64,000 bases of DNA from IMG/VR virus record IMGVR_UViG_3300025174_000006. One strand, 5' to 3'. The position numbers and the translations under genes were made by a program. Below the pieces are notes generated by a model. The model was not told where the DNA came from. It did not search any database and saw only the letters and a list, made by a program, of their open reading frames with translations. This DNA is from an uncultured virus (IMG/VR IMGVR_UViG_3300025174_000006). Lineage: Duplodnaviria; Heunggongvirae; Uroviricota; Caudoviricetes. Positions 1 through 64,000 of this stretch are shown here, one piece after another; position 1 is the first letter of the stretch; each line of letters begins with the position of its first letter.

Positions 1-54
1 AATTACATCTGTTTTCATTTTATTTCTATATTAGTTAATACTTTTTTCTAAATT

Positions 55-852
55 TTACATTTTTCCATCAATAAGATTTTTATCTTTTTCTGAATTCAGC
101 TCTCTATATGTTTCAAATATTTGAAAATTCATCCAAGCCATTATCTCTAGTAAATTACATATTCCATATTTTTGAATATGCTTTTTTAATTCAATAGAGT
201 TGAAACCACCTTCAACATCACCTATTTTCTCTTGTCCTGTTTCAGTATCAATCACAATAGATATTTTATTTGTTTCTGTATTATATTTATATTGTAATAA
301 TTCTTTCATTTTATTTTCAATAAATTTAGATTTATTAATCGCCAGTTTATCAGCTAAAATATTAAATTTTTCAAAAATTTCTTCTGTTATTGTAAATGTA
401 ACTTTTTTCTTCCTAAGATTACATTCCATAAATGATAACTCAATAACACGATATGGTTCAGAAAGTGTTTTAACCCATAAAACACAAACAGAAACAATAT
501 ACAAAAATGGAAAACTTTGTATTTTTTCTAAATCATATGGACAAGTAATAGTCATAGTTCTAATAGGTGATAATTTATGACGAGTTGCATCATCAGCCTC
601 TTCTTCGTAAATATCTAACTCACCCCTATCATTAACTGATCGATTTTCAGTAGACCCTAACCATATTGTTTGTTTTAAGTCAAATAATCTTTGAATATTA
701 TTTCTAATAGAATCTGACTCTTCTAAGTTGTAAGAAGTGTCTTTATGTATTTCTGTATAACATTCTCTGTCTTCAAGTATATTAAGTAATTTTTCAAAAG
801 CTTGTTCTTTTTCATTTGAATCTTTATAAGGTTCGTGTTTTTCTGTTTTCAT
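55..852 (-). CDS. hypothetical protein with a ribbon-helix-helix-like segment
   Basis: 265 aa ORF; internal KKKVTFTITEEIFEKFNILADKLAINKSKFIE resembles RHH DNA-binding motifs. Confidence 0.55.
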   Translation of the reverse strand: MKTEKHEPYKDSNEKEQAFEKLLNILEDRECYTEIHKDTSYNLEESDSIRNNIQRLFDLKQTIWLGSTENRSVNDRGELDIYEEEADDATRHKLSPIRTMTITCPYDLEKIQSFPFLYIVSVCVLWVKTLSEPYRVIELSFMECNLRKKKVTFTITEEIFEKFNILADKLAINKSKFIENKMKELLQYKYNTETNKISIVIDTETGQEKIGDVEGGFNSIELKKHIQKYGICNLLEIMAWMNFQIFETYRELNSEKDKNLIDGKM

Positions 853-970
853 TTTTTTTTCTAAGTAATATAATTATTTATTTGCAAGTATATATATTAT
901 TTATATTATTGTCAAGTAAATTTATAATTATTTTTAATAATATTAGTAAATTCCAAAATCCAGTTGAAAG

Positions 971-1522
971 TTATTTGATTTGTAAAAAATTTGTGAGCAC
1001 TGGATGGTCAAGGTTTGGTTTTACCAATTTTAGATGTGCGTTAGATAAACGACCCATTCTCCATTTACCAGCACCAGGTGTATAGTCCTTAAGTTTTATA
1101 TTTGTTTCCGATATGTTTACACCATTACCAGAAGATGTATTTGGCGTGTATCCATTCAAATTTATAAGTGTTTCCAACGTTTGTGCCGCATTGGCGATTG
1201 GAATTATTGGTGTATATTCATCCAATCTTATATGTGTTTCTAATACGTCTTTTATAAACGACTGAGTTTTAGAATAACTAAATTTATATTTGTCCTCAAA
1301 AACCGACCAAATTAGATCGAATCTCACATAAAAATACCTGTTTTCTGTTTCCTGTTGAAATAATAATAAGTCATTTTTCACATAAAAAATATAATGTGGA
1401 TGTTTGTCTGAAATTTTTAATTCACACCCCTCTATAAAAGACAGGAAGAAATCCTCCATTTCGTGTTTGATGTGAAATTTCTCAAATAGGACTTTCCGAG
1501 TTATGGATAGGGTCGTTATCAT
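971..1522 (-). CDS. hypothetical protein with C-terminal 22-aa repeats
   Basis: 183 aa ORF; LETHIRLDEYTP / LETLINLNGYTP / SETNIKLKDYTP repeats; TACATTTG box upstream on the minus strand. Confidence 0.7.
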   Translation of the reverse strand: MITTLSITRKVLFEKFHIKHEMEDFFLSFIEGCELKISDKHPHYIFYVKNDLLLFQQETENRYFYVRFDLIWSVFEDKYKFSYSKTQSFIKDVLETHIRLDEYTPIIPIANAAQTLETLINLNGYTPNTSSGNGVNISETNIKLKDYTPGAGKWRMGRLSNAHLKLVKPNLDHPVLTNFLQIK

Positions 1523-1792
1523 ATTTTATCATATTACCAGCAAATGTAAGAAAATTATGTTAATATCTTGGATTTGTGGAGACAGAAAAAACCATACTTG
1601 AATTTTGTGACAGGATTTTACGTTTTACGTGAAATAAATAAAAGTGGACATTATTAGAATTTTTTGTGTTAATGTTTACTTTTCTTATTACTGTTTTCAA
1701 TATTCTCAATAGTCTTTGAATAATTTCATTTGTTTTGAGTTTTAAATTCTTTTTTCTTTCGTTTCTTTAATCCCATAAATTACTTGTTCTAT

Positions 1793-3316
1793 TTATAAAT
1801 TTTTTAATAGGAATTCTTTTTTAGATAATTTTGCATTTAACTCACTTTCAATTTCAGCTTCCAATCCTTGAATTAATTCTCCGATATTAGGTAGTTTATC
1901 TTTAATGACATTCAAACTACCCAATTCTTCTATCTCCGGAATTCCGTTTACCATAGATGAGGAAATAATGTCTTCAGATGGATTAAAACCATATTGTCTT
2001 AACTCTGTAATTAATTGAATTAGATTTTGCTTGTCATCCTCATTGTCGTGTATGATATTTGGAATAATAATATAAGCATATGGCTTGTTCAATTTTTCCA
2101 ATTCATGAGGTAGAATTTCACCAGACTCAATTCTTTTTCTATCTTCCTTGTCAAGTCTAGCAGCTCTTCCAAAAGTTTGTAAAAACTTGCTCTTATTTAA
2201 AGTACGTAAAGGCATAATTCCGGTAAAACCACTAACATCTATTCCTTCGGCCAATATATCATAATGTAATACAATAAGCTCTTTTTCAATATCTGAGCCA
2301 TCTGATTTCAAACGCTTTAAAAATTCTTGCCTACTTACTTTTTCACCATTAATATCATTACCAATTTCGTCATTTGAAGCAACAGCATAAACATTAACTC
2401 CACTATTTCTCAAATTTACATACTCAACACTTTCAAGAAATTTCTTAATATCTTGAGTTCCTTTTACTGAAATAAGAATTTTTGGTTTTAATTTCGTTAA
2501 TACTTTTTTATGCTGGTAAAATGATTCCGATATAATCAAACTCAAACTCTTATTATAATCATCCGAATGATAAAACCCATCTGTTTTTACAACATGGAGC
2601 CTCGGTCTAACCATTTTACCAAGTTCTATAGCTTCTCTTGGAGTCATTGAATATAAAACATTCCCATATAAGTCTATATTATTCATTCCACGTCCTTTAT
2701 CTGAAGGAGTGTGAATAGTTGTAGCTGTAAAGAAATAACTCCTTGGAGAAGTTAAAGTATGAAGAATATCGTGAAACTGCTCTTGGACAAGATAGTGTGC
2801 CTCATCATTTAAAACTATTGAAATAGGTTGTTTTTGACTTTTCCTCGCATCTTCTATCTTGTCGGCTGAATTATATGTAGAAAAGAATATAAGCGGTAAA
2901 TCTTGCGATTTTGATTTTTCTATCATGTATTTAATTCCTTGAACAGATGTTCCGGAACCAATCTCTGAAAAAGGAATGTTGTTTCCATCTAAATTAGAAT
3001 GAATACGCATTTCTTCTAATTCATTTTCTTCTGTCTTTCCTCCTGAGTGTACAAACATATAACGAGCTTCAATACCATTAGAAATTAAGAACCCATACAC
3101 TTCTTTTAATAATTGATAAGTAAGAATAATGCGCGGAGCATTTACAACATACATTCTGAACTGATTAGGGTTCATTATTATATCATTTGCTATAATTGCA
3201 GCTTCACAATAAGTTTTTCCTACTCCAGTAGGTAAACAGATAATTCCTTTTGAATTATAAAATGTCATCGTTACTGAATCTTTTTGATATCCATATAGTT
3301 TCTCTAATACATTCAT
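1793..3316 (-). CDS. SF2 DEAD/DEAH-box helicase, restriction Res-subunit-like
   Basis: Walker A LPTGVGKT, DEAH, TAT, EGIDV and QTFGRAAR motifs. Confidence 0.9.
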   Translation of the reverse strand: MNVLEKLYGYQKDSVTMTFYNSKGIICLPTGVGKTYCEAAIIANDIIMNPNQFRMYVVNAPRIILTYQLLKEVYGFLISNGIEARYMFVHSGGKTEENELEEMRIHSNLDGNNIPFSEIGSGTSVQGIKYMIEKSKSQDLPLIFFSTYNSADKIEDARKSQKQPISIVLNDEAHYLVQEQFHDILHTLTSPRSYFFTATTIHTPSDKGRGMNNIDLYGNVLYSMTPREAIELGKMVRPRLHVVKTDGFYHSDDYNKSLSLIISESFYQHKKVLTKLKPKILISVKGTQDIKKFLESVEYVNLRNSGVNVYAVASNDEIGNDINGEKVSRQEFLKRLKSDGSDIEKELIVLHYDILAEGIDVSGFTGIMPLRTLNKSKFLQTFGRAARLDKEDRKRIESGEILPHELEKLNKPYAYIIIPNIIHDNEDDKQNLIQLITELRQYGFNPSEDIISSSMVNGIPEIEELGSLNVIKDKLPNIGELIQGLEAEIESELNAKLSKKEFLLKNL

Positions 3317-3339
3317 AATGATTGTGTTTTTAAATGAAT

Positions 3340-3951
3340 TTAAGGTTTTACTTCTTTTAACTTATTATCAATGGATTTTACCAATTCACGAACTTTGTTC
3401 CAAAATGGTAGATTATTATCCAATAGTCCTTTTAAATCTTTATACCCGATACACTTAACTTTCCTTTTAAACATTTCCTGGTCAGTGTAAAAATGTAAAC
3501 CATCTGCAGTTGTAAAAACAAAGTGCCGGTAGTTATTAGAATCTGTATTGTCGGTTATTACGTTATGCGTTAACATTCCATCTGAAAACATATTTGATAA
3601 ACTGTCCTTACTGGCCGTTAAAAGTTCTGACGTGTCTGTTCTGTATTTTACCTGAACAACACATTTTTCCATTTTGATGTTTAATCCGGTCCCGTCCACA
3701 CCATTATCGTTTTCTTGTACAGGAACATAATCATAAACTCCAACACGATTATCACAAGGATGCAAAGAAAGGAATATTTCAATAAAGAACTCAAATCCAT
3801 CACCCAAATACTTAAGAGAGTCATAACGTGTTGGGTCAATAAGAGATTGACGCTCAAGACTACGCATAAACTTTGACATGGTATTAACTTTATCACTGAA
3901 TAGGTCAGATAGATTGTGACATTTTGTTTGAAACTGGTGATGGATTTTCAT
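3340..3951 (-). CDS. putative PD-(D/E)XK (Mrr-like) restriction endonuclease
   Basis: GDGFE...DNGVDG...VQVKY motif; lies between the MTase and the helicase. Confidence 0.65.
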   Translation of the reverse strand: MKIHHQFQTKCHNLSDLFSDKVNTMSKFMRSLERQSLIDPTRYDSLKYLGDGFEFFIEIFLSLHPCDNRVGVYDYVPVQENDNGVDGTGLNIKMEKCVVQVKYRTDTSELLTASKDSLSNMFSDGMLTHNVITDNTDSNNYRHFVFTTADGLHFYTDQEMFKRKVKCIGYKDLKGLLDNNLPFWNKVRELVKSIDNKLKEVKP

Positions 3952-3963
3952 GGCTTTTGTTTT

Positions 3964-4371
3964 TTAATGTCCAAATTTTATTTTTCCAGTAAAAGTATTT
4001 TTTAATTTTTCTATAGTTTCTGCCGAAAAATACCAATAACAGTTTTCTTGTCCGTTTAATCCTGCGTTTCTTAAAATTTTAATATCAGGTCTCATTACTG
4101 GTCCAGCTAATGTTTGATTTTCATTATCTGCGACTGCATTAATTTCAATAGCTGGGTTATTTACTATTGCAATGGCAGTAATTTTACCGCCTATTGATTC
4201 ATAAAGAGGCAAGCCTTCGTGTTCACCTCTTAATTCTAAAAAATTTTCAATTAATTCAATAGAAAATCCCACTTCTGTGTTTATTAGCATTTTTTTGTTT
4301 TTTAAAACAACTGAATTGTTGTCTTTAATTATAGATATGCTTTTTTGTCTAATTAATAAATTATTTTTCAT
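3964..4371 (-). CDS. hypothetical protein resembling the N-terminal part of XkdF-like phage proteases
   Basis: AIAIVNNPAIE...LAGPVMRPDIKILR...YWYFSAETIEK pattern recalled from that family; short (135 aa). Confidence 0.45.
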   Translation of the reverse strand: MKNNLLIRQKSISIIKDNNSVVLKNKKMLINTEVGFSIELIENFLELRGEHEGLPLYESIGGKITAIAIVNNPAIEINAVADNENQTLAGPVMRPDIKILRNAGLNGQENCYWYFSAETIEKLKNTFTGKIKFGH

Positions 4372-4389
4372 TTTGTTTGAAAATATTCT

Positions 4390-5865
4390 TTAATCTAAAA
4401 ACTCTTTCCAAAAGTCTTTGCGGAATGTGGATATGACCTTACGCTTATATCTATGTCCCATTGTTCCGTCACAAAAACTCATTAATTTAATAAATTTCTC
4501 ATTTAACATAGATTTCTGGATGTTTTCAAAATTTATAGGTTCATCAACAATGGCATAAGCAAATTGAGTTAAACCGTATTCTCCTGTTTTATCTATTATT
4601 GGTTTTGAAATTCCATTACTCCATATTACCTTAGGTGTATTAAAATGACCATTTTTAGATAATGACCAAAATAGATTTACCGTTCCATCTTTTAATATAG
4701 TATAGACACAAGGGTATTTAAAATCTTCTGTTTTTTCTTTTGACATGTGTTTTTTGTCACTACCATAAGCAGACCGACTATACAACACCTCAACTTTTTC
4801 TTCTCCCTCTTTTGCTATTAACTTTTGTATTTCATTAAACATTCCATTAGGAATAAATTCCATATTTGAAATATCTAATTTTTCAATAATTCCATCTTGA
4901 CATTTAATTGTTGTTATTGTATTATTTGAGGGAGAGTTTTTAATGCAATAAAAATCAAAAGTAGTTTGTACGCCAAACATTTTAACACCATCTTCTCTGT
5001 TGTGTAAATTTAAACTTAATATTTTCTTTGACCTTAATAAAGTTTGAATTGTTTTAAATCCACCATCAAAATCTCTCCAATTGCTAGGGTGAACACCAAC
5101 AAAATAACCAGCTTCAACCAAACAACTTTCAATTGATTTTTTAACGAATTTATCCCAAAGTGGTTGTGACTTTTTATTTCCTTCTTTAAGCTCTTGATAC
5201 GGAGGATTCATCACAATAACATCAAATTTTTCAATTCCCCATATCTCTCTCGTGTGTTCATCAAATTTTTCATCCAAAAACGAACCATTATATATATTCA
5301 AAGAATATTCATCATTAGGATCAAAAGCACAAAGGAATAGAAACATATTTTTAGCTTGAAGTTCACCAACGTATAATTGATTTTCTACTATGTGTTTATA
5401 TCTTAATTCCTCATCTGGTTCAAATTCCTTAAGACCATACATAAGTCTATTTACAATAACACTTGAAAAAATACCACAACCGTTACAAGGGTCTAAGAAT
5501 TTCAATTTAGGATTTGACCAAACTTCTTTAGGTAAAGTATCAAGCATATCCTGTACAAGAGAAATTGGCGTCATAACCTCTCCGAAGGCTTTTTTCTCCA
5601 CTTCTCCTACTTTAACGTATTCACGTAGCATTTTGACTATTTCTTTGCTGTAATGATATTTTCCAATACTTTCATCCTTCATCATGTTTTTTACCTTGAT
5701 GAATAAATCTCTATCACCATCCAAAATAGATAAAATAGCCATTCTTTTCTTGCTGGTACTTAAACCCTCAAGTGTTATTTTAATGTCTTTATCAATTCCT
5801 GACACTTCATCAATCATCATTTGGTCGATTAATGTTTCAAATTGATTTTTCTTTGCGTTTGTCAT
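4390..5865 (-). CDS. N6-adenine DNA methyltransferase, Eco57I/TaqI-like gamma class
   Basis: FGEVMTP, motif I LDPCNGCG, motif IV NPPY. Confidence 0.9.
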   Translation of the reverse strand: MTNAKKNQFETLIDQMMIDEVSGIDKDIKITLEGLSTSKKRMAILSILDGDRDLFIKVKNMMKDESIGKYHYSKEIVKMLREYVKVGEVEKKAFGEVMTPISLVQDMLDTLPKEVWSNPKLKFLDPCNGCGIFSSVIVNRLMYGLKEFEPDEELRYKHIVENQLYVGELQAKNMFLFLCAFDPNDEYSLNIYNGSFLDEKFDEHTREIWGIEKFDVIVMNPPYQELKEGNKKSQPLWDKFVKKSIESCLVEAGYFVGVHPSNWRDFDGGFKTIQTLLRSKKILSLNLHNREDGVKMFGVQTTFDFYCIKNSPSNNTITTIKCQDGIIEKLDISNMEFIPNGMFNEIQKLIAKEGEEKVEVLYSRSAYGSDKKHMSKEKTEDFKYPCVYTILKDGTVNLFWSLSKNGHFNTPKVIWSNGISKPIIDKTGEYGLTQFAYAIVDEPINFENIQKSMLNEKFIKLMSFCDGTMGHRYKRKVISTFRKDFWKEFLD

Positions 5866-5897
5866 GAGAAATGGTTTTTGTTTAATTAATTATGTTA

Positions 5898-5934
5898 TAA
5901 CGTACTATACGAATTTTAAAAGAGAGGTGTTACA
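5898..5934 (-). promoter_or_regulatory. phage repeated ECF-like promoter driving the MTase operon
   Basis: TGTAAC-N17-CGTATAGTACGTTA on the minus strand, about 30 bp upstream of the MTase ATG. Confidence 0.75.
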
Positions 5935-6156
5935 AATTTCATTGGTCTTCGGCACAAGTTAATGATAAATCATAATATAAAACACAAATATATAAATTTC
6001 TGATTGGTTTTTACTGGATTTTACTATAGTATATTTTTACACTTTTTTAAACATAAACAGAAGTATGATTTACTATCATTTTCCATGAGAGAAAAGTAGA
6101 TACTTTTATTGAGCTTTTTAATACTAAAATTAAAGAGGATGAAATGGGATTTATGT

Positions 6157-6927
6157 AGGATTTTACGTGAATGTCTACTTTTTCTAAATTTGTAAGAGGT
6201 TGGTTGTCAGGATTTTACATATAATTATATAACTTTAATAAAAACACGTAAAATAATATTAAAACATTGATACTGGTTCGGTTCACATTGTGAGGTTGTA
6301 GCTCTGTCCATTTATCAACCAACGAAATTGAACTGATTTATGGGATTTAATAGAAATACGATAAATCGTATAAGTAAAATCCTGACATACTTTTCACAAA
6401 TCCTATCACACTCCACAACGTCCTATCTAAAGACATTTCAGAACATTTAAAAAAATTTTAAAAATATAAACGTTAAAAGTGGGTTTTTGTGGTAAAAAGT
6501 GGGAGCCATAATTTAGCAGGACAATAGTAGGATTTTACTTGAGCTGAAAGTGAATAAAAGCTCTGGTCGGTAAAATCCTAATTATCCTCGTGTAGTCGTT
6601 TGTTGTCGGATAGCACAGTACTTTCCTTTCGTACCATAGGATTTTACCATTCTGGGAGAAATTATTTACTTGTAGTCGGATAAATTGTTGATAACTTTAT
6701 TTTTATCAATATCGGTAGGATTTTACGAGTACAAAATTGTTGATAACTATTTCTATTAAACAAAATGCTGGTTATAAGACAAGTAAAATCCTGGCACGAT
6801 TTTATCTGGCACGTAAATTGATATTAGTAAAATCCTGCTACCAATTCCCAAAGTGAATCTTATTCGTTTTCTTGTGATAAGTGTTAATAACTTTGTTAAT
6901 AGAATGCAACATTTTGTAGGATTTTAC
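6157..6927. repeat. cluster of 10 AGGATTTTAC/GTAAAATCCT decamers in non-coding DNA
   Basis: exact copies at 6157, 6209, 6374, 6529, 6570, 6638, 6717, 6783, 6827 and 6918, in both orientations. Confidence 0.85.
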
Positions 6928-7080
6928 GTTTAACTGTATATGAACGTGTTTCCATCGCGTTTGGTTTTGGCCTACTGAGTTTAAATTAAAGAGGTTCCTG
7001 GTTTTGTTTTGTTTGCTCCTTCACCGTGTCCGCTACTCTTAATTTACTCAGTGGGCTTTTTTATTGTTATATTTGTGAAA

Positions 7081-7491
7081 ATGATAAAAAGTCTTGAATA
7101 TATTAAAATTCACATATTAAAAGAAGGAGAAAAGCCTGTTTTATTATCTGAGTTAGAAAACAAGATAGTTGCTTGGGCATTACATCTCCCTGAAAAAATA
7201 CAAATTTCTCATTGCAACTCTAAAGAAAATTCAAATCCAATAAAATTCATTGGAGGGAGAGAATACCGTTCCCTTGGAGATACCTGCAGAATGTTTTGTA
7301 AAATGAGACTACAAAATAGAATGTTTGATTACTTTTTCTGGGATGGAATTGTAAAAGTAATACATAATGATTATGATTACTTTAGTGAAGAATACTATGC
7401 TTTTAAAAATAGTTTTTATTATTATATTGTCACAGGAAGTTATAATCACCGGATGGTGTTAATAGAAAAATTCAATAGGGAGAAATGGTAG
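7081..7491 (+). CDS. GDT...RMVLxEK paralogue family member
   Basis: ATG at 7081 follows a TATATTTG box; LGDTCR and HRMVLIEK motifs. Confidence 0.7.
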   Translation: MIKSLEYIKIHILKEGEKPVLLSELENKIVAWALHLPEKIQISHCNSKENSNPIKFIGGREYRSLGDTCRMFCKMRLQNRMFDYFFWDGIVKVIHNDYDYFSEEYYAFKNSFYYYIVTGSYNHRMVLIEKFNREKW

Positions 7492-7534
7492 GATTTTACC
7501 GGTTAATAATTATAAAACTTATTTTTGGGATATC

Positions 7535-7741
7535 TTAAAAACTACCAGCATCATGTAAGTGATTACCAGAATCGTCATAAACGTGTGTCTTCAACATTGA
7601 GCCACCTTTTGTATTTGCTTCTTTAAATGCTTCTTCTTTGGTTTTAAAATCTCCCTCTATCCAATCTGAGCCATCGAATGTATCAACTCCTACAACTCTG
7701 AATTTACCTTTTGGTGCTTTGAAATCTTTTATAGTTAACAT
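7535..7741 (-). CDS. hypothetical protein
   Basis: 68 aa ORF in a minus-strand run. Confidence 0.6.
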   Translation of the reverse strand: MLTIKDFKAPKGKFRVVGVDTFDGSDWIEGDFKTKEEAFKEANTKGGSMLKTHVYDDSGNHLHDAGSF

Positions 7742-7852
7742 AAGGATAAGTTTTAAATTTATGATATATATTATATTTTATTTAAGGAATCAGGATTTTG
7801 CCCAGAGGAAAATCCTTTTTATCTATCTCAACTATGATACATGTCATTATAA

Positions 7853-8116
7853 TCAGATATTTACCACCGTACAAAAAACAAGTCCCTCACAATCATTAAG
7901 ATGATGTAGAACATTGGCTGAAGATTCTTCTAACAATGACCTGGTTCTTCCAACTGAAAGATGAGGTAAAGTACATAAAGTGGTTGTAAAAGAAACCTTT
8001 TTCCCAATTGAATGCATTTCATCCCAATCATTGGGGCATTTCTTTTTTAACTTAGTTACTGCACTAAGCATTTGTTTCTTTTGTGTAAAATGAGCTGTTA
8101 CGCGAATTGCTTCCAT
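7853..8116 (-). CDS. hypothetical protein
   Basis: 87 aa ORF abutting the upstream ORF. Confidence 0.55.
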   Translation of the reverse strand: MEAIRVTAHFTQKKQMLSAVTKLKKKCPNDWDEMHSIGKKVSFTTTLCTLPHLSVGRTRSLLEESSANVLHHLNDCEGLVFCTVVNI

Positions 8117-8117
8117 G

Positions 8118-8351
8118 TTATTCCAAGTTTAAGGTTCCTAACAATGACAGGTTTTTACATACCTCTTCTGTTTTAATGTAAAATCCATCTTTACCTTTTT
8201 TAAATATCCCAAGTTTTGTGGACATCTTATTTATTAAATCAATGAAGACCGGCTTTTTAATGTCGTCATATAAGCTCTCTAATAAAACAATCCCTTCTTC
8301 ATTATTTGAAATTGAAATTACATCTTCGATATTGTTATATTTAAATTTCAT
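8118..8351 (-). CDS. hypothetical protein
   Basis: 77 aa ORF with operon-like spacing. Confidence 0.55.
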   Translation of the reverse strand: MKFKYNNIEDVISISNNEEGIVLLESLYDDIKKPVFIDLINKMSTKLGIFKKGKDGFYIKTEEVCKNLSLLGTLNLE

Positions 8352-8921
8352 AGTTAAGAATATCTAATTTAAAAATATTGGATACAAATCATTATCTGAC
8401 TCAGGGATATATAAAAACACATTTTGCATGCCAGTATCTTTATTTATCTCGTCGATGTCATTATCAATACATTTATATGCTTCTTTGGTACCTTCTCCGG
8501 TTCTATCAAAGAACCTTTCGGCATTTTTGATATCTCTTACTAATTCGATTTCAATTTTTTTGTTTTCCATTTGTTTTAATGTTTTTGTTCTTGTCGTTTT
8601 TATTTTCAGTTCTGCCGGACCATTGAGTCGTTCCATCGTTTCTTTGTGTGAATTTTGGTTTTGTATCAAGACTGGTCATCTCACCTAGGTGAAAATCGTT
8701 ATATTTATCATCCAGAACCTGGTTCTTTCTCTCATCCGCTTTTCGAATTCGTCTAGAAATTAACACACCGACTAATCCTGCAATAGCCATCATTGCGATT
8801 AATATTATATTTGTGTTCATTACATGTTCTTGATTTGGTTGGTTTATATATTAAACGTATTGTACCAGGTTGAATGTTGCATAAATATAAAAAGTTTTTT
8901 ATTGAAGTTAAAAAATAATAT

Positions 8922-9293
8922 TTATGACCCGCTGGACATTCGTTTCAATAATAGCGAATTGTCAACCATAAAAGACTGAAAATCAGAAGTATCAAAGTCA
9001 TCTTTCAATTGTGGTATATCATAAGTGTCATTCACGTTGTTTTTGATGTAATCAATCAACACTTCGAATGTATTTGATTGACATGTTGCCTTAATTGCTG
9101 TCAGTCGTTGTTCAACTTCTAAAAACCATTTAGGTTTCTTTTCTTTTAAATAGTTCATAGCTACAGGTAAGTGATGTGTCATCAAGTTGTCATCGCAAAT
9201 ATGATTTAACATTAAATAGACATCATCTATTTTTGTTGATAATCTCCCATCTACTATGGAAAATAATTGAAGTAAATTAAATTGTTTTGTCAT
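8922..9293 (-). CDS. hypothetical phage protein
   Basis: 123 aa ORF with an A-rich leader. Confidence 0.65.
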   Translation of the reverse strand: MTKQFNLLQLFSIVDGRLSTKIDDVYLMLNHICDDNLMTHHLPVAMNYLKEKKPKWFLEVEQRLTAIKATCQSNTFEVLIDYIKNNVNDTYDIPQLKDDFDTSDFQSFMVDNSLLLKRMSSGS

Positions 9294-9321
9294 TTTATTG
9301 TTGTTTTTAGGTTTATATATT

Positions 9322-9768
9322 CTAATTTATGTTTTCACGTCCTGTTTTTTCCAATTGCTCAGCGAAATGTCCTGAATAGGTTCCATCCTTGGCCGGTAAA
9401 ATAATCCGAATAACGTTCCGGCCAAGTTCTCTAGCTAAAATTGCTTTTACTTTGTATCCGGTTAGGATATCATTATATTCTTTTCCGGGTTCTAATTTTG
9501 TCCCGGATTTGATAAGTCTGAAAGCTGCCCACATTATTCCATTAGCTATTTCTGGAGATACTCTCATACAAAACTGTAAATCGAGATGATCAAAGTTTTC
9601 AGCAATACCATGGGTATGGATGTTGGTACCATATGGGAATTCATCCGGACTTTCATTAAAAACGAAATGAGTATACCATCCAACTTTTTTGATTGAGTCA
9701 CTCTCAAGTTTATTAAAGATTCGCTGGTCACTTGGGAATTTATATACTTTCTCTTTTTTCTTTTTCAT
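9322..9768 (-). CDS. hypothetical protein, possibly DUF4262-like
   Basis: GW.....HTHGIAENFDHLDLQ pattern. Confidence 0.55.
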   Translation of the reverse strand: MKKKKEKVYKFPSDQRIFNKLESDSIKKVGWYTHFVFNESPDEFPYGTNIHTHGIAENFDHLDLQFCMRVSPEIANGIMWAAFRLIKSGTKLEPGKEYNDILTGYKVKAILARELGRNVIRIILPAKDGTYSGHFAEQLEKTGRENIN

Positions 9769-9836
9769 GGTTATATTTTTTCAGTTAAAGTTATTCTTCA
9801 ATAAGCTACTTTAAAATCAAATAGTTATGAATTTAA

Positions 9837-10736
9837 TTATACTACAATCAATTCAAACATATCAAATAACTCAATTTCTGCCATGCTCCATTCTATATCA
9901 AATTTTTCTAATATTGATTTAGGAATGCTAATATTTTTCCCATTAAAATATTTTAACAGTTTATCTCTAAAGTTTTTATCTTTTATTAAGTCAAAAGATA
10001 AATTTGGTACTAATGCAGCTGTTTTTTTAAGTGCATCATTTTTTTTCGATTTAGGGAGAAATAATAATTTTTCACGATTGTTTAAGGATTTATTTTCTTT
10101 GTTAAAAATTAAATTTTCGTCAATATCTGTTATAATGTAGCTATCTTCTCCAGATAATTTCAAAAACAACTTTGTTTTATTTGTTGTGCTCTGTTTTTGA
10201 ACTCCAATTAGTCTTTCTAAATAACTTATTTTAAAAGTTTTGATTTTGTTATTTAATTCTATAATTTTTTTTTCAACTTCTTTTGTTATTAATAATCCGT
10301 CAAGATAAAACGAACTTTCTTTCTTTGTAACTAAGTGAAATCCCATTAATTCAAAGTCTGTGAGTGTTCCATCTTCGAGAAGTGTTCCGGCTCCAAGTGG
10401 AAGTAAAGAAAATTCATCAAGTTTTTCTTTCGTTATGTTATTTTTTGTAATGTAATCATTATTTATCTCAACTTCAAGGATTAAAATATCTTCTTTGGAT
10501 AAGTGGGCAGAAATGATTTCACCAACTACATCTCCTATAAATTTAACTTCTTCCTGAACTTCACCAGCATCTTCAAAAATAGATGTGTTTAGTTTTCTTT
10601 GATTTATATTATAAATAAATTTCTCAACTTCATTTTTAGGAAATTTCCTTTCGTTTAAATTAGCAACATCACATGTTAAAACTTCAAAGTAATGAAGTAA
10701 AACTTGAGTTTGTGTTTCTTTTGCTGAGTTTTTCAT
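9837..10736 (-). CDS. hypothetical protein
   Basis: 299 aa ORF. Confidence 0.65.
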   Translation of the reverse strand: MKNSAKETQTQVLLHYFEVLTCDVANLNERKFPKNEVEKFIYNINQRKLNTSIFEDAGEVQEEVKFIGDVVGEIISAHLSKEDILILEVEINNDYITKNNITKEKLDEFSLLPLGAGTLLEDGTLTDFELMGFHLVTKKESSFYLDGLLITKEVEKKIIELNNKIKTFKISYLERLIGVQKQSTTNKTKLFLKLSGEDSYIITDIDENLIFNKENKSLNNREKLLFLPKSKKNDALKKTAALVPNLSFDLIKDKNFRDKLLKYFNGKNISIPKSILEKFDIEWSMAEIELFDMFELIVV

Positions 10737-11124
10737 GGTTATATTTTTTTTAGTTAAAGTTTTACTTTAAGTTACCCTCCTCTTGACCCGTTAGAAATCA
10801 ATAGATTATCAGTTTTAATTTCCTTCGCTTAGTAAAATGTAAAATCCTAATTATATGCAAGTTCAGGTACCTTCAATATCAAGTAGTTATAAAGAAGTTG
10901 TAAAAATGAATACTCATTATCAATTAGTTACGAGCTAAAAATTTTCAATAATCATTCCTATGTTAAAAATCAATTAGTTACGCAACACTGCCAGCTGTAC
11001 ATTCATCATATTGTTTTATTCATAATGTGATATTTTGTTCTATAACGTACTATACGAATTTTAAATCTTAGGTGTTACAAGAAAAGGATATGTTAAATAT
11101 TTAAGGTAAAACCCTAAGTATTTA

Positions 11125-11207
11125 GATATACGTAAAATCCAATTGAATTTCTGTCACGAAAAAGAATTAAATTAGTGACAGGATTTTAGATTTATATTTC
11201 GTATATC
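11125..11207. repeat. double-dyad element copy 1
   Basis: GATATACG-N19-TGTCAC-N17-GTGACA-N19-CGTATATC. Confidence 0.9.
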
Positions 11208-11328
11208 AATAATTTTTAAAAAACGGTTTGAGAAACGCCAGGTCAAAAAAAATCCCTGGCAGAAATTACCAGAGAAAAAGTATCATATATCAGGATTTTA
11301 CATTTAGATTAGTATGAGTATCAGGATT

Positions 11329-11811
11329 TTACGCTCTTGAGTCGAGTTCCTTTTTAATTTTAGCAGCTTCTTCGAAGGCTTCAGTTGAGACCATTATGTT
11401 CATGTGACGTATTAGTTTGTCTGTGGAAATGTTTTTATAATCAAATGCGTTGATTTGTAATTGGTCGGTATCACGATATAATAGATTATCTATTTCATTA
11501 TCTTCCGGGTCTTCGTCATCATAATACTCATCTTCTTCGCTTCCATCTTTAGAAGGTTCACCTGGTTGTAATCCAAAGTTTATCTCCTTCATACCTATAT
11601 CTATAAGTATTTGGCGTCCTAATTGTGGTTCTTTATTATATTCGTATGTAGACTCAGCGAGTTCAGAAAAACCTTCCGGAAGTATTCCGTCAGCTATTCC
11701 GGATTCGTCTGATAGGCATCCTTGGGAATCGTAATAGGTACGTGGAGTGATTAGAAAAAAATAATCTCCATCATTATTTGATAATTGAAAATAAAAATCT
11801 GATGCTTTCAT
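11329..11811 (-). CDS. acidic protein with a C-terminal UvrB/C-like (UVR) motif
   Basis: ends EAFEEAAKIKKEL. Confidence 0.6.
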   Translation of the reverse strand: MKASDFYFQLSNNDGDYFFLITPRTYYDSQGCLSDESGIADGILPEGFSELAESTYEYNKEPQLGRQILIDIGMKEINFGLQPGEPSKDGSEEDEYYDDEDPEDNEIDNLLYRDTDQLQINAFDYKNISTDKLIRHMNIMVSTEAFEEAAKIKKELDSRA

Positions 11812-11817
11812 GTAAGA

Positions 11818-12156
11818 TTAAACGGAAAATCCTGCAATTTGTTTCTTTAGCTTTTCCTCTCCCTTAGTTTTAATATCGCTTCTCCCTATAAATTTCCTAT
11901 TAGTCATTGTTTTATTTTCTTTCTTTTCAGATTGTGTAACTTTTTTGCTTGGAGTGAGGTTGTTATTAAACTTATCTTCTGCAGGCGTTTCTGGTTTATG
12001 TTTCTTATTATCAATGATATAACAGTCCCAACAACAGTATAAGTTTCTCCCTGATTTAACCGGTTTTCCACAAGCTGAATTGTGACAGGTTGGAATTATT
12101 TTGTCTAATGCTTTCTTATATTTTTTTGAGTTCTTCTGTTTGGTTTTGGTTTCCAT
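11818..12156 (-). CDS. basic hypothetical protein with a Cys cluster
   Basis: CHNSACGK...YCCWDC. Confidence 0.55.
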   Translation of the reverse strand: METKTKQKNSKKYKKALDKIIPTCHNSACGKPVKSGRNLYCCWDCYIIDNKKHKPETPAEDKFNNNLTPSKKVTQSEKKENKTMTNRKFIGRSDIKTKGEEKLKKQIAGFSV

Positions 12157-13099
12157 TGTCGGTGGTAATAATTGGTTTTTTGGTTATATTAAATAGGAAC
12201 TTGGTAAAGTTTTCCATGTCTGTCCCATTACATTTTTCTATAGTATCATCTATTGAGTGACAGATTCTCCATGTGTCATGTTTTTTCATATCGTATTCAG
12301 GAAGGATTCCTATACAAAGTACTGGATATTTGTATCTACGAAATGCGATAGCATCACTTGGTGGGGTTCTTAATTTTTGGATGTTATGTCCTAGGGTTGT
12401 TTCTAATGAGATATGAAGCTCGTCTTCTGATTTATTTTTCTCACAGTCTGACCAGATTATTGTCCCGTTACCGGTAAGCTCTAAATTAATAACAGCGGAT
12501 ATTTCTCCGTATATTTCATGAGAAATGTTTCTACTTCCTTTTATAGATGAAGATTTTTTAGCGAATCTGTTGGCTCCTTTTGCACTTATCTCTTCGGAAT
12601 CTGAGAAAAGTATAATGGTTCTTTGATGTTCATCTTTGGATGTTTTAATTAGAGATGAGAGCCTGAGAAGATTACAGACGCTGGCAGAATTGTCTTGTGC
12701 GTTTTGGCTATGAACGTTCATGACGTCATGGTGTGCACAAAAAACAATAGCTGGACCGGTTACTTGAGGATTTGGTTCAGCAATTATATTAACAAGCTTG
12801 TGACTCGAGTAGCTACTATTTCCCCAAGTGATGTCGTTCCCTCCTTGGGCTTCGAAAATATCTAATGAGTATTTTACACCAAGTTTGTTAAGTGTGTCTA
12901 TAATATACATCGCACGGTTAGTTATAGGATTGGGCTGAGGTATATTAGCAGAATAAAGATTATGAACTGATGATAAGTCAACCAAAAATTCATATGATGT
13001 GTTAGATTTCTCGAGTGCAGCTAATTGCTGGAGAAAAAACAGATTTCTCCAGTTTTCTTCGAATTCATAATCATCATATTTATATTCCTGGTCTTTCAT
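12116..13099 (-). CDS. M28-family Zn peptidase
   Basis: AHHD, AQDNSASV, DSEE, NLE and C-terminal CHS.DD motifs. Confidence 0.8.
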   Translation of the reverse strand: MKDQEYKYDDYEFEENWRNLFFLQQLAALEKSNTSYEFLVDLSSVHNLYSANIPQPNPITNRAMYIIDTLNKLGVKYSLDIFEAQGGNDITWGNSSYSSHKLVNIIAEPNPQVTGPAIVFCAHHDVMNVHSQNAQDNSASVCNLLRLSSLIKTSKDEHQRTIILFSDSEEISAKGANRFAKKSSSIKGSRNISHEIYGEISAVINLELTGNGTIIWSDCEKNKSEDELHISLETTLGHNIQKLRTPPSDAIAFRRYKYPVLCIGILPEYDMKKHDTWRICHSIDDTIEKCNGTDMENFTKFLFNITKKPIITTDNGNQNQTEELKKI

Positions 13100-13184
13100 A
13101 CGTTTGCAAATGTAGTAAATAATTATTTAGTTTAAACAAAAAGTCCAGTGATTATAATTTTTCACTGGACTTTCGTAGGGAGAA

Positions 13185-13496
13185 TTAATCCTTCATCTTT
13201 TTGACTTTAACCTTTTCTTCGTCATCGTCATTTAAATAATCTTCCGCATCTTCGGTGTCATGACCATGTTTGTTCAGGCAGAAGAATTCTGGACCAGAAC
13301 CAACTGCGAATAATCTTTCTACACAGGTTTTTACATCCATTATTTCACTATCTGTTGTGATTGTAACGTCTCCAACATTATGACCTTCAGTTATGTCATA
13401 ATTGATTTTTTCAAGGTCAGTTGAAGAATAAGGCTCCTCAGATAAAATTTCAATTTGAACTACCGTCCGGTAGAATTTACGTTTACTTAATGACAT
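13185..13496 (-). CDS. hypothetical protein, paralogue of 31652-31903
   Basis: shares YRTVxQxEILSEEP. Confidence 0.65.
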   Translation of the reverse strand: MSLSKRKFYRTVVQIEILSEEPYSSTDLEKINYDITEGHNVGDVTITTDSEIMDVKTCVERLFAVGSGPEFFCLNKHGHDTEDAEDYLNDDDEEKVKVKKMKD

Positions 13497-13521
13497 GATG
13501 TTTTGTTTATTTGTGTTTAAT

Positions 13522-14151
13522 TTATTTTTCTACTTCCTGTTTATAAATTTCAAGCATTTTATCTATTGCTTTATTCTCAACAGCATTTTTATTTGAGGAT
13601 TTGTCAAAAATTCCTTTCAGAGCTATCTCTCCAACTTTTTTGCAAGGATAATATGTATCTTCACCTTTCGCAAGTTTTTCTCCGAACCGGTTTCCTTTTT
13701 GAGGCTCTTTTTGAAATCCTTTATACAATTCAAGAACCATTTTATCAAGATCAATTACATATGCGTATTCGCAAAAAAGAGAGTCTTTAATAAAATTAGT
13801 TCCATCCAGCATATGCTCAACTTTTCCTGACATTATTTCCGGTATATATTTTGCACCTTGTAATTCTCTTAATAAGGCATACCATTCTTCTGATTTGCCG
13901 GTTGATACACCACTATTAAAAAACTTATTGTATTTTTCCTGAATTAACTTTGATGGCTTTTTATTTTCATCTACAAGTTCAACTTTTTTACAATTCTTTT
14001 TGAACTGGTCCCAGCCATTGATTTCATCAATTTTCTGCAATTCTATTACAACTTCTTCACCAACACCGCCGTCTGGATATCCATCAAATTGATTGTAAAA
14101 TCCTTTGGCTTTTTCATCCTCAATGATTATAACTGCGCTTCTTGTTCCCAT
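13522..14151 (-). CDS. phage hypothetical protein, MGTR...DGYP type
   Basis: 209 aa; own promoter near 14180. Confidence 0.7.
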   Translation of the reverse strand: MGTRSAVIIIEDEKAKGFYNQFDGYPDGGVGEEVVIELQKIDEINGWDQFKKNCKKVELVDENKKPSKLIQEKYNKFFNSGVSTGKSEEWYALLRELQGAKYIPEIMSGKVEHMLDGTNFIKDSLFCEYAYVIDLDKMVLELYKGFQKEPQKGNRFGEKLAKGEDTYYPCKKVGEIALKGIFDKSSNKNAVENKAIDKMLEIYKQEVEK

Positions 14152-14304
14152 TTTATTTATGTGTTTTGGTTTATTTTATAATGTACTATACGAAAATTAA
14201 ATTAAGGTGTTACAAAATCAGAAGTAATGGGTGCGATTTTTTTGGTTATCGTTATCATTTATTTTGTGCAGTGAACCACTACTACATCTCACGTACTTCT
14301 TTTT

Positions 14305-14859
14305 TTAGTTGTTATTAAATTGATACTCAACATCTTCCTCGTCATAGAAAAATCCTTGATGTTCACAATCTTCCGGGTAAGGTAAAGAATCCCAAACTTT
14401 CTTCCAATTTTCTTTTGAAGGGAGATTCTCGACAAGTTTAGGAACTTTAAAGCCTCTATTTGCTACAACTGTTAAATTACATCCTCCATAGTCTTTCCAT
14501 CCTTCTTTTATAAGTTGGTTTGCGGTTTTTCCTCCTTGAGATGAAATTGGAGTCTCATAATTGTGAAAATCTTTTATATAAGCCAATTTAACTTTTCCAT
14601 CTGTGATACCTCTTTCTGTAATTTTGCCGGAGAACACTTTTTTTCTTATATCGTCTGAGTTTTTACCGGTGATTCCATTCATTTCTCCAATGAGTGTATA
14701 AATATCTTTACCTCCAAACTCACCATAACCTCCATAATCTTCTTCTGTAAAAACCTGACCATCTTCTGTGATCATATGAACTTTAAAAGTTTCTCTAATT
14801 GATCCGGCATTAGGAATACTCTTTTGAGTATCCGATGTTTTAAAACTGAAATATCCCAT
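14305..14859 (-). CDS. phage hypothetical protein
   Basis: MGYFSF...YGGYGEFGGKD; own promoter. Confidence 0.7.
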   Translation of the reverse strand: MGYFSFKTSDTQKSIPNAGSIRETFKVHMITEDGQVFTEEDYGGYGEFGGKDIYTLIGEMNGITGKNSDDIRKKVFSGKITERGITDGKVKLAYIKDFHNYETPISSQGGKTANQLIKEGWKDYGGCNLTVVANRGFKVPKLVENLPSKENWKKVWDSLPYPEDCEHQGFFYDEEDVEYQFNNN

Positions 14860-14900
14860 AATATGTTTTTGTTTTTGATTTATAATGTGCTATACAAATT

Positions 14901-15908
14901 TTAAATGAGAGGTGTTACAACTTTGGATAATTTATTCGCAAATACTTCATTGATTATTTCTTCAATGTATTCTTCTTCTTTTGTTAATGTTTCTTTACCG
15001 GATAGTTTTTGTTTGGCAACAATAAGCTTTTTTAAGTGTTCTTTGCTATTGTATTTTCCACCAATAGGGAGAAGTATGCCGAATCCTCCAAAAAGTATTT
15101 CTAATTCGTGTGTTGAACTCATTGTTCCTTCGTGAAATGAAGCTCCGTAAAGAATACAACAATTATATATTCCATTTAGATAATTCTCAATAGAAATCTT
15201 TTGTTCTTTTTTTGTACTTCCCTCAAGAGAATCTCCAAAGTGTCTTCCGTCAGAAGATGAAATCCAATTAAACATTCTATGGGAAGGAATCCCTCTTTTT
15301 CTTAATCCGGCTTCAATTTGTTTATCATTTACTGCAGTTCTCCCTGAAGAATGTCCAATCCATCCGTGAGCATATCCTTTTGAAACGTATTCTTTTAATT
15401 TTGGTGAGTTAAAAACTTCATCTGAAAACCCACCTTGATATAATTTCGGATTTGCCGTTAAAATATCTAAATCCATCCAAAGAACCAATTTTTGTTTCTT
15501 TGCTTCCTTTTGAGATTTAATTTTTTCTCTTTCCCAGAAAGCTTTTTGTGCTGGTATGTTTCTGTCTTTTTTAAAACCTTTATCGTAATAGGATTTTACA
15601 AGAGAAATGAACTCTGAAGTGCTTTGAAACTCAGCATCCCGTCCGAATATCTTATTACTATGTAACCCTTTGTTATAGAACGTTTTATCAGCCTCAAGGT
15701 AAAATCCTACATATTTTGAGTCACCGTATATTTCAGCTATTGTTTCTCCGTTAAGTCCTGGAAATTTTTTGGATACGATTATTGAATTCAGTTCTATTTT
15801 GAAATCAATTTCTTTTGTATCGGTAACAATAACAAGAAATTCATCCATAGATGATGAAGACGCGAAACAAGAGTGAATGTGTTTAGTTATTACGATTGGC
15901 TTTTTCAT
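14901..15908 (-). CDS. hypothetical protein
   Basis: 335 aa ORF. Confidence 0.7.
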   Translation of the reverse strand: MKKPIVITKHIHSCFASSSSMDEFLVIVTDTKEIDFKIELNSIIVSKKFPGLNGETIAEIYGDSKYVGFYLEADKTFYNKGLHSNKIFGRDAEFQSTSEFISLVKSYYDKGFKKDRNIPAQKAFWEREKIKSQKEAKKQKLVLWMDLDILTANPKLYQGGFSDEVFNSPKLKEYVSKGYAHGWIGHSSGRTAVNDKQIEAGLRKRGIPSHRMFNWISSSDGRHFGDSLEGSTKKEQKISIENYLNGIYNCCILYGASFHEGTMSSTHELEILFGGFGILLPIGGKYNSKEHLKKLIVAKQKLSGKETLTKEEEYIEEIINEVFANKLSKVVTPLI

Positions 15909-15913
15909 TGTGT

Positions 15914-16135
15914 TTAGTTTTTAACCGGTTTGAATTCACAAAAATCTTCAAGGTCTCTTAAATCAATTCGACCAAATTTGACTGAGCTATAATAGCCTTG
16001 TCTTTCAAATCTCTTAACCCAATTTTTAAAAGCTTCAAGAGTTGCTTTTAACCCTGTGTATGTTTTACCCATATCAATAGAGATTCCATCTGGGGAGATT
16101 ACATCATATTTTTTTGAGTTTTCCATTGTTTTCAT
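15914..16135 (-). CDS. small protein, probably leaderless
   Basis: ATG immediately follows the promoter (GTATAGTACATT-ATG). Confidence 0.65.
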   Translation of the reverse strand: MKTMENSKKYDVISPDGISIDMGKTYTGLKATLEAFKNWVKRFERQGYYSSVKFGRIDLRDLEDFCEFKPVKN

Positions 16136-16218
16136 AATGTACTATACGAATTTTAAATCTTAGGTGTTACACTTTTAATGAATGTTTGTAACAAAATAGT
16201 TATAAACTTGTTACAAAA

Positions 16219-16473
16219 CTACAACCAACCTTCTTTAAATTTTTCAGGCTTACCTTCTGTTATTCTCCATTTTTCAAACCATTCACCCCATTCTCCCCTT
16301 CTTGTTCTTGTGATTGTTACTTCATTATCATCCACAGTATTTTCCTCAATAAGACTTTTTAAATTCTTTTTGAGCTCTTGGTATGTTTTGAAGCTTTTAT
16401 ATTCTGCTGAAACATAGAAACTTTTTCTTACCCAGCAACCTGGTTTTTTACCTCTTCTTCTTTGTTGTGCCAT
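16219..16473 (-). CDS. hypothetical protein
   Basis: TAATG overlap with the upstream gene. Confidence 0.6.
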   Translation of the reverse strand: MAQQRRRGKKPGCWVRKSFYVSAEYKSFKTYQELKKNLKSLIEENTVDDNEVTITRTRRGEWGEWFEKWRITEGKPEKFKEGWL

Positions 16474-17267
16474 TATGCTGCTTTTTTAAGTTTAATGATA
16501 ATTGACTTTGAAACTTCATTGGATTTTACGTTTGTTTTAATTGCAAAGCCAGTTTTAAAAGCAAGTGAATTATCAAATCCTTTGAAAATTACTTTCTTAT
16601 ATCTCAAGCCAACAATAACTCCTTTTGGATCTAAGTGTCTTAAGTCATTTATATCGCCATCAATTACTTTATATCCCAAATGTGATTTAGGAACAACATC
16701 AAACACCATTGCAACATTCACTTTATTTCTAAGCATATCCATAGCAATGGAATCATTTGTTTCTGACCGGCTGAAAACTAAGTTATAGTTTTTAGGGAGA
16801 ACTGAATTAAACCTTGTATGATTTTTTGTATAATCATAGAAAATTACTTTTGGAAACAATTGAAAAATGTTTTTCCCATCTTTGATTTTAAGTTTTTCAT
16901 AAGGGATATCAGAAGTTCCATTTAGCCGAATGACAAAGTTTCCTCCTTCAATTTTGTGTTTTACTTCTATCTGAGCTATTTCAGAATAAAGCGTTTTAAG
17001 AAATAGGGGTTGGTCGTGTAGAAATAATTCAGTTTTATTCGTTCTCCCCTTTTGAACTTGTGTTAATCCACCTTTACCGGAACCATATAAACACGACTTT
17101 GAACATCCTGCCGTTGCCATAGGACAAACAGTTTTACCTAAACTATTTTGTTTATGGGGAGAAAGATATAAAATATATGTTTTCCAACCTAATTTTTCTC
17201 CCTTCATCGTTTTTATGTTTCGGGTAGTTAATAAAGAATTTGGAATGTAATATGGCAAAGTTTCCAT
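16473..17267 (-). CDS. phage GP88-like protein
   Basis: CPMATAGCSKSCL, IRLNGTSDI, FYDYTK and DGD..DLRHLD motifs. Confidence 0.75.
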   Translation of the reverse strand: METLPYYIPNSLLTTRNIKTMKGEKLGWKTYILYLSPHKQNSLGKTVCPMATAGCSKSCLYGSGKGGLTQVQKGRTNKTELFLHDQPLFLKTLYSEIAQIEVKHKIEGGNFVIRLNGTSDIPYEKLKIKDGKNIFQLFPKVIFYDYTKNHTRFNSVLPKNYNLVFSRSETNDSIAMDMLRNKVNVAMVFDVVPKSHLGYKVIDGDINDLRHLDPKGVIVGLRYKKVIFKGFDNSLAFKTGFAIKTNVKSNEVSKSIIIKLKKAA

Positions 17268-17351
17268 AGATAAATAGTTTAATTGGTTTGTAATGTGATA
17301 TTTTGTTTATTTATAATGCACTATACAAAATTAAATTGAGACACGTTACAA

Positions 17352-17528
17352 TTATTTAAACAAACGTAATGTTTTATATAATTCTCCAATCTGAGCTTTT
17401 AGAATACGTTGTTCGTGTGCAATAGTATTTATTTGACGCTTATTTGCGGAAAGTTTATTCTGAGCAGTTAATAACTCTCTGGAAACCATTTGCTTACACT
17501 TGTCGAAAACTTCTTTCTTTACATTCAT
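17352..17528 (-). CDS. small coiled-coil protein (58 aa, absent from the ORF track)
   Basis: MNVKKEVFDKCKQ...LRLFK fills the gap between neighbouring genes. Confidence 0.55.
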   Translation of the reverse strand: MNVKKEVFDKCKQMVSRELLTAQNKLSANKRQINTIAHEQRILKAQIGELYKTLRLFK

Positions 17529-17541
17529 TTTGTTCAGGATT

Positions 17542-18009
17542 TTACCGGTTTATTTTTGGTGGAGTTGTTTTAAAAGCTTTTTTATATATTTCTTTTGCTT
17601 GTTTCCAATCCTCTGCACCTCCGTCACATGAAATTTCAGTTTGTGGAAAATGGTGTTTTAATCTTAACATTGAAATTTTAACCATTAAATCGTATGGTTT
17701 ACGTGCACTTTTACAGAACTCAAATATTAGTCCATTTTCTGCACGTCCTTCACTCTGTCTTTCTATCACAAAAGTTTCGTGGCTCATATCATCTTTGTTT
17801 TCGCCGTTGAATATAATAATATCATCGGTAAATTTAGGTTCTCCGGTTCCATCTCCGCCGGCCAATACAATTGATTTATCAATTTGATAATCAGCTGATT
17901 TTGAGCGGTCTGGTAAAAGTCCGGCTACTGTTTTTAATTCCTCTGATAGAATTTTGAATTTTTCGCTGTCCAGTTTTGCTGGAGTTTTGTAGTAGTTCGT
18001 ATATCCGAT
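17542..18009 (-). CDS. hypothetical protein, probable AUC start (MGYTNYY...)
   Basis: frame stays open 48 codons upstream of the tracked TTG, to ATC GGA TAT ACG AAC TAC; FCKSARKPYD motif. Confidence 0.65.
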   Translation of the reverse strand: MGYTNYYKTPAKLDSEKFKILSEELKTVAGLLPDRSKSADYQIDKSIVLAGGDGTGEPKFTDDIIIFNGENKDDMSHETFVIERQSEGRAENGLIFEFCKSARKPYDLMVKISMLRLKHHFPQTEISCDGGAEDWKQAKEIYKKAFKTTPPKINR

Positions 18010-18052
18010 AATTTCTAACGCCCTTTTGGGTGCGCCCTCATTTAGTTAATAC
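18010..18052 (-). promoter_or_regulatory. structured 5' leader preceding an AUC start, copy 1
   Basis: AAATGAGGGCGCACCCAAAAGGGCGTTAGAAATT-ATC; near-identical to 21414-21456. Confidence 0.65.
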
Positions 18053-18141
18053 TGATTTATAATGTACTATACAGAATTTAATTGATAGGTGTTACAAAAA
18101 CAGAAAACAAACATATCTGGTGTAAAATCCTAAAGCAAATA

Positions 18142-18222
18142 TATATACGCAAATTAAAACTATATTTCTGTCACTAATTAATTCTTTTCGTGACAGGAAA
18201 TGAATTGGATTTTACGTATATC
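18142..18222. repeat. double-dyad element copy 2, reversed arm order
   Basis: TATATACG-N19-TGTCAC-N15-GTGACA-N19-CGTATATC. Confidence 0.9.
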
Positions 18223-18340
18223 CTTATTAGGTAAAATCCTTCAGCTGGTGCCTGCTGGCCAGGGATTTGGATTTGAGTTAAAAAGAAAAGAGCCGAACAT
18301 TTAATGCCCGGCTCTAAGCTCGTCGTGTTTAAATAGGATT

Positions 18341-18532
18341 TTACTTCTTTGCAGATGTAGTATCCACTTTTACTTTAGTAGAATCAACAGCACCAGTGCT
18401 ACCTGTTGATACAGGAGCTACAATAATGGTGCTATCAACTGCTGTTGCTGTTACTTCTTCAGTCTTAGCGGTGTTGCAAGAGGAAAAAATAAACGCTGCT
18501 AAAACGGCTGTTAATATCAATGTTTTTTTCAT
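18341..18532 (-). CDS. small lipoprotein
   Basis: signal peptide with lipobox FSSC; VDST repeats. Confidence 0.7.
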   Translation of the reverse strand: MKKTLILTAVLAAFIFSSCNTAKTEEVTATAVDSTIIVAPVSTGSTGAVDSTKVKVDTTSAKK

Positions 18533-18892
18533 GGCTGTAAATATAGATTAAAAAACAAAAAATCCAAGATTAACTCCCGGATTTTTTATTAACAATTTGT
18601 TCGATAAATTAGAATATTTCTTTTAAGGTTTTAAATCCAAGACTATCATCAACTTTGATAGATATTTCTTCGATTTCACTATCTGGATTTATTTCAGCTT
18701 TTACGTGGTACATGAACTCGATAAGAGCTGTGAACGTATCCAAGTCCATTTGCTTTACATCATTAATTATGCGTTCTTCCATTTCTGCCACCGAAGTAGT
18801 TGCGCTTGCAGTGTCTACACTTAGTTTGTCCATGAGATATTTTGTTTTTGATTTGTAATGTACTACAAAATTAAATTCTTTGGTGTTATATT

Positions 18893-19354
18893 TTAATTCA
18901 TCGTTATCATTACATAATCAGTATCAACCAATTGAGCGAGCTCATTTATTTGATTAATTACTTTTTTAGGAACAAGCTCATACAATTTGCCTTTTAATTC
19001 ACTTTTTTCTACTTCTGCAATTTCTCCTGAAATTTCTGCAAATATATCACCCTGAAATATACGCTCACTCATATCGGTAACATCTTTAAATGCTTCACGA
19101 CCTTTTAAAAGTTTAACTACATCATCCAGTAAAACATTTTCCGGCATGGTCATAATTGACATTTTGTGCATTGATTTTAATATATTATGCTTAACAAGTT
19201 CTATTTCCCCGCCAAATGCTCTTGCTTTTTTAATAGCTTCTCCCCTTGTGTATTCTTGTATTACTCCATAAGATGCTAAATATCCATTTCGTTTTTGGTC
19301 AGCTCTTGCATGGTTGTTTTCTTTTAAAACAACTCTGTATAATTTCTTTTCCAT
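18893..19354 (-). CDS. hypothetical protein
   Basis: 153 aa; own promoter. Confidence 0.65.
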   Translation of the reverse strand: MEKKLYRVVLKENNHARADQKRNGYLASYGVIQEYTRGEAIKKARAFGGEIELVKHNILKSMHKMSIMTMPENVLLDDVVKLLKGREAFKDVTDMSERIFQGDIFAEISGEIAEVEKSELKGKLYELVPKKVINQINELAQLVDTDYVMITMN

Positions 19355-20570
19355 GAGATATTTTGTTTTTTGGTTATGATGTACTATACAATATTTAATT
19401 CTTTGGTGTTACAAGGCAGTTATTAAAAATTTAGCTATGGCTTCCAATTCTTCTGCATGAATTAAAATCGAGCCATTACCTTCTGCTTTATCTACTTCCA
19501 AGCCAGTAGAACTTAAATGTCCTATTCGACTTCGTTGTCCATCAATTGTTCTGAATATCCAGAAGTTTCCAACACCATCATCAATAAATTCAAGTTTATG
19601 ATTTTTGAATACAGGGTTTTCTATTATTTTGGTTATTGTTTTCATGGCTTATTTTCTTTCGTTGATTACCTGATAAATTAAATCCTCAACCACAAGACTC
19701 CAATTTGCTGTTTCATCCTGGTTTTGAGCTGCCGGATACCTTTTTAATACTTCTTGAATTTCCGCGTCAGTCAGTTCTTTTTTTAATGAATCGGCGATTG
19801 TTTCGACATCTAAGTCAATTATTTCGTTTTCCATGTTGTTAAGGTATTGAAATTATAACTTTTGCTTCAGGGAGAAACTGAGGCGTTACTTCAACTTTGG
19901 TTGTGTAAAATTCAGCATCATCAGGAGCAAGTCCTTGATGGTCAGCAACATCCTGCAACCCTCCTGCAATGTTGTTAGTAATTGTTTTTATATCTTCATC
20001 AGATGTGATTTTATCTGAAAAGGTAAGTGTTACTAAAAATGTGTGTGTCTTACTCATGGCGTTATGTTTTGTTTACAATGTACTATACAAGAAATAATTG
20101 AATGGTGTTACAAATATTATTCGACTTGTAAAATCCTATCAAGAATCATTCTCTCAACATTCCCATTCTTTATTTTGTTCGCCCACATACCGGCAATTGC
20201 TATAAACTCATCCAATGTATCGGCTTCATCAATTTCTTCTGTTATTTGTTCTAAATCATCTCCCTCTAAGGTGATGGATTTTTTGTATTCTGATTTCAAT
20301 TTGTCTAATGTCATAGCGTTTAGTTTTTTACGTTAATTTCAGTCATTAATATAAAGTCTTCAAGTTCAGCTCCGTCAAGTGATTTACCACCGTCAGCATA
20401 AAATGAAGCAAGCATCATTTCACTTAACTCTTTGAGTTTTGTTGCAATTTCAACGGCTGTTCCACTTCCTGTTATTTTAATTTCTAATTCTTCCATGATA
20501 TTTTGTTTTTGTTTACAATGTACTATACAAGAAATAATTGAATGGTGTTACAGATACGTGAATATATTTG

Positions 20571-21413
20571 TTACGCTTCCACCGCAATTTTACTGTTTTC
20601 TATTCGGGCGTTTTTCATTTCCTCCCTGTTTTGTGGGAAAATATCCCCAAGTTCCTCAACAGTTAAAGTTTTAAATCCTTTAAAACGTTCAAGAAATTTT
20701 TTATTGATTGAAATGTTTTGTTCAAATTCAATTGGTTTTTTATCTTCTTTTGCACTCTTCAATTCATCTTTTGAACAATCGTTTTTGCTTTCAGGATAGT
20801 ATGCTTTCAAATAAGTAGAAGCATCAACAGGTGTCATACGTTTTAGTTTTTCAACTGTGCTATCTCCACCGATATTAACAAAGCAGTATTTTGGATTTTT
20901 AAGTGTAAAATCCATAATTAACACGCCATCATTATTATCTCCCTTATCAAAAGAACTACTATATATCAATTCGTTCTCGTCTATATGTTCTTCATTTAAA
21001 AGACTTAAATGGTCAATGCCAATACGACAATATTTACCCAACTCAAAATCAAACATATTTTGCATATAATTTTTAAACCATTCGATTACATCATTTGGAT
21101 TTTTTATGCTATCACATTTTTTGTGTAGTAAATTATTATAACCATAGGTATCTTCGTGAAAATCTTTAACGGCGAATAAGACTTGAGAAGCCACTAAAGC
21201 AAAAGAGCGACCGTATAACCATTGGTGATGAAAAGCAACTATAATGGTATTTTCTTCACCATACATTTGTTTCCATTTTTTGTATATTTCCTGGTTTGCT
21301 ACATAACCGGTAATATCCTCTCTCCATTCCTTTTTGGAATCAATTTTTATTCTTTTTGCCCATGTTTTGCCAATATTTGGCATCTGGATATAAATTTGGC
21401 TGCGTTGTCCGAT
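20571..21413 (-). CDS. hypothetical protein, probable AUC start (MGQRSQIYI...)
   Basis: 10 in-frame codons upstream of the tracked ATG begin ATC GGA CAA CGC AGC CAA ATT TAT; HHQWLYG and DNNDG motifs. Confidence 0.7.
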   Translation of the reverse strand: MGQRSQIYIQMPNIGKTWAKRIKIDSKKEWREDITGYVANQEIYKKWKQMYGEENTIIVAFHHQWLYGRSFALVASQVLFAVKDFHEDTYGYNNLLHKKCDSIKNPNDVIEWFKNYMQNMFDFELGKYCRIGIDHLSLLNEEHIDENELIYSSSFDKGDNNDGVLIMDFTLKNPKYCFVNIGGDSTVEKLKRMTPVDASTYLKAYYPESKNDCSKDELKSAKEDKKPIEFEQNISINKKFLERFKGFKTLTVEELGDIFPQNREEMKNARIENSKIAVEA

Positions 21414-21456
21414 AATTTTAACGACCTTTTGGGTTCGCCCTCGTTTTAATTAATAC
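21414..21456 (-). promoter_or_regulatory. structured 5' leader preceding an AUC start, copy 2
   Basis: AAAACGAGGGCGAACCCAAAAGGTCGTTAAAATT-ATC. Confidence 0.65.
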
Positions 21457-21820
21457 TTATTTATAATGTACTATACAAGAAATAATTTGATTGTGTTACA
21501 ACTTCGTTGGGTTACACCACAAATAATATGTTTTTATTTCACCAGTTCTCCCTCGCCGTGTTTTCCGGTTAATATTTCTGTGTGGATTTTACTGCAGAAT
21601 GCAAGAATATCTCCCTGTGGATAATCTCCGCTACTATAAGGGCAAGTTATTCTAAGAAACAATTTTGACTCCAGCCGGCTGATGAATTTATGTATTGTTC
21701 CGGATTTTACAATATTGATTTGATTATCTAAGAAAAACTTAAAGTGTGTTGAATACTCAACATCTTCGTTTATCCTGTACCACTGTTTTTCTTTTGATTT
21801 TTCTCCCATGATTTTTATTT

Positions 21821-22582
21821 TTAAATATGACAATCTAAAATTGTTATTTGAAAATTCCTATCTTCTGTTTTGTTTAAGTTTAAAAAATAGTTATACTTTT
21901 CGATAAGAAATTTCTCATTAATGTTTTCATCTCCCTCATAATATGTTTCTTCATCTCCGTTTTCATCTTCAATGATAATATTACAAATCATTCTTTTTAC
22001 AGCATCTTCTTTCGACATATTTTCATTCCAACTCTTTTGTATTGCCTTGAATTTGTTTATTATATCTTGTGCTGAAATATCTTCAGAAATTAGCATTTCA
22101 CTTTGTCCATCTAATTCCAAATGCGAACACGCTTCTATTAATTCCATTTCGCTTATTTTAACGTATTCTTGTACGTTATCTCGATATTTTTCTGCTACCT
22201 TTTCATCTTTTAAGTTAAGAGCTTTTTTCAAAAGAGCCTTTAATTCTTCTTCGCTTTTACAGGTTGGCAATATATTTTTCCAACGACCACCTACCTCACA
22301 CCAATCATACATCGAATCGCTGTTATAGCTATTTCCATATTCTCCATATTTTAAATCGAGATGTGAGTATTCTCCCTCCATAAACTCGGCTAATGTTGGA
22401 TATGTTTTTTCTATTTCAGGAACTTCTTTTATTGTGTTCTTATATAGCTTTTTTGCTTGTTTTGCAGTATATTCAACTTCAAATGTTATTTCTGCTCCAT
22501 CGTCTTCGGTTGCATCGCAATTATGTTTTGCCATTATGGAAGATTCTTCGCTTTCGTGGATTAATAAAACTGAGAAGTGCAT
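21821..22582 (-). CDS. phage hypothetical protein
   Basis: MHFSVL...DWCEVGGRW...LDCHI; own promoter. Confidence 0.7.
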   Translation of the reverse strand: MHFSVLLIHESEESSIMAKHNCDATEDDGAEITFEVEYTAKQAKKLYKNTIKEVPEIEKTYPTLAEFMEGEYSHLDLKYGEYGNSYNSDSMYDWCEVGGRWKNILPTCKSEEELKALLKKALNLKDEKVAEKYRDNVQEYVKISEMELIEACSHLELDGQSEMLISEDISAQDIINKFKAIQKSWNENMSKEDAVKRMICNIIIEDENGDEETYYEGDENINEKFLIEKYNYFLNLNKTEDRNFQITILDCHI

Positions 22583-23798
22583 AGGATATAATTTTAGTTT
22601 GTGTTATAATGTACTATACCAAGAAAAATTGAGCTACGTTACAAAATCAATCATCATTTTCAACTTCTTCTTCACCTGTTTCCCATTCTTTTTCTGTGAT
22701 GATATATCCAAAACGATTAACATAATGAAATCCTGCAGAAATAATAAGTTTGCCATCTACATCTAAAATAGTCCAAACACGTTTTTTGGTTTTTTCATCT
22801 TGTGCCATTTTAAGGATATATGCTTCTTCCTCTCTATAAGTTTCATACATTGTTCCACCAAAAGAACAAACATCTTCATCTTTAATTAAAATGTTGGTTT
22901 CAGCTCTAATAATATGATTTATTTGAGGCTTATACTCTTTGTAAAAAACTTCGTCTTTTATTTTCTTTATCTTTTTCATGATTTTGTAATTTTTTATTAT
23001 TGCACTATACAAAAAATTAAATTCCTGTGTTACAAAAAGAAACTTCACACTCTATCTTGCAGATTTTGGATTAGTTCTTCTAAAATAAACTGCTCCTTAT
23101 ATGGCATTTCAGAATCAACGTTCTTAGCTTCTTTTTTGATTTCTTTACAAACTTGAGATGCAATTTTTGCTACAACTTCCTTAAATTCGGGATACCTTTC
23201 AAGACCAATTAAGGGTTTGACTTTATAGTAGTTATCATTAACATATTTAAGGTCATCTTCATAACTGATAGAAACAATCGCTTTCATGTAGGGACTATAT
23301 GCTAAATTGCCGACTTTGATTTTTGAATAATCATCTTTTTCAATCTTGTATTTGACGTTATTATAAGTTGCTGTTTCCATTTTGTTTTTGGTTTATAATG
23401 TACTATACCAATTTTAATTTAATCGCGTTACACTTTTAAATATGTTTCTCCGCATTTTCTCTATTCTTGAAATAAACAGTATCCATTGTTCCTGCAAAAG
23501 GGTTTTGTTCTTTTATAGTAAATGCTTTATCTCCAGCTTCAATTGAAATTCCTGTGTCTTTAAATAAAAACAAGCCTGCTTCATCTTTCCCGATGGTTAC
23601 TTCCTTAACTTTTTCTCCTGTGATTTTCATACTGTTTAATTAAATTATGTTTATATTTTTTCATGTTATATTGGTTGTTGGTTTGTGATGTGATATTTTG
23701 TTTGTTATAATGTACTATACAAATTTTAATTCTTTTGTGTTACAAAGAAGGCGGATGTGGCGTCACAGGCTGGTTTCAGGCGATTTTTTGATTTATTA

Positions 23799-23880
23799 GA
23801 TATACGTAAAATCCAATTCAATTTTTGTCACAAACTTAATTCTTTTTGTGACAGAATTTCAGATTTATGTTTCGTATATC
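23799..23880. repeat. double-dyad element copy 3
   Basis: same box spacing. Confidence 0.9.
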
Positions 23881-24012
23881 CAAATAAAAATTAAATCCTA
23901 CTTTAGGAGCCCTGGGAAATTCTGAAGCTCCGGTGCTTCAGAATCAGGATTTTACGCAAACAAAAAGCCCAGGAATTTTCCCGGGCTTCGTGTGAAATGT
24001 AAAAATATATCT

Positions 24013-24399
24013 TTAATCAATGCACAAATATCCTTTAAGATTTACTGCTGGACAAAACATTAGCAACTCATCAATTGCTGTAACATCGCCACTTGCACAT
24101 TGCTCTTTAATGAGTTCTAAACATTCGTCAATTAATAACTGCTTGCGTTTCTTTTGCTCTTCCTGTACTTCTGCGATTGCGTTTTTCACAAGGATACAAT
24201 CGAAATCAGAGGATTTTACTTCTGGATTTGTTTTTCCTATATTTGAAATAATTTCACCGTCAATAGTAATTGTAGCAATTACTCTTGCATTTTCAGAGTT
24301 CGGGTTGGTATCGGGATAACAGTCAATTGAAATTTCTCCTGTTTCTTCATTAGTATAATCTGTTATTACCTCTGCAAAAATTTGGATTTTGTTTTTCAT
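24013..24399 (-). CDS. hypothetical protein
   Basis: start overlaps the upstream stop (TAATG). Confidence 0.6.
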   Translation of the reverse strand: MKNKIQIFAEVITDYTNEETGEISIDCYPDTNPNSENARVIATITIDGEIISNIGKTNPEVKSSDFDCILVKNAIAEVQEEQKKRKQLLIDECLELIKEQCASGDVTAIDELLMFCPAVNLKGYLCID

Positions 24400-24719
24400 T
24401 ATATTTGTTTTGGGTTTATAGTAAATTTCCAATGCAACAATTGTTTCTTTCCAACCTCATAGTAAATTTCCAGTATAGCAATTGCTTCTTTCCAACCTCC
24501 TTTATATTTGTGTTGTTTTATACCTTGCTCAACAAATTTTTCAAGTATATTTGATGACTGTTCTAAAAGAAGTGGTGTTTCTGCAACAATAACTTCCCAC
24601 GTAAATGCTTTTTTCCCTGCTCTAAAACTAAACTTCTCCCCATTAAGCGTTTCATAAACATGAATTTCTTTTGGACCGGGGTTTAATACTTCTTTAAGTG
24701 TGAGAGTTAGTTTTGCCAT
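24399..24719 (-). CDS. hypothetical protein
   Basis: 106 aa; own promoter. Confidence 0.6.
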   Translation of the reverse strand: MAKLTLTLKEVLNPGPKEIHVYETLNGEKFSFRAGKKAFTWEVIVAETPLLLEQSSNILEKFVEQGIKQHKYKGGWKEAIAILEIYYEVGKKQLLHWKFTINPKQI

Positions 24720-25030
24720 GATGTTTCGTTTTGGTTATAATGTACTATACAAGAAATAATTGGATTGCGTTACACCTCTTCGTTTTCTTGTATATTTATA
24801 TCATCTGCATCAATGCCAGAGCTTAAAATTTGTGCGCCTAAACAACTCGGTTCATTCTGCAGAGCTAAATTAATTAGGTCAATTGCAGTTAGAGCATCTG
24901 CTACCATGTTTCCATGAATTCTAGGTATGTCTACTTGTATTGTCAGGTTTTTGATTGTGATTGTTTTCATAAGCTATGTTTTTTTGGTTTATAATGCACT
25001 ATACAAGATTTAATTTAATGGCGTTACAAC

Positions 25031-25471
25031 TTATTGAGAAATCAAAGTTTGTCTGTAAGAGTTTGATATTTCATTACTCCAATGATAGGGTTCTACACAT
25101 TCCTTAAAGTATTGTTCTGGAGTTAAATCTCTTGTATAAACATATTTAAAGAAATTTTCTTTTATAAGTTCTTTATAGCGAACATCTCTACTCTCTTTAG
25201 TTGGAAAATTTTGATAAATTCTACCGACTTTAGGAGAAATATAACTTAACTCAAATGGAGTTTCAAAGTTTTTAATATTCATTACAAAATCAATTCCATA
25301 AGACCATTCATCTTTGGTATCAATAACGGTAAAATCCCTTTTCAACCCTTTTAAATCATTCCTGGATTTTCCTTCTATAAACAAATGCACAATAGAAATA
25401 CACTCCATTCTTTTAGCTGAAAGCTCCATCGCATATTTCTCAGCATCAAGATATTTTTTAAAAGTTTTCAT
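25031..25471 (-). CDS. hypothetical protein
   Basis: 146 aa; own promoter. Confidence 0.65.
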   Translation of the reverse strand: MKTFKKYLDAEKYAMELSAKRMECISIVHLFIEGKSRNDLKGLKRDFTVIDTKDEWSYGIDFVMNIKNFETPFELSYISPKVGRIYQNFPTKESRDVRYKELIKENFFKYVYTRDLTPEQYFKECVEPYHWSNEISNSYRQTLISQ

Positions 25472-25531
25472 TTGTTTGTGTTTTGGTTATAATGTACTAT
25501 ACAAATTTTAATTTAAGGGCGTTACAATTTT

Positions 25532-26149
25532 TCAGTTTTTTTCTATCTCTTTCAACATTTCAACTTCTTCTGTTTCAAGTTGAGCGTATTCGTTTAATTT
25601 ATTTGTGTGTTCAGTTGCAAGTTTTTCGATTACCTTTTCTTTATCAATTTTCAATTTTTTTATACAAGTGAGTACTTCTATTTGAACTTCACGTTTGTTT
25701 TTGGAAATATTTACTTTATCACCATGAACAGCACCCCAAACATTTTTACCAACTTCTTCTTGAATTGATATTTCACAACATACTATTCCCAATATGTTTA
25801 AGTCAAACAAATTAATTTTATATACCCCTATTTTAGAATTATGCTTTTCAAAGTAAGCAAATCTAGGTGTAATCTTTGTAATTACGTCCGACCATACTTT
25901 ATGAGAATAAACACTGGAGAACCAAAACACATCACCAACTTTAACATCAGATTTTATTCGTGTATCAACAAAATAGGATTTGTCAGCTTGAATGTAAATT
26001 CCCATTAGTTTGGGATGTTTAACTGTATAAACATTTTCAAAAGTGTGAATTTCTACTTCTACCTCCGTTCCTTTCTCAATTGGACAGACAGCGTGCGACC
26101 ATTTAGGACATTTTAGGCTCTTTGCTAATATTAGTTTCTTCGTTTCCAT
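25532..26149 (-). CDS. hypothetical protein
   Basis: 205 aa; own promoter. Confidence 0.65.
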   Translation of the reverse strand: METKKLILAKSLKCPKWSHAVCPIEKGTEVEVEIHTFENVYTVKHPKLMGIYIQADKSYFVDTRIKSDVKVGDVFWFSSVYSHKVWSDVITKITPRFAYFEKHNSKIGVYKINLFDLNILGIVCCEISIQEEVGKNVWGAVHGDKVNISKNKREVQIEVLTCIKKLKIDKEKVIEKLATEHTNKLNEYAQLETEEVEMLKEIEKN

Positions 26150-26450
26150 AGAAAATTCTGTTTTTATTGGTTTGTAATGTACTATACCAAAAATTAAATT
26201 GCCGTGTTACACTTTTAAATTGATATTCTCAGCTATTAAAAATAGGCTTTCGTCTATTAAAAATCAGTTTTTAACTATTTTATTAAATTGTTAATAATAT
26301 CCAGCCTACTTTTACAGTGAATGTCAAATATGATACAGATCACCAAAATTAGTGATAAACATCACTTAGTTTTAAGAAACAGATAAATAACTCTATCGTT
26401 TAATTTTATATAAACTGAACCGTCAGAAACGGCAACTTAAAAAACAGATT

Positions 26451-26768
26451 ATGGAAACAAATTATGTCAACGTTGAAAATTTGGATTTAAAAAACTTAAC
26501 ATCAAAAGAGCTTTTTCTATACACTTTAAATAAAATTGGCAGACCTTCACTAGCAAGGGATATGGCTGAATATTTGGAAAGAAATAAATTAATTTCAATG
26601 AAAAAAGAGGAAATATTAATCAGATTATATACTGGTGCGACACAATTAAACAAATCAAAAGTAGTTAGTAGGATGCCCTATGATGGCAGAATGTATATGT
26701 ATGCTATCATAAAACAACAACAATTTGTTAATTTGACAGCTCAGAATAAATTTAAAATGGTTGCATAA
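26451..26768 (+). CDS. basic putative DNA-binding protein, paralogue 1 of 3
   Basis: DLxxLTxxELFLxxLxxIGxPxxxRDM...LYxxAxxLN motif, winged-helix-like. Confidence 0.65.
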   Translation: METNYVNVENLDLKNLTSKELFLYTLNKIGRPSLARDMAEYLERNKLISMKKEEILIRLYTGATQLNKSKVVSRMPYDGRMYMYAIIKQQQFVNLTAQNKFKMVA

Positions 26769-26916
26769 CAAATAAATGTGTGAATTATATAACACAAAAA
26801 TAAAATTGTGTAATAGCTACATGTTCATAAATTGCAACCTTTGTTGCGTTAAAAAGTATAAACAATAAAGATTTTAACTGTACCGACAGAATCGGCAATT
26901 TAAAAACAAAAACAAA

Positions 26917-27318
26917 ATGAATACAATTAGCAAAAAAAAGGTTAAGGTTAAAGTTCCAACTCCTTCGGCAAAAGCCGTAAAGTCAAAAACTAAAGAAGAA
27001 AAAACAACGAAAAAAGCGATAGAAGAAAAAACAAAAGATGTTGATTTGAATAATTTAACAGCAGATGAAATCTTTTTACAGACCCTAAAAGAGATAGGCG
27101 CACCTTCTCGCGTTAGAGATATGGTTGCTTTACTTAAAAAGAATAAACGAGTTTCAATAGCAAAGAAAAAATTGTTGATAAAATTTTATGCCAGTGCATC
27201 ACACTTAAATCGAGATGGTGTAGTAAAAAGAACCCCGGTAAATGGAAGTATGTATGCTTACAGTCTTTTGGGCTGGAAGAAAAATAAAACCAAAGCTAAA
27301 CTATCTGTGGCTGCATAA
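26917..27318 (+). CDS. basic putative DNA-binding protein, paralogue 2 of 3
   Basis: same motif; Lys-rich N-terminus. Confidence 0.65.
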   Translation: MNTISKKKVKVKVPTPSAKAVKSKTKEEKTTKKAIEEKTKDVDLNNLTADEIFLQTLKEIGAPSRVRDMVALLKKNKRVSIAKKKLLIKFYASASHLNRDGVVKRTPVNGSMYAYSLLGWKKNKTKAKLSVAA

Positions 27319-27393
27319 CACACGTTTATTTTTGTATTAAAGGGAGAGAATATAGACCAAAAATCCTATTCTCTCCCTTATTTTTTGGGAATA

Positions 27394-27744
27394 TTATGCA
27401 ACCTTTTTCTCTTTTGCTTTACCAAATTTCCAACCAGACATACCATAAACAAACATACTTTTATTTACTGGCTCTCTTTTTACGAATCCTACCTTATTCA
27501 AAAGAGAAGCACTGGCATAGAGTTTTATCAAAAGTTTAGCTTCTTCTGTTTTTAGTGATTCATCCTTTTTGAGCTCCTTAACCATATCCCTCACAATAGC
27601 CGGTTTTCCAATTTGCTTTAAAGCGTGTAAAAACAATTCGTCTGCCGTTAATGTGTTTAAATCAATAGCCTTTGCTTTCCTTGCTTGTGCTTTTAAAGCT
27701 GAAGTATTTAATACTTTAACTTTACCAATGCTTTGAGTTTCCAT
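27394..27744 (-). CDS. basic putative DNA-binding protein, paralogue 3 of 3
   Basis: same motif; driven by the repeated promoter. Confidence 0.65.
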   Translation of the reverse strand: METQSIGKVKVLNTSALKAQARKAKAIDLNTLTADELFLHALKQIGKPAIVRDMVKELKKDESLKTEEAKLLIKLYASASLLNKVGFVKREPVNKSMFVYGMSGWKFGKAKEKKVA

Positions 27745-28395
27745 TTTGTTTGATTTTTTAGATTAATTTATAATGCACTATACAAAAAATACTGGAGAGG
27801 TGTTACAAAAAGGGAGAATTATTACCATTTCTTTTTTCCATTGCGACCTTTAGGGGATGGCCAGGGATTATTCTCCCTTAATAAATCAACATTTATAAGT
27901 TCATTAAGACGATAATTTCTTATTGGTATTGGCTCTCTATCAAATACTGTGGATTTTATCTTTACTTCTTCCGGCAAATCCTTTATATCAATGCCAGTCT
28001 TTTTTGACAATTCTTCTATTGAGTCAATAATGATTATCTCCCCAGCTTCTATCAATTTTTCTGCAATCCTTTGAGCTTCTTCTCCAACCAGACCCATTCC
28101 AATTACAATTATCTTTGCTTTATTTTTCTTTTTAGAGTTCATGTTGTTTTATTTTCTATTAATTTATATGCTCCAGAATCTAATCCATGTTGAAATTGTT
28201 TAACCGAAGTCCAAGCCATACTCATTGTGTTTCTCCCTAAATTATGTGTAGGAACGTTCCAGCTAATCCTTTTTTCAGTTACTTTTACAACTTCAAACTC
28301 TTTTCCGGTTGGAGTGAATAAAAATATTGTTCCAATCTTTACATCTGTTGCTTTCATATTGTACTATACAATAAACAATTGAATTATGTTACAAA

Positions 28396-28944
28396 TTATG
28401 AGGGGAGAACATCAGGAAAAACAACTGTATGACTTGCTATATAAATTCCTTTTGTAATATCAGATAGTTTATCAGCCACTCTTTCTTTTCCTTCTGCTGT
28501 TAATAAGTCAGTAAAAAGTATGCCGTTTAAATGATCAATCTCATGAGAGAAAACCACTGCATCAAATCCTCTTAATCTAAGTTTCTGTTTATTGAAATCA
28601 ATATCATAAAATTCGACATCAATTATCTCGTTTCTAACAAACACATCTTCATAGACACCAGCAATACTTAAACAGCCCTCGTGTGATTTTTGAATTCCTC
28701 TTTGTTTTTTTATAATTGGATTAACAACAACAATCTCTTTATTGCCCATTTTCATTACAAACACACGACTATTAACATTTAGTTGTGGACTTGCTAATCC
28801 TACTGCTGTACCTATACTTTTCATTGTAAAAAGCATATCATTAGCCAAAGTTTTAATCTCTGGAGTATTTTCAGCTTCAATACATACTTCCCGAAGCATT
28901 TTAGAGCCGTAGCCAATGATGGGTAGGATTTTATTTTCTTCCAT
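28396..28944 (-). CDS. def: peptide deformylase
   Basis: VGLASPQL, EGCLS and HEIDHLNG motifs. Confidence 0.92.
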   Translation of the reverse strand: MEENKILPIIGYGSKMLREVCIEAENTPEIKTLANDMLFTMKSIGTAVGLASPQLNVNSRVFVMKMGNKEIVVVNPIIKKQRGIQKSHEGCLSIAGVYEDVFVRNEIIDVEFYDIDFNKQKLRLRGFDAVVFSHEIDHLNGILFTDLLTAEGKERVADKLSDITKGIYIASHTVVFPDVLPS

Positions 28945-29232
28945 ATTTTAACATATTTGTTAATTGAGCCATTTCATCTTCTGATAGAAAATTATAATCA
29001 GTAATCCCGTTAAGTTCTCTATCTAAATAGATTTTGCGTTTCAAGTTATCAACAAACCACTTAAAGCCATTTATATTTACCTCTATAAGTCTTTTCTTTA
29101 TTTGTTCTTTTTCTGTCATATTGTACTATACAATAAATTAAAACACTACGTTACAATTTTTAAACTTGAGGCCACCGGGATTAAATCCGGGCCAGCCAGG
29201 AGGCTCCCAATACCCATTTTTTTAATTTTTTA

Positions 29233-29313
29233 GATATACGATTAATCAAAGTCAATTTATGTCACAAAGATAAATAATTTGTGACAGAAATACAGTTTTA
29301 TATTTCATATATC
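29233..29313. repeat. double-dyad element copy 4
   Basis: same spacing; ATTAATCAAAG-type left arm. Confidence 0.88.
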
Positions 29314-29579
29314 TACAAGTCAAAAAAACAGGCTTTTTCTTGCTGCTGGTTAGCCGCCATTCTGCTGCTTTTTTCTGGTTTTTTAACCAGTTGAAATTCT
29401 AATTTATCAATGTTTATAGCACTTACAGAGCTTTGTTTAGCCGCTGGTTCCTGGAAATCCTGAAGTTGGCGAGTTCTAAAAAAGAAAACCCCGGAGAATG
29501 TCCGAGGTTATTAGTGTTGATGTTAAAAAATAAAATCCACCAAACGGAAGAGCCGAAGGTGGATTTTACTTTATAATCG

Positions 29580-29676
29580 TGGAAACAAAAGGACTCGAAC
29601 CTATACATCTACTTTTTCAGGGTAGCACTCTACCGAACTTTTGACAGCTCTCCTTTCGGAGTTGAGTTACATTTCC
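29580..29676 (-). tRNA. tRNA-Phe(GAA)-like RNA with an enlarged D-loop
   Basis: acceptor GGAAATG/TGTTTCC, T-loop TTCGAGT, anticodon loop CTGAAAA; 33-nt D-loop containing CTCC-GAAA-GGAG. Confidence 0.6.
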
Positions 29677-29986
29677 TTGTTACATTATAAAACGAATATG
29701 TTTTATAATTGTTTCACAAAACTAAAAAAATTATTCTACTATTCCAAGTTTATTTAAAAAATTATTTGCGTATTCTACTGCATTTTTAATAGATGCTTGA
29801 TGGTCATCCTTGAAATCATAAGCAACGGCATCAATAGCAGAATGTATTTCATTCATTAATTCACACATCGCTTTTAAATTCTCTAATCTTTTAGCATCCA
29901 CTTCTGATTTCCCAACTGGTCTAATTTCACCAATTAGCTTTTTTACTACATCGTAATTTGTCATCGTTTTATGTTTTGAGTTTTAG

Positions 29987-30060
29987 TGGAAGAAATTGGA
30001 TTTGAACCAATGGCACAAACGTTTTCGGCGTTTTGCTCTACCAGACTGAGCTACCCTTCC
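29987..30060 (-). tRNA. tRNA-Phe(GAA)-like gene with C33
   Basis: GGAAGGGTAGCTCAGTCTGGTAGAGC...AAACG-CCGAAAA-CGTTT...GGTTCAAATCC. Confidence 0.75.
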
Positions 30061-30696
30061 AGTTATAATGTACTATACAAAAAGAATTATTGCTACGTTA
30101 CAAAAGTGCGATTTTTATGCTTGTTTGTAGGTCTTTAAGGAATTTTGTTTCATCTTCCATTTCAGCGCCACCAAATTCAATATTACGTTGAATGGCTCTT
30201 TCTGTGAATTTGCCCATTTGGAACGCTTCTAATGGAGTTAAATCTTTTGGTGATGTTTCTGCTTTAGTACAGACTTTTTGCCAAGTTTGTGTTTGAAGTG
30301 TATTTAATTCACCGCTGAAGGTAAATAATGGTCTTATGATTTCAAATAGCATGAGATATGTTTTTTAGTTATAATGTACTATACAAATTAAAATCGAGTT
30401 GCGTTACAAAAAATGTTTTATCTAATTTCTTCAGAAATACGTTCTGCTTCTGCAAGTGTCCAAATGTTATCTTCCATTGCTTTCTCCCTTTTAAATAAAG
30501 TAAAACCCCAGACTCCATTTGTATTGTATTTAATCTCGATACCATTCTTAGTAGAAATATGACGATAGGATATTTTCCCTTCTTTTACTTTAAATGGTTC
30601 ATTAGAGCCAATTTGTTGAAACAATCTCCCTTTAGCATCAGCAAGGAATGTTACATCACCTTTTTTCTCTATAAAATTAAGTCCTTCCATTTTGTT

Positions 30697-31239
30697 TTAT
30701 TTTAAATCATTTCTAAATACCAATACATTCGCTTGAAGTACAGAACTATACACTAAAGCCTTTTTAGCATATTTCTTTGGCTCTTCGATTAATTCAACAC
30801 AATCAACAATCCGAGTTCCTTCATGTTGACTAACTCTGTAAGTATCAATAGCGTATTCTTGCTTTACGTTTTTCAAAAACTCTTTAACTTTTTCGTCTAT
30901 TTCTTTTTCATTTAATTCACTTATTTTCAAGTAAGTTAAATTTTCAAAAAATTCTCCCTCTCTGCCTGCTATTAACCAATCAGCCATTTCTTGTAAGTGA
31001 GAAGGCAAAATATCATCTTCATTTTCAAAATCAAACAGGGAAGAATTTGAGCTATCATTAACCATTTTCTCAAAGGCATAAGCATAATCCTTTTTTAAAA
31101 ATCTTCCATTTAAGCGTTCCCTGTAACATTGTCCAACCAGATGCTCCCCATTATGCCAAATAATTGCTACACCGCCATCTTCTGCTAATAAAGTGCCATC
31201 GCTTCCACCTTCGTTTATATATAAGAATTTGTTTTCCAT
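30697..31239 (-). CDS. hypothetical protein, probably leaderless
   Basis: ATG directly after the promoter. Confidence 0.65.
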   Translation of the reverse strand: MENKFLYINEGGSDGTLLAEDGGVAIIWHNGEHLVGQCYRERLNGRFLKKDYAYAFEKMVNDSSNSSLFDFENEDDILPSHLQEMADWLIAGREGEFFENLTYLKISELNEKEIDEKVKEFLKNVKQEYAIDTYRVSQHEGTRIVDCVELIEEPKKYAKKALVYSSVLQANVLVFRNDLK

Positions 31240-31270
31240 AATGCACTATACAAGTTTTAATTTAACTGCG

Positions 31271-31585
31271 TTACAAAAAAGAACAATTGGATAGAAATTC
31301 TTTTTGCTTATCAGTAAGTTCTCCAACAAATTCATATTCAATTTCATCGCAAGTAAAAACCTTGCCTTCTATTACTGTTGTAGTTGTTTTTACAATAATA
31401 AGTTCAGCTCCAAGTAGCCGTTCAAATCCCATTCCCGAATCCAAAGAACCGTCAAGTCCTTTTGTTGCCTGTTTGATTATTTCATCTTTGGTTTTTCCAG
31501 TTAATTTTGTTGCTGGATATGCTCCAGTACCTCCACCCCAAAGATTTCCTAATACTGTTCCTGTCGATTTAAATGAAGTTTTCAT
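31271..31585 (-). CDS. hypothetical protein
   Basis: GNLWGGGTGAY...LDSGMGFE; stop codon lies inside the next promoter's TGTAAC. Confidence 0.65.
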   Translation of the reverse strand: MKTSFKSTGTVLGNLWGGGTGAYPATKLTGKTKDEIIKQATKGLDGSLDSGMGFERLLGAELIIVKTTTTVIEGKVFTCDEIEYEFVGELTDKQKEFLSNCSFL

Positions 31586-31651
31586 GGTGTTTGTTTTTGG
31601 TTTATAACGCACTATACAAAAAAGAATTTAATTGCGTTACATTAACTAATA

Positions 31652-31903
31652 TTATTCAAGTTCTTTACCGTTTTCGTCCATTTGAAAAAAGTCTATTGAA
31701 CTACCTTGTTTTTGAACAAGTTTAACAGCTTTTAACCCTTTTACTTTTTGATTTCTAATTTTAAAATCATGTACTCCCGAAAATGAGCCAGTGTTACATT
31801 CTTCTTCAATATCATCAATACTCATATTTCTATCAATCGGTTCTTCTGACAGAACTTCAACTTGATATACTGTTCTGTAAAGTGTTTTTGTTTTAGGCTT
31901 CAT
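31652..31903 (-). CDS. hypothetical protein, paralogue of 13185-13496
   Basis: YRTVYQVEVLSEEP. Confidence 0.65.
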   Translation of the reverse strand: MKPKTKTLYRTVYQVEVLSEEPIDRNMSIDDIEEECNTGSFSGVHDFKIRNQKVKGLKAVKLVQKQGSSIDFFQMDENGKELE

Positions 31904-32303
31904 GGCTGTTTTTATTTAAGTTATAATGTACTATACAAATTTTAATTTGATTGTGTTACAACTATTTTACATCAGAATAAACACATTCGTAAGAACACCC
32001 AAGTGAACTTCCACCTTCTAACATAAAACTAACTGTTAAATCTTTGTCATTATGCTTAAGAACAATAAAGTTTTCGCCGATTGTATTACCACCATATTCA
32101 ATAACTTCGTAATCATTATCATTAGCAAAATTACTAATTTCTTCATAGTTGCAAATTTGTCCTTTTTTCATAACGTTTGTTTTTGGTTGTAATGTACTAT
32201 ACGAATTTAAAACATATCGCGTTACAAAAACATAAAATAACAGGCGGATGTTTCTGGAGAAGCCCGTCGCCGGCGAGTTCTGGAGCTATTTTTGATTTTA
32301 AAA

Positions 32304-32385
32304 GATATACGTAAAATCCAACTCAATTTTTGTCACAAACTTAATTCTTTTCGTGACACAATTTCAGATTTATATTTCGTATATC
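32304..32385. repeat. double-dyad element copy 5
   Basis: same spacing. Confidence 0.9.
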
Positions 32386-32468
32386 CAAATCAAAGAAAAT
32401 TCTACTCCAGGAGCCTCCAGGGATTCTGAAGCACCGGAGGCTTCATATATTTATCTTCAGGATTTTAC

Positions 32469-32505
32469 AAAAAACAAAAGCCCCAACATTTCTGCCGGGG
32501 CTTTT
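32469..32505 (-). terminator. intrinsic terminator, representative of a family closing each gene block
   Basis: minus strand AAAAGCCCCGG-CAGAAATG-TTGGGGCTTTTGTTTT; related hairpins near 18280, 23958, 34993, 37295, 40441, 42305, 44142, 44893, 46343 and 48356. Confidence 0.8.
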
Positions 32506-34780
32506 CTTTAAATTTGAAACTTTACTATTCTTCACCGAATACATGACAAGCAAACGTATCAATGAACTCTTGATCGTTATAGTCGCTGAATTTATCTCCT
32601 ATGATGGTATCATCGCCTTCAAATTTGAACTGGTAATGAAATCCATTCCTCACAGTTCTTATATAGAAGTATTCTTCTCCCTTTTTGTGTTCTATGCCGT
32701 TATTTGCTTCTTTAATGGTGTAAATTCTTTCTTCACCATATTTGGTAATCTTTAAGGATTTTCCTGATAGGATAACTTTAAATCCGTTGTGGGTTATTTT
32801 GTTCATGGGAATAGGTTTTGGTTAGTTTAATTTAATACCTGATTTTTCAATTACTTCTTTTACGTTTCCGCAGGGGAACATCAAACCATTAATATTACCG
32901 TTTCTTAAAAACCTATCTAAATAATGAACTATCATTTCTAAATCGGCTCTACTGCAAGTAATACCAAGAACTTTCACTCCCCTGTATTCACTGTTGTCAA
33001 TTATGTTTTGAACTTTTGCTTTTAAAGCTGTTGCCTTGTTTTTCATGGTGTTTTGTTTTGGTTATAATGTACTATACCAAAAATTAAAACACGGTGTTAC
33101 AAATAAAGGGAGAATAAACGAAGAAAGTCCGAAAAGGGTTTTGTTATTCCCTGTCGGACTTTCTATATGTTGAGCCTTAGCTCTTGTGGCTTATAGCCTA
33201 TGTTTTATTTTTTTCTTTCCGGGGCAGTTAATTTAACAATAAAATGATTGCGATAAACCAAATTTGTTTGGTAAAACGTGCCGGGTAATTGTTTCAATAG
33301 TTTCATTATATAAGTAATTCGGGATTACGCTGCATAAATCCACGTCACGCTCTCTCCGTATTCCTTTACATATAACCATTTCATTTCTTTTTTCCGAGTT
33401 TCTCGCTACGATTCCAAGATTTTCTTCGTTGAATACTTCCGAAGCAACTATTGAAATTCCTAAAATATTCGCAGGTAATTCAATATTAACAATAGAAGTT
33501 TCAAAAATTAGAGGTTGTCCTCTTGCTGATTTTCCATGCTCTGTAATTCTCGGAGCAGTTACCGCCGACAATGTAAAAATAATTTGCGTCAGCATAAAAA
33601 TTAAGCCAATTCGTTTCATGTGTTTTAGTCCTCCTTTGTTTTAATGGTTAATACTACTTTACTACTTGCCTGAGCTTGCGCCTCAAGTTCCTTTGCGTGG
33701 AAATGATACATTTCACATTCGCGATTCATAATCTCTTTTTGCTCCTTCATGCTTTTTTGATTATTTTAAGTTTATTTATAATGTACTATACCAAAATTAA
33801 AAGACAGGTGTTACACTTTTAAAACAATTTATTGTACTTATTTTCGTAGGTAACAGGGAGAACTATCTCTCTTTCAAAAACATCAAACCACGTAGTATCA
33901 GATAATTCATGAAAATCGCCATCTCCAGTAATTTCGTCAATCACTTTTAAATCTTCTTCAAGCACTTCTGCGTTTTTAGTACCTTCGTGTATTATATCAA
34001 CAACGGATTTTACTTCGGCTTTAACTTCTTCAATACTATTATGAACAGTTAAGCCGTGTTCGCCTGATTTGTGGCTCATAAAAAGAATAAATACCTTTTT
34101 CATTTTGTTTGGTTTTAGTTATAAGCAAAATTTCTGTTTTTATTGATAGCGATGGTCATCAGAACAATTTTTTCAGTAAAGTGCATTTTATATTTTTGTT
34201 CTAATAATGTACCTTCTGAATCAATCACTTCCAATTCTTTTTTATCATTCAAATTTTCAGCAGTTGCATATCTTTCGTTTATTTTTTTAAACTCTTCTAA
34301 TAGTTTCGCTTCTTTTTCAACAATTTTAACTATTTTTGCTTCTAAATTTTGTCCGTTGAGTAGCATGATGTTTTAGATTTAGTTGGTTTATAATGTGATA
34401 CTTTGTTGTTTGCAATGTACTATACCAAAAGAAATTGTATTGCGTTACAACTTTATTGAACTATGTTACACAAATACAATATTATGTTTCTTTGCCCAAG
34501 ACTTAGCACGTTGTTCTGCCTTATCTATTTCAGAAGTAAAGCATTTAATAAATCCCCAAGCCTGTCCTACTGGAACAATTCTTGACCGTTGAACATTCCA
34601 CATTCCACCTCTCCAATGAATATAATCAGTAAGAAGGTAATACTTTTGAACTTTGATTTCTGTTTTCGTTTCCATAATGTACTATACAAAAAAGAATTTA
34701 ATCGCGTTACAGAAATATTAGAATAGTTGGCGGATGTTTCTGGAGGAGAAGCCCGTCCAGTAAGGATTTAAACAGATTTT

Positions 34781-34862
34781 GATATACGTAAAATCCAATT
34801 AAATTCCTGTCACGAAAAGAATTTAATTAGTGACAGGATTTCGGATTTATATTTCGTATATC
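34781..34862. repeat. double-dyad element copy 6
   Basis: same spacing. Confidence 0.9.
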
Positions 34863-34900
34863 TATTTTAAAATAAAATTCATCAGCTGGTCGCCGGCTCC

Positions 34901-34991
34901 TGGGATTTTTCGGGATTTTTCGGGATTTGTCAGGATTCGTCGGGATTTTTCGGGATTCGTCGGGATTTTACGGGATTCATCAGGATTTTAC
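34901..34991 (+). repeat. 10-bp tandem repeat, about 9 units
   Basis: CGGGATTTTT variants ending in CAGGATTTTAC. Confidence 0.9.
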
Positions 34992-35440
34992 CAAAAACAA
35001 AAAAGCCACACATTTCTGCATGGCTCTTTAAATAAAATTTGCTCAACTTATAACTACGCTTGATTCCCCTTAATTGTTGTGACTCGTTCGGGTATTGTAT
35101 CTGGTTTCAATGCGTTTATATTTATTTGTGTATCTGTTGCTTGGATAAATTCTTTTTTAAGGTCAGCCCAAAATCCAATTCTTTCAATTTCTAACATAAT
35201 ATGTTTTTTTAAATAAATATGATTGATTTTAACGTGTATAAATTAAACCATCATTTTTTGCCTTAAGACGTTCTTTCATGCTTCCATCTTTCTTTAGACA
35301 TTCTTCAACTGGAAAATCCCGATAATGTGTTGCGCCTTCTCCAAACTTAATTTCCAATGCCGTTGGCTTTCTATGGTACGTTAATTCTTTTATATTCCTT
35401 TCTGCAAAAATTTCTTTGTCGGTAGGAAGTGCTTTCTTTT

Positions 35441-35671
35441 TCATTTGCTTTGGTTTTTTAAATCGTCAGGAAGTCCAACACCATCAAAATTATAATTTCC
35501 TTTTTTACATTCTGCAAGTTCAGCATCACACGCTTCTCTGTATTTCGGATGCAGTTTTTCTTTATCTATACAAGAGATACATAAAATTTCTCTGTTGAAC
35601 ATAGACATTTTTGTAATGTTATTGGTGGGTTCATTACACCTATCGCAGATACCTTTTACTTTCTCGTCCAT
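35441..35671 (-). CDS. small Zn-finger-like phage protein
   Basis: CDRC...SMFN..ILCISC...GNYNFDGVG. Confidence 0.65.
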   Translation of the reverse strand: MDEKVKGICDRCNEPTNNITKMSMFNREILCISCIDKEKLHPKYREACDAELAECKKGNYNFDGVGLPDDLKNQSK

Positions 35672-37126
35672 GACATTTTATTTTGGTTATAATGTACTAT
35701 ACAAAAAATTAAATTGTTGCGTTACAACTTCGTTGGGTTTCACCACAGATTTTTACCCTACCTGTTTTACTTTACCACACTCTTTGCAAATCCAATGATG
35801 TTTATCGCACACTTCTGATACACCATCATCAACGTATATAGCCTTAGTATCACACTCACATTTACACCAAAAATCATCGCTTTCTTCATTTATCTCTTCG
35901 ATTTGTTCTTTAGCATCGCGTTCCTTTTGTAAATTTTTAATAACTTTCCCATCACGAACTTCAAGCGGCCATCCGTATTTAATAAAATCTTTCCCTTTAA
36001 TGTTTGTTTCATTGGTTCTACGAACTCCTTTTTTGTGAGTTATGTTATCTCTTGTCCGAGAATGTGAGCCGGAAGTTTCGCCAAAGTGTTTTTTGTCTTT
36101 ATGCTTTTTGCGGTCTTTAGCAGTGTACTCTTCTCCCTTATATTTTTTTTTTGTCTTGCTCATTTGATTTCAGTTTTACCATTAATGTTAATTACAATGT
36201 ACTATACGAACTTTAATTCTTTTGCGTTACAACTTCGTTGAACTTCGTTACAAGTTATACCATTTCTTCCACATTTGCACCTAATTCTGCTAATACATTT
36301 GAAACGCTAATCATTCTTACTGTGTCTGTTTCAGAAATACACTCGGTGTCAATTTTGTGATAAGCAACTTCAAGAAGGGTTCCGATTTCATCTACATGGT
36401 CTTCTTCTACATACAAAGACGCTGATTCCTTCATTTGAATTCTTTCAGCTTCATTGCTCGTAAAGTAGTCAATAAAATTCTCAATTATCATTAACTTAAA
36501 TTCATCTGTTTTTTTCATGGCTTTATTGTTTGGTTGATTAATTTTTACTTCTCCAGATTTTTATTGCATCTTTTATAGAGTAAAACAAAAATTTTTTCCC
36601 TTGAATGTTAACAACTCCATTACTGTATTTATAAGCATAAACGCCATTTCTAACTTTTGTTTTACTGATTGGGGTTGCGAATAAGTCAGGTTGCATTTGC
36701 TTTTAAGTTTTGGTTTGTAATGTACTATACAAAATTAAATAATATTACGTTACACTTTGCCACAATTCTTTAATTCAGTTTCAGTAGCTATTTTGAATAA
36801 CTCCCAAAACTGTTTGCTTTCCAATAAACACAACTGAATAACACCAAATAACTCCAACATGGTTTTCCGATTATCTCTTTCATTCCATTCTAAAAGATAA
36901 TAATAACATCGTGCAGGAACTTCTATATCATCTAAGCATTTTTTCATAATGTACTGCCGTTAGGCGTATGTTATTTATAACGTACTATACGAAAAAGAAT
37001 TGAGCCATGTTACACGTTACGGGTGCGTTTAGGATTTTACAACAATTAATTGCATCTAACGGATGGCGGATATACGCAGTTTTGCAGCGTTTTGCAGCGA
37101 AAATTTAAGTGATTTTAAAACTAAAA

Positions 37127-37208
37127 GATATACGTAAAATCCAATTCAATTTGTGTCACGAATTTAATTCTTTTCGTGACATAATCTCATTTTTATATTT
37201 CGTATATC
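37127..37208. repeat. double-dyad element copy 7
   Basis: same spacing. Confidence 0.9.
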
Positions 37209-38080
37209 AAAATCAAAGTAAAATTCCACTGCGGAGCCTCCAGGAAATCTAAAGTTCCGGTGCTTCAGAACTTTGGGCATCAGGATTTTACCACAAAACA
37301 AAAACCCCAACATTTCTGCCGGGGCTTTTTTATTAATCTTTTATCTAATATATAAGTAATCATTATTATAAATTACCTCTTGGGGGCATCTCTTGTCCGA
37401 TTCATCTCGTCTGAGTTTAAGGGTTAATACTAATTAACGCGAATAATGTGTTTAGCTACCAATTCAGCTACAATTACGCTGTTTATTTTTTGTATTGCTT
37501 GGTCTATTGTAAGTCCTAAAAGCAACCATTGTTTTAAGTCCATGTGATTTAATATTAAAGTTAACGTTTGAGTTTATAAATTGCGATTTCCACAAGTACA
37601 ACAATATTTTGCTATCATTAACCTGTTAGTTTTGCAATGATTACAGTAGTGGTTGATTTTTGCTACAACGTATTTTACTTCTGCATTGACAACTTTTGAT
37701 TTGGATTTTATTTCTGTCGTTTCCATGACTTTAAGTTTTGGTTTGTAATGTACTGCCTTCGGCGGCGTTCTTAACGCACTATACCAAAAGAAATTGTATT
37801 GTGTTACAAAAACGGAGTTAATCCCAATCTTTTGCAAGTTCAATGTTTTCTATTAATGTTGAATTACTTTTTAACCATTGGATAGGTTCAGGACAGTTTG
37901 GAGTTTGATCGATTACTGCAACACCATAGTATTTATTGGATTTCCAAATTTCTTTTGCTTGGTCAACTGCAGTCTTAAATGGAAGTCCAGTTGCAACTGG
38001 AACTGCTCCATGCACATCGCTTTTAAATGTGGCTATTTCAAATTTTGTTGTGGCGTTTTTCATGGTTGGTTGTTTTTTGT

Positions 38081-38419
38081 TTAAAATTTATAGTCAGCAA
38101 TCTTTTCAATTTTTTCATCCAATAGATTAAAAATTTCATCTATATAAATTTCATTAAAAATCTGCTGTATTGTTCCTTGCGTAGAAGTTAAATAAATATC
38201 AAAGGCATCCATAAAATTAAGATAAATATAAACATGACCTTTGTGGTGATGCCCATTAACTTTGAAACGCAAAGCTGATTCAGTCATTTTAGTAAAGCCA
38301 TGAGCTCCCCAAGACCAAAATTTTGCTTTATGGGCATAAAGAAAATCTACAATCTCTTTATGATCCATTATTCTCCCCTCCCTTAATCCTTCAATATTTA
38401 TTTTTTCTCCGATTTTCAT
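38081..38419 (-). CDS. phage hypothetical protein
   Basis: SWGAH...LRFKVNGHHHKGHVYI; own promoter. Confidence 0.7.
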   Translation of the reverse strand: MKIGEKINIEGLREGRIMDHKEIVDFLYAHKAKFWSWGAHGFTKMTESALRFKVNGHHHKGHVYIYLNFMDAFDIYLTSTQGTIQQIFNEIYIDEIFNLLDEKIEKIADYKF

Positions 38420-38469
38420 GGTTGGTTATTTTGGTTATAATGGACTATACGAATTTTAATTCTTTCGTG

Positions 38470-38874
38470 TTACAAATCTCCTTTAATTCCAAGTTTATCT
38501 TTCCGCTCCTTTGCCATTTCTTCCAGTTTTAATTGAAAACTACTTTTTTTCTTGGGAAGCATCCAACCGTCTGTTTGTACTGGTGCAGAAGTAGCAGAAT
38601 TTTCCTTTAAAAGACGCCTATTATCTTTGTATCTGCCACTTTTAGGGAGAATTATATTTAAAATTCCTAATGCAATAATAGATGCAAGCATAGTAAGTAA
38701 AATCACAATTCCACTTGTATAAACAATCATTACTATAACAAGTATGATTTTGATTAATCCAAGCCATTCAGTTTGTGGTATCGCGTTTATAATTAGGTCA
38801 TACAACAGAGTATCTAAATATATGACAAACCAAGCGCAAAGACCTACGATAATAATTTTTAATAATGTGTTCAT
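38470..38874 (-). CDS. membrane protein
   Basis: 2-3 hydrophobic segments. Confidence 0.65.
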   Translation of the reverse strand: MNTLLKIIIVGLCAWFVIYLDTLLYDLIINAIPQTEWLGLIKIILVIVMIVYTSGIVILLTMLASIIALGILNIILPKSGRYKDNRRLLKENSATSAPVQTDGWMLPKKKSSFQLKLEEMAKERKDKLGIKGDL

Positions 38875-38886
38875 GTTTTTTTGGTT

Positions 38887-39180
38887 TTAAGGTTTGATTT
38901 CTATTTGTTTTGTGTTTCCGTTCCAATCTCCAATTCTCCCCTCCCATACCCTTCCGTTATATGATACGTGAGCGATGATTTTATTGTTTTCATCGAGTAT
39001 CTCCCCGCCACTCCAGTTACCACTCCCCAAATCATTATTATCAATAAAATCTCGACAAACATCACTTGCTTCTTTGAAAGACGTTACGGTAACAACTTTA
39101 TTCTTTTCAGAGCCGTATAATCTTTGATTTGGATTTTGACCGAAGTCGGGATTTCCTACTGAACTTAATTTGACTTTCAT
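38887..39180 (-). CDS. phage hypothetical protein
   Basis: GNPDFGQ...GNWSGG...SYNGRVW; own promoter. Confidence 0.7.
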   Translation of the reverse strand: MKVKLSSVGNPDFGQNPNQRLYGSEKNKVVTVTSFKEASDVCRDFIDNNDLGSGNWSGGEILDENNKIIAHVSYNGRVWEGRIGDWNGNTKQIEIKP

Positions 39181-40277
39181 GGAATATGGTTTTTGGTTTG
39201 TAGTGTACTATACCAATTTTAATTTAAGGGTGTTACAGATATAATCCAATTTCTTTAATGTCCTTTTTCATTTGTTTTTCAAATGAAGTGCCCGAAACAT
39301 CATATTGTTCAGACTCATCATTAAGAATTGCTACTACAATTGCTTTCGGAATAAGCATTGGATTGGAATTTGGACTCCAAGCATCAATGTCTATTGCTCC
39401 ACAATTAAGAGCTTTATCAACTTTTTTCTTCGCTTGTTCAAAACTTTCTTTTAACATTTGAACTGCCAACTTTTTGATTTGAGATTTCTTTTTATTTGTC
39501 ATGATTTTTTATTTAGTTTGATAAACAATTTGGTGTACTGTTCTAACTTTACCGCTTTCGAGGATTTTACTTGAACTTTCTTCTACGAAAAACACTTTGT
39601 TTTTGAACGCTTGTTTCATTAAGTTTGCTTTTTGTCTTGCTTTGCCGATTGGAACAATACCTTTTGTCCTATCACATTTATAAGTATCAATAGGTTCTCT
39701 TTGACCACTTACTTCGTTATTGTGAGTTGAAAATATTTTATAATCTAAAGGAACAAGTATAAAATTTTCTTCTTCAACTACTTCAATGCTTTTTGTAATA
39801 TTCAAATCACATATCACATCTAAGTTCAAACTATCTAAATCTCCAAATATGTCATCAATTTCCATAGCTTTAAGTTGTTGGTTATAATGTACTATACCAA
39901 AAAAAATTGGATTGCGTTACATATCAGTTAAACATAAATGAGAATTTTTAGACAAAACGTCCTTATAAAACTCCTGCTTTTCAACAATTTCCTGTTCAAC
40001 TGTTTTTTCAGCTTCCCATATATCTATTTTTTTTGTTTGATAGTAAGAAAGTTTCCAACATTTGCGGATTCCTTTAATTGCTTCTTTTTTGTTATTAGCA
40101 TTAATGCTATAACAATTTGCACTTTCTGATAAATAATACTTATATCTTTTCATAATGTACTATACAAGAAAAAAACGAATTTCGTTACAACTTCGTTGGG
40201 TTACACCACAAATATCCGTGCATAAAAACTGGGACTCCAGCCGGCGTACATCTCTGGCGTAAAAATCCTAAATATTT

Positions 40278-40359
40278 GATATACGTAAAATCCAATTCAA
40301 TTTCTGTCACGAATTAATTTATTTTTGTGACAGGATTTCACTTTTATATTTCGTATATC
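40278..40359. repeat. double-dyad element copy 8
   Basis: same spacing. Confidence 0.9.
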
Positions 40360-41580
40360 CTTATCCGGTAAAATCCTCTAGCTGGCCACCGCCTGGGGAA
40401 TTTTTTTCAAGCTCTTACTTTGGGCATCAGGATTTTACACAAAACAAAAAGCCCCAACATTTCTGTTGAGGCCTTTGTCAATAAGTTCACTCCGTATTAC
40501 TCCGCAGTGCCTATTCGAGGAAAATGGTGCGCCATATCCCTATATTAAAAAAACTTAATTTCTGATTTTGGAAAATTATATTTAATACCTTGAACAATAG
40601 TTAAGTGAATAACCGCATAATCTCCATTCATATACTCTATAAGCTGTCCTACTTTTATGGCTGGACAACCAATAGTATTAACACGAAATAAATCCCATCT
40701 GTTGTTTATTTGTCCGAAATTATCTTCTTGTGTAGTTGGTTTACTCGCACAATTAAATTCATTATTTTGTATTTTTACAACTTTTTTATCTGTGTTCATG
40801 GCTTTGGGTTTTGTTATGTCGTACTATACAAAAGAAATTAAAACTACGTTACAACTCCGTTGAACTTTGTTACACATAAAACGCTTTAACACTCATATTA
40901 AAATATTTAATTTTTGATACAGGTTCAAACAAATCATTAATGATTATTTTATCTACAATAGGAATAGATTTGATTTTCAGACTCGTACTTTCTCCATAGG
41001 CTTCGATTTCTACTTCTCTACGCATTATCTTTACATTTACAAACCCTGCTGAATACACTTTTTTAAAACCTTTAGCTACTTGTTTGTGAATTGTGTTTTC
41101 ATTAAATAATATAGCACCGCTGTCAGTAATTATGTATTTGAATATTGGCATAGATACACTCTTAATTCATTGAATATTTTATATGGGTTTCTGGATATAG
41201 ATTTTTATCACCTAACCACACATACAAAACTATCCACGAAGGGAATTTCTTTAATTCATAATTTAAAATAGGTTGAAAGCATTTCAAATTAGCCCTCATG
41301 TCTAACCATTCATTTTCAATATAACCTCTGAATTTTATGTTTTTATTTTCCATCACTTAAATGTTGGTTGTAATGTACTATACGAAAAAGAATAGAGCTA
41401 TGTTACAACTCATCATCTTTAGATTTGTGTTTTGTTTTTCTACTATGTTTAGTTCCGCTACACATATAACAGCTACAAGGCTTACCCTGCTCTTTATATT
41501 CATAGTGTTCTTTAGGATTTAAGCCTAATTCGTTACACCTCTTCTTCTGTTTTAGTTTAGATATCTCTTGTCGTCTTGCC

Positions 41581-41736
41581 TTATTCATTATCGTTTTTAG
41601 ATTTTTTACGGTTGTACTTTGTTTTGTCTTTAAAAGTTTTAGGCATAAACCTACCATCGTATGCACCAGCTTCTTTCATAGCTTCACGCTTACGTTCTAA
41701 TATTAAGGATTTTACGGTACGTTTTTTCTTTGCCAT
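41581..41736 (-). CDS. small basic protein, loosely ArfA-like
   Basis: GAYDGRFMPKTFKDKTKYNRKK. Confidence 0.45.
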   Translation of the reverse strand: MAKKKRTVKSLILERKREAMKEAGAYDGRFMPKTFKDKTKYNRKKSKNDNE

Positions 41737-42114
41737 TATGATTTGATTAATTTGCACAAAGTTTATCTTGGTCTTTAACACTTATTTTTATTCCAGTACT
41801 CAACATTTGCTTATAAGAGTTAATAATATCTCTTTGATTTTCTATCGTTTGTCTTTGAAATTCTGATGAACTTTCTTTAAGGTAGTACGCTTTTCTCCAA
41901 TTAATAACATTTTTAATCAAACGAACAATAAGAAGCATTGCCATTCCTAATAAAATTGCGAGTATCATTGTGGTTGTTGTCATAGTTTTAAATTATTGGT
42001 TATTGTACTATACAAATATAAATAGTATTACGTTACGAAAAATCAGAATAACATGGCGGATGTTTCTGGAGAAGCCCGTCGCCGGCGAGTTCTGGAGCTA
42101 TTTTTGATTTATTA

Positions 42115-42196
42115 GATATACGTTTAATCAAAGCCAATTTGTGTCACGAAAAGAATTTAATTAGTGACAGGATTTCGGGTTTAAATTTCGTATATC
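42115..42196. repeat. double-dyad element copy 9
   Basis: same spacing. Confidence 0.9.
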
Positions 42197-42365
42197 TAAA
42201 TTAAAAGAAAAATCCTGTTCTGGAGCCTCCTGGCCGGATTTCCTTCAGCTTCAGTTTCTTGCGGTGAATGGGTTAGTTTAACTCCGCAAAAGTGCGTCGA
42301 ACAGAAAACAAAAAACCCCCGCATTTCTGCAAAGGGCTTTCTGAACCAACCAATAAATTAAAAAG

Positions 42366-42438
42366 TGGAAAGGGTAGGAATTGAACCCACGACACGAGTG
42401 CTTTCGACACCCTGCTCTACCAACTGAGCTACCTCACC
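42366..42438 (-). tRNA. tRNA-Phe(GAA)-like gene with a non-canonical anticodon loop
   Basis: GGTGAGGTAGCTCAGTTGGTAGAGCA-GGGTG-TCGAAAG-CACTC...GGTTCAATTCC. Confidence 0.72.
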
Positions 42439-43000
42439 ATAGTTTCGTTCTTCCTGATGTTAGGCATTTATACTCAAGCATCTTCCCCGAACGACAAAGG
42501 CTTGAGATTTTCTTTAATGGCGCATGATTTCTAAGTTTTAGTGAGTCGTTATCTCGTTAATAATGTTGCTTTAGAATGTACTATACGAATTTTAATTCTT
42601 TGGTGTTACAATTTTATTTCTTTTTCAGTTCCGCAAATAGCACAGGTGCTTCTTTTTGGATCAGAAATAGTTGGAGTTTCAGCATCGCATAGAATACATT
42701 TATGATAAGCCAATTTAACTTTATTAGCATAATCATAAACTGCTGTTGCTCCAGTTGCAGTATATAACTTTTCACATATCTCTCTTGTTACATTAGCTAA
42801 ACTCTCTCTAAGAAATTTCGGTTTTTGTGGTTTCCTTGCCATAGCGTTATAATTTGTTTTTAATCAGCCTACCACTTGTTGTCTTTAGTGCCTCGACATC
42901 TTTTGACCAATTTTATTGGCTCGATTTCTCTGCTGATAATGTACTATACAAAATTAAATCGGATTGCGTTACAAAAAGAATATAATAGGGAGAGTTTATT

Positions 43001-43822
43001 TTAGATAAGTGTTTTAAGATACAAAACAAAAGCGTTCATATCTACCTCATTTGCGTTTTCAAATTTATCATTTATTGAATGGCAAAGACTCCATGTATAA
43101 CAAAAACCTCTTGTTATTACATTGTTCATACACACATCATTTAAAGAACCAATACAAATGCTTGGAAGTCCATTTTTTTCAAAAGTATTTGAATCACTTG
43201 GCGGTATTCTAACCCTACGGATTTCGGGCTTATCAATCATATTTGACATTCTATAACCCATCCAATAATTTTGCCCATTTGCCGTGAGTTCTAACACAAA
43301 TATTTTATTCACATTTCCATATTTGTTTTCTAATATTTGTTTAGCTATTTTTGTTGCACCCGATGTTGTTAAACTCACTCTTTCTTCCGAATCGTTAAAA
43401 CATATTACTACATTGTTTGCTGGTTTTTCTTTTGATAATTGAATACATAAATCCAAGAGATTACATACACTCGCACTGTTATCTTGACATGATTCACTAT
43501 TTATATTTGCAACGTCATGGTGTGCCGTAAATATAGTAGTTATTTCTTTATTATGTCCTTCAATCTCAACTACAATATTAACTTCGGCAGGCAATCCTTC
43601 AACAAAGTCAGGAACGTCCAAAATCGGTTGATACATACTAACAATAAATTTTATATCATTAATTTCAAGTTGGTGCATAATATACTGCACTCTATTTGTA
43701 ATTGGGTTTAAGTTATTTGTGAAAGCATTAAAGTCTGCATTGAACGCACATAACTCACGGAGCATTTCATACCCATTCTTAATTTTTATCGGCTTTTCTA
43801 TTTTCTCTGTATCTGTGTCCAT
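43001..43822 (-). CDS. M28-family Zn peptidase, paralogue of 12116-13099, probably leaderless
   Basis: AHHD, QDNSASVCNLL, DSEE, LELT, PPSD and CHS motifs. Confidence 0.8.
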   Translation of the reverse strand: MDTDTEKIEKPIKIKNGYEMLRELCAFNADFNAFTNNLNPITNRVQYIMHQLEINDIKFIVSMYQPILDVPDFVEGLPAEVNIVVEIEGHNKEITTIFTAHHDVANINSESCQDNSASVCNLLDLCIQLSKEKPANNVVICFNDSEERVSLTTSGATKIAKQILENKYGNVNKIFVLELTANGQNYWMGYRMSNMIDKPEIRRVRIPPSDSNTFEKNGLPSICIGSLNDVCMNNVITRGFCYTWSLCHSINDKFENANEVDMNAFVLYLKTLI

Positions 43823-43952
43823 AATGTACTATACGAAATATAATTTATATTTGTTACAAAGTTAATATTAAATAATTGCAAATGAAACAGTTAAAACAAA
43901 ACGAGAACTACTGGAGAAGCTCCGTCGAGCTGGTTCTAAATTATTTATTCGA

Positions 43953-44034
43953 GATATACGTAAAATCCAACTCAATTTGTGTCACGAATTAAATTATTTT
44001 CGTGACAGGATTTCGCTTTTATATTTCGTATATC
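43953..44034. repeat. double-dyad element copy 10
   Basis: same spacing. Confidence 0.9.
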
Positions 44035-44698
44035 CTTATCTGGTAAAAATCCACGAGCTGGACGCCTGGCCAGGAATTTCCTTCAGCTCCTCCGGGGTAA
44101 ACTATATTTTGGCACCAGTTTCAATCTGCTGTCGAATTATAGAAAACAAAAAACCCCTGCATTTCTGCAAGGGCTTCTCGTACCAACCAACCAATAATTT
44201 ACATTTTCGCCTTCTCAATGGCTTTTACAATATCTTTTATTCCAATGTTTTGAGTTTTGCTTGCATATAAATAACTTTGAATGTATGCTTCCGAGTAACC
44301 TGTTTTTACCATTGCTTTAGCTTTTAATTCTAAAGGTGGTATTTCATACATTTGGGCACGTTGCTTATCTCTTAAAATTTGCAAGTTGCGTTCAGCTTCT
44401 TTGATTTCACTTTTTAATGGATTTTTCATAGTTACATTTGTTTTTCAGTACTTACAATAACGGAATTTCCATCTTCTTTACAAAGTAGTGTTCCTTCAAT
44501 TTGAACATTAACACAACCTTTTTCAGATAGTTGTTCTAATTCAAAAATTAGTTTGTTTATGTTTATCGTTTCCATTGTGTTTAATTGTTGGTTATAATGT
44601 ACTATACCAAAAATAAAATTACTGCGTTACAATAATATATCCCGTGCATAAAACTGGGACTCCAGCCGGCGAGCTCTGGTGTAAAATCCTAAATTTAT

Positions 44699-44780
44699 AA
44701 TATACACTTAATCAAACTCAATTTGTGTCACAAAATAAATTCTTTTCGTGACAAACTATCACTTTTAGTTTGCGTATATC
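44699..44780. repeat. double-dyad element copy 11
   Basis: left box degenerate (AATATACA). Confidence 0.85.
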
Positions 44781-45460
44781 TCCCTAAGGTAAAATACACC
44801 ACCGGCCAGCCTGCTGAGCCCAGGAATTTTTCAGGAATAGGCATCAGGATTTCATTTTGGCTTTAAGTGGGTCAAAAACATGAGTTATGGCCAAAAACAA
44901 AAAACCCCTGCATTTCTGCAAGGGCTTTCTGAACCGAACCAACCAATGTATTATATTTCTCTTCGTATTTCTCTGCGTGATTCTAATATTTTTGAATTGG
45001 GATACCAAAAACTTTGCTTGTGTATTTGAGAGTACCCTTTCTCCCCCGTGAAATAATCAACCCAAAATGCGAACAGTTCTATTTCGCCATTCTTGTCCTC
45101 TGTCAGCAACAATGTCCTTGATAACTCTTTTAACTGTGCAAATCTTTTCATTGCCCAATCTCCATAACTGAATCGGTCTTTCCAAAAATGATATGCGACC
45201 TCTCTCCCTCATTGTTCATCAACAGCACGATGTAGGATTTTACGTTCATTTTCCTCATTTTTGAAAACATAGGGAAAGTTAGCTAATATGTAGGGAGTGC
45301 TTAGTATCATTATATTTTTTGAGATTTCGGGTGTTTTATTTTTTTGTTTTTCAACAAAGTCTGATAAGCCTTACCATACTTATCGTTTGAATACTTACCA
45401 CGACTAACTTTTTCTTTTTCTGCTTTCATAATGTACTATACAAGTTTTAATTCTTCTGCG

Positions 45461-46045
45461 TTACATTTGTAAAACACTTCTAATTTCAGCTTCTTTTGTT
45501 TTTGGAAAAATCCAACCTGCACCACAAGTTAAACGAAAATTGAAACGACCGCCCAATGCTTTTAAAGTATCTTTGATAGGTTTAGTATCTCCAATTATTG
45601 CAATTGCCTTTTCTGAATAATCAACTACTTTAATTTTACCATCATTTTCAATTGGTTCAACTTTTACATTTGTTGGTTTTTTCGGTAACTCTGTTTTAGG
45701 AATGTATTTAAAAGGTTTATCCCATTCTCCAATACTTAAACTTGTGTAAAACTTTGGAATAGCACCATAATCTCCATCAATAGAAACTATTTCATTGTTT
45801 CCTTCCATTATATCAACAATCTTTTGCAATGCTTCTGCTACTTCAGTATTGTCTTTATAGTGGTCTTTGATGTAGTAATGATTAACCCCTTCATAATCTT
45901 TTTCTGTCAGCTTAATATCAGTTTCCAAAATAACAACGTTAATACTCGAATAGTGTCGTCTTGTAATACTGAATTTCCAATTAGGAAATGCTAATTTAAT
46001 TGCTTTCCTTTTTTCTGCGATTTGTTCCGTTGAAATATATGGCAT
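45461..46045 (-). CDS. LPD29-like polyvalent-associated domain protein
   Basis: KFSITRRHYSSINV N-terminal domain; C-terminal DYSEKAIAIIGDTKPIKDTLKALGGRFN. Confidence 0.55.
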   Translation of the reverse strand: MPYISTEQIAEKRKAIKLAFPNWKFSITRRHYSSINVVILETDIKLTEKDYEGVNHYYIKDHYKDNTEVAEALQKIVDIMEGNNEIVSIDGDYGAIPKFYTSLSIGEWDKPFKYIPKTELPKKPTNVKVEPIENDGKIKVVDYSEKAIAIIGDTKPIKDTLKALGGRFNFRLTCGAGWIFPKTKEAEIRSVLQM

Positions 46046-46189
46046 AACGATTGGTTTATTTGGTTAATGTACTATACGATATTAAATCATATCGCGTTAC
46101 AACTTCGTTGACTATACCACAAATATTCTATGCAGGAAAACTGGGACTCCAGCCGGCGTGAGGCTCTGGCGTAAAATCCTGAAGTATTT

Positions 46190-46272
46190 GATATACGATT
46201 AATCAAAGTCAATTTGTGTCACAAATTTAAATTCTTTTTGTGACAGGAAATCAATTGGATTTTACGTATATC
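46190..46272. repeat. double-dyad element copy 12, hybrid arm pairing
   Basis: ATTAATCAAAG-type left arm with a GGATTTTA-type right arm. Confidence 0.9.
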
Positions 46273-47739
46273 TTTTCAAAGTAAAATCCACCGCCGGCCA
46301 GCCGCTGAGCCCAGGGATTTTTCCTCCGGGGGAGAGAATCCCAAAAACAAAAACCCTCACATTTCTGCGAGGGCTTTCCAAACCAACCAATTGGTATAGG
46401 GCAATACATTACTGCAAGACTACAAACCCCTATCTTTGAGTGAAAACATCTACACGTAGCTATGCAAATTCATGTTTTCATACTATCTTAAATATCTATT
46501 TGTGCTTTTTCTTTTCACGCTGTTCTTTTTCATACTTTTGAACTCTTATTTTTTCTTCACGAGTTAGCGGAATTTTACCTGCCGTTTGTTTATATAATAA
46601 ATCACTCAAGTAAGGAAAATCAGCTTGTCTTTGCAGTTTACTTTTGCCGTCATGTATTCTATAACTGTATTCTCTCATTATTTTAAATTTTATTTATTAA
46701 ATCAAAAATGTGAACTAAATTTCCTTTGTGCTTTCCACTTACGATTTCATAAAACGCATCGTTGTACCTTTTAGCTTTTTCGGTTAGGATTTTACCCTCA
46801 CTCCAAAATTTGATTTCTTTTGCTTCTGCTAATGTCTGAATTTCAGATTTCACATAAGGATTTTTACCGCAGTGGATACAACTCATAGTTTTAAATTTAA
46901 TTGGTTATATTGTACTATACAAGTTTTAATCCTCTTGCGTTACAGATTTATGCTCTTTATATCTTTTATTTGCTTCTAATACCTCAATAATAGTTTCTTC
47001 TACATCAGCGTAAGTGAGTTTTGTTATTTTAGCGTAAAATTCAAAAGGTGTCCGTAAGTAAGCCAATGCAGTTACCAATCTCGTAGCCGAACCGAAGCAA
47101 CCAATATTTATGTGTTACAAATTCGCTTTCTGATAGGATTTTACTTCAAAGTCAGTAGCAACACGAATGTCATCATCGTCATTTATTAAATGTGATATCG
47201 AACCGTATTGACAAATAACACCTTGCCAAACTATAATGGCGAACGAATAAAAAGAGTTTTTGTTGTTCATAGTTTTAATTTTTAGAATCAATGTAAATTA
47301 CTATTGCCATATAAGGAATAAGTATTCCAAACATTAAGTACCAATTCGGCTTAGATAAAATTCCAATCAACATAGGAATGAAATAATAAATAGCAAGTCT
47401 GAATATCGTTTTTAATACCATAATATGTGATAGATTGGGATACCATAATCGTATCCGATTATTATTATAATTTTTTTTCATGTTTTTGATTGTTTTAGTT
47501 ATTACCAATACTTTACTACAAAATGCGTTATAACATAAGTGACTGAAATAATACCAAGTAATCCAATTGCCATAACAATAACTATTGGTAAATATATTTG
47601 GATTTTACAGACAATTCTCACTATTCTCATTTGAATGTTTGTAAGTTTCTTTCCTGATTTGTAATTAAATAAATTCATGGAGTTGGTTGTTGGTTACAAT
47701 GTACTATACGAAATATTAAATTCCTATGTTACAACTATT

Positions 47740-48090
47740 CTATTTTGCAGTACCTTCATATTCATAAATTCTTGTTTCTCCTTCTATCTTCACAAGTCGA
47801 AATATACAAATAGCAGAGTCAAAATTTTCTTTTTCGCAGTCAATCATTACACAAGCATTGGTATTATCCCCATCTTTTTCAACGTGAGTTATAACACCCT
47901 TTCTTCCTTGTGTTGATTGTGGCTGTTCCCTTTTATCATTCAAATCTAAGAAACTATTTGCGACAAACAAATCATTACAAATTTCAATTGCTGTTTTATA
48001 ATTTTTGCCAATTGGAGTAGTTAGTCCAAATTGTTCTTTAACTACTTTCCAATTGCTGATTTTTGGTCTTACTGATGTTATTGATTGCAT
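47740..48090 (-). CDS. hypothetical protein
   Basis: 116 aa; own promoter. Confidence 0.65.
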   Translation of the reverse strand: MQSITSVRPKISNWKVVKEQFGLTTPIGKNYKTAIEICNDLFVANSFLDLNDKREQPQSTQGRKGVITHVEKDGDNTNACVMIDCEKENFDSAICIFRLVKIEGETRIYEYEGTAK

Positions 48091-48210
48091 ATCTTTATAG
48101 TTGTTGGTTATTGTACTATACGAAAAAGAATTGAATCATGTTACAAGGGAGAACACACCGTGCGAGAAAACTGGAGTACCAGATCGCCGAGGGTGAGCCT
48201 GAGAATTTAA

Positions 48211-48292
48211 GATATACGCTTAATCAATACCAATTTGTGTCACTAATTAAATTATTTTCGTGACAGGATTTTAGGTTTAAATTTCGTATATT
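48211..48292. repeat. double-dyad element copy 13
   Basis: same spacing. Confidence 0.88.
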
Positions 48293-48416
48293 AATATGCG
48301 ATGCACTCCGGGGAGAGTCGCCTCTGAGGTGGAGCTATTTTTTTCGGATTTGTAGAAAACAAAAAAGGCAACCCGATTTTCGGATTGCCTTTTGTTTTGC
48401 ATAAGGGAGAGAGTGA

Positions 48417-49004
48417 TTAATCGCGGTATTCAATTTCGATCACAATTTCTTCTCTATCCTCGCCATCAATGTTTATTACTTGTTTGTTCACTTTTACCGT
48501 TCCTGCTAAGTTCTTCAATAAAAACGAACGAAACTGTGAAGATTTTAAGGATTTTTCAATTACCTTTTTTGCAATGGTCTTTGCTCTTGACTTAACAACT
48601 TTGTAAGTACACGCTTCCAACACTTCTTTTTTCTCACTTTTAGCGAACAAGTAAAGTTCTTCTGTATTCATGTTGTATTTCACACTTCCGTTGTCCTCAT
48701 TTAAAACAACATAAGCATTAGTTTGACCTAAAGAACGATTTTCGTCAGGTTTAATAAGTGATTGCTTTTTTTCAGCCATAGCCAAATCCCAATCAATTTT
48801 TGTGTATTTTTCAGATGCAACATAAGGAATACCATCGGCAATCAACTCCAAATCTGATTTTTTGGCATTTTCAATTTTTGCACCAACATTCAACAGTCGT
48901 CTGCTCAATTCGCCCTCTTTGCTACGATATTTTAGTGAAACAAATCCACAGCCTCTGTATTTCATGAAGGCATCTAACAATTCATTAAAAATTCCATTTT
49001 CCAT
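48417..49004 (-). CDS. hypothetical protein forming a single-gene block
   Basis: promoter-ORF-terminator between element copies 13 and 14. Confidence 0.75.
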   Translation of the reverse strand: MENGIFNELLDAFMKYRGCGFVSLKYRSKEGELSRRLLNVGAKIENAKKSDLELIADGIPYVASEKYTKIDWDLAMAEKKQSLIKPDENRSLGQTNAYVVLNEDNGSVKYNMNTEELYLFAKSEKKEVLEACTYKVVKSRAKTIAKKVIEKSLKSSQFRSFLLKNLAGTVKVNKQVINIDGEDREEIVIEIEYRD

Positions 49005-49122
49005 GTTTTCTAAGTTTAGTTGGTTTCTATATTGTACTATACGAAAAAAAATATATCCATGTTACAAAACTGAAAAAGTTTTTATCGACCGAAAAATCCT
49101 GGAAATCTGTGCTTTTCTTTAT

Positions 49123-49205
49123 AATATACGTAAAATCCAACTCATTTCCTGTCACTAATTTTAATTATTTTCGTGACAGAATATTAGATTTATGTTTCGT
49201 ATATC
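49123..49205. repeat. double-dyad element copy 14
   Basis: same spacing; at the strand-switch point. Confidence 0.88.
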
Positions 49206-49486
49206 TACAAGTCAAAAAAAACGTGATCTGGGACTCTGTGGACCCCTGAAAAAACTCCTGAGCCGACATCTAAAATCCTTTGAAACGCTTGCTATCATTG
49301 AGAATTTTCTTCCAGTCAGGACCTGGATGCCTTCCGTATAAATTTTGACTCAAGAACTCAAAACAAGTGGTAAAATCCTCCATTTGTATCCCGAAAATAA
49401 TTTATTTTTATTTGTTGTATAACTCACTGAAAGTGTAACGCAGTAGTTTATCATTTCGTATAGTACATTAACCAATAACAAGTACC

Positions 49487-49813
49487 ATGAATTTATTGAA
49501 TGTAATTTATTCAAAAAACACCTACAAAAAAGCAATCTGTAAAGGTTGTAGCAATAAACTAATTGAAGGCAGTACAATTCTTTCGATAGTACGTACACAA
49601 GGTCGTTTTACATCGGTCAGCAACTATTGTCAAAAATGTGCAGAAAAAGAACTGCAGGATGCTTTGAATGAAGTTTTACCATTGGCACAACGAATAATAA
49701 AAATCCAAGAAACATTGGATAATGACTTAATAATGGCAAAAAAGATTGAAGGGATAGCAAAGGAAGCTATGGAAAAATATGATACCACTATGAAAAAATT
49801 GGGTAACGAGTAA
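49487..49813 (+). CDS. Zn-ribbon-like hypothetical protein
   Basis: CKGC...YCQKC; forward promoter near 49434. Confidence 0.65.
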   Translation: MNLLNVIYSKNTYKKAICKGCSNKLIEGSTILSIVRTQGRFTSVSNYCQKCAEKELQDALNEVLPLAQRIIKIQETLDNDLIMAKKIEGIAKEAMEKYDTTMKKLGNE

Positions 49814-49892
49814 TCAACATACGAAAGTTCATAACTTTAATGAAATTTTATAAATCTGTAACATAGTTCTTTTTAAATTTGTATAGCACAAT

Positions 49893-50255
49893 ATGGAAAC
49901 AAAGACATTAGATAACCTAAAAGACTTACATTCAAAATTGGAAGTTGTTTTTAAAGCCGAAAATGAAGCTATAAAGACAAAACAAAAAGATGTGTTAAGT
50001 GAACAACTTAAATTACAAGTCAATTTAATATATGACTTTGTAAAAGAAAACAACTTAATACTTGTTGAATTAAACACTGCTTGGGTGGAAAAAAATGAAG
50101 CTCGTAGAACTATATATAACCCAAAAACTTTAGAACATAAAAGTTTTAAAAATTTATCCGATAAAGACTTTGTAAACAAATTCAATAAAGGAAAAAATAA
50201 TTGTTTATTTGTACATAGCACATTTTGGGGTATGGATTATATGTTAATAATGTAG
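49893..50255 (+). CDS. hypothetical protein, probably leaderless
   Basis: GTATAGCACAAT-ATG. Confidence 0.65.
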   Translation: METKTLDNLKDLHSKLEVVFKAENEAIKTKQKDVLSEQLKLQVNLIYDFVKENNLILVELNTAWVEKNEARRTIYNPKTLEHKSFKNLSDKDFVNKFNKGKNNCLFVHSTFWGMDYMLIM

Positions 50256-50319
50256 CTGTATTTTGTAACACCGGAATTTTATATTTTGTATAGTATATTA
50301 GAAACAAAAACTTAAAGCC

Positions 50320-50493
50320 ATGATAATTTTATACTACTACTTTAATCCAAATCAAATAGAATTTCTTAACCTCAAAAACCTAAACACCATGAAACAACAA
50401 CTCGCAGTAATCGCAAACAATCTTACCAAAATGGAACGTTACGAACAAATGGAACGCATCGCGCAGAATCTACTTGATATGGAAATCGAGTAG
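50320..50493 (+). CDS. small protein (57 aa, or 34 aa from an internal ATG)
   Basis: follows the promoter near 50264; followed by a terminator. Confidence 0.5.
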   Translation: MIILYYYFNPNQIEFLNLKNLNTMKQQLAVIANNLTKMERYEQMERIAQNLLDMEIE

Positions 50494-50517
50494 AATAGTT
50501 TTAAACATTGTTAGAGG

Positions 50518-50546
50518 AAAAGCACGGACATCATCCGTGCTTTTTT
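50518..50546 (+). terminator. intrinsic terminator
   Basis: AAAAGCACGGA-CATCA-TCCGTGCTTTTTT. Confidence 0.85.
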
Positions 50547-50621
50547 CGTATGCAATAAATCGAGATGGCGTAATGGCACATCCGGTCGCCGGGGCTGGAA
50601 AAGTTTTATACATTATCTTTT

Positions 50622-50705
50622 GATATACGAAAGATAAAACTAAAATCCTGTCACTAATTTTAATTATATTTCGTGACAGGAAATGAATTGGATTTTACGT
50701 ATATC
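50622..50705. repeat. double-dyad element copy 15, reversed arm order
   Basis: GATATACG-N19-TGTCAC-N18-GTGACA-N19-CGTATATC. Confidence 0.9.
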
Positions 50706-51259
50706 TATAAGGTGAGAAAAATCGGAAAAGTGGCTCCGGATTTTTCATACCCGGTGGCGTTAGACTTAGGATTTTACATCCAAAGAAATTCATCAATATC
50801 TCCACCCTTAATCAACGTCTTATTTAAGTAGGCAATCCACAAGTTCCTTAATTAAGGTCTTAATCGGTATATAACGCCTTAATTGACTATTTAAGGGCTT
50901 ATTTAGCCCGTATCGATATTTAGCTCTAAAAACCCCTATTCTGGGCGTGGAAAGGGAGGCTCAAAAATTATGGAGCCAACTTTTAAAAATGGATTTATCA
51001 AACCATCCGAATTAGCACCGGAGTAAAATCCTACAATCCTGCTTCCATATATATAATACCTGTTGCTCGATTATATGCAAGAACATATAATAATGCCTAA
51101 AATACACCATTTTTAACTTTTTATATGCATTGGCATATACACATTAAATTTTCGAACTGGCAATTTCCAAAAAAATAACCAATTTCGCCCTTTCAAAAAA
51201 TTTCCAGCCAAAAAATTTTTTCAAAATATTAAGACCTATTTATATCAAAACTTATTTCC

Positions 51260-51793
51260 ATGAAAACAAAGATGACCATCACCGAATTAAAACAATATGT
51301 AAATTCAGAAGCAAAAAGGATTATAAAGGAGCAAAAGCTTAACAAAGAAAAATCCAGGATAATTAGTGAAATATCCAAATTAGATGAGACAGAAGAAACC
51401 TTTAAGTCCTATAAATTTAAAGTAAAACACGATAAAGGATTTACAACAATAAGCACGACTGGTTCAAGTGAAGAAGTTGCAAAGAAAAAAATAGCAAAAT
51501 CAGAAGGTTGTCCGGAAAGTGCAATTACTTTAATGAATAAAAAATTGAATGAAATGAGCACATCTTCTGAATTAGATGGAACTTTCAATAAAAGTGCAGA
51601 CTCAGTAAGAAGAAAAGATAAAACTTGGTCAGATGGAAATTTAACTTATGATTTTAATGAAAGCAATGAATTTGACAGATTAAAATGTAGGAACTGTGGT
51701 GGAACAACTTTTGAAGTATTACACACTGACGATTGGCAAACATCAGCAAAATGTAATAATTGCGGTATGTATTACATAGTTCACAGTGGATAA
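51260..51793 (+). CDS. hypothetical protein with a C-terminal Zn ribbon, possible late or virion-associated protein
   Basis: KMTITELKQYV..E...IIKE N-terminus; TATTTAT upstream; CRNC...CNNC. Confidence 0.6.
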   Translation: MKTKMTITELKQYVNSEAKRIIKEQKLNKEKSRIISEISKLDETEETFKSYKFKVKHDKGFTTISTTGSSEEVAKKKIAKSEGCPESAITLMNKKLNEMSTSSELDGTFNKSADSVRRKDKTWSDGNLTYDFNESNEFDRLKCRNCGGTTFEVLHTDDWQTSAKCNNCGMYYIVHSG

Positions 51794-51802
51794 TCAAAGC
51801 AA

Positions 51803-52642
51803 ATGAATTCCCTTTCAGAAAATATTATCCGGACCCAAATCCGTAAAATCCTGTTAAAAGAAGAATTTTTAAAAGAAGTTTTTTTAAAAGAGCTTACCGG
51901 TAAATTCAAGGACGAAGTAGAAATCATCTATCGTGATAAAAACATTGTGTGTTTGATTCCAAAAAGTCAAATGACTTCTTACATATATGGAAACAAAGCT
52001 AATTGGTGTCAAAAAGAGAAGAATGGATTTGAGGGGTGGTCAAAAGCCGGTTTACTAATTAGGTTTTTATTTAAAGAAGGAGGAAGGAAAATCAGGTTTA
52101 CGTATTTTACGGGTCAAAATGAATCGAGAGGATTTTACTGGGCAAATGAATCTGGCCATCATATTTTATCAGAAGAAGGAAAAGGTAAAAATCCATTTGA
52201 GGCATCTTCCAAGAATAAAACTCTATGGCCAAACGAAATAGACACATTAAATTTAATAAATCAAATACCAGAAGAATGTAAACAAAAAGTTTTAGAGTTT
52301 ATAGAAAAGCATAAAGAAGCGTATGAATATTGTTATAAAGATACTGAGTACAAGCCTGTAGGTTTAAAAGCAAAAATGGATGAGTTTGAAAGTATATATA
52401 ATTATTACATAGATGCGTTTCATGCCATACATGAGCATAATCAAAACATTATTATTTCAATACACTTTGATAAATCGACAAAAGAATTTACTATAAATCA
52501 TTCAAACGAATATGGAATAAAAATTAATTACCTTGTACAAAACGAACGTTTTAAAGACTCTAAATCTTTTGAGAAAAGGATTAAAGAATTGATAGTCATG
52601 TATCGAAAACAATTCAACATTTTTTCTTCTCCGGAAAAATAA
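51803..52642 (+). CDS. hypothetical phage protein
   Basis: IIRTQIRKILLKE N-terminus; YGNKANWC motif. Confidence 0.65.
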   Translation: MNSLSENIIRTQIRKILLKEEFLKEVFLKELTGKFKDEVEIIYRDKNIVCLIPKSQMTSYIYGNKANWCQKEKNGFEGWSKAGLLIRFLFKEGGRKIRFTYFTGQNESRGFYWANESGHHILSEEGKGKNPFEASSKNKTLWPNEIDTLNLINQIPEECKQKVLEFIEKHKEAYEYCYKDTEYKPVGLKAKMDEFESIYNYYIDAFHAIHEHNQNIIISIHFDKSTKEFTINHSNEYGIKINYLVQNERFKDSKSFEKRIKELIVMYRKQFNIFSSPEK

Positions 52643-52813
52643 ACATCATCATCATTTTATTACAACATTTTTCGTATCTTCGCCTCATGAAACAAATACA
52701 AATTTCATGACCCATACAAATCTTATAACTGAAAATACAGATTTTATGACCGGAGATATAATTTCTGTTTTTCGTATGGAAGAAAATTTCAAAGAAAAAG
52801 GAGAAAACTACTA

Positions 52814-53083
52814 ATGGAAAGCTTTTCAATAGGAGATACGGTTAGTATGAGAAGGAATGGGAATTCTATAGGAGCTGGTTATTATATAAAACCAATTTGT
52901 ATTGATGGATTTATTACAAATAATAGAGTGTTTCATAGAAATCAAGTTATTTACCAGATATTAGTAAATAAAGGCGAAACTCATCACATTGATACAAGAT
53001 ACAAATATGAAGCAGAATTATATACTTGCCGGTTAGTTTTGACTGAAAAGATTAAATTTAAGATTAAAGAAGAAATGAGATGA
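52814..53083 (+). CDS. GDT...TCRxVLxEK family
   Basis: FSIGDTV...YTCRLVLTEK. Confidence 0.75.
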   Translation: MESFSIGDTVSMRRNGNSIGAGYYIKPICIDGFITNNRVFHRNQVIYQILVNKGETHHIDTRYKYEAELYTCRLVLTEKIKFKIKEEMR

Positions 53084-53343
53084 AAGAGATTCTTGAAAAT
53101 ACATTCACGGAAAACATTGGGAACCAGGAATATCATTTTTTTGATACAGTACGTTGCGTTTCCATAACGGGTCATGTATTCGACGGATTATTATTTGAAG
53201 TTGGAAACTCTTGTTTTATTAAAGTACTTTACAATGAGTGGTTATATGAATTTAGATACAAAACTGTTAACCCATTAAGAAAAGTCCTAATAGAAAAGGT
53301 GGAAAAGATGATTTATTTAAATTTTGAATTCTCAAATAAATGA
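53080..53343 (+). CDS. GDT...VLxEK family, diverged
   Basis: FFDTV...LRKVLIEK; ATGA overlap. Confidence 0.65.
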   Translation: MKEILENTFTENIGNQEYHFFDTVRCVSITGHVFDGLLFEVGNSCFIKVLYNEWLYEFRYKTVNPLRKVLIEKVEKMIYLNFEFSNK

Positions 53344-53690
53344 TAGATTGGATAAATATAAATTGTGATAAACTAATCGAAAAACCAAGTTCAGAAGAAC
53401 TCAAGCGTTATATTAGAAGATTTCGATTTATTAACTTTATGCGAGGTGATACTGTTCATATTTATTCTTTAGATTCCAATCGCGAAAGTCTTGTTAAGGG
53501 TTTTTATCGAAATAGAGAAGATTATGGTGTTGCGGATTATTCTCCAAATTCTATTTTTGAGATAATTAAAAACAATGGTCAAATAATAGTTGGTACGATT
53601 GGTATTGACAATATAAACAGGAAAATAAATACCTGCAGGCTCGTATTAACTGAAAAAATAATTGAGTCAGATAAAACGATTTGGTATTAA
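53340..53690 (+). CDS. GDT...TCRxVLxEK family
   Basis: FMRGDTV...NTCRLVLTEK. Confidence 0.75.
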   Translation: MIDWININCDKLIEKPSSEELKRYIRRFRFINFMRGDTVHIYSLDSNRESLVKGFYRNREDYGVADYSPNSIFEIIKNNGQIIVGTIGIDNINRKINTCRLVLTEKIIESDKTIWY

Positions 53691-53731
53691 ATTCCTCAAA
53701 AAACAATTAAACTCAAATAAAATATAAAACA

Positions 53732-54181
53732 ATGTTAGAATTAGAAAAAATAACAGAAGCAATTATTAACATAGAAGATGGTGTTATTAATATTACAATT
53801 GGAAATATAAACAAGACTCATGATGACTTTCATGACAGAGTTCGTATTAATATAGTAGAAAACGAGATATTAATTTCGGGACATAAACTTGAATGTAAAA
53901 AGATTTATGGTCACGTTACTGAATTAAATAAAGAATTTGAAATATATAGAAAAAAACTTATTGGATTTGAAGAAGATATAATAGAAAGTAAATTTTTATC
54001 TTGGTATGAATGTTTAACTATATCAGAATTTAAAAAAATCTTCTCTTGGAAAAAATTACGTTTTAATAAATTCAAAATGATTAAAAACGGTTATTACACA
54101 ACAAAATACATCTATAAACCAGAATTTTGGACACAGAAAGAATATAGGGCAAACAATTGGGTTATTACAGAATATAAATAA
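53732..54181 (+). CDS. hypothetical protein
   Basis: 149 aa; interrupts the paralogue array. Confidence 0.6.
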   Translation: MLELEKITEAIINIEDGVINITIGNINKTHDDFHDRVRINIVENEILISGHKLECKKIYGHVTELNKEFEIYRKKLIGFEEDIIESKFLSWYECLTISEFKKIFSWKKLRFNKFKMIKNGYYTTKYIYKPEFWTQKEYRANNWVITEYK

Positions 54182-54186
54182 TACTA

Positions 54187-54447
54187 ATGACTGAAAAAAC
54201 AATATTTCACAAAGGAGACACAATAGAAATGCGTTCTGAGGGATATAGAGTCAGGTACAAATCAATTATCTCTTCTGAGCTCGATTTTAAATTCGTTAGC
54301 GCATTTTGCACTAGGATGGTTTTGACTGAAAACATGTTTATTTCAATTAAGCTATATTTGTACACAAAAGATAAGATAATATGGAAGATTTTTTACGCGA
54401 ACAGAAAGAAGAATATAAACAAGGTGATACGGTTAGTTACTATTTGA
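54187..54447 (+). CDS. GDT...RMVLxE family
   Basis: FHKGDTI...CTRMVLTEN. Confidence 0.65.
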   Translation: MTEKTIFHKGDTIEMRSEGYRVRYKSIISSELDFKFVSAFCTRMVLTENMFISIKLYLYTKDKIIWKIFYANRKKNINKVIRLVTI

Positions 54448-54644
54448 AAGACGTTAATAGACATGTAAAACTATTTTTTAAAAGCGTAGAAACAAAGGTT
54501 AAATACGACATCATAGAGACTCTTTCGATGAAGAAAAAGAGATTTTCATTTCCAATAAGAAATTACTCTTTAGTTTTGTGCACCTGCAGGACTGTTTTAA
54601 CTGAAAAAACTATAAACTGGGATATTGAAATTGAATCAAATTAA
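54381..54644 (+). CDS. GDT...TCRxVLxEK family
   Basis: YKQGDTV...CTCRTVLTEK. Confidence 0.75.
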   Translation: MEDFLREQKEEYKQGDTVSYYLKDVNRHVKLFFKSVETKVKYDIIETLSMKKKRFSFPIRNYSLVLCTCRTVLTEKTINWDIEIESN

Positions 54645-54646
54645 GT

Positions 54647-54922
54647 ATGGAAGAATTTTTAAAAGGTGATACGATTGAATTGATAAATCCTTACTGGCGC
54701 TCAAAGCGTTTTATAGTTTCTACTGAAGTATATCACACTTTGACAAAAGACATGAAAACAATTAAAGAAACGAAATATACTATTGTATCACTAAATCTCT
54801 ATAACCAAATAAGAACTAATTACGTTTCAAACCTTTATAACACTTTAAAAATCTTAACTTGCCGGATGGTATTAACTGAAAAAAGAAATAAAAAATTAAA
54901 TTTATACTTTGACTTTGAATGA
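54647..54922 (+). CDS. GDT...TCRMVLxEK family
   Basis: FLKGDTI...LTCRMVLTEK. Confidence 0.75.
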   Translation: MEEFLKGDTIELINPYWRSKRFIVSTEVYHTLTKDMKTIKETKYTIVSLNLYNQIRTNYVSNLYNTLKILTCRMVLTEKRNKKLNLYFDFE

Positions 54923-55191
54923 AAGATTTTAAATTAGGTGATACAGTTGATATAATTAATTTTGGTACAAATAAAACTGAAGAACGAAGTTTGAAAACTT
55001 TTTTATGTGGATGCGACAAATATAAGAGTATTAATTCAAAAGGTACTGTGCATGAAAATTATTATTTTTACGCATTTGATAATCAAAATGTATTGCGTGA
55101 GTATTATGCTGGAGATTCTTATCCATATATGAGGATTTATACCTGTAGGATGGTTCTATTTGAAAAACAAAATAAATATTTAATTTTATAA
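54919..55191 (+). CDS. GDT...TCRMVLxEK family
   Basis: FKLGDTV...YTCRMVLFEK. Confidence 0.75.
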   Translation: MKDFKLGDTVDIINFGTNKTEERSLKTFLCGCDKYKSINSKGTVHENYYFYAFDNQNVLREYYAGDSYPYMRIYTCRMVLFEKQNKYLIL

Positions 55192-55445
55192 TGGAAGAGA
55201 TAGAGTTTGAATTAGGAGATACGATTGCTTTTATTTCCCAGCATGGATATAACAAAAAAGGGTTTATAATATTTAAAAATTCATGGTTTTATAACAAAGA
55301 TTGTTTCACCTATAGATTAATTGAATATAGCGGCAGAAGATATCAAGTAGATAGAGGTTGTGGATTTGAAAGCACAATGCGTACTTGCCGGATGGTTTTG
55401 TTTGAAAAGACGCATAAATGTTTGAGGAAACGCATAATTATATAA
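55191..55445 (+). CDS. GDT...TCRMVLxEK family
   Basis: FELGDTI...RTCRMVLFEK. Confidence 0.75.
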   Translation: MEEIEFELGDTIAFISQHGYNKKGFIIFKNSWFYNKDCFTYRLIEYSGRRYQVDRGCGFESTMRTCRMVLFEKTHKCLRKRIII

Positions 55446-55455
55446 AGAAATTACA

Positions 55456-55692
55456 ATGGAAGAAATTTTATTTTTAGAAGGAGATACTATTAATTTAAAA
55501 AATAGTGATGTAAAAGGGTTTTTGTTTAAGATTCTTGATTGGATTCTTATTAATTCATATGATGATGAAACACCTTACAAAACAATAATAATTGAAAATT
55601 GTAAAGAAGAAAGAGGATTTTACATTGTGAAAAAAAAAGATTTAAGTTTATATACCTGCAGGATGGTTTTGATTGAGAAAAATAAACTGTGA
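55456..55692 (+). CDS. GDT...TCRMVLxEK family
   Basis: FLEGDTI...YTCRMVLIEK. Confidence 0.75.
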   Translation: MEEILFLEGDTINLKNSDVKGFLFKILDWILINSYDDETPYKTIIIENCKEERGFYIVKKKDLSLYTCRMVLIEKNKL

Positions 55693-55949
55693 TTAAATGA
55701 AAACAAAAGGCAAGTGATAATTTACCACTTGCCTTCCGGTTTAATAAAAAATAAATTTATTGGTCATTTTCTGAATTAGAATCTTTGCTCCATTGCAATA
55801 AAAATCCTATTCCGAAGAACAATACGGTAATCCAACTAAGTACAGTACAAAAAAATGATGCATTATCATCAGTATTTTTCCTGGTTATTACATAAGCTAT
55901 TATAGCTCCTATCAAATATATTATAAAAATCGTCATTATATTTATTGTT

Positions 55950-56693
55950 TTAAATTTTTTCTTTTTCTTCTCCGTTGTCAGATAGTAAAGTATCACTAAA
56001 ATTAGAATCCATTGTTGCAAATGATGCACTTCTCATACGTTTTACTGAGCTACTCATATTCATATAAGCCACATTAACTCCTCTTAAAGTATTAGAATAA
56101 GACATTGTATTTCCTGCAGAAACACCCATTCCTCCACCGGCTTGCATTGTATCTATATTGGCTCCAATGAATAAAAACGCCCATTTGTCATCATCTTTTC
56201 TTTTTTGAATTAAATCAAAAACAGATTTTTGGGTATATTCCTTACTGGAATTTTCCTGACCATCGGTCATGATAAGGAAAATCACTTTATCAGATTTATC
56301 TTTAGAATCTTTCCATTTAGTATAAACAGAGTCAATAGTTGCGCCAATGGCATCAAACATGGCGGTCATTCCTCTTGGAACAAATGTATCTTTATTTAAT
56401 TCCGGAACATCTTTAATGTCGAGTCTTTCATGAATGATTTCATATGTCTTACCATCAACAGCTCCATAACTGGAACCGCCATCAAATAAGCATAATGTTA
56501 ATTTTGCTTTACCGGTAGATTTTTTTTGATCTGCAAGGAAAGAGTTAAATCCTTCGATTGTTTTTTCTGTTAGTCCGGAAGTTCTAATAGAAGTTGAGCG
56601 GTCAAGAACACAAATAATGTCTGTAGTTTCGTCTGTTGCTTTTGTGGTTTTCTTCTTACTTGTTTTTTCTTTTTTTGCTTTAGTTTTTGCCAT
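55950..56693 (-). CDS. vWA domain protein
   Basis: MIDAS-like DRSTS, RGMTAMFDAIG and IMTDGQENSS motifs. Confidence 0.85.
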   Translation of the reverse strand: MAKTKAKKEKTSKKKTTKATDETTDIICVLDRSTSIRTSGLTEKTIEGFNSFLADQKKSTGKAKLTLCLFDGGSSYGAVDGKTYEIIHERLDIKDVPELNKDTFVPRGMTAMFDAIGATIDSVYTKWKDSKDKSDKVIFLIMTDGQENSSKEYTQKSVFDLIQKRKDDDKWAFLFIGANIDTMQAGGGMGVSAGNTMSYSNTLRGVNVAYMNMSSSVKRMRSASFATMDSNFSDTLLSDNGEEKEKI

Positions 56694-57267
56694 TGTTATT
56701 TTGTTTTTAATTGGTTAATTGCAAATATAATATATTTTCTTAAAAAATGAAATAGTTATTGTTTCATTTAAAAATGTTTGTTTAAAAGTTGAAATAAATT
56801 TTCTTTTTCTTGAGAATTGTCTAAGCGATTAACTTCTGAAAATATTTCATTTCTTACGGTTTTTTCCTTTATTTTATTGTTCAGTTCCAATAAAGAAGTC
56901 TCATCTATAATAGAATTTGAAATGGTTGATAAATCGCTTAAATATTTATCAAAAGAAACATTTTCATATCCACTAGGTTCCATTTTAGCGATAAGTTCAT
57001 TTACTAATTTTAGTGTTGTTGTCATATTTTTCACATTTTTCTTTTTCCTCTGTTTGGTCCGCTTGCGTAATAATCATCTTCGTCATCGTCATATGTAGCT
57101 ATTTTTTTAACTTCATATAAACAAGTAATAAATAAAAATGGAGCCAATATCCACCACCATGCACTTGAATAGATTGCGTCATTTATACAGACTCCGGTAG
57201 CTAAACCAGTTATGATAGCCCAAATAATATTCCAGAGCATAGAGCGTTTATTGATTGTTGTCATTGT

Positions 57268-57531
57268 CTAATCTATTAATTTATCTTGTTTAGTTTTTCT
57301 CACTCTTACAGAACTCGGAATATTAACATCAGTTTGAACGCCACATTCACAGCATTCGAATGTAGTATATATTTCACGTCCTCCACCATAATCTTCGTTA
57401 TATGTATTATAAAAATCTCCTTCTTCAACCAACAAAATAGAACCACATCCGCCTTCTCCATTTCCTTTACCGGTACATTCAATTTCTTTAACCCAACCTT
57501 TTTGTGCTCTTCCTTTTTTTATTGTTTTCAT
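57268..57531 (-). CDS. Zn-ribbon-like small protein
   Basis: CTG....GCGS...CCECG. Confidence 0.65.
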   Translation of the reverse strand: MKTIKKGRAQKGWVKEIECTGKGNGEGGCGSILLVEEGDFYNTYNEDYGGGREIYTTFECCECGVQTDVNIPSSVRVRKTKQDKLID

Positions 57532-57872
57532 TGTTGTTTTTTTTGAGTTGAAATTATCTGGGATAATATATTTCTACTTACTTCTGCTTTAAATTCAAGA
57601 TGCACAACATAAGCAGTAATTCTATCTAACAAATAAGCGTTGAGCAATTTATCTTGCAATATGTTAGAATCAGATACTGGATAAGCGTCATGAATTGTAA
57701 ATTCCTCTTTATGAATATAATAAAACTGTTTAATATTTTTACTATCAGGTTTATTTGTCCTAAGAACTTTGGTACCGCCATCTCTTACAATGTCAATTAA
57801 TTCGATGTGAAATAATTCTCCGGATGATTTTATATATTCTAAAATTAGAGCTTCTGAAGTTTCTTTGTTCAT
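57528..57872 (-). CDS. hypothetical protein
   Basis: 114 aa; TACATTTG box upstream. Confidence 0.65.
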   Translation of the reverse strand: MNKETSEALILEYIKSSGELFHIELIDIVRDGGTKVLRTNKPDSKNIKQFYYIHKEEFTIHDAYPVSDSNILQDKLLNAYLLDRITAYVVHLEFKAEVSRNILSQIISTQKKQQ

Positions 57873-57973
57873 TTATTATTTTACGTTAGATGACTACAAA
57901 TGTAAAACATGTTTTTTATATATTCAAGAAATCTGGATATTATTTTGAAAAAAAATTTTAATTTCTCACATCC

Positions 57974-58210
57974 ATTGAGTAATTTGTTTTTTAAAGTTTC
58001 TTCGTCATCATTGTGTAATTAATTTTTTTGAGCTTCTTTACAGGGTATTGTGTAACTTTTTTAAATTTTATATTTTTCATTCTTTGCTAGGATTGTGTAA
58101 CTTTATAATTTTGAGATTCTTCCATCATTGTGTAACTTTTTTAAATTTGTTATATTCATGTTGTGTAAAATCCATTTAAATTTACTTCTTCTAACCCATT
58201 GTATAACTTT
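57974..58210. repeat. seven spaced ATTGTGTAACTTT-like direct repeats, iteron-like
   Basis: starts at 57974, 58010, 58047, 58092, 58127, 58160 and 58198 in an intergenic region. Confidence 0.75.
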
Positions 58211-58561
58211 TATAAAAGTAGTTATTTTTTGTTACTTTTATGTCTATATTTATAGTGCTCATTTTAAGGTGGTTATGTGTTAAATAACAAAAAAGTTATG
58301 CAATGATATGAGAAGCTATTTAATTATGACAAATGTAATTATTTTTTCGGTGATATACTTATGATATTGTAAAATAACATATGATACTATTTTTTGCTGT
58401 GACATAAAAAATTAAGGTTAAAAAAACAATTGATATTTATTATTACGGAACAAAACAAGTTTAAAAAATAAAAATACCGGCTAAAAATACCGGCGGTGCG
58501 GCTTCGCCAAAATATTAGTTATTTATAAAATAATGCAGTATTTATTATTAAACACAAAACA

Positions 58562-58900
58562 ATGAAAAAAGACTTATTAAAAGAGGAGCTTGGCAGAATG
58601 AGAAAGCTGGCTGGTATAATTAATGAAAATTCATTTTTAGAAGATGTTAACATTACAGAAGCTCAAGACGTAATGGTAGCAGACATGAAAGAAGAGGCTC
58701 AAGGACTTATGATTGAAGTGAAAGATTCATTGGATTTTGCAAGTGCAAAGCTCTATGAACTACAAAAAATGGCGAGTGCTATAATAATGGATTATCCTGA
58801 ACTTTCAATTTATATATCCGGAACGGTAGAACCAATGATGGAAGCATTTGAAAAAACATATCCCACTCAATTAAAAGAACTATTAAAAAAGTTTCATTAA
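58562..58900 (+). CDS. hypothetical protein, possible late or virion-associated
   Basis: LLKEELGRMRKLAGIINE N-terminus; TATTTAT upstream. Confidence 0.6.
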   Translation: MKKDLLKEELGRMRKLAGIINENSFLEDVNITEAQDVMVADMKEEAQGLMIEVKDSLDFASAKLYELQKMASAIIMDYPELSIYISGTVEPMMEAFEKTYPTQLKELLKKFH

Positions 58901-59478
58901 TATAACCATAATTTTATTTATCTTTGACGGTAGCAACTTTTGGTTGCTATTTTCGTTTAATGTGATATAAGAAACATTAAAGTGTTATAATTAGTTCACC
59001 AAATAAATAAAACAATGGATAGTAGCCAAATATACAGAATGATGATTTATTTTGCTCATAGCACAATAATAATTTACGGCAAAACAATAATTGACAAAAA
59101 GGAAATGACAATTAAAGAGTTTAGAGAACAAAACAAGGAAGTTGTTCAACGTATTTTTGATGAAGGATTATCGATTTTTAACTATGAACTATCTTACGAC
59201 CAAGTAAGTAAAGCTATTGCTGTGTATTTGAAATCAAAATACGACCCTTCGTCTGTTTTTGAAAGAAAAATCTATCAAACAAAATCCGTTTAAATTATGG
59301 AAAAACAGGAAACTTTCACCAAAGAAAACTTTGAAAACTTAAAAAATGTATGCGAAAAGATAATTGCTCTTTCCGATGAAAACATTGATGGAAAGCTTAT
59401 GTTCTCTCAACTCCAGTGTTTGGGTGAAAGAATAAAAGATTTTAAACAAAATCCAATTATAAATAATTCCGGATTAAT

Positions 59479-59958
59479 ATGAAAGAATTCTTAAAAGAAG
59501 CACAATCTTATTTATCGGTATTTAGTTCATTGTTGATGATTGGGTTGATTTATCAACTATATACTCTTCCGGATAAAATAAGTAATGTATTTGGAATTAA
59601 AGACATTACACACGACACTGTAACTATAACGAAAACAGTTACTGCTACTTTGCAGACATCTGGTAATTTTGTTTATTTTGAAGGCACATTGACTTCGGAA
59701 AAATTCAGATTTAGAGATAAATTTGAATACGATACAAGATATCCGACCGAAATTTATCAAGGCTGGCTGATACTTGCCGAATCAAAGGCAAAAGGAAAAT
59801 TTTTTCTTTGGAATAGAAATGAGCCTCCTAATTTAAGTATTCCTATTCAAGGATGGTTTTTTGGTGATAATTTAAGTGTATTTGGAACTAATGAAAATAA
59901 AGAATTTTGTCAGGTATTATATCCGATAGTGGAAAAACAATGGAAAGATAATAACTAA
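59479..59958 (+). CDS. membrane-anchored hypothetical protein
   Basis: N-terminal hydrophobic helix. Confidence 0.6.
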   Translation: MKEFLKEAQSYLSVFSSLLMIGLIYQLYTLPDKISNVFGIKDITHDTVTITKTVTATLQTSGNFVYFEGTLTSEKFRFRDKFEYDTRYPTEIYQGWLILAESKAKGKFFLWNRNEPPNLSIPIQGWFFGDNLSVFGTNENKEFCQVLYPIVEKQWKDNN

Positions 59959-60568
59959 TTTAAAAAAATAAAATGGGCATAATAGATGGGCAAGCTTGGG
60001 AACATACATATCCTGATGACGTTAGAAAAGTAAAAGAAGAAGAAAAAATTTCAGAAGAAGATTTTAGAAACTTTATTCGAGCCAATCACTTGACGGACTT
60101 ATGGGAAACTTGGATTAAAAACAACATTCAAAATAGCAAGGAAAGAAGTAAATGAAAACAGTATTAACATTTTTATTCGGAACATTAATGGTGATTGGAT
60201 TAATCATTGGAATAATATTCGTATTTGTATTTATTTTCAATCCTTCTGTTATATATTTTAAAATTTTAATATCAGGATGGGCAGCATATTTAATTTTTGG
60301 AAGGTTGGTTCCAGATTAATTTAAAATAATCAATCATAAAATGAAAAAAGTATTATTAGTTATTGTTGCATTTTCGTTGTCGAATTGCGACATAAGCGTT
60401 AGAAAAACAAACGCACAATCAGAAATATTTTATCAGACTTACACAAGAGAAATAGTAGAATTCGATGGAATGAAATATTTACTTTTATATGTTGTTAATA
60501 AATCATCGCAAACCGGATATTCAATAACGACAATTAACCTAACAAAAGACAAGTTAGAAGTTGAATTA

Positions 60569-61690
60569 TTACGGCACCAATTGACAGTCGTTAATTGTAT
60601 ATTCAATATCCAATTTGTTTTTTACCAACTTATTACTATAAACGGTTCTGACCACATAAGATAATGGAACCCCTGTTTTAAGGTCAGATGATTGACCTAA
60701 TAAAGTAGTTAAAGAGCTTAAAGAATTGCTGTTAATTGCTGAAAAAGTACTGGTAGTACTACCTCCAAGTGCAATTACTTTAATTGACAAATTTTCTAAT
60801 GTAGATAAATAATTCGCATCAATATTTCCAGATACCGGTATACCATCAAAAGAAACATTAATTGCAGCTGTTATTTCTTCTTTTGAAGAAGTAGATTCAA
60901 TGAGTAGATAAAATACACGTCCATAAGTTACATCTGATACATAACATGCCGGATTATCTTTGCCAACATACTTAGCAAGATCCATAGGTTTAACGGTTGG
61001 GTCAAAGAAATCATCATATGATGGTGGTATATCATAACTCATAGTAAAAAATGTTTGTTTTAATTCTACCAAATAATGATTTGCTGTTGAATTATTTAAA
61101 AAAGACAAATTAGCAACTATAGTTACCGGTGAAATTTCAACATTTAATCCAAGTGCTAATGATAATTCTTCATTCGTTTTAACTAACTCATGATTAAAAG
61201 TAAATCTTGCCGGCATAACTTTATTGTTACTAAAAATAATATTATTTAATGCTTGTGTAACTACGCTTTTTTTAATTTCATTTAAATTCACATACACAGA
61301 GCCGGAACCATTAATAATATCAATAGACACTGTTCCTCCACCACGTTTTACTGCAATAACATCTGGAGTTGCATTATTTAAAGAAGCTCCTTGTAATAAA
61401 CTTCCAGGATAAACTACTGATACGTTAGGGTCATATAATGGATAATACATATTTCCTTGCAAAACACTCCAAGTACTATTTGTACAATTCCAATTACCAC
61501 TATCAACAGGTACTGAAGTTGTATTTACATCAATAAGATTTTTATAATCACTAAATGGAGCAAATTCACCTCCTGATTTTAAAACTTCTTCATATGATAC
61601 ATTTTCACTTGGTGATACGTCTTTTTTACAAGAGTTTAAAGTGATTAAAGTAATAAACATTAGACTGATAAAATAAAAGTGTTTTTTCAT
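60569..61690 (-). CDS. thiol-activated cytolysin family (CDC-like) lipoprotein
   Basis: lipobox LNSC; VYPGSLLQG, YVSDVTYGR and GVPLSY motifs; no domain-4 undecapeptide. Confidence 0.8.
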   Translation of the reverse strand: MKKHFYFISLMFITLITLNSCKKDVSPSENVSYEEVLKSGGEFAPFSDYKNLIDVNTTSVPVDSGNWNCTNSTWSVLQGNMYYPLYDPNVSVVYPGSLLQGASLNNATPDVIAVKRGGGTVSIDIINGSGSVYVNLNEIKKSVVTQALNNIIFSNNKVMPARFTFNHELVKTNEELSLALGLNVEISPVTIVANLSFLNNSTANHYLVELKQTFFTMSYDIPPSYDDFFDPTVKPMDLAKYVGKDNPACYVSDVTYGRVFYLLIESTSSKEEITAAINVSFDGIPVSGNIDANYLSTLENLSIKVIALGGSTTSTFSAINSNSLSSLTTLLGQSSDLKTGVPLSYVVRTVYSNKLVKNKLDIEYTINDCQLVP

Positions 61691-61826
61691 TTGTTTATGG
61701 ATTAGGTGTGTATGTTCTATGTAAATATTTAGTTTTTTCCGTTTTACAAATATATATTTTTTATTTTAGATTGTCAATTATTGAGTTTATTTGATTTTAA
61801 TTGTTTTTTTATTTAAATTTGTGGAA

Positions 61827-62129
61827 ATGAATGAATTTTCAAAATACGATACTGTTATGGCTATAAAAGGAGATAGACTTAGATTTGAAAAAGGATTATA
61901 TCTAACTTCTTTTAAACGGCATGTTGAATTTGAGAGTGAATATAAAACAATTATTTTGTATAATACTGAAAGAAAAAGAATAATAAAATTTTATGGAAAG
62001 AGACATATAATCAGAATTTTTTCTACACGAATGGTTTTAACTGAAAAAAGCATAGTTAAAAAAGTAACAATAGCTATTGAAAATAACGTAGGATTTAAAA
62101 ATAGAATAAATAGTAATACTTTTTTTTAA
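61827..62129 (+). CDS. GDT...RMVLxEK family, dispersed member
   Basis: FSKYDTV...STRMVLTEK. Confidence 0.7.
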   Translation: MNEFSKYDTVMAIKGDRLRFEKGLYLTSFKRHVEFESEYKTIILYNTERKRIIKFYGKRHIIRIFSTRMVLTEKSIVKKVTIAIENNVGFKNRINSNTFF

Positions 62130-62145
62130 AAATTCTCATTTTAAA

Positions 62146-62177
62146 ATTTGCTGGATAGAAATAAATTCCTACATTTG
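62146..62177 (+). promoter_or_regulatory. Bacteroidota primary-sigma promoter
   Basis: TTTG-N20-TACATTTG upstream of 62228. Confidence 0.7.
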
Positions 62178-62227
62178 CAATCTCAATTAATTAAAATCAA
62201 ATTAAACATTATCAAATCTTAAACATC

Positions 62228-63025
62228 ATGAAATTAAAATTAAACACTCTATTAGCTAAGACAGACCACTTAGCTACGTCTTACAAAAACTCTATTAAAG
62301 ATTACATTGGTTTCTTCAAAGATAAACAATCCGCTTTTAAAGGCGAGAAGAAAACTTATGATCCAAAATCAGGGACAATCGACATTCCTTCTGAAAGAGG
62401 AAATAAAATGGTTGTTACAACCGTAAAAGAAAAGCTTGACTGGTTAAAAGAAACCAATACCGAATATATTAATGCGTTATTTTCTCAGGAAGCTACAAAC
62501 GCAAATGGATTAGCTAAAGCGAAACTTGCAATTGACGGAATTGAATTCGGAGAATTTTCTTCTCTTGAGCTTTTGCGTTTGAAATCTCTTATTGAAAACG
62601 GTGAGCTTGAACAAATGTATGCCAACATTCCAGTTCGTGCTGACGATGAAGAATGGAATAAAACAGATGAAGACCAATACGTAGAAAGAGAAATCTTTGA
62701 AGGTAAGAAACAAGAAGGGATTAAAAAATCCATCACAAAAGAAAGTTATATACTTTCTGACCCCAACATCAAAGAATTAAAAGATTCTTCTTCTTATAAG
62801 CCACAAATGGCTTCTAAAGACACTATTATTGAACTTGGGGATTATTCTTATCAAAAATTTTCCGGTGAATGGTCTCACAGAGAAAGAGCAGAATTGCTTC
62901 GCAGAAGAACAAAACTTTTGAGTGCTGTAATTGAAGCGTTGAAAATTGCAAATGAAGCAGAAGTAATTAATTCAAATATGACTGCAGATAAGTTGTTCAA
63001 TTTTTTACATACCGGTAAAATTTAA
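62228..63025 (+). CDS. conserved uncharacterised protein upstream of a structured ncRNA
   Basis: 265 aa; GEKKTYDP, EATNA..AKA, FSG...R.ELL.R...L..AV..A...AN pattern. Confidence 0.75.
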   Translation: MKLKLNTLLAKTDHLATSYKNSIKDYIGFFKDKQSAFKGEKKTYDPKSGTIDIPSERGNKMVVTTVKEKLDWLKETNTEYINALFSQEATNANGLAKAKLAIDGIEFGEFSSLELLRLKSLIENGELEQMYANIPVRADDEEWNKTDEDQYVEREIFEGKKQEGIKKSITKESYILSDPNIKELKDSSSYKPQMASKDTIIELGDYSYQKFSGEWSHRERAELLRRRTKLLSAVIEALKIANEAEVINSNMTADKLFNFLHTGKI

Positions 63026-63031
63026 AAACTA

Positions 63032-63211
63032 ATGGACAAAGATAAACTTAATTGGGGATTGATTTCTTGGGTGTTGTATTCAATTAGTGCGTATGTTTTA
63101 CTAATACCATTTTTTGAATATTCCTTAAAAACACTGAGTGGTTCCATAATATTAGGTTTTTTCGGAAGTTTATTAAACATCATAATACAGTTATTAAATA
63201 AAAAAAATTAA
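63032..63211 (+). CDS. small membrane protein (59 aa)
   Basis: MDKDKLNWGLISWVLY...; two hydrophobic segments. Confidence 0.55.
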   Translation: MDKDKLNWGLISWVLYSISAYVLLIPFFEYSLKTLSGSIILGFFGSLLNIIIQLLNKKN

Positions 63212-63213
63212 AC

Positions 63214-63292
63214 GTTCACTGCTGGAAGTTACAATATGTCGTACGTAACAGTTGCAAATTGAGTTAAATGGTTCCAGCGCCTCAAGGTGAAC
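63214..63292 (+). ncRNA. candidate structured RNA
   Basis: nested stems GTTCAC/GTGAAC, GCTGGAA/TTCCAGC and GTTAC/GTAAC. Confidence 0.45.
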
Positions 63293-63325
63293 ACTTATTA
63301 AAATCGTTCTTTAAAATATTTAAAA

Positions 63326-63606
63326 TACTGACGGAGCGTGAACTTCATAATTAGCCTTACATTTAAAATTGCGGTTTTAATGTTGAGTCAGAAGCTTCAT
63401 AATCATGTTAAAAACGAATAGAAAATCAAGTAAAAAAGCAAGAAACTGGTGGTTCGAATCCACTCCCATCCTCTTTAAAAACAAAAAACAAGGACGGGCA
63501 GTTTGAGCGGGGAAACGCTTGTTAAATAAACTATAAACTTGGTTAATTTCTATTCATACATTTTCAGTAATGTACAGCCCCGGAGCTAGGATATATGCTA
63601 CGGGGC
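63326..63606 (+). ncRNA. ncRNA with a circularly permuted tRNA-like domain (YrlA-like topology)
   Basis: T-arm, loop-closed acceptor stem, then D-arm, inside long closing stems; 3' GC-rich hairpin. Confidence 0.7.
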
Positions 63607-63610
63607 ATTT

Positions 63611-63712
63611 GGGAAAATACGAGAATTGGTATATCGGCTATGAAAAAGAAATCCGCAAAGCTTTTTTTAGTGACCGAAAGGTGTAGGGGTTCGATGCCCT
63701 TTTTTCCCACCA
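63611..63712 (+). tRNA. tRNA-like gene with an extended anticodon arm and long variable arm, identity unclear
   Basis: GGGAAAA/TTTTCCC-ACCA, D-arm CGA-GAATTGGTATA-TCG, T-arm AGGGG-TTCGATG-CCCTT. Confidence 0.65.
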
Positions 63713-63716
63713 AATA

Positions 63717-64000
63717 ATGAACACAGAAGAACAAGAAATAATAAAAGAATTCTCAATTCTTGAAGATTGGATGGAAAAATACGACCATCTTATCAAACTT
63801 GGAAAATCCATGAAAACCATGGATGAAAATAATAAAATCGATGAAAATTTAATTAAAGGATGCCAGAGCCGAGTTTGGTTGCATTCTGAATTTTTGAATG
63901 ACAAAGTTATTTTCACTGCGGATAGTGATACTACAATTACAAAAGGAATGGTTTCAATGCTGGTAAGAGTTTTTTCTAACCGGACCGCATTAGAAATTAT
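63717..64000 (+). CDS. sufE: SufE-family Fe-S sulfur acceptor, truncated by the window end
   Basis: EFSILEDWMEKYDHLIKLGK...IKGCQSRVWL...ADSD. Confidence 0.9.
   Translation, partial: MNTEEQEIIKEFSILEDWMEKYDHLIKLGKSMKTMDENNKIDENLIKGCQSRVWLHSEFLNDKVIFTADSDTTITKGMVSMLVRVFSNRTALEI

Follow-up and report, generated by a model that had tools for sequence, protein, structure and literature searches.

A repeated four-box element with two back-to-back promoter-like half-sites: a possible lineage-specific regulatory or insulator site at operon boundaries of a jumbo phage

Repeated intergenic units that combine a terminator and a promoter are known from the hyperplastic regions of T4-like phages, where promoter-early stem-loop (PeSL) cassettes of about 100 bp associate a stem-loop terminator with an early promoter; PeSLs use host sigma-70-type promoters and carry no extra dyad (PMC2839356, PMC4122927). 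A comparable arrangement is found in the 212,632-bp (~213-kb) record of an uncultured jumbo phage, of which a stretch of 64,000 nucleotides, hereafter the window, was analysed; unless stated otherwise, coordinates refer to it. As with the PeSLs, repeated intergenic terminator/promoter units lie on either side of small ORFan genes within a plastic region, and their copies look like exchange points between otherwise unrelated sequences. The differences lie in the promoter, which is of the ECF type and probably read by a phage sigma factor, in the 82-bp four-box element with GC-rich shoulders that occupies the 170–330 bp gap between terminator and promoter, and in the presence of this element at only 14 of the 57–70 promoters.

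Two other kinds of dispersed sites invite comparison. The mycobacteriophage L5 stoperators, the phiC31 conserved inverted repeats and the RK2 KorB operators are dispersed operator sets made of single 13–17-bp words with a known repressor. The likeness lies in the many copies of one protein-binding word in intergenic gaps and in the many units acted on, some at variable distance from the promoter, whereas the present element combines two bipartite halves into one 82-bp site with a putative reader, and 14 of its 15 copies sit at a terminator/promoter boundary. The BIME/REP sequences of enterobacteria are GC-rich, hairpin-forming palindromes spread over the chromosome, often behind terminators, and have been proposed as docking sites for proteins such as gyrase and IHF. 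They are likewise intergenic and combine a few motif types in a mosaic around a linker, but the element described here has unpaired arms, is rich in AT and occurs only within one 40-kb phage region.

The element has the pattern GATATACG-N19-TGTCAC-N15-18-GTGACA-N19-CGTATATC and is present in 15 copies of 81–84 bp (81 bp in two, 82 bp in nine, 83 bp in three and 84 bp in one), at all 15 start coordinates of the original prediction. The conservation of the boxes and of the 19-bp arm length claimed there is also borne out: the inner box TGTCAC is unchanged in all 30 halves and the outer box GATATACG in 25/30, the remaining five carrying one or two changes (left box of 18142, 44699 and 49123; right box of 29233 and 48211). 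The 19-bp spacing is kept in every half, and GTGACA-N19-CGTATAT is exact in 28/30, no other spacing from 10 to 30 being found. The half pattern GATATACG-N15-25-TGTCAC-N10-25-GTGACA matches the window 25 times, compared with 0 in 100 dinucleotide shuffles, and GATATACG alone matches 27 times against 0.82 expected. Conservation ends sharply at both limits of the element. The AT-rich centre varies among copies in sequence and in length (15 nt in two, 16 nt in nine, 17 nt in three, 18 nt in one); the inner dyad spans 27–30 bp, and the exact midpoint falls between AA and TT in eight of the nine copies with a 16-nt centre. The arms, given simply as N19 in the original prediction, are not arbitrary: each belongs to one of three conserved sequence types (A, B and C), distributed as follows.

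11125–11207, minus strand: element 1, 83 bp; on the minus strand, B arm first, then a centre ending in its T-rich side, then A' arm
18142–18222, plus strand: element 2, 81 bp; A..B' on the minus strand; left outer box TATATACG
23799–23880, minus strand: element 3, 82 bp; B..A'
29233–29313, minus strand: element 4, 81 bp; B..C'; one degenerate outer box (CATATATC)
32304–32385, minus strand: element 5, 82 bp; B..A'
34781–34862, minus strand: element 6, 82 bp; B..A'
37127–37208, minus strand: element 7, 82 bp; B..A'
40278–40359, minus strand: element 8, 82 bp; B..A'
42115–42196, minus strand: element 9, 82 bp; B..C'
43953–44034, minus strand: element 10, 82 bp; B..A'
44699–44780, minus strand: element 11, 82 bp; B..C'; one degenerate outer box (AATATACA)
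46190–46272, no strand assigned: element 12, 83 bp; A..C' on the minus strand, both arms of the A/C class
48211–48292, minus strand: element 13, 82 bp; B..C'; one outer box AATATACG
49123–49205, minus strand: element 14, 83 bp; B..A'
50622–50705, plus strand: element 15, 84 bp; B..A' on the plus strand, as local plus-strand transcription

Relative to local transcription, the B arm lies upstream and the A or C arm downstream in 13/15 copies. Element 15, located where leftward genes switch to rightward, is flipped jointly with its plus-strand unit and keeps this polarity, element 2 being the sole copy with inverted polarity. The bias could have been inherited through recombination between direct repeats and is not necessarily functional.

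In the consensus fold, pairing is confined to the invariant boxes, without consistent pairing of the arms; a compensatory change occurs at 1 of 18 predicted pairs, in one sequence alone, and the single-strand DNA folds are weak (-7.9 to -15.4 kcal/mol). Since the arms are unpaired and real covariation is absent, the data favour a protein site on duplex DNA over a hairpin, in line with the initial proposal of a symmetric double-stranded site. The fixed 19-bp box spacing, combined with the variable centre, is consistent with rigid bipartite half-sites in loose coupling.

The position of the element is as regular as its anatomy. The succession of genes, terminator, flank, element, flank, promoter and genes had been described correctly, and is to be read on the minus strand; terminator, element and next operon follow one another in 14/15 copies. 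Terminators were predicted by a heuristic (GC stem plus T run), which places one on the minus strand 38–170 bp upstream of 13/15 elements and one on the plus strand ahead of element 15. Conversely, 13 of the 14 minus-strand terminators predicted in window positions 5–52.5 kb have an element next. As read from the sequence, the G.U pairs in the terminator stems favour function on the minus strand only. The predicted terminators upstream of the elements are the following.

11245–11275, minus strand: element 1, GC stem and T run
18282–18314, minus strand: element 2
23959–23986, minus strand: element 3
29481–29507, minus strand: element 4
32472–32501, minus strand: element 5
34997–35024, minus strand: element 6
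37297–37324, minus strand: element 7
40443–40472, minus strand: element 8
42308–42335, minus strand: element 9, preceded by tRNA-Phe (42365–42438)
44146–44173, minus strand: element 10
44897–44924, minus strand: element 11
46346–46373, minus strand: element 12
48359–48389, minus strand: element 13, with an overlapping plus-strand prediction (48367–48397)
50522–50548, plus strand: element 15, plus-strand unit

On the other side, a conserved promoter lies 46–113 bp downstream of 14/15 elements, a range of distances that indicates no helical phasing between the two. Element 14 has divergent units on either side, with a minus-strand promoter at 49035 and a plus-strand promoter at 49435. A GC-richer gap had been described for every copy; one or more GC-rich islands (30 nt with at least 60% GC) lie no further than about 60 bp from 12/15 elements, and these make up 22 of the 83 islands in the genome. 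The promoters, with their distances downstream, are listed here.

11048–11078, minus strand: element 1, ECF-type TGTAAC-N17-CGTATAGTA, 46 bp
18065–18095, minus strand: element 2, 46 bp
23713–23743, minus strand: element 3, 55 bp
29124–29154, minus strand: element 4, 78 bp
32195–32225, minus strand: element 5, 78 bp
34680–34710, minus strand: element 6, 70 bp
36983–37013, minus strand: element 7, 113 bp
40158–40188, minus strand: element 8, 89 bp
42006–42036, minus strand: element 9, 78 bp
43827–43857, minus strand: element 10, 95 bp
44600–44630, minus strand: element 11, 68 bp
46070–46100, minus strand: element 12, 89 bp
48114–48144, minus strand: element 13, 66 bp
49035–49065, minus strand: element 14, 57 bp

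These promoters belong to a conserved phage class of the ECF-sigma type, TGTAAC-N17-[CTG]GTATAGTAC, with 57–70 copies. An AAC core is typical of ECF -35 boxes, and the consensus promoters of the Bacillus subtilis ECF (group 4) factors are TGAAAC-N16-CGTA for SigW and TGTAAC-N17-CGAC for SigX. The phage promoters fit this form, and the phage encodes a sigma factor, restricted to the Sigma70_r2 and r4_2 domains, that passes the ECF superfamily cut-off and has SigW as its top NCBIfam match. This SigW-like factor matches the conserved promoter and would be its reader. A second sigma paralogue could not be detected in the phage.

The two boxes of these promoters recur, almost unchanged, in the halves of the element, with their order and orientation kept. 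Read outward, 29/30 halves have the form GTGAC-N21-GTATAT, to be compared with the promoter form GTAAC-N18-GTATAG (69 copies): G replaces A in the AAC core, giving GAC, T replaces G after GTATA, and the spacer is 3 bp longer. Spacing is about as strict in both classes (28–29/30 halves and 69/70 promoters), with no hybrid between them in box or spacing. Conservation extends through ACATTAT in the promoters and ends abruptly at the outer box in the element. The halves also differ from ECF promoters in forming divergent pairs with no gene directly downstream. Judged from these motifs, each half looks like a separate, discrete variant of this phage ECF-sigma promoter. The element appears dispensable for promoter function as such, since only 14 of the 57–70 promoters have one.

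The genome-wide profile scan suggested by the original prediction recovered the 15 known copies and none further: with an nhmmer profile of the 15 copies, all score at E <= 7e-9 over the whole record, the next match having E = 0.09, and a half-site profile found no lone halves in the record. All copies are confined to one 40-kb region. Searches of other public viral, metagenome and prokaryote collections detected none beyond copies of the same phage. Two distant jumbo phages share this promoter type, with 50 and 29 exact copies of TGTAAC-N16/17-CGTATAA, and have a homologue of the sigma factor, but the element was not found in either and so is not conserved along with that system; in these phages, the terminator abuts the promoter.

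From its anatomy and position, the most likely role of the element is that of a docking site for a protein that would control or insulate operons, and not that of a hairpin or a classical recombination site. More precisely, and tentatively, it may be a lineage-specific regulatory or insulator site at operon boundaries, composed of two back-to-back bipartite promoter-like half-sites.

The halves could instead be true promoters of a second class, with either a phage factor that escaped recognition or a modified holoenzyme as their reader. One member of each divergent pair would then fire into the next operon before the main promoter, and the other toward the preceding terminator, producing short antisense RNAs. 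The strict bipartite geometry, the near-copies of -35 and -10 boxes, the AT-rich centre where an upstream element would lie and the variable spacing between halves, normal for back-to-back promoters, are all consistent with this, as is at least one upstream terminator predicted also on the plus strand (the overlapping pair at element 13). However, with a GAC core and a spacer longer by 3 bp, the same sigma should not use the halves, and no second one was found in the phage. The early end of conservation and the minus-strand bias of the terminator stems also make such promoters unlikely.

Alternatively, the element may have no dedicated reader and be part of a PeSL-like cassette, its main evolutionary role being to supply homology through which general recombination inserts, deletes or swaps ORFan cassettes. 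Homology between modules is indeed a mosaic that breaks at the edges of the element. From copy to copy, the upstream and downstream flank families, the arm types and the orientation of the centre occur in different combinations, centre orientation being uncoupled from the arms; every conserved box violates the four-gamete test, and the similarity matrices of the two flanks show no correlation (r = 0.11, p = 0.2). This indicates exchange at the conserved boxes over evolutionary time. Genes in one block are unrelated to those in another, apart from three weak paralogue sets, and 85/95 ORFs of the region have no PHROG family. The PeSLs offer a precedent (PMC2839356, PMC4122927). Yet homology alone does not account for perfect boxes of 6–8 bp whose 19-bp spacing is fixed while arms and centres vary, nor for the strict association with terminators; dispersed homology is already supplied by the 57–70 promoters, and the relatives do without the element. 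A role limited to homology is likewise rated as unlikely.

The same reassortment gives partial support to the cassette-shuffling recombination site proposed originally. In what would be a phage counterpart of an integron or shufflon, the element would serve a Xer-like or other recombinase to excise, insert or invert cassettes, and its inner dyad with a defined midpoint resembles the core sites of recombinases. The absence of a cognate recombinase was correct for the window; the genome encodes, outside it, a Xer-like tyrosine recombinase of 285 aa (genome positions 9998–10855, 44 kb away) and an IS607-family serine transposase, its only serine recombinase. TnpB-like ORFs are also present in the genome. 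Neither recombinase can be linked to the element: the Xer-like protein is below every equivalog cut-off (integron integrase score 165.8, cut-off 265), and the IS607-like unit has its own flanks and ends without element boxes. A tyrosine recombinase should be unable to exchange strands between centres of unequal sequence and length. The few early genes common to distant relatives mostly keep their order there. No rearrangement shows in contigs from other samples: the contig joints in four runs are all explained by paralogous copies, the contigs are colinear over the elements that they bridge, and a second sample's contig is 100% identical across the 22 kb comparable, its elements following in the same order. 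No sign of a dedicated site-specific reaction was seen at the elements, and this reading is quite improbable.

A site for genome organisation (ParB-like centromere or condensation, replication-fork or supercoiling barrier, injection or packaging pause) is very unlikely. The copies lie within 40 kb and adjoin an iteron-like GTAAAATCC array (window 6016–6927), a ParB-like protein is encoded (PHROG, 1.8e-22), and P1 parS is also a composite two-box site around an AT-rich centre; but the protein has no Pfam or NCBIfam support, a homologue occurs in a genome that lacks the element (G001), and parS would have no reason to be confined to terminator-promoter gaps. A selfish MITE or REPIN-like element in safe intergenic gaps, suggested by the 8-bp terminal inverted repeats, short length, copy number, sharp ends, single-lineage presence and IS607/TnpB-like genes, must be considered very improbable: inspection of the flanking sequences revealed no target-site duplications, 13/15 copies share one polarity to transcription, insertions occur only at operon boundaries of one 40-kb region, the IS607-like ends share no boxes, and the arms lack the hairpin expected of REPINs. 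Finally, an RNase III type processing site or attenuator, formed as a long imperfect hairpin in read-through transcripts, is extremely improbable despite pairable boxes, fold z-scores of -1.8 to -5 and an inter-cistron location like that of T7 RNase III sites, because the element lies behind a terminator and ahead of a promoter, its arms are unpaired without covariation, one copy is inverted and another has A-class arms on both sides, and no Rfam family matches at the elements.

Under the preferred reading of a regulatory or insulator site, a sequence-specific protein bound to duplex DNA would mark the boundary between successive transcription units of this ORFan-rich, early-type region. A two-part reader would take each outward-facing half, with inner box GTGACA and outer box CGTATATC 19 bp apart, as a rigid unit, the AT-rich centre of 15–18 bp coupling the two halves loosely. 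As the half-sites are variants of the ECF-sigma promoter, this reader may be related to, or compete with, the sigma-RNA polymerase holoenzyme; it could also be a dedicated regulator that evolved on promoter-derived DNA. Bound between a terminator and the next leading promoter, the complex would act on about 14 operons jointly, as a control or an insulator; it might shut them off or activate them in a coordinated way, or block read-through and interference. The 15 near-identical copies would also, as a side effect, provide patches of homology where flanking modules have been exchanged. The element would in this way extend the known PeSL-type terminator/promoter cassettes.

All fifteen copies of the double-dyad element lie where the original prediction had placed them, and a profile scan of the whole 212,632-bp record recovered these copies only. 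The element is real and highly non-random: the half pattern (outer box, arm and the two inner boxes) has 25 matches in the window versus none in 100 shuffles. No isolated halves were detected when the whole record was scanned with a half-site profile. No mismatch is seen in any of the 30 inner boxes, and 25 outer boxes are likewise perfect; the arm measures 19 bp in every half, and GTGACA-N19-CGTATAT occurs exactly in 28 of the 30, at no other spacing. The centre is 15 nt long in two copies, 16 nt in nine, 17 nt in three and 18 nt in one. The inner dyad (TGTCAC-centre-GTGACA) spans 27-30 bp, with AA/TT at its midpoint in eight of the nine copies with a 16-nt centre, and the element ends in the terminal inverted repeats GATATACG ... 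CGTATATC. Arm sequences are conserved and belong to one of three types, A (TAAAATCCAATTCAATTT), B (AAATATAAATCTGAAATCC) or the A-like C (ATTAATCAAAGTCAATTT). Relative to local transcription, the arms of 13 of the 15 copies are arranged with B upstream and A or C downstream (called typical in the following list of window start positions):

11125, typical
18142, inverted
23799, typical
29233, typical
32304, typical
34781, typical
37127, typical
40278, typical
42115, typical
43953, typical
44699, typical
46190, A-class arms on both sides
48211, typical
49123, typical, between divergent promoters
50622, typical, flipped jointly with its + strand unit and preceded by a + strand terminator

The window corresponds to bases 43,060-107,059 of the IMG/VR record, with a G+C content of about 30%. 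The record is classed as linear in IMG/VR and estimated by CheckV to be 81% complete. Family scans identified genes of a large lytic-type phage, including ribonucleotide reductase, thymidylate synthase, DnaB-like and other helicases, a ligase fragment and an endolysin, together with numerous methyltransferases and homing endonucleases; T4-type capsid and terminase proteins were matched weakly. The phage occurs in about 20 runs from soil, sediment and groundwater, with no RNA run among them. A 209,885-bp contig from a second metagenome, 100% identical over the 22 kb compared, begins at genome position 75,286 (window 32227), 78 bp before element 32304, which suggests a circular or permuted phage genome. 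If the genome were a 212.6-kb circle, the other end of this contig would fall near element 29233; its breaks are probably assembly breaks at repeats. As read from the sequence, the genes lack Shine-Dalgarno sequences and several are apparently leaderless, which hints at a Bacteroidota host.

Some of the cargo deserves mention in its own right. A thiol-activated cytolysin domain (Pfam PF01289, 3.3e-35), unusual for a phage, is encoded in a 373-aa ORF at window 60569-61690 (- strand). A sulfur-activation set at genome 151124-161458 and 199519-200370 comprises an APS kinase, a sulfotransferase and a PAPS-reductase-like protein; radical-SAM proteins and four PcfJ-like ORFs are encoded as well. Two tRNA-Phe(GAA) genes, at window 29986-30060 and 42365-42438 (- strand), are each located near an operon 3' end, just ahead of a terminator and an element, both elements being of one subtype (B / T-rich centre / C'). 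What may be a degenerate tRNA (window 29580-29653, - strand) scores 24 bits, under the gathering score, and a PheRS alpha-like protein is encoded in the phage genome.

The genes of window 8-50 kb are almost all on the - strand, and it is on this strand that the gap layout described in the original prediction becomes apparent. A gene end is followed by an intrinsic terminator, often by the word GTAAAATCCTGA, by a GC-rich stretch and by the element, and then by a second GC-rich stretch, a highly conserved promoter-like TTGTAAC-N17-[CTG]GTATAGTACATTAT and the next genes. In a heuristic map of terminators and promoters, each of the two features was found for 14 of the 15 elements, the promoter lying 46-113 bp beyond the element in 14 copies. 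Conversely, 13 of the 14 - strand terminators mapped in window 5-52.5 kb are followed, at 38-170 bp, by an element. A strict pattern finds 57 copies of the promoter motif (55 on the - strand) and a looser pattern 69-70; 46 of the 57 fall in window 11,048-50,295, where each gene block has its own promoter. There are thus about three promoters per element, and only the operon boundaries carry elements; all copies are found there, inside 40 kb. Of the 83 GC-rich islands of the genome, 22 adjoin elements. The idea of restriction sites (CTGGAG/CTGAAG) in the GC-rich shoulders was dropped because such sites are common genome-wide.

Other repeats share these gaps. The 9-mer GTAAAATCC (extended form GTAAAATCCT[GA]) occurs 86 times in the genome versus about 2.5 expected; it is found after nine of the 15 terminators and beside several elements, and it makes up the core of arm A. 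A non-coding stretch of about 900 bp (window 6016-6927, with another at 7491) is filled by twelve copies, present in both orientations; this array, iteron-like in appearance, could function as an origin or as a regulator array. In a 1,540-bp contig from another sample, 35 bp are deleted at window 33987-34021, overlapping a GTAAAATCC motif; the contig stops 60 bp past element 34781. Between this element and its terminator lie about eight tandem units (g/c)(t/g)aaaatccc(g)a (window 34875-35000, - strand).

The promoter itself, TGTAAC-N17-[CTG]GTATAGTAC, is of the ECF type. Promoters of ECF sigma factors combine an 'AAC' at -35 with a 'CGT' at -10 at a fixed spacing of 16-17 nt, as in TGAAAC-N16-CGTA for SigW and TGTAAC-N17-CGAC for SigX, and TGTAAC-N17-CGTA is a form familiar for such promoters. 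The phage encodes a sigma factor of 368 aa (genome 6960-8066), whose only recognised domains are Sigma70_r2 and r4_2, preceded by an N-terminal extension of about 185 aa. SigW is its best NCBIfam match, and it passes the ECF superfamily cut-off. Two distant jumbo-phage relatives, G001 (363 kb) and G002 (299 kb), were found through a common GP88-family gene and have only 26 of 365 ORFs in common with this phage. Both have kept a sigma homologue (28-30% identity), located inside promoter-dense regions, and carry 50 and 29 exact copies, respectively, of TGTAAC-N16/17-CGTATAA. This co-occurrence of sigma and promoter, relatives included, leads us to infer that the phage sigma would read the TGTAAC-type promoters.

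The halves of the element are a variant form of this promoter. Read outward, a half is GTGACA-N19-CGTATATC and a promoter GTAACA-N16-[CTG]GTATAGTAC. Genome-wide, two discrete classes are observed, GTAAC-N18-GTATAG (69 cases, plus one at N17) and GTGAC-N21-GTATAT (29 cases, that is 29 of the 30 halves), and no case of swapped boxes or swapped spacing was found between them. The A/G difference in the upstream box, the G/T difference in the downstream box and the 3-bp spacer difference are thus completely coupled. The halves do not qualify as ECF-sigma promoters, since they read GTGAC-N21-GTATAT where true promoters read GTAAC-N18-GTATAG, and a bipartite-class scan detected only the promoter class in G001 and G002. 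Two unlike boxes at a fixed spacing, within halves that are loosely spaced from each other, would be the expected output of a rigid two-part reader, and sigma factors are the textbook two-part readers. No second sigma paralogue was found in the phage genome. The N-terminal domain of the sigma matched none of the known families. A single weak paralogue of it stands alone, two genes away (genome 8672-9058, outside the window), and only one other homologue of the extension was found in 5.8 billion proteins, in a sigma homologue of 45% identity encoded on a 4.3-kb contig.

Whether the element acts as a folded strand or as a duplex was considered from its conservation. When the 15 copies are folded to a consensus, pairing is confined to the invariant boxes, and a compensatory change is seen in one of 18 predicted pairs, in one sequence only; invariant base pairs are evidence neither for nor against structure. 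Folded as single-stranded DNA, the copies range from -7.9 to -15.4 kcal/mol (z-scores between -1.8 and -5); most of this energy comes from the boxes, and arm pairing differs from copy to copy. At the gathering score of Rfam 15, only the two tRNA-Phe genes match and no element does; even at E <= 1, no match in window 28.8-51.3 kb falls on any element. Unpaired arms, no covariation and no Rfam family therefore argue, as the original prediction had proposed, for a protein site on duplex DNA rather than a hairpin.

The same prediction considered the element as a recombination site, and part of this proposal is borne out: exchange has taken place at the elements over time, and nothing requires a dedicated enzyme. 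The genes of separate blocks are unrelated, with only three weak paralogue sets within the element region, so that the repeated gaps are not remnants of segmental duplication. Genome 0-44 kb (stretches L119-L121), unlike the element region, holds large tandem families of small paralogues, including nine members related to 31774-32199 and a six-member run at 29.1-31.1 kb. The gaps are mosaic. Elements 32304 and 37127 have the upstream flank and the element in common, the alignment stopping at the downstream edge of the element, while 44699/48211 and 32304/42115 share the element and the downstream flank, the alignment starting at its upstream edge. Partners are discordant as well: the best ones are 37127 upstream and 42115 downstream for element 32304, and 37127 upstream and 46190 downstream for element 40278. 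No correlation is found between the similarity matrices of the upstream and downstream flanks (r = 0.11, permutation p = 0.2). In four-gamete tests all four combinations occur for centre orientation with arm type (A or C), for arm type with downstream family and for upstream family with centre orientation, the upstream families being only softly separated. Together, these mosaic flanks, discordant partners and four-gamete violations indicate past exchange or gene conversion at or near each conserved box.

Such a pattern fits general recombination between dispersed repeats, as described for the promoter-early stem-loop (PeSL) cassettes (PMC2839356, PMC4122927), with no need for a dedicated enzyme. 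PeSL copies are recombination points, and mini-circles form; here, the mosaic flanks and four-gamete violations show past exchange, but contigs of four runs display no junctions or circles. PeSLs share with the present gaps a repeated arrangement in which an intergenic stem-loop terminator and, after it, an early promoter separate small genes. Their promoters are described in PMC2839356 as host sigma-70-like, whereas those found here are of the ECF type and accompanied by a SigW-like phage sigma. PeSLs are moreover compact (about 100 bp), while an 82-bp four-box element with GC-rich shoulders is intercalated here between terminator and promoter.

It is improbable, in our estimation, that the phage carries a cassette system in which the elements serve as exchange sites for a dedicated recombinase. 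Self-contained gene cassettes, with their own promoters and terminator, would then be excised, inserted or inverted at the double-dyad sites. Such a platform, distinct from integrons and shufflons, would explain the reassorted flanks, arms and centres. The original prediction saw no cognate recombinase, which holds within the window; elsewhere in the genome an Xer-like and an IS607-family enzyme are encoded, neither of them tied to the element. The Xer-like protein (285 aa, genome 9998-10855) would be the only candidate recombinase in view; it is generic, falls under all equivalog cut-offs and matches the integron integrase model TIGR02249 in two stretches, with 165.8 bits for a cut-off of 265. 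Differences between centres in sequence, orientation and length also count against a site-specific system. No junctions or circles were seen in contigs of four runs over 20 kb, a material which cannot show rare forms. The contig joints in these data are all short-sided (20-43 letters), and their extra letters match the flanks of copies outside that stretch, so the joints represent cross-mapping. Elements 37127, 43953, 46190 and 48211 are spanned, in the order of the window, by longer contigs of independent runs. Among the few early genes shared with the relatives, order is kept for three in G001 and for two in G002; two others are located elsewhere or inverted.

Several known kinds of site were compared with the element. 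A serine-recombinase site (res site I or hix) is similar in its dyad of about 26-30 bp, outer half-sites and central AT, but no cognate resolvase or invertase is present; the only serine recombinase of the genome is the IS607-family transposase (full-length, 199 aa, 165.9 bits versus a cut-off of 110). The latter adjoins a 578-aa ORF in a unit at genome 116690-119026 (L122:9631-11967, outside the window) which has the appearance of an insertion sequence residing in a jumbo phage; a 518-aa paralogue of this ORF, at genome 112086-113642, has a TnpB-related domain. No element boxes were found in this unit (genome 116.7-119.0 kb) or in its flanks. The Xer/dif core consists of two 11-bp arms around a central region of 6-8 bp that is identical in partner sites, whereas only the outer 6 bp of the inner dyad are conserved here and the 15-18-nt centres differ. 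MITEs and REPINs likewise have terminal inverted repeats, but the element shows no target-site duplication, keeps one polarity in 13 of 15 copies, is confined to operon boundaries in 40 kb and shares no ends with an autonomous element, the IS607-like unit being devoid of its boxes. Integron attC sites are imperfect hairpins of conserved structure with R and L core sites (RYYYAAC/GTTRRRY); here the arms are unpaired and do not covary, the boxes differ, the Xer-like protein stays under the integrase cut-off and every block has its own promoter, in contrast to promoterless cassettes served by one common promoter. A ParB-like protein has a PHROG match only, with no Pfam or NCBIfam match, and the element is not a 16-bp palindrome of the parS form.

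The element appears restricted to one lineage. A megablast of 20 kb of the region against 50,697 phage records, a set from which the window's own record may be missing, gave no match. In IMG/VR, the 14-base half pattern gave single chance matches only, the 20-base element pattern none, and the 17-base promoter pattern eight, all within one homologous coding sequence. A 26-base pattern retrieved only this phage from the JGI metagenomes (its own record, the 100%-identical second contig and a 1.5-kb piece), and a 20-base pattern gave three isolated matches, in unrelated MAGs, among 185,579 prokaryote genomes, which is chance level. The sigma-based search for relatives yielded one locus, of 28% identity and without the motifs; the GP88-based search yielded 35 loci, with the promoter type in only two and the element in none. 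In G001 and G002 the element is absent by profile search of 20-kb loci, by the bipartite-class scan and by a de novo dyad scan of both full records, for which the positive control worked. Their terminator hairpins directly abut the next promoter, so that the element with its GC-rich shoulders represents an insertion, specific to one lineage, into a simpler layout of the PeSL kind. G001 has repeats of its own: a palindrome TTTTTAATTAAAAA present many times (L188, the same genome, at 1207-2794 and throughout), often within promoter spacers, an 81-nt repeat containing an ACAGTA..TACTGT dyad, in three copies, and a hairpin, AAGGTCCGC, in eight identical ones.

We tentatively favour the reading that a protein binds the element as duplex DNA at operon boundaries, that its two bipartite halves, which face outward, derive from promoters, and that it acts on transcription of the flanking units. 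It could do so through co-regulation, insulation or blocking of read-through, and the recombination homology of the elements would then be a side effect. Protein binding and a transcriptional effect are proposed here. Candidate binding proteins encoded by the phage are its sigma, the stand-alone paralogue of the N-terminal domain, the Xer-like recombinase, and HTH_3, winged-helix, RHH and ParB-like proteins. The element belongs, as a newly seen form, to a known class of phage intergenic regulatory/recombination cassettes, within which its four-box, promoter-mimicking form at a variable distance from the promoter would be unusual. Its generality is limited, the phage being uncultured and the element found in one lineage. 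In large phages, repeated terminator/promoter cassettes already have a known role in organising the accessory early genes and in reshuffling them. What is new here is a separate rigid module at each operon boundary, each half of which is a discrete, 'stretched' form of the ECF-sigma promoter that the phage itself carries. If the element is instead a recombination site, it would represent a new cassette-exchange system. If a protein reads it, this phage would offer a compact example of a sigma-encoding phage insulating or co-regulating more than 12 operons, and a pair of related bipartite words, with spacers n and n+3, for studying discrimination by sigma-like readers.

Follow-up and report, generated by a model that had tools for sequence, protein, structure and literature searches.

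Start codons of the AUH type that are discriminated by initiation factor 3 (IF3) are exemplified by the AUU codons of Escherichia coli infC and pcnB. RNA structure next to a start codon is a feature of several other systems: the coat-protein operators of the single-stranded RNA phages MS2, Q-beta, and PP7, which are small bulged-A hairpins with an A-rich loop and the start codon inside; the "split" ribosome-binding sites of T4 genes 38 and 25, which are bridged by a hairpin; and the intergenic internal ribosome entry site (IRES) of dicistroviruses, in which about 190 nt with three pseudoknots direct AUG-independent initiation on eukaryotic ribosomes through structure. In full-text literature searches, leader-associated AUC or ATC starts in phages or Bacteroidota were the subject of no paper, the single apparent match being to "aTc" as the name of an inducer.

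Here, we examine a window of 64,000 nt, the whole stretch of DNA analyzed, from an uncultured Caudoviricetes phage, in which two genes (A and B) carry ATC at the start-codon position directly behind a shared leader. Comparison of sequences makes it highly probable that the hairpin in this leader is a selected RNA structure and that the codon at the initiation position of the gene is AUC. As in the infC type, the AUH codon stands exactly where relatives have AUG, here in three families, and by analogy weak, IF3-dependent initiation would be expected; unlike in the infC type, the codon is AUC and not AUU, the genes are not infC, the phage has leaders lacking a Shine-Dalgarno (SD) sequence, and a conserved hairpin module is common to three unrelated families. 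The explanation that we favor, with a probability of roughly 0.45 for the whole, is that the element would be a modular translation-initiation region on the mRNA.

A preliminary description of this DNA had placed two leaders on the minus strand, each followed by an in-frame ATC-GGA, and both the coordinates and the frames proved correct for both ORFs (Table 1). The 24-nt core, GAGGGCGMACCCAAAAGGKCGTTA, has only two matches in the window, which are the two leaders (0/100 dinucleotide-preserving shuffles match), and the same two places are its only ones in the whole 212,632-bp virus record. In pairwise alignment, only two 1-nt indels and a small number of substitutions separate the leaders between the phage promoter and ATCGGA, and their similarity ends directly past the GGA. 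In-frame stops lie 36 nt upstream of the ATC in both genes. The neighboring genes with MG-type N termini to which the products had been likened (MGTRS and MGYFS) do exist, and both begin ATG-GGA. The promoter of gene A is one of 64 of its type in the phage record, and nine leaderless genes have ATG starts 1 nt past the promoter core.

Table 1. Features of the two AUC-start loci, in window coordinates.
Feature	Position	Strand	Remarks
Gene A	17542..18009	-	155 aa; family 'MGYT[HN]Y[WYF]...FNG...HETF...FCKTARKPYD...SDG'
ATC, gene A start-codon position	18007..18009	-	7 nt past hairpin A
Leader A	18010-18052	-	
5' UTR, gene A	18010..18060	-	transcription start near 18060 inferred from the 9 leaderless genes
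Hairpin A	18017..18036	-	G4-U23, G5-U22, C6-G21, G7-C20, C8-G19, bulged A9, C10-G18, C11-G17, loop CAAAA
Invariant G1-A2-G3, immediately 5' of hairpin A	18037-18039	-	
Phage promoter, gene A	18062..18097	-	TGTAACAC-N17-TGTATAGTACAT
Gene B	20571..21413	-	280 aa; family 'MGQRSQIYI...HHQWLYGRS...GDNNDGVL...KYCF'
ATC, gene B start-codon position	21411..21413	-	6 nt past hairpin B
Leader B	21414-21456	-	
5' UTR, gene B	21414..21464	-	transcription start inferred
Hairpin B	21420..21439	-	helix as in hairpin A but A8-U19
Invariant GAG of hairpin B	21440-21442	-	
Phage promoter, gene B	21466..21500	-	

Further copies come from phage and metagenome contigs and belong to gene families of large environmental phages. 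The metagenome scan used the pattern GAGGGCGNACCCAAAAGGNCG, of which ATC is not a part, and returned 11 loci representing 8 distinct sequences, with TTA-NN-A-Y-TATCGGA after the match in all 11. A looser viral scan, again with ATC unspecified, added L101 and L102 for a total of 10 distinct copies, and an eleventh, L155, came from a pattern that included ATC. An in-frame ATC-GGA follows the motif in 10/10 of the distinct sequences found with ATC-free patterns, so that matches elsewhere are indeed tied to non-AUG starts, and U-AUC-GGA-YA is in frame with the ORF after all 11 copies. These ORFs represent three protein families without relation to one another (MGYTHYW, MGQRSQIYI, and MGQYYKP), and the module follows at least three promoter contexts, which argues that it acts after transcription. 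Much of the invariance of the core is caused by the exact-match search patterns, in which only free positions could vary: positions 8 and 19 and the flanks in the first scans, including the metagenome scan; positions 10, 12, and 18 in addition in the looser viral scan; and positions 5 to 8, 10 to 12, and 17 to 21 in the scan that included ATC. In bacterial genomes, the looser pattern gave three chance matches with both flanks absent. Covariance model R1 found no further strong copy in five phage records and, with the exception of L055, none across 85 family loci; the weak matches examined (11 to 15 bits) lay within coding sequence or had only the UUAUCGGA end in common.

Is the ATC truly the start codon? 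As the preliminary description had anticipated, it corresponds to the ATG of homologues in both window genes, and the same holds for the third family; the outcome that would have spoken against this, homologues beginning at the downstream ATG or TTG, was not seen, their starts aligning exactly with the ATC. In family A, the 59 distinct viral loci matching from residue 1 start with ATG (51), GTG (4), TTG (1), or ATC (3), and annotated coding sequences in Microbacterium phage Big4 and Lysinibacillus phage LysYB1 begin exactly at the ATC-aligned codon. In family B, 26 of 31 homologues start MGQ, aligned with I-G-Q, and in the third family, MGQY is the start in 115 of 120 homologues among the matches listed. 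One entry, P0040, has I at the Met position. An in-frame stop lies 15 to 39 nt upstream of the ATC in 11/11 members and the interval between them is free of ATG, GTG, TTG, and CTG in all 11, so no other upstream start is available; the codon preceding the ATC is ATT in six members and ACT in five. The values of dN/dS between ATC-start genes are 0.09 to 0.39, with synonymous sites near saturation (pS 0.50 to 0.72), and the 10 codons ahead of the first ATG of gene B (at 21383) have pN 0.10 and pS 0.77; the gene is on record from Met-11. In the confident AF2 models (pLDDT of 94.7 for gene A and 88.1 for gene B), the first beta-strand spans residues 4 to 10 (A) and 4 to 12 (B). The first codons are thus under purifying selection and encode the first beta-strand, and it is likely that translation begins at the AUC, read by initiator tRNA; the mature protein would then be the same Gly-first protein that ATG-start relatives make.

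The two proteins matched no Pfam or PHROG family. Foldseek comparison of their models with the PDB gave no match for gene A (E of at least 0.29) or gene B (E of at least 4.4), the best Z score of gene A in a VIA-align structure search was 4.3, and an Atlas search for the function of either gene returned unnamed viral clusters only. The hhalign probability of a relationship between families A and B was 2.8%.

One might object that the ATC marks genes that are decaying or mis-sequenced, through a pseudogene start mutation or an assembly artifact. Gene callers do reject ATC and truncate these genes: the public call of gene A (Atlas record) begins at a TTG 48 codons downstream, that is, at residue 49, and P0001, P0003, and P0030 are short (P0027 and P0032 are likewise short gene calls). 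Against this, the same ATC recurs at 11 divergent loci, whose ORFs are intact and have the low dN/dS values given above, independent assemblies are identical at the site, and the leader itself is strongly constrained. Contigs of four other public runs, which may stem from one sampling campaign, show 0 differing letters across the two leaders and their ATC codons, which excludes an error confined to one assembly. We give this objection next to no credence; as far as sequence can show, it is refuted.

A second objection would be that no initiation occurs at the AUC and that a short upstream ORF (uORF), starting at the (A/C)NG codon directly before the hairpin, leads into the gene by termination-reinitiation, by frameshifting at CCCAAAA, or by bypassing onto GGA. 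The landing codon in T4 gene 60 bypassing is GGA, which offers an analogy; CCCAAAA is built like a slippery heptamer; 6/11 members have ATG as the codon that ends at G1; and that frame stops 4 to 5 nt ahead of the AUC after 8 codons in 6/11. But the ATG and the 8-codon ORF occur together in only 3/11 members, the others beginning with ACG, AAG, or CTG or extending 17 to 25 codons into the gene, and no single shift fits all members, because the frame is offset from the main ORF by 2 in gene A but by 1 in the other ten. Homologues, moreover, start exactly with M-G and have no N-terminal extension, and coding cannot explain the base-pair covariation of positions 8 and 19 described below. With start codon, length, and frame offset all variable among the 11 members, we rejected a regulatory uORF, frameshift, or bypass and regard such a route as very improbable.

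In the supported fold, a helix of 7 bp that carries a bulged A is capped by a (C/U)AAAA loop. Pairing across the 11 members holds in 77/77 cells, and three of the seven pairs show compensatory changes (G-C to C-G; C-G/U-A/A-U/U-G; and C-G/U-A/U-G), with positions 8 and 19 covarying as a base pair. None of 500 shuffles reaches the observed pairing or covariation score, and 22/500 match the number of pairs with change on both sides, in a control that covers only 11 related sequences and for such kin is not a probability. When the partner columns are slid, at most 43% are paired, and RNAalifold independently predicts the same 7-bp hairpin; the folding stability of the leader is no greater than that of shuffled sequence (z of -0.8 to +1.4). 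The covarying pairs include G-U, possible only in the sense RNA, which indicates that it is the sense RNA that is conserved. The A_own and L018 leaders differ by about four substitutions and one indel in 33 nt, versus a pS of 0.72 in the adjoining gene, and thus the leader is much more conserved than synonymous sites. The earlier view of an RNA element is borne out to this extent: the leader is conserved as RNA and not as protein, and the frame across it varies among copies.

The fold first proposed, an AAYG/CGTT stem around a GGG-CGMA-CCC hairpin, fared worse, with 93.5% of cells paired, no compensatory change, and the outer stem broken in 5/77 cells. A pseudoknot (GGG:CCC plus CGN:N'CG) pairs in 100% of cells, but it lacks an inter-stem linker and explains the U10-A18 change less well, and we retain it as a minor alternative only. 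Nor did the label "riboswitch-like" hold for what is a 20-nt hairpin without an Rfam match: cmscan with Rfam 15 over positions 17400 to 21600 (E ≤ 10) gave three weak matches, none to either leader. The preQ1-I riboswitch and other small H-type pseudoknots resemble the element in size and in having a G/C helix and, after it, an A-rich tail that is able to pair with the loop through its 3' end; unlike preQ1-I, the element has no cmscan match, its pseudoknot form would have no linker nucleotide between the stems, and its U10-A18 and C7-G20 changes fit a plain hairpin. The preQ1-I identification was dropped for want of a model match and because the downstream genes, with no Pfam or PHROG family, are not queuosine genes. 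An intrinsic terminator or attenuator was rejected as well, the hairpin being followed by A-N-N-A-Y-U-AUC and not by a run of U.

In the proposed initiation region, the module would comprise an A/U-rich stretch with stop codons, the invariant GAG, the 7-bp G/C-rich hairpin (consensus GGCGN-A-CC / (C/U)AAAA / GG-N'CGUU, with the bulged A), a spacer of 6 to 7 nt (A-N-N-A-Y-U), and AUC-GGA-YA. We tentatively posit that, in a phage whose ordinary leaders are 57% A and 4% G with no SD sequence, the G-rich hairpin and its GAGG flank anchor the 30S subunit. In favor of this, GGAG, GAGG, AGGA, and GGGG occur in 0/61 of the ordinary promoter-proximal leaders of this phage. They would occupy the usual place of the SD-antiSD helix, 6 to 7 nt 5' of the P site, and the hairpin would keep the subunit in register on a weak near-cognate codon, with the conserved U at -1 and A at -3 contributing context. 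The outcome would be low translation, expected to depend on IF3 fidelity like that of other AUH starts, and the module may have moved among unrelated genes with Met-Gly products. As at T4 genes 38 and 25, a GAGG(G), here invariant in 11/11, is separated from the start by a hairpin, and looping out the hairpin leaves an effective, SD-like spacing of 8 to 9 nt (U22 to U-1). Unlike at the T4 sites, bulge and loop are sequence-conserved here, and the lack of SD-like tetramers in the 61 other leaders makes it doubtful that the host ribosome relies on SD pairing. Bacteroidota ribosomes do not normally use SD pairing (PMC7797042); if the host is a member of the Bacteroidota, this counts against an SD-like anchor.

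Might the hairpin instead be a translational operator? An RNA-binding protein of phage or host would read the GAG flank together with two features of the hairpin, its bulged A and its (C/U)AAAA loop, and would repress or activate a small early-gene regulon, and the co-inherited AUC would merely keep basal expression low. Several nucleotides that would be dispensable for a plain helix never vary (bulged A9, loop A13 to A16, G1-A2-G3, and A24), an invariance for which the search patterns account in part; the two G-U pairs at the base are never G-C or A-U in 11 members; and each genome has two copies, which precede genes unrelated to each other. The shape, by analogy, recalls the MS2, Q-beta, and PP7 operators in its 5'-strand bulged A, A-rich loop, start-adjacent position, and conservation beyond the needs of pairing. 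In contrast to those operators, the start codon is an AUC lying 6 to 7 nt outside the hairpin and the phage is a double-stranded DNA jumbo phage; an operator of the coat-protein type, with the start codon in the hairpin, was rejected on that position, the bulged A being present. An operator also leaves AUC rather than AUG in all 11 copies unexplained, and no candidate binding protein was identified. A structured G-rich region near the start normally inhibits initiation in SD-less bacteria (PMC6847099), and a repressive operator fits this as well as an anchor does. We consider an operator possible but doubtful, while noting that such strict conservation of bulge and loop is less suggestive of a passive spacer than of a site that is bound specifically. 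In our best reading of the sequences, the AUC start is weak and probably IF3 sensitive, and the hairpin serves either to keep the ribosome in register over it or to bind a regulator there.

An unlikely extension is that the element would be a self-sufficient, structure-directed initiation signal for non-SD ribosomes, docking in the place of an SD helix, with the frame set geometrically and the identity of the start codon relaxed, such that AUC or even GGA is placed without normal codon-anticodon proofreading. Only then would it be like the dicistrovirus IRES, in which RNA structure beside a non-AUG first codon sets the frame; unlike that IRES, it is a 20-nt hairpin, for which independence of initiator tRNA would be conjecture. 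If true, the element would be a small prokaryotic counterpart of the IRES, a portable cassette among Gly-first phage genes.

The hairpin is not required for AUC to stand at the start-codon position. That the leader "licenses" AUC initiation, as the preliminary description had it, is unproven because AUC starts also occur without this hairpin. In the same families these are L022, which has a different hairpin; L076, with GGAG 8 nt upstream; and L138, with no clear hairpin. A third gene of this phage, also with no clear hairpin, is a probable further case. The same cases would suit functional independence, in which the hairpin serves mRNA stability or processing, the AUC separately keeps the proteins scarce, and the two travel together only through block copying of the whole 5' end between genes. 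Family A itself may favor weak starts, given ATC versus TTG in 3 versus 1 of its 59 loci. Independence nonetheless seems to us quite improbable: the hairpin-to-AUC spacing is fixed (6 nt in 10 members and 7 nt in gene A), conservation is unbroken from the hairpin to U-AUC-GGA-YA while coding parts are saturated at synonymous sites, and the motif is absent from all 56 distinct canonical-start family-A loci. As for trans-acting factors, an IF3 homologue is encoded in one of the five motif-bearing phage records (G001; the other four are without), and bS21 was found in 0/5. A special phage tRNA for AUC was dropped as a general explanation after a tRNA survey of motif-bearing phages: this phage has a tRNA-Ile(GAU) with C at position 33, the complete phage G002 has 15 tRNA matches with no tRNA-Ile(GAU) among them, and none was seen in the fragments G001 and G003.

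In sum, a conserved hairpin before AUC in three unrelated families suggests an undescribed control of the place and strength of translation start. Gene callers truncate or miss these genes; used as a flag for AUC starts, the motif would put right the annotation of a set of phage proteins whose Gly-first N termini are strictly conserved. How start sites are chosen without SD pairing is an open question, and a compact natural element of 45 nt, strictly tied to a near-cognate start, makes it testable through compensatory helix changes, the fixed spacing, and easily designed loss- and gain-of-function mutants. For the biology of the phage, the element suggests that, of the many early genes under one promoter type, a small group forms a regulon with control of its own.

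Two genes of the window that encode unrelated proteins (hhalign probability 2.8%), gene A of the MGYTHYW family and gene B of the MGQRSQIYI family, each follow a promoter that runs into a long G-rich leader, not the usual short A-rich one. As the preliminary description held, the two leaders are shared and are followed by ATC-GGA; between the promoter and the end of ATCGGA they differ by only a handful of substitutions and two indels of 1 nt, after GGA they diverge at once, and contigs from four other public runs cover both with 0 differing letters. Their 24-nt core is found at only these two places in the window, against 0 matches in 100 shuffles, and at the same two only in the whole record.

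The window covers bases 43060-107059 of a 212,632-bp virus record (29% G+C, estimated 81% complete, 18 tRNA genes); the phage is present in 20 DNA runs. Most of its genes are preceded by a promoter of the type TGTAAC[AG]N-N~17-TGTATAGTACAT, present in 64 copies almost all on the minus strand. Because the ATG of nine leaderless genes begins 1 nt past the promoter core, transcription would start about 2 nt after that core. The remaining genes have ordinary leaders (median 21 nt, 57% A, 4% G), and GGAG, GAGG, AGGA and GGGG occur in 0 of 61 ordinary leaders, which argues that this phage translates without Shine-Dalgarno (SD) sequences. The promoter consensus of the Bacteroidota is TTTG...TAnnTTTG; a promoter resembling it upstream of a related locus (L007), together with the SD-less leaders, suggests a Bacteroidota host. 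The same phage has a normal start for a Met-Gly-Tyr protein, that of the neighboring MGYFS gene. In several leaders, the 3' end of the promoter recurs (AGTACATTA[CT]AAACC or ATCACATTA...) 20 to 35 nt after the promoter itself; in three leaders a small GCC...GGC hairpin (e.g., gccgccgaaggcAGTACATTA) precedes the repeat. Possible roles of the repeat are those of a second start site and of a processing signal. One of two tRNA-Phe(GAA) genes (29986-30060) immediately follows a phage promoter, with about 7 nt between the promoter core and the 5' end of the tRNA.

Positions of the features discussed (window positions unless a record is named; G000 is the virus record, G001 the contig of L007)
Feature	Position	Strand	Remark
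Gene A	17542-18009	-	MGYTHYW family
Gene B	20571-21413	-	MGQRSQIYI family
Promoter before G-rich leader	18062-18097		
Promoter before G-rich leader	21466-21500		
TGTAAC[AG]N-type promoters	14181-49468		copies within window
MGYFS gene	14305-14859	-	ATG-GGA-TAT; ordinary A-rich leader
Leader, repeated promoter 3' end	~37740-37785	-	
Leader, repeated promoter 3' end	~36950-36991	-	
Leader, repeated promoter 3' end	~34380-34426	-	
Leader, repeated promoter 3' end	~23680-23721	-	
Leader, repeated promoter 3' end	~17285-17327	-	
Leader, repeated promoter 3' end	G000:C1 ~21320-21364		outside window
tRNA-Phe(GAA)	29986-30060	-	
tRNA-Phe(GAA)	42365-42438	-	
tRNA-Ile(GAU)	G000:C1:174644-174718	-	ARAGORN drawing
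Third phage gene	G000:C1 ~9060-9466	-	outside window; locus L142:159-548
IF3_C match (L153)	G001:C1:35139-35390		
IF3_C match (L154)	G001:C1:34132-34293		shorter match

Five lines of evidence (homologues, lack of an alternative start, selection, structure, and gene calls) agree that the ATC is the start codon. Alignments in three protein families place it opposite the ATG of the homologues, as had been proposed for the two window genes. Relatives of gene A in unrelated phages have annotated coding sequences that begin M-G-Y-T exactly opposite I-G-Y-T, and a protein-based scan of viral contigs, from which 80 of 225 confirmed loci were kept and 8 matching only an internal part were dropped, left 72 loci, 59 of them distinct, with ATG (51), GTG (4), TTG (1), or ATC (3) at the aligned codon. 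For gene B, an MGQ start lies opposite I-G-Q in 26 of the 31 homologues aligned; the exceptions begin at an internal Met (three) or have a shorter N terminus (two). In the third family (MGQYYKP), the MGQY start is seen in 115 of 120 among the homologues listed. All 11 motif-bearing loci have an in-frame stop 15 to 39 nt 5' of the ATC, with no ATG, GTG, TTG, or CTG in between. Since the preceding codon is ATT in six members and ACT in five, only the ATC is constant. The ratio dN/dS between ATC-start genes is 0.09 to 0.39, with synonymous sites near saturation, and the 10 codons before the first ATG of gene B show a pN of 0.10 and a pS of 0.77. In confident AlphaFold models (pLDDT 94.7 for the gene A protein and 88.1 for the gene B protein), the first beta-strand spans residues 4 to 10 and 4 to 12, respectively, and a start at a downstream TTG or ATG would delete it. 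Public annotations give these genes in truncated form, which is what a true start at a codon rejected by gene callers would produce. Searches of solved structures gave neither protein a convincing match (Foldseek E>=0.29; for A, a best VIA-align Z of 4.3). A strictly conserved Met-Gly N terminus is common to all three motif-linked families, a hint that the Gly-first end is functionally important.

The link between motif and ATC is real, in that scans without ATC in the pattern still returned ATC-GGA at a fixed distance. A metagenome scan with GAGGGCGNACCCAAAAGGNCG, of which ATC is no part, gave 11 loci including the window's own two (8 distinct sequences), and TTA-NN-A-Y-TATCGGA continues at the same distance in all 11. 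A looser pattern contributed L101, which lies in a complete 345-kb phage, and L102, a second name for locus L055; its three matches in G+C-rich bacterial genomes, in which both flanks are absent, act as a chance control. The last member, L155, was added by a pattern that leaves the helix free but includes the ATC. The resulting 11 members fall into family A (gene A, L010, L011, L018, L019, L101, and L102), family B (gene B and L009), and the MGQYYKP family (L007 and L155), and sit behind at least three promoter contexts. A covariance model of the motif, run over 85 viral loci of families A and B, matched L055 only, and no canonical-start locus among those 85 scored above 14.8 bits. In the MGQYYKP family, one protein (P0040), whose call begins at a GTG further 5', reads ...GRKT-I-GQYYKP, where Ile takes the place of Met; most likely it too has an AUH start, behind a leader of variant sequence.

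The core is read in a different frame in gene A than in the other members; therefore, conservation acts at the nucleotide level. Invariant beyond the pairs are G1-A2-G3 on the 5' side, the bulged A, loop A13-A16, and A24, although the exact-match patterns fix most core positions and so partly build this invariance in; near the start, A at -3, U at -1, and AUC-GGA followed by Y-A are also invariant. Positions 8 and 19, the flanks, and ATC-GGA were free in the scans that gave 10 of the 11 members. The helix consists of G4-U23, G5-U22, C6-G21, G7-C20, N8-N19, a bulged A9, C10-G18, and C11-G17, closed by a (C/U)AAAA loop. Pairing holds in 77 of 77 cells, with covariation at 8/19 (C-G in four, U-A in four, A-U in two, U-G in one), alternatives at 10/18 (C-G in eight, U-A in two, U-G in one), and G7-C20 flipped to C-G in L155. 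None of 500 shuffles reached the pairing percentage or the covariation score, 22 of 500 reached the count of doubly changed pairs, and slid registers paired at most 43% of cells. RNAalifold, unaided, returned the same hairpin, as did single-sequence folding in several members, and because of the G-U pairs the structure forms only on the sense RNA. Between the end of the hairpin and the AUC lie 6 nt in ten members and 7 nt in gene A. The fold originally proposed (AAYG/CGTT enclosing GGG-CGMA-CCC) shows no compensatory changes, with 5 of 77 cells unpaired, and it is abandoned here. Whole leaders are no more stable than shuffled sequence; the conserved element is small and specific rather than a large fold.

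What the comparisons establish is an RNA hairpin under selection, set at a constant distance from an AUC in the place of the start codon. No Rfam family matched the leaders, and full-text literature searches turned up no account, for phages or Bacteroidota, of AUC starts preceded by a conserved leader. The element shares some defining features with IF3-sensitive AUH starts, with hairpin operators bearing a bulged A, and with hairpin-bridged ribosome-binding sites, and differs from each of them in other respects. It is a cis-acting 5'-UTR hairpin; what is new is that, in unrelated genes, it is strictly coupled to a start at AUC.

In Escherichia coli, AUH starts are established to be weak and to be discriminated against by IF3, and by analogy the AUC start here would be weak and IF3-sensitive. 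Initiator tRNA probably initiates at the AUC to give Met-Gly and then a Gly-first protein, as in the relatives. We posit that the GAGG-flanked G/C hairpin, set in an otherwise G-poor leader, would occupy the place of an SD-anti-SD helix. Our preferred reading, to which we assign a probability of roughly 40%, is that the hairpin anchors the 30S subunit in register. We consider it somewhat less likely that the hairpin is instead an operator bound by a putative regulator, but two observations keep that idea alive: in SD-less bacteria, start-proximal structure as a rule depresses initiation (PMC6847099), and Bacteroidota ribosomes sequester the anti-SD (PMC7797042). An IF3 homologue (IF3_C E 4.5e-27, 164-amino-acid ORF, ATG start) is encoded on the 53.6-kb contig of L007, which is suggestive; none was found in the other four phage records, and bS21 was found in none of the five. 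A special tRNA reading AUC was examined and set aside. The phage tRNA-Ile(GAU), considered as the reader, carries C and not the near-universal U at position 33 and lacks an initiator-type anticodon stem and a 1:72 mismatch. A uORF, frameshifting, and bypassing were likewise examined and set aside.

In total, the original observation is confirmed, its interpretation is supported in part, and a causal role of the hairpin is putative. The claim that the leader licenses AUC initiation is limited by four cases in which AUC occupies the start position without the hairpin. In L022, another hairpin ends 7 nt ahead of the AUC, and a TAG stands in frame 3 nt before this codon; the next stop in that frame, TAA, is only 13 codons away in the 5' direction, and no canonical start intervenes. 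Its contig (G004; L122/L134) has a CUA-anticodon tRNA of the amber-suppressor type among 16 tRNA matches, and TAG may be recoded there, which bears on how the TAG ahead of the ATC is read. L076, from a G+C-rich phage, has GGAG 8 nt upstream of the AUC, and L138, of family B, has only UUAGAAAUUAUCGGA in common with the motif. The fourth is a third gene of the phage, a 146-codon open frame without any ATG, in which ...AAAUUAUAC-AUC-AUU (as DNA, ...AAATTATAC-ATC-ATT-AAA) comes after a standard promoter, with no hairpin leader; its DUF6891 match (E 1e-18) and tblastn matches begin ahead of the first TTG, and it probably has a noncanonical start. Thus, starting at AUC recurs in these phage gene families, and the hairpin module is one conserved packaging of such a start, not a prerequisite.

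What the first reader, a model, noticed from the sequence alone, without database searches (positions are those of the whole stretch)
52707..55692. Tandem family of small proteins with constant ends and hypervariable middles
Seen: eight ORFs here, plus dispersed copies at 7081 and 61827 and a 35-aa stub at 52707-52814 that has only the FxxGD end. They share N-terminal F/YxxGDT(V/I) and C-terminal TCR(M/L)VLxEK, while the intervening ~30-60 aa are unalignable by eye and vary in length. The C-terminal motif is also conserved in DNA (ACYTGYMGGATGGTTTTRACTGAAAA-like). Inference: a diversified SH3/KOW-like adaptor or anti-defence repertoire whose conserved Cys-containing motif docks on a common partner, or whose conserved ends act as recombination anchors.
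Basis: partly seen in the sequence, partly recalled or inferred. Interest (0 to 1): 0.7.

Follow-up and report, generated by a model that had tools for sequence, protein, structure and literature searches.

The report
Megaphage-wide peptide tag on small proteins
The tandem genes encode small barrel-shaped proteins whose constant tail is one copy of a seven-residue label that this giant-phage lineage puts at the ends of about one in seven of its proteins, probably an address label read by one common partner such as the head-assembly machinery.

Summary
Window 52814-55692 holds nine tandem ORFs, not eight, and there are two dispersed copies. All have an F..GDT[VI] start and a TCR[ML]VL.EK end. 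The middles are only 14% identical.

The middles are not structureless. They fold as a five-stranded SH3/KOW/Tudor-like barrel (pLDDT 80.8). About 65 further relatives exist in metagenomes.

The constant C-terminal end is not specific to this family. R-x-V-L-x-E-K occurs 54 times in this 212-kb phage record, against about 0.1 expected. It lies within 25 residues of the N- or C-terminus of many unrelated small proteins.

- The motif is conserved as peptide, not as DNA.
- AlphaFold places it outside the fold in both families modelled.
- It recurs in related records, including 95 of 818 genes in a complete 519-kb relative.
- It is absent from more distant relatives (0 of 301 genes in one).

My best reading, at about 0.4, is a capsid-targeting or processing tag like the T4 capsid targeting sequence (CTS). 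The VL-x-E|K core fits a gp21-type protease site, the complete relative encodes that protease, and the array sits behind the promoter-like box found before head and lysis genes. The main rival is a docking motif for another partner. The recombination-anchor idea is not supported.

The parts
51236..51243 (+). Promoter-like box CTATTTAT, 24 nt before the ATG at 51260. It heads the + strand unit that contains the array.
   Evidence: The same box lies a median 23-24 nt before the ATG of 19 genes in this record and 26 in G007, including TerL, the scaffold-like ORF and the endolysin. The protease has CTATTTA. No other P1/P2/P3 box lies on the + strand between 51260 and 55692.
51260..51793 (+). 177-aa ORF, first gene of the unit. 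It has a Cys-x2-Cys ... Cys-x2-Cys C-terminus.
   Evidence: Only sub-threshold zinc-ribbon hits.
51803..52642 (+). 279-aa ORF of unknown function with an N-terminal IRTQIRKILLKEE motif. It is a syntenic partner of the array.
   Evidence: It is 50.5% identical to G007 510411-511220(-), which also has the CTATTTAT box and has SH3-family copies downstream.
52707..52814 (+). 35-aa stub with F..GDII only; no tag.
52814..53083 (+). Family member, 89 aa; tag TCRLVLTEK (R codon at 53030).
53080..53343 (+). Degenerate member, 87 aa (FFDTV ... LRKVLIEK; R codon at 53278).
   Evidence: (42 bits).
53340..53690 (+). Member, 116 aa, with a 30-aa N-terminal extension; tag R codon at 53637.
53732..54181 (+). 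Unrelated 149-aa ORF inside the array; no tag.
54187..54447 (+). Decayed member, 86 aa. Only 29 residues lie between GDTI and the tag. The tag reads TRMVLTEN. A 37-aa tail overlaps the next gene.
54381..54644 (+). Member, 87 aa; tag TCRTVLTEK (R codon at 54588).
54647..54922 (+). Member, 91 aa; this is the one modelled. Strands are at residues 9-13, 18-32, 38-49, 55-61 and 68-71. The tag (residues 73-79) is coil.
54919..55191 (+). Member, 90 aa; tag R codon at 55147.
55191..55445 (+). Member, 84 aa; tag R codon at 55389.
55456..55692 (+). Member, 78 aa; tag R codon at 55660; only 3 residues follow the tag.
55704..55738 (.). 16-bp stem-loop where the + strand unit meets convergent - strand genes.
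   Evidence: It was scored as a terminator for the - strand.
61827..62129 (+). Dispersed member, 100 aa (YDTV ... STRMVLTEK; 26-aa tail).
7081..7491 (+). Distant dispersed member, 136 aa (LGDTC ... HRMVLIEK).
   Evidence: Outside homologues are P0006-P0008.
971..1522 (-). Member of an unrelated family (here called Fam A) with the same tag at the N-terminus (ITRKVLFEK, residues 7-15).

Best explanation
The tandem ORFs encode about 80-115-aa SH3/KOW/Tudor-like beta-barrel proteins. Their constant C-terminal end is one instance of a lineage-specific short linear peptide tag, (T)-R-x-V-L-[ITFV]-E-K-(F/Y/S). This megaphage clade places the tag within about 25 residues of the N- or C-terminus of 12-19% of its genes, on many unrelated folds.

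Shown:
- The tag is massively over-represented.
- It is conserved as peptide only.
- It is predicted to be exposed, outside the folded domain.
- It appears as an add-on to domains that exist without it elsewhere.

Inferred at about 0.7: one common reader recognises the tag after translation.

On this reading the tag works like the T4 capsid targeting sequence (CTS). It brings diverse cargo into the prohead core. Where residues follow it, the gp21-type prohead protease can cut after the Glu (V-L-x-E|K). The SH3 array and other tagged proteins would then be packaged and delivered with the DNA as a host-takeover or anti-defence repertoire.
For: Tag statistics:
- There are 54 six-frame copies in this record. 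In ORF calls, 51 are observed against 0.09 expected. Sixty score above the best reversed-sequence score with a motif HMM.
- Of 125 copies in six records, 42 are N-terminal, 52 C-terminal and 30 internal.

Peptide-level selection: Arg uses all 6 codons, Val 4 and Leu 6. Synonymous identity is at or below the genome expectation.

Exposure: tag residues have pLDDT about 50-60 just after the last barrel strand, and below 50 before the first helix of Fam A.

Unrelated carriers:
- hhalign aligns only 17 tag columns between the two families.
- With tags masked, 208 tagged proteins form 143 BLAST clusters.

Add-on nature:
- The Fam A homologue in tag-free G006 starts just after the tag position.
- The tag is appended after a LAGLIDADG endonuclease domain.
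- The tag forms the last 7 residues of a Tad3-domain protein.

Lineage specificity (genes with the tag / genes called): G007 95/818, G000 56/399, G001 31/163, G006 0/301. DNA-pattern counts against reversed-pattern controls are given.

Head link:
- G007 has Peptidase_S77 (2.9e-32), then a scaffold-like ORF, then the MCP (Gp23, 3.5e-76), in T4 order.
- T4 gp21 cuts Alt at ITE-6 and LTE-619, that is, at both N- and C-terminal sites. T4 CTS propeptides are 10-20 residues (PMC5694885, passages read).
- In T-even phages the CTS is the only conserved part of otherwise diverse internal proteins (PMC3012670, passages read).
- Cleavage after the tag's Glu would remove 10-30 residues from the N-terminal class.
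- The array lies behind a CTATTTAT box shared with TerL, the scaffold-like ORF and the endolysin. This synteny is kept in G007.
Against: - The true MCP and the part of the scaffold-like ORF read carry no tag in G007, although they should be the main protease substrates.
- Some tags are the very last residues (0-1 residues after the K) or directly follow the Met. There the tag cannot be a useful endoprotease site, only a binding signal.
- Most tagged genes are not behind the late-like box. The count is 13 of 56 tagged against 75 of 343 untagged in G000, and 6 of 95 in G007.
- A different terminal motif, (K/R)(L/M)xxLAG(I/V/L) followed by (I/L)xE, sits near residue 10 of large structural-size ORFs and at the scaffold-like C-terminus. 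It looks at least as CTS-like as this tag.
- Sixty to 95 cargo species would far exceed any known phage.
- Tagged proteins show no charge bias.
- No reader has been identified, and there is no proteomic or expression data.
Confidence: 0.4

Rival explanations
1. The tag is a docking motif for a common partner unrelated to the capsid. Candidates are a phage or host hub: a chaperone, a protease adaptor or degron reader, the replication or transcription machinery, or a localisation receptor. The exposed strand-prone peptide would dock by beta-augmentation, bringing many effector domains to one place or timing their turnover.
For: All the general tag evidence applies. Tags at the extreme ends argue for binding rather than cleavage. 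Tagged genes lie behind several promoter classes and in long arrays of small genes typical of early regions. Position 4 is restricted to I/T/F/V, and +1 is aromatic or S/T, which are strand-prone residues.
Against: No candidate partner was found. The comparison with tag-free G006 is uninformative because only 32 of 399 genes have hits. This reading does not explain the L-x-E core, the late-type box before the SH3 array, or tags joined to MCP, portal and TerL pieces.
Confidence: 0.3
2. The tag is a self-association strand. Tagged proteins pair through their tags, or with the conserved GDT[VI] first strand of the barrels, to form homo- or hetero-oligomers.
For: In some families the tag lies 5-6 residues before a GD[TV]V strand (genome 25956-26944; G001 77733-78011). 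This is a circular permutation of the arrangement in the finding, and it would put tag and first strand side by side.
Against: AF2 does not pack the tag on the barrel. Many carriers have no barrel. No oligomer prediction was run.
Confidence: 0.1
3. The tag is a scar of in-frame insertions or gene-fragment fusions made by a mobile element. On this reading it has no function of its own.
For: Tag-containing segments of about 20-30 residues are inserted into, or join, fragments of MCP, portal and TerL paralogues. The three-ORF tagged cassette next to the portal in G003 and G007 is absent at the same place in G006. The record is rich in homing endonucleases.
Against: A scar would decay. Here seven residues are held across more than 200 copies while their codons drift. 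There is no DNA repeat and no Rfam intron.
Confidence: 0.07
4. One reading: the conserved ends are DNA recombination anchors for shuffling cassettes.
For: The genes are in tandem and both gene ends are conserved.
Against: Synonymous pair identity in tag codons is at or below the genome expectation, in the family and genome-wide. Exact DNA identity between copies is short.
Confidence: 0.03
5. The tag and the GDT[VI] start are remnants of an intein/Hint splicing domain.
For: The lineage carries what look by eye like ordinary inteins in the TerL and portal of G006. Tag modules sit near the same portal region. The resemblance to intein block patterns is recalled, not tested.
Against: No Hint or intein Pfam hit appeared in 98 + 39 tagged proteins. 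There is no Cys/Ser at the first position, no TxxH and no terminal HN. The residue after the tag is F or Y in 45 of 125 copies. The fold is an SH3-like barrel.
Confidence: 0.02

Closest known systems
T4 capsid targeting sequence (CTS) of internal proteins IPI-III and Alt
   Same: A short conserved terminal peptide is the only shared part of otherwise diverse, fast-evolving small proteins. It ends in a hydrophobic-x-Glu protease site. The lineage has the gp21-type protease. Processing can be N- or C-terminal, as for Alt at ITE-6 and LTE-619 (PMC3012670 and PMC5694885, passages read).
   Different: The sequences are not similar. Here the tag is as often C-terminal or internal as N-terminal, and it can be the very last residues. 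It marks 56-95 genes per genome rather than a handful. Packaging and cleavage are untested.
Long propeptides of phiKZ/SPN3US-type giant-phage head proteins
   Same: Many head and ejection proteins of a giant phage share a protease motif and targeting propeptides (PMC5694885, passages read).
   Different: Those propeptides are N-terminal, often more than 100 residues, and the motif is a minimal x-x-E. Here a fixed 7-9-residue tag sits on small proteins.
Encapsulin cargo-loading peptides
   Same: A short terminal peptide, at either the N- or C-terminus, addresses unrelated cargo to the inside of an HK97-fold shell.
   Different: The consensus is different. That system is cellular and has few cargo types.
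SH3-like small beta-barrels (KOW, Tudor, bL19, EF-P domain I)
   Same: The predicted five-strand barrel aligns with them at Z 6-8.7 and rmsd 2-4 A over 52-75 residues. The F..GD.V start resembles the KOW signature (recalled).
   Different: No sequence-profile match was found. Z values in this range can reflect only a common arrangement.
Junction motifs of polymorphic toxins, such as VENN in CdiA (recalled)
   Same: A short conserved peptide marks the border between constant and variable parts in tandem cassettes.
   Different: Those junctions are also conserved in DNA and serve recombination. Here the DNA is not conserved, and the tag is shared by unrelated families.

Membership tests
T4-type CTS-bearing internal or ejection proteins | Short terminal leader that is the only conserved part of otherwise unrelated proteins | tested here: met
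T4-type CTS-bearing internal or ejection proteins | Leader ends in a hydrophobic-x-Glu site, giving a 10-20-residue N-terminal propeptide | tested here: inconclusive
   V-L-x-E is invariant by definition of the motif. N-terminal offsets of 4-24 residues would give 10-30-residue leaders. However, 52 of 125 tags are C-terminal and some are the last residues of the protein.
T4-type CTS-bearing internal or ejection proteins | gp21-family prohead protease in the genome | tested here: met
   G007 has Peptidase_S77 at 2.9e-32, next to the scaffold-like ORF and the MCP. None was found in the incomplete G000 record.
T4-type CTS-bearing internal or ejection proteins | Protein present in the virion and cut at the site | not testable with these tools
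   This needs virion mass spectrometry.
SH3-like barrel (KOW/Tudor) | Five-strand small barrel | tested here: met
   AF2 pLDDT 80.8. The top VIA-align rows are nearly all SH3-like barrels, Z 5.7-8.7.
SH3-like barrel (KOW/Tudor) | Sequence-profile membership in a KOW, Tudor or SH3 family | tested here: not met
   No Pfam hit at E <= 1 to any such family for the members. The only SH3_4 hit, at E 0.27, is on the neighbouring 279-aa ORF.
Intein/Hint | Cys/Ser at position 1, TxxH, terminal HN followed by Cys/Ser/Thr; Hint profile match | tested here: not met
   no profile hit; residue after the tag; no such conserved residues.
Recombination-anchor cassettes | Nucleotide conservation beyond what the peptide requires | tested here: not met
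Tad3 anti-Thoeris (one tagged protein of G007, L131:8859-9479:-) | Pfam PF25185 above its cut-off | tested here: met
   95.5 bits against a cut-off of 27, residues 3-126 of 207. Activity is untested.

The most novel reading that the evidence does not exclude
The tag is a universal address label that loads an arsenal of about 60-100 different proteins into the capsid of a half-megabase phage for co-injection. Part of that arsenal would be decoys. The evidence for decoys is that small tagged ORFs are built from fragments of exactly the three proteins that bacterial Avs-type sensors recognise: large terminase, portal and major capsid protein (PMC13581612, passages read). They sit alongside a tagged Tad3 anti-Thoeris protein. 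The diversified SH3/Tudor-like array would be another arm of this pre-loaded counter-defence.
Probability: 0.08. Interest if true: 0.95.

Novelty: new variant of a known kind. Interest (0 to 1): 0.78.

Why it matters
One seven-residue peptide marks 12-19% of the genes of a clade of very large, uncultured phages. That gives a handle on what is otherwise hundreds of 'hypothetical' small proteins.

- The peptide defines a functional class that can be listed from sequence alone.
- It predicts a single reader that can be fished out with a peptide.
- If the capsid-targeting reading holds, the known scale of protein co-injection by phages would rise by an order of magnitude. It would also supply a portable packaging tag.

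The tagged fragments of terminase, portal and capsid protein raise a testable idea about how phages might blunt pattern-recognition immunity. I found no description of the motif: a full-text search for six motif strings returned 0 papers.

Tried and rejected
- Pfam and PHROGs on the family and its neighbours gave nothing above threshold.
- blastn of the region against GenBank phages found no match.
- The search for related loci with alignment A1 returned an error because no stretch was conserved enough. I scanned with a degenerate DNA pattern instead.
- I considered group I/II introns as the cause of the 'split' MCP. Rfam found only tRNAs in 107 kb.
- I considered an intein or split-intein origin and rejected it (see rival explanations).
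G006 is too distant for this: only 32 of 399 genes have hits.
- Charge and pI of tagged proteins do not differ from other small proteins.
- Rare-codon enrichment in the tag is present in G000 but not in G007, so it is not general.
- The ESM Atlas look-alike search returned only unnamed viral clusters below 0.85.
- Complex prediction with the G007 protease and the SH3 member gave no verdict (score 0.00). This is not evidence either way.
- The look-up of sequencing runs listed no RNA holder.
- The search of earlier findings by place and by sequence returned nothing. The call by words failed on a word limit.
- P0028, a 1157-aa protein with 14 Ig-like repeats that matched the profile, is a false friend.
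- For the family-wide alignment I used 27 outside proteins and left out P0028, P0027, P0020 and P0036. Only 32 of the 78 hits were fetched.
Full report
**Context.** The window is bases 43060-107059 of a single 212,632-bp virus record (G000) with 29% GC. PHROG and Pfam scans show a phage. It carries ribonucleotide reductase, thymidylate synthase, helicases, many HNH/GIY-YIG/LAGLIDADG endonucleases, DNA methyltransferases, a sigma factor, an endolysin and tRNAs. The record lacks a portal, a full capsid gene and a prohead protease.

G000 is collinear with G007, a complete 518,809-bp record with terminal repeats. 139 of 399 ORFs have BLASTP hits there, running in order. One of its proteins also occurs on contigs of up to 503 kb. 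G000 is therefore probably a fragment of a roughly half-megabase phage, despite a CheckV estimate of 81%. The nearest cultured capsid protein is from the T4-like Flavobacterium phage 'immuto', at 35% identity.

**The observation.** ORFs with F..GDT[VI] near the start and TCR[ML]VL.EK near the end lie at 52814, 53340, 54381, 54647, 54919, 55191 and 55456. There is a degenerate copy at 53080 and a shortened one at 54187. Dispersed copies lie at 61827 and 7081, and a 35-aa stub at 52707. An unrelated 149-aa ORF interrupts the array.

Among the 10 window members aligned, mean pairwise identity is 0.56 in the N motif, 0.72 in the C motif and 0.14 in the middle. Both motifs are far above chance. A profile built from the family finds no further member in this record.

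**What the family is.** Eight of the 10 window members have 51-66 residues between the two motifs. A profile search of 1.84 billion representative proteins found 78 proteins at E <= 0.001, seven of them at E <= 1e-10. I fetched 32 of the 78. I then aligned 27 outside proteins with the 16 from alignment A2. All 43 carry the C motif, and 41 carry the GD motif. The consensus shows additional conserved positions: KGF, W and G..Y.

AlphaFold2 on a 16-sequence alignment gives a five-strand barrel with mean pLDDT 80.8 and 85-92 in the core. Foldseek finds only weak matches, the best at E 0.03. A full-library structural alignment puts SH3-like barrels at the top, with Z 6-8.7: bL19, EF-P domain I, NusG KOW, UvrD/PcrA Tudor, NdhS and CarD. 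The middles are therefore very diverged but are not featureless linkers.

**The C motif is not the family's own.** Weak profile hits clustered upstream of the window. Reading that region showed the same peptide in quite different proteins. A six-frame scan of the record finds R.VL.EK 54 times. A motif HMM finds 60 copies above the best reversed-sequence score. Composition predicts about 0.1.

The consensus is (L/I)-T-R-(K/R/...)-V-L-(I/T/F/V)-E-K-(F/Y/S). BLAST clustering separates at least seven families in this record. The tag is N-terminal in some and C-terminal in others. With tags masked, 208 tagged proteins from seven records form 143 clusters. Profile-profile comparison of the SH3 family with Fam A aligns only 17 tag columns, and the predicted folds differ.

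**Peptide or DNA?** In the 54 copies Arg uses all six codons, Val all four and Leu all six. Pairwise synonymous identity is at or below what genome codon usage predicts. This holds genome-wide and within the tandem family. An excess of rare codons is seen in G000 but not in G007. The constraint is therefore on the peptide, and the recombination-anchor idea loses its basis.

**Where the tag sits.** 125 copies (allowing L, I or M at the fourth position) were found in six records. Of these, 42 lie 4-24 residues from the first Met, 52 leave a tail of 1-24 residues, 30 are internal and one is close to both ends. In G007 some tags are the very last residues of the protein or directly follow the Met.

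AlphaFold places the tag just outside the fold in both families modelled. In the SH3 member it is coil at pLDDT about 50-60, right after the last strand. In Fam A it has pLDDT below 50, before the first helix.

The tag is also an add-on to other domains:
- The Fam A homologue in tag-free G006 begins just after the tag position.
- A LAGLIDADG endonuclease carries the tag in a tail beyond the matched domain.
- A G007 protein with a Tad3 anti-Thoeris domain ends with it.

**Distribution.** A degenerate DNA scan of IMG/VR, followed by whole-record scans, shows many copies in G001 (29), G002 (21), G003 (3), G004 (5), G005 (5), G007 (82) and G009 (8). Reversed-pattern controls give 0-1.

In my own ATG-only ORF calls (genes with the tag / genes called), the tag is on G000 56/399, G001 31/163, G007 95/818 and G006 0/301. 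G006 has the same GC content and a portal 63% identical to that of tag-bearing G003.

Two published huge-phage records and the Flavobacterium phage show 1, 1 and 0 hits, against 4, 1 and 1 in controls. The tag is therefore a derived character of one sub-lineage.

**Link to head assembly.** G007 has an intact TerL, a T4-type portal, a gp21-family protease (2.9e-32), an acidic scaffold-like ORF and a 519-aa Gp23-type capsid protein (3.5e-76), in T4 order. T4 gp21 removes 10-20-residue CTS propeptides, and it cuts Alt at ITE-6 and LTE-619. In T-even phages the CTS is the only conserved part of diverse, partly anti-restriction internal proteins (PMC5694885 and PMC3012670, passages read). The general (L/I)-x-E rule is recalled knowledge, and those two sites are consistent with it. 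The invariant V-L-x-E of the tag fits that rule.

A k-mer count of upstream regions found a CTATTTAT box a median 23-24 nt before the ATG of TerL, the scaffold-like ORF, the endolysin and several large ORFs. The protease has CTATTTA (the endolysin was identified). The same box lies 24 nt before the ATG at window 51260, and no other box lies on the + strand before the array ends at 55692. In G007 the homologue of the 279-aa gene also has the box, and SH3-family copies lie downstream on the same strand. That the box is a late promoter is an inference.

**Against the head reading.**
- The true capsid protein and the part of the scaffold-like ORF read have no tag.
- Tags at the extreme C-terminus cannot be useful cleavage sites.
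- Tagged genes are not enriched behind the late-like box: 13/56 against 75/343 in G000, and 6/95 in G007.
- Another terminal motif, (K/R)(L/M)xxLAG(I/V/L) followed by (I/L)xE, marks large ORFs and the scaffold-like C-terminus, and it also occurs in G006. It may be the lineage's ordinary head-targeting leader.

I therefore give the general claim, an exposed tag read by one common partner, about 0.7. I give the specific capsid-targeting and processing mechanism about 0.4.

**An unexplained layer.** Several tagged ORFs are mosaics of pieces of hallmark proteins.
- Capsid-protein segments (Gp23 profile positions 2-40, 129-197 and 309-348) are interrupted or capped by 20-30-residue tag segments.
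- Portal residues of about 282-313 follow an SH3 barrel plus tag in G003, G004 and P0036.
- A TerL N-domain paralogue ends in the tag in both G000 and G007.
- The three-ORF tagged cassette beside the portal in G003 and G007 is absent at that place in G006.

Terminase, portal and capsid protein are the proteins sensed by Avs-family receptors (PMC13581612, passages read). A decoy role is a bold reading that the data do not exclude.

**Verdict.** The more important finding is that the 'constant end' is a lineage-wide peptide tag. I found no description of it. Its function is unproven, and the tests listed under next steps would settle it.

Noticed in passing
G000 genome coordinates 25956-38800 (- strand; upstream of the window; loci L002): About 35 consecutive small ORFs from at least six families all carry the same tag. 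Three of them have the tag 6 residues before a GD[VI]V strand, which is a circular permutation of the finding's arrangement.
   Followed up: partly
window 971-1522 (-) and paralogues in L002; G006 191376-191978: Fam A proteins end in 2-5 repeats of LETH[VI]KLEGYTP with variable spacers, predicted to be disordered. The tag-free homologue has LEEHFKKG.LTP repeats. This looks like a second short linear motif.
   Followed up: no
G000 genome 123213, 141542, 141825, 147357, 156109, 201915 (N-termini) and 193689 (C-terminus); G007 357450 (scaffold-like C-terminus): The motif (K/R)(L/M)xxLAG(I/V/L), usually followed by (I/L)xE, lies near residue 10 of large ORFs and at the C-terminus of the scaffold-like protein. 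It is also present in tag-free G006. It may be the lineage's ordinary head-targeting or propeptide signal.
   Followed up: partly
window 51803-52642 (N-terminus); G000 genome 171890 and 172395; G001, G005 and G007 homologues: N-terminal M..IRK.IRK.L.E leaders, which contain a relaxed copy of the tag core (R.[IV]L.E).
   Followed up: no
window 49434-49470, 50264-50300 (+) and 49042 (-): A composite promoter-like element, TTGTAAC(A/G)C, about 17 nt of spacer, then T(C/T)GTATAGTAC. It is 25-fold enriched upstream of genes and distinct from the CTATTTAT box.
   Followed up: partly
G000 genome 170524-171836 (-); G005 9946-11451; G007 432124-432968 (L115): A syntenic trio or quartet of small ORFs built from capsid-protein N-terminal pieces with two tags. 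In G000 the tail after the second tag resembles a portal segment (ENDYFIPVR).
   Followed up: partly
L054 (G006) 7176-9917 and 9977-13120: The TerL (913 aa) and portal (1047 aa) each contain an insertion of about 350-420 residues. By eye these look like canonical inteins: they begin with Cys and end with Asn before Thr or Ser. This was not tested with an intein profile.
   Followed up: no
G000 genome 149330-150364; window 29986-30060 and 42365-42438: A single-chain phenylalanyl-tRNA synthetase (tRNA-synt_2d plus FDX-ACB) occurs together with two tRNA-Phe genes. APS kinase and sulfotransferase genes are nearby.
   Followed up: no
G000 genome 112086-113642 and 116690-119026: Two paralogous 518- and 578-aa ORFs lie beside a serine-recombinase-type transposase (phrog_6620). 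This looks like an IS607-like TnpA/TnpB pair.
   Followed up: no
window 55950-56693 (-): A 247-aa ORF with a von Willebrand A-like domain (phrog_7371, 7e-52) converges on the array.
   Followed up: no
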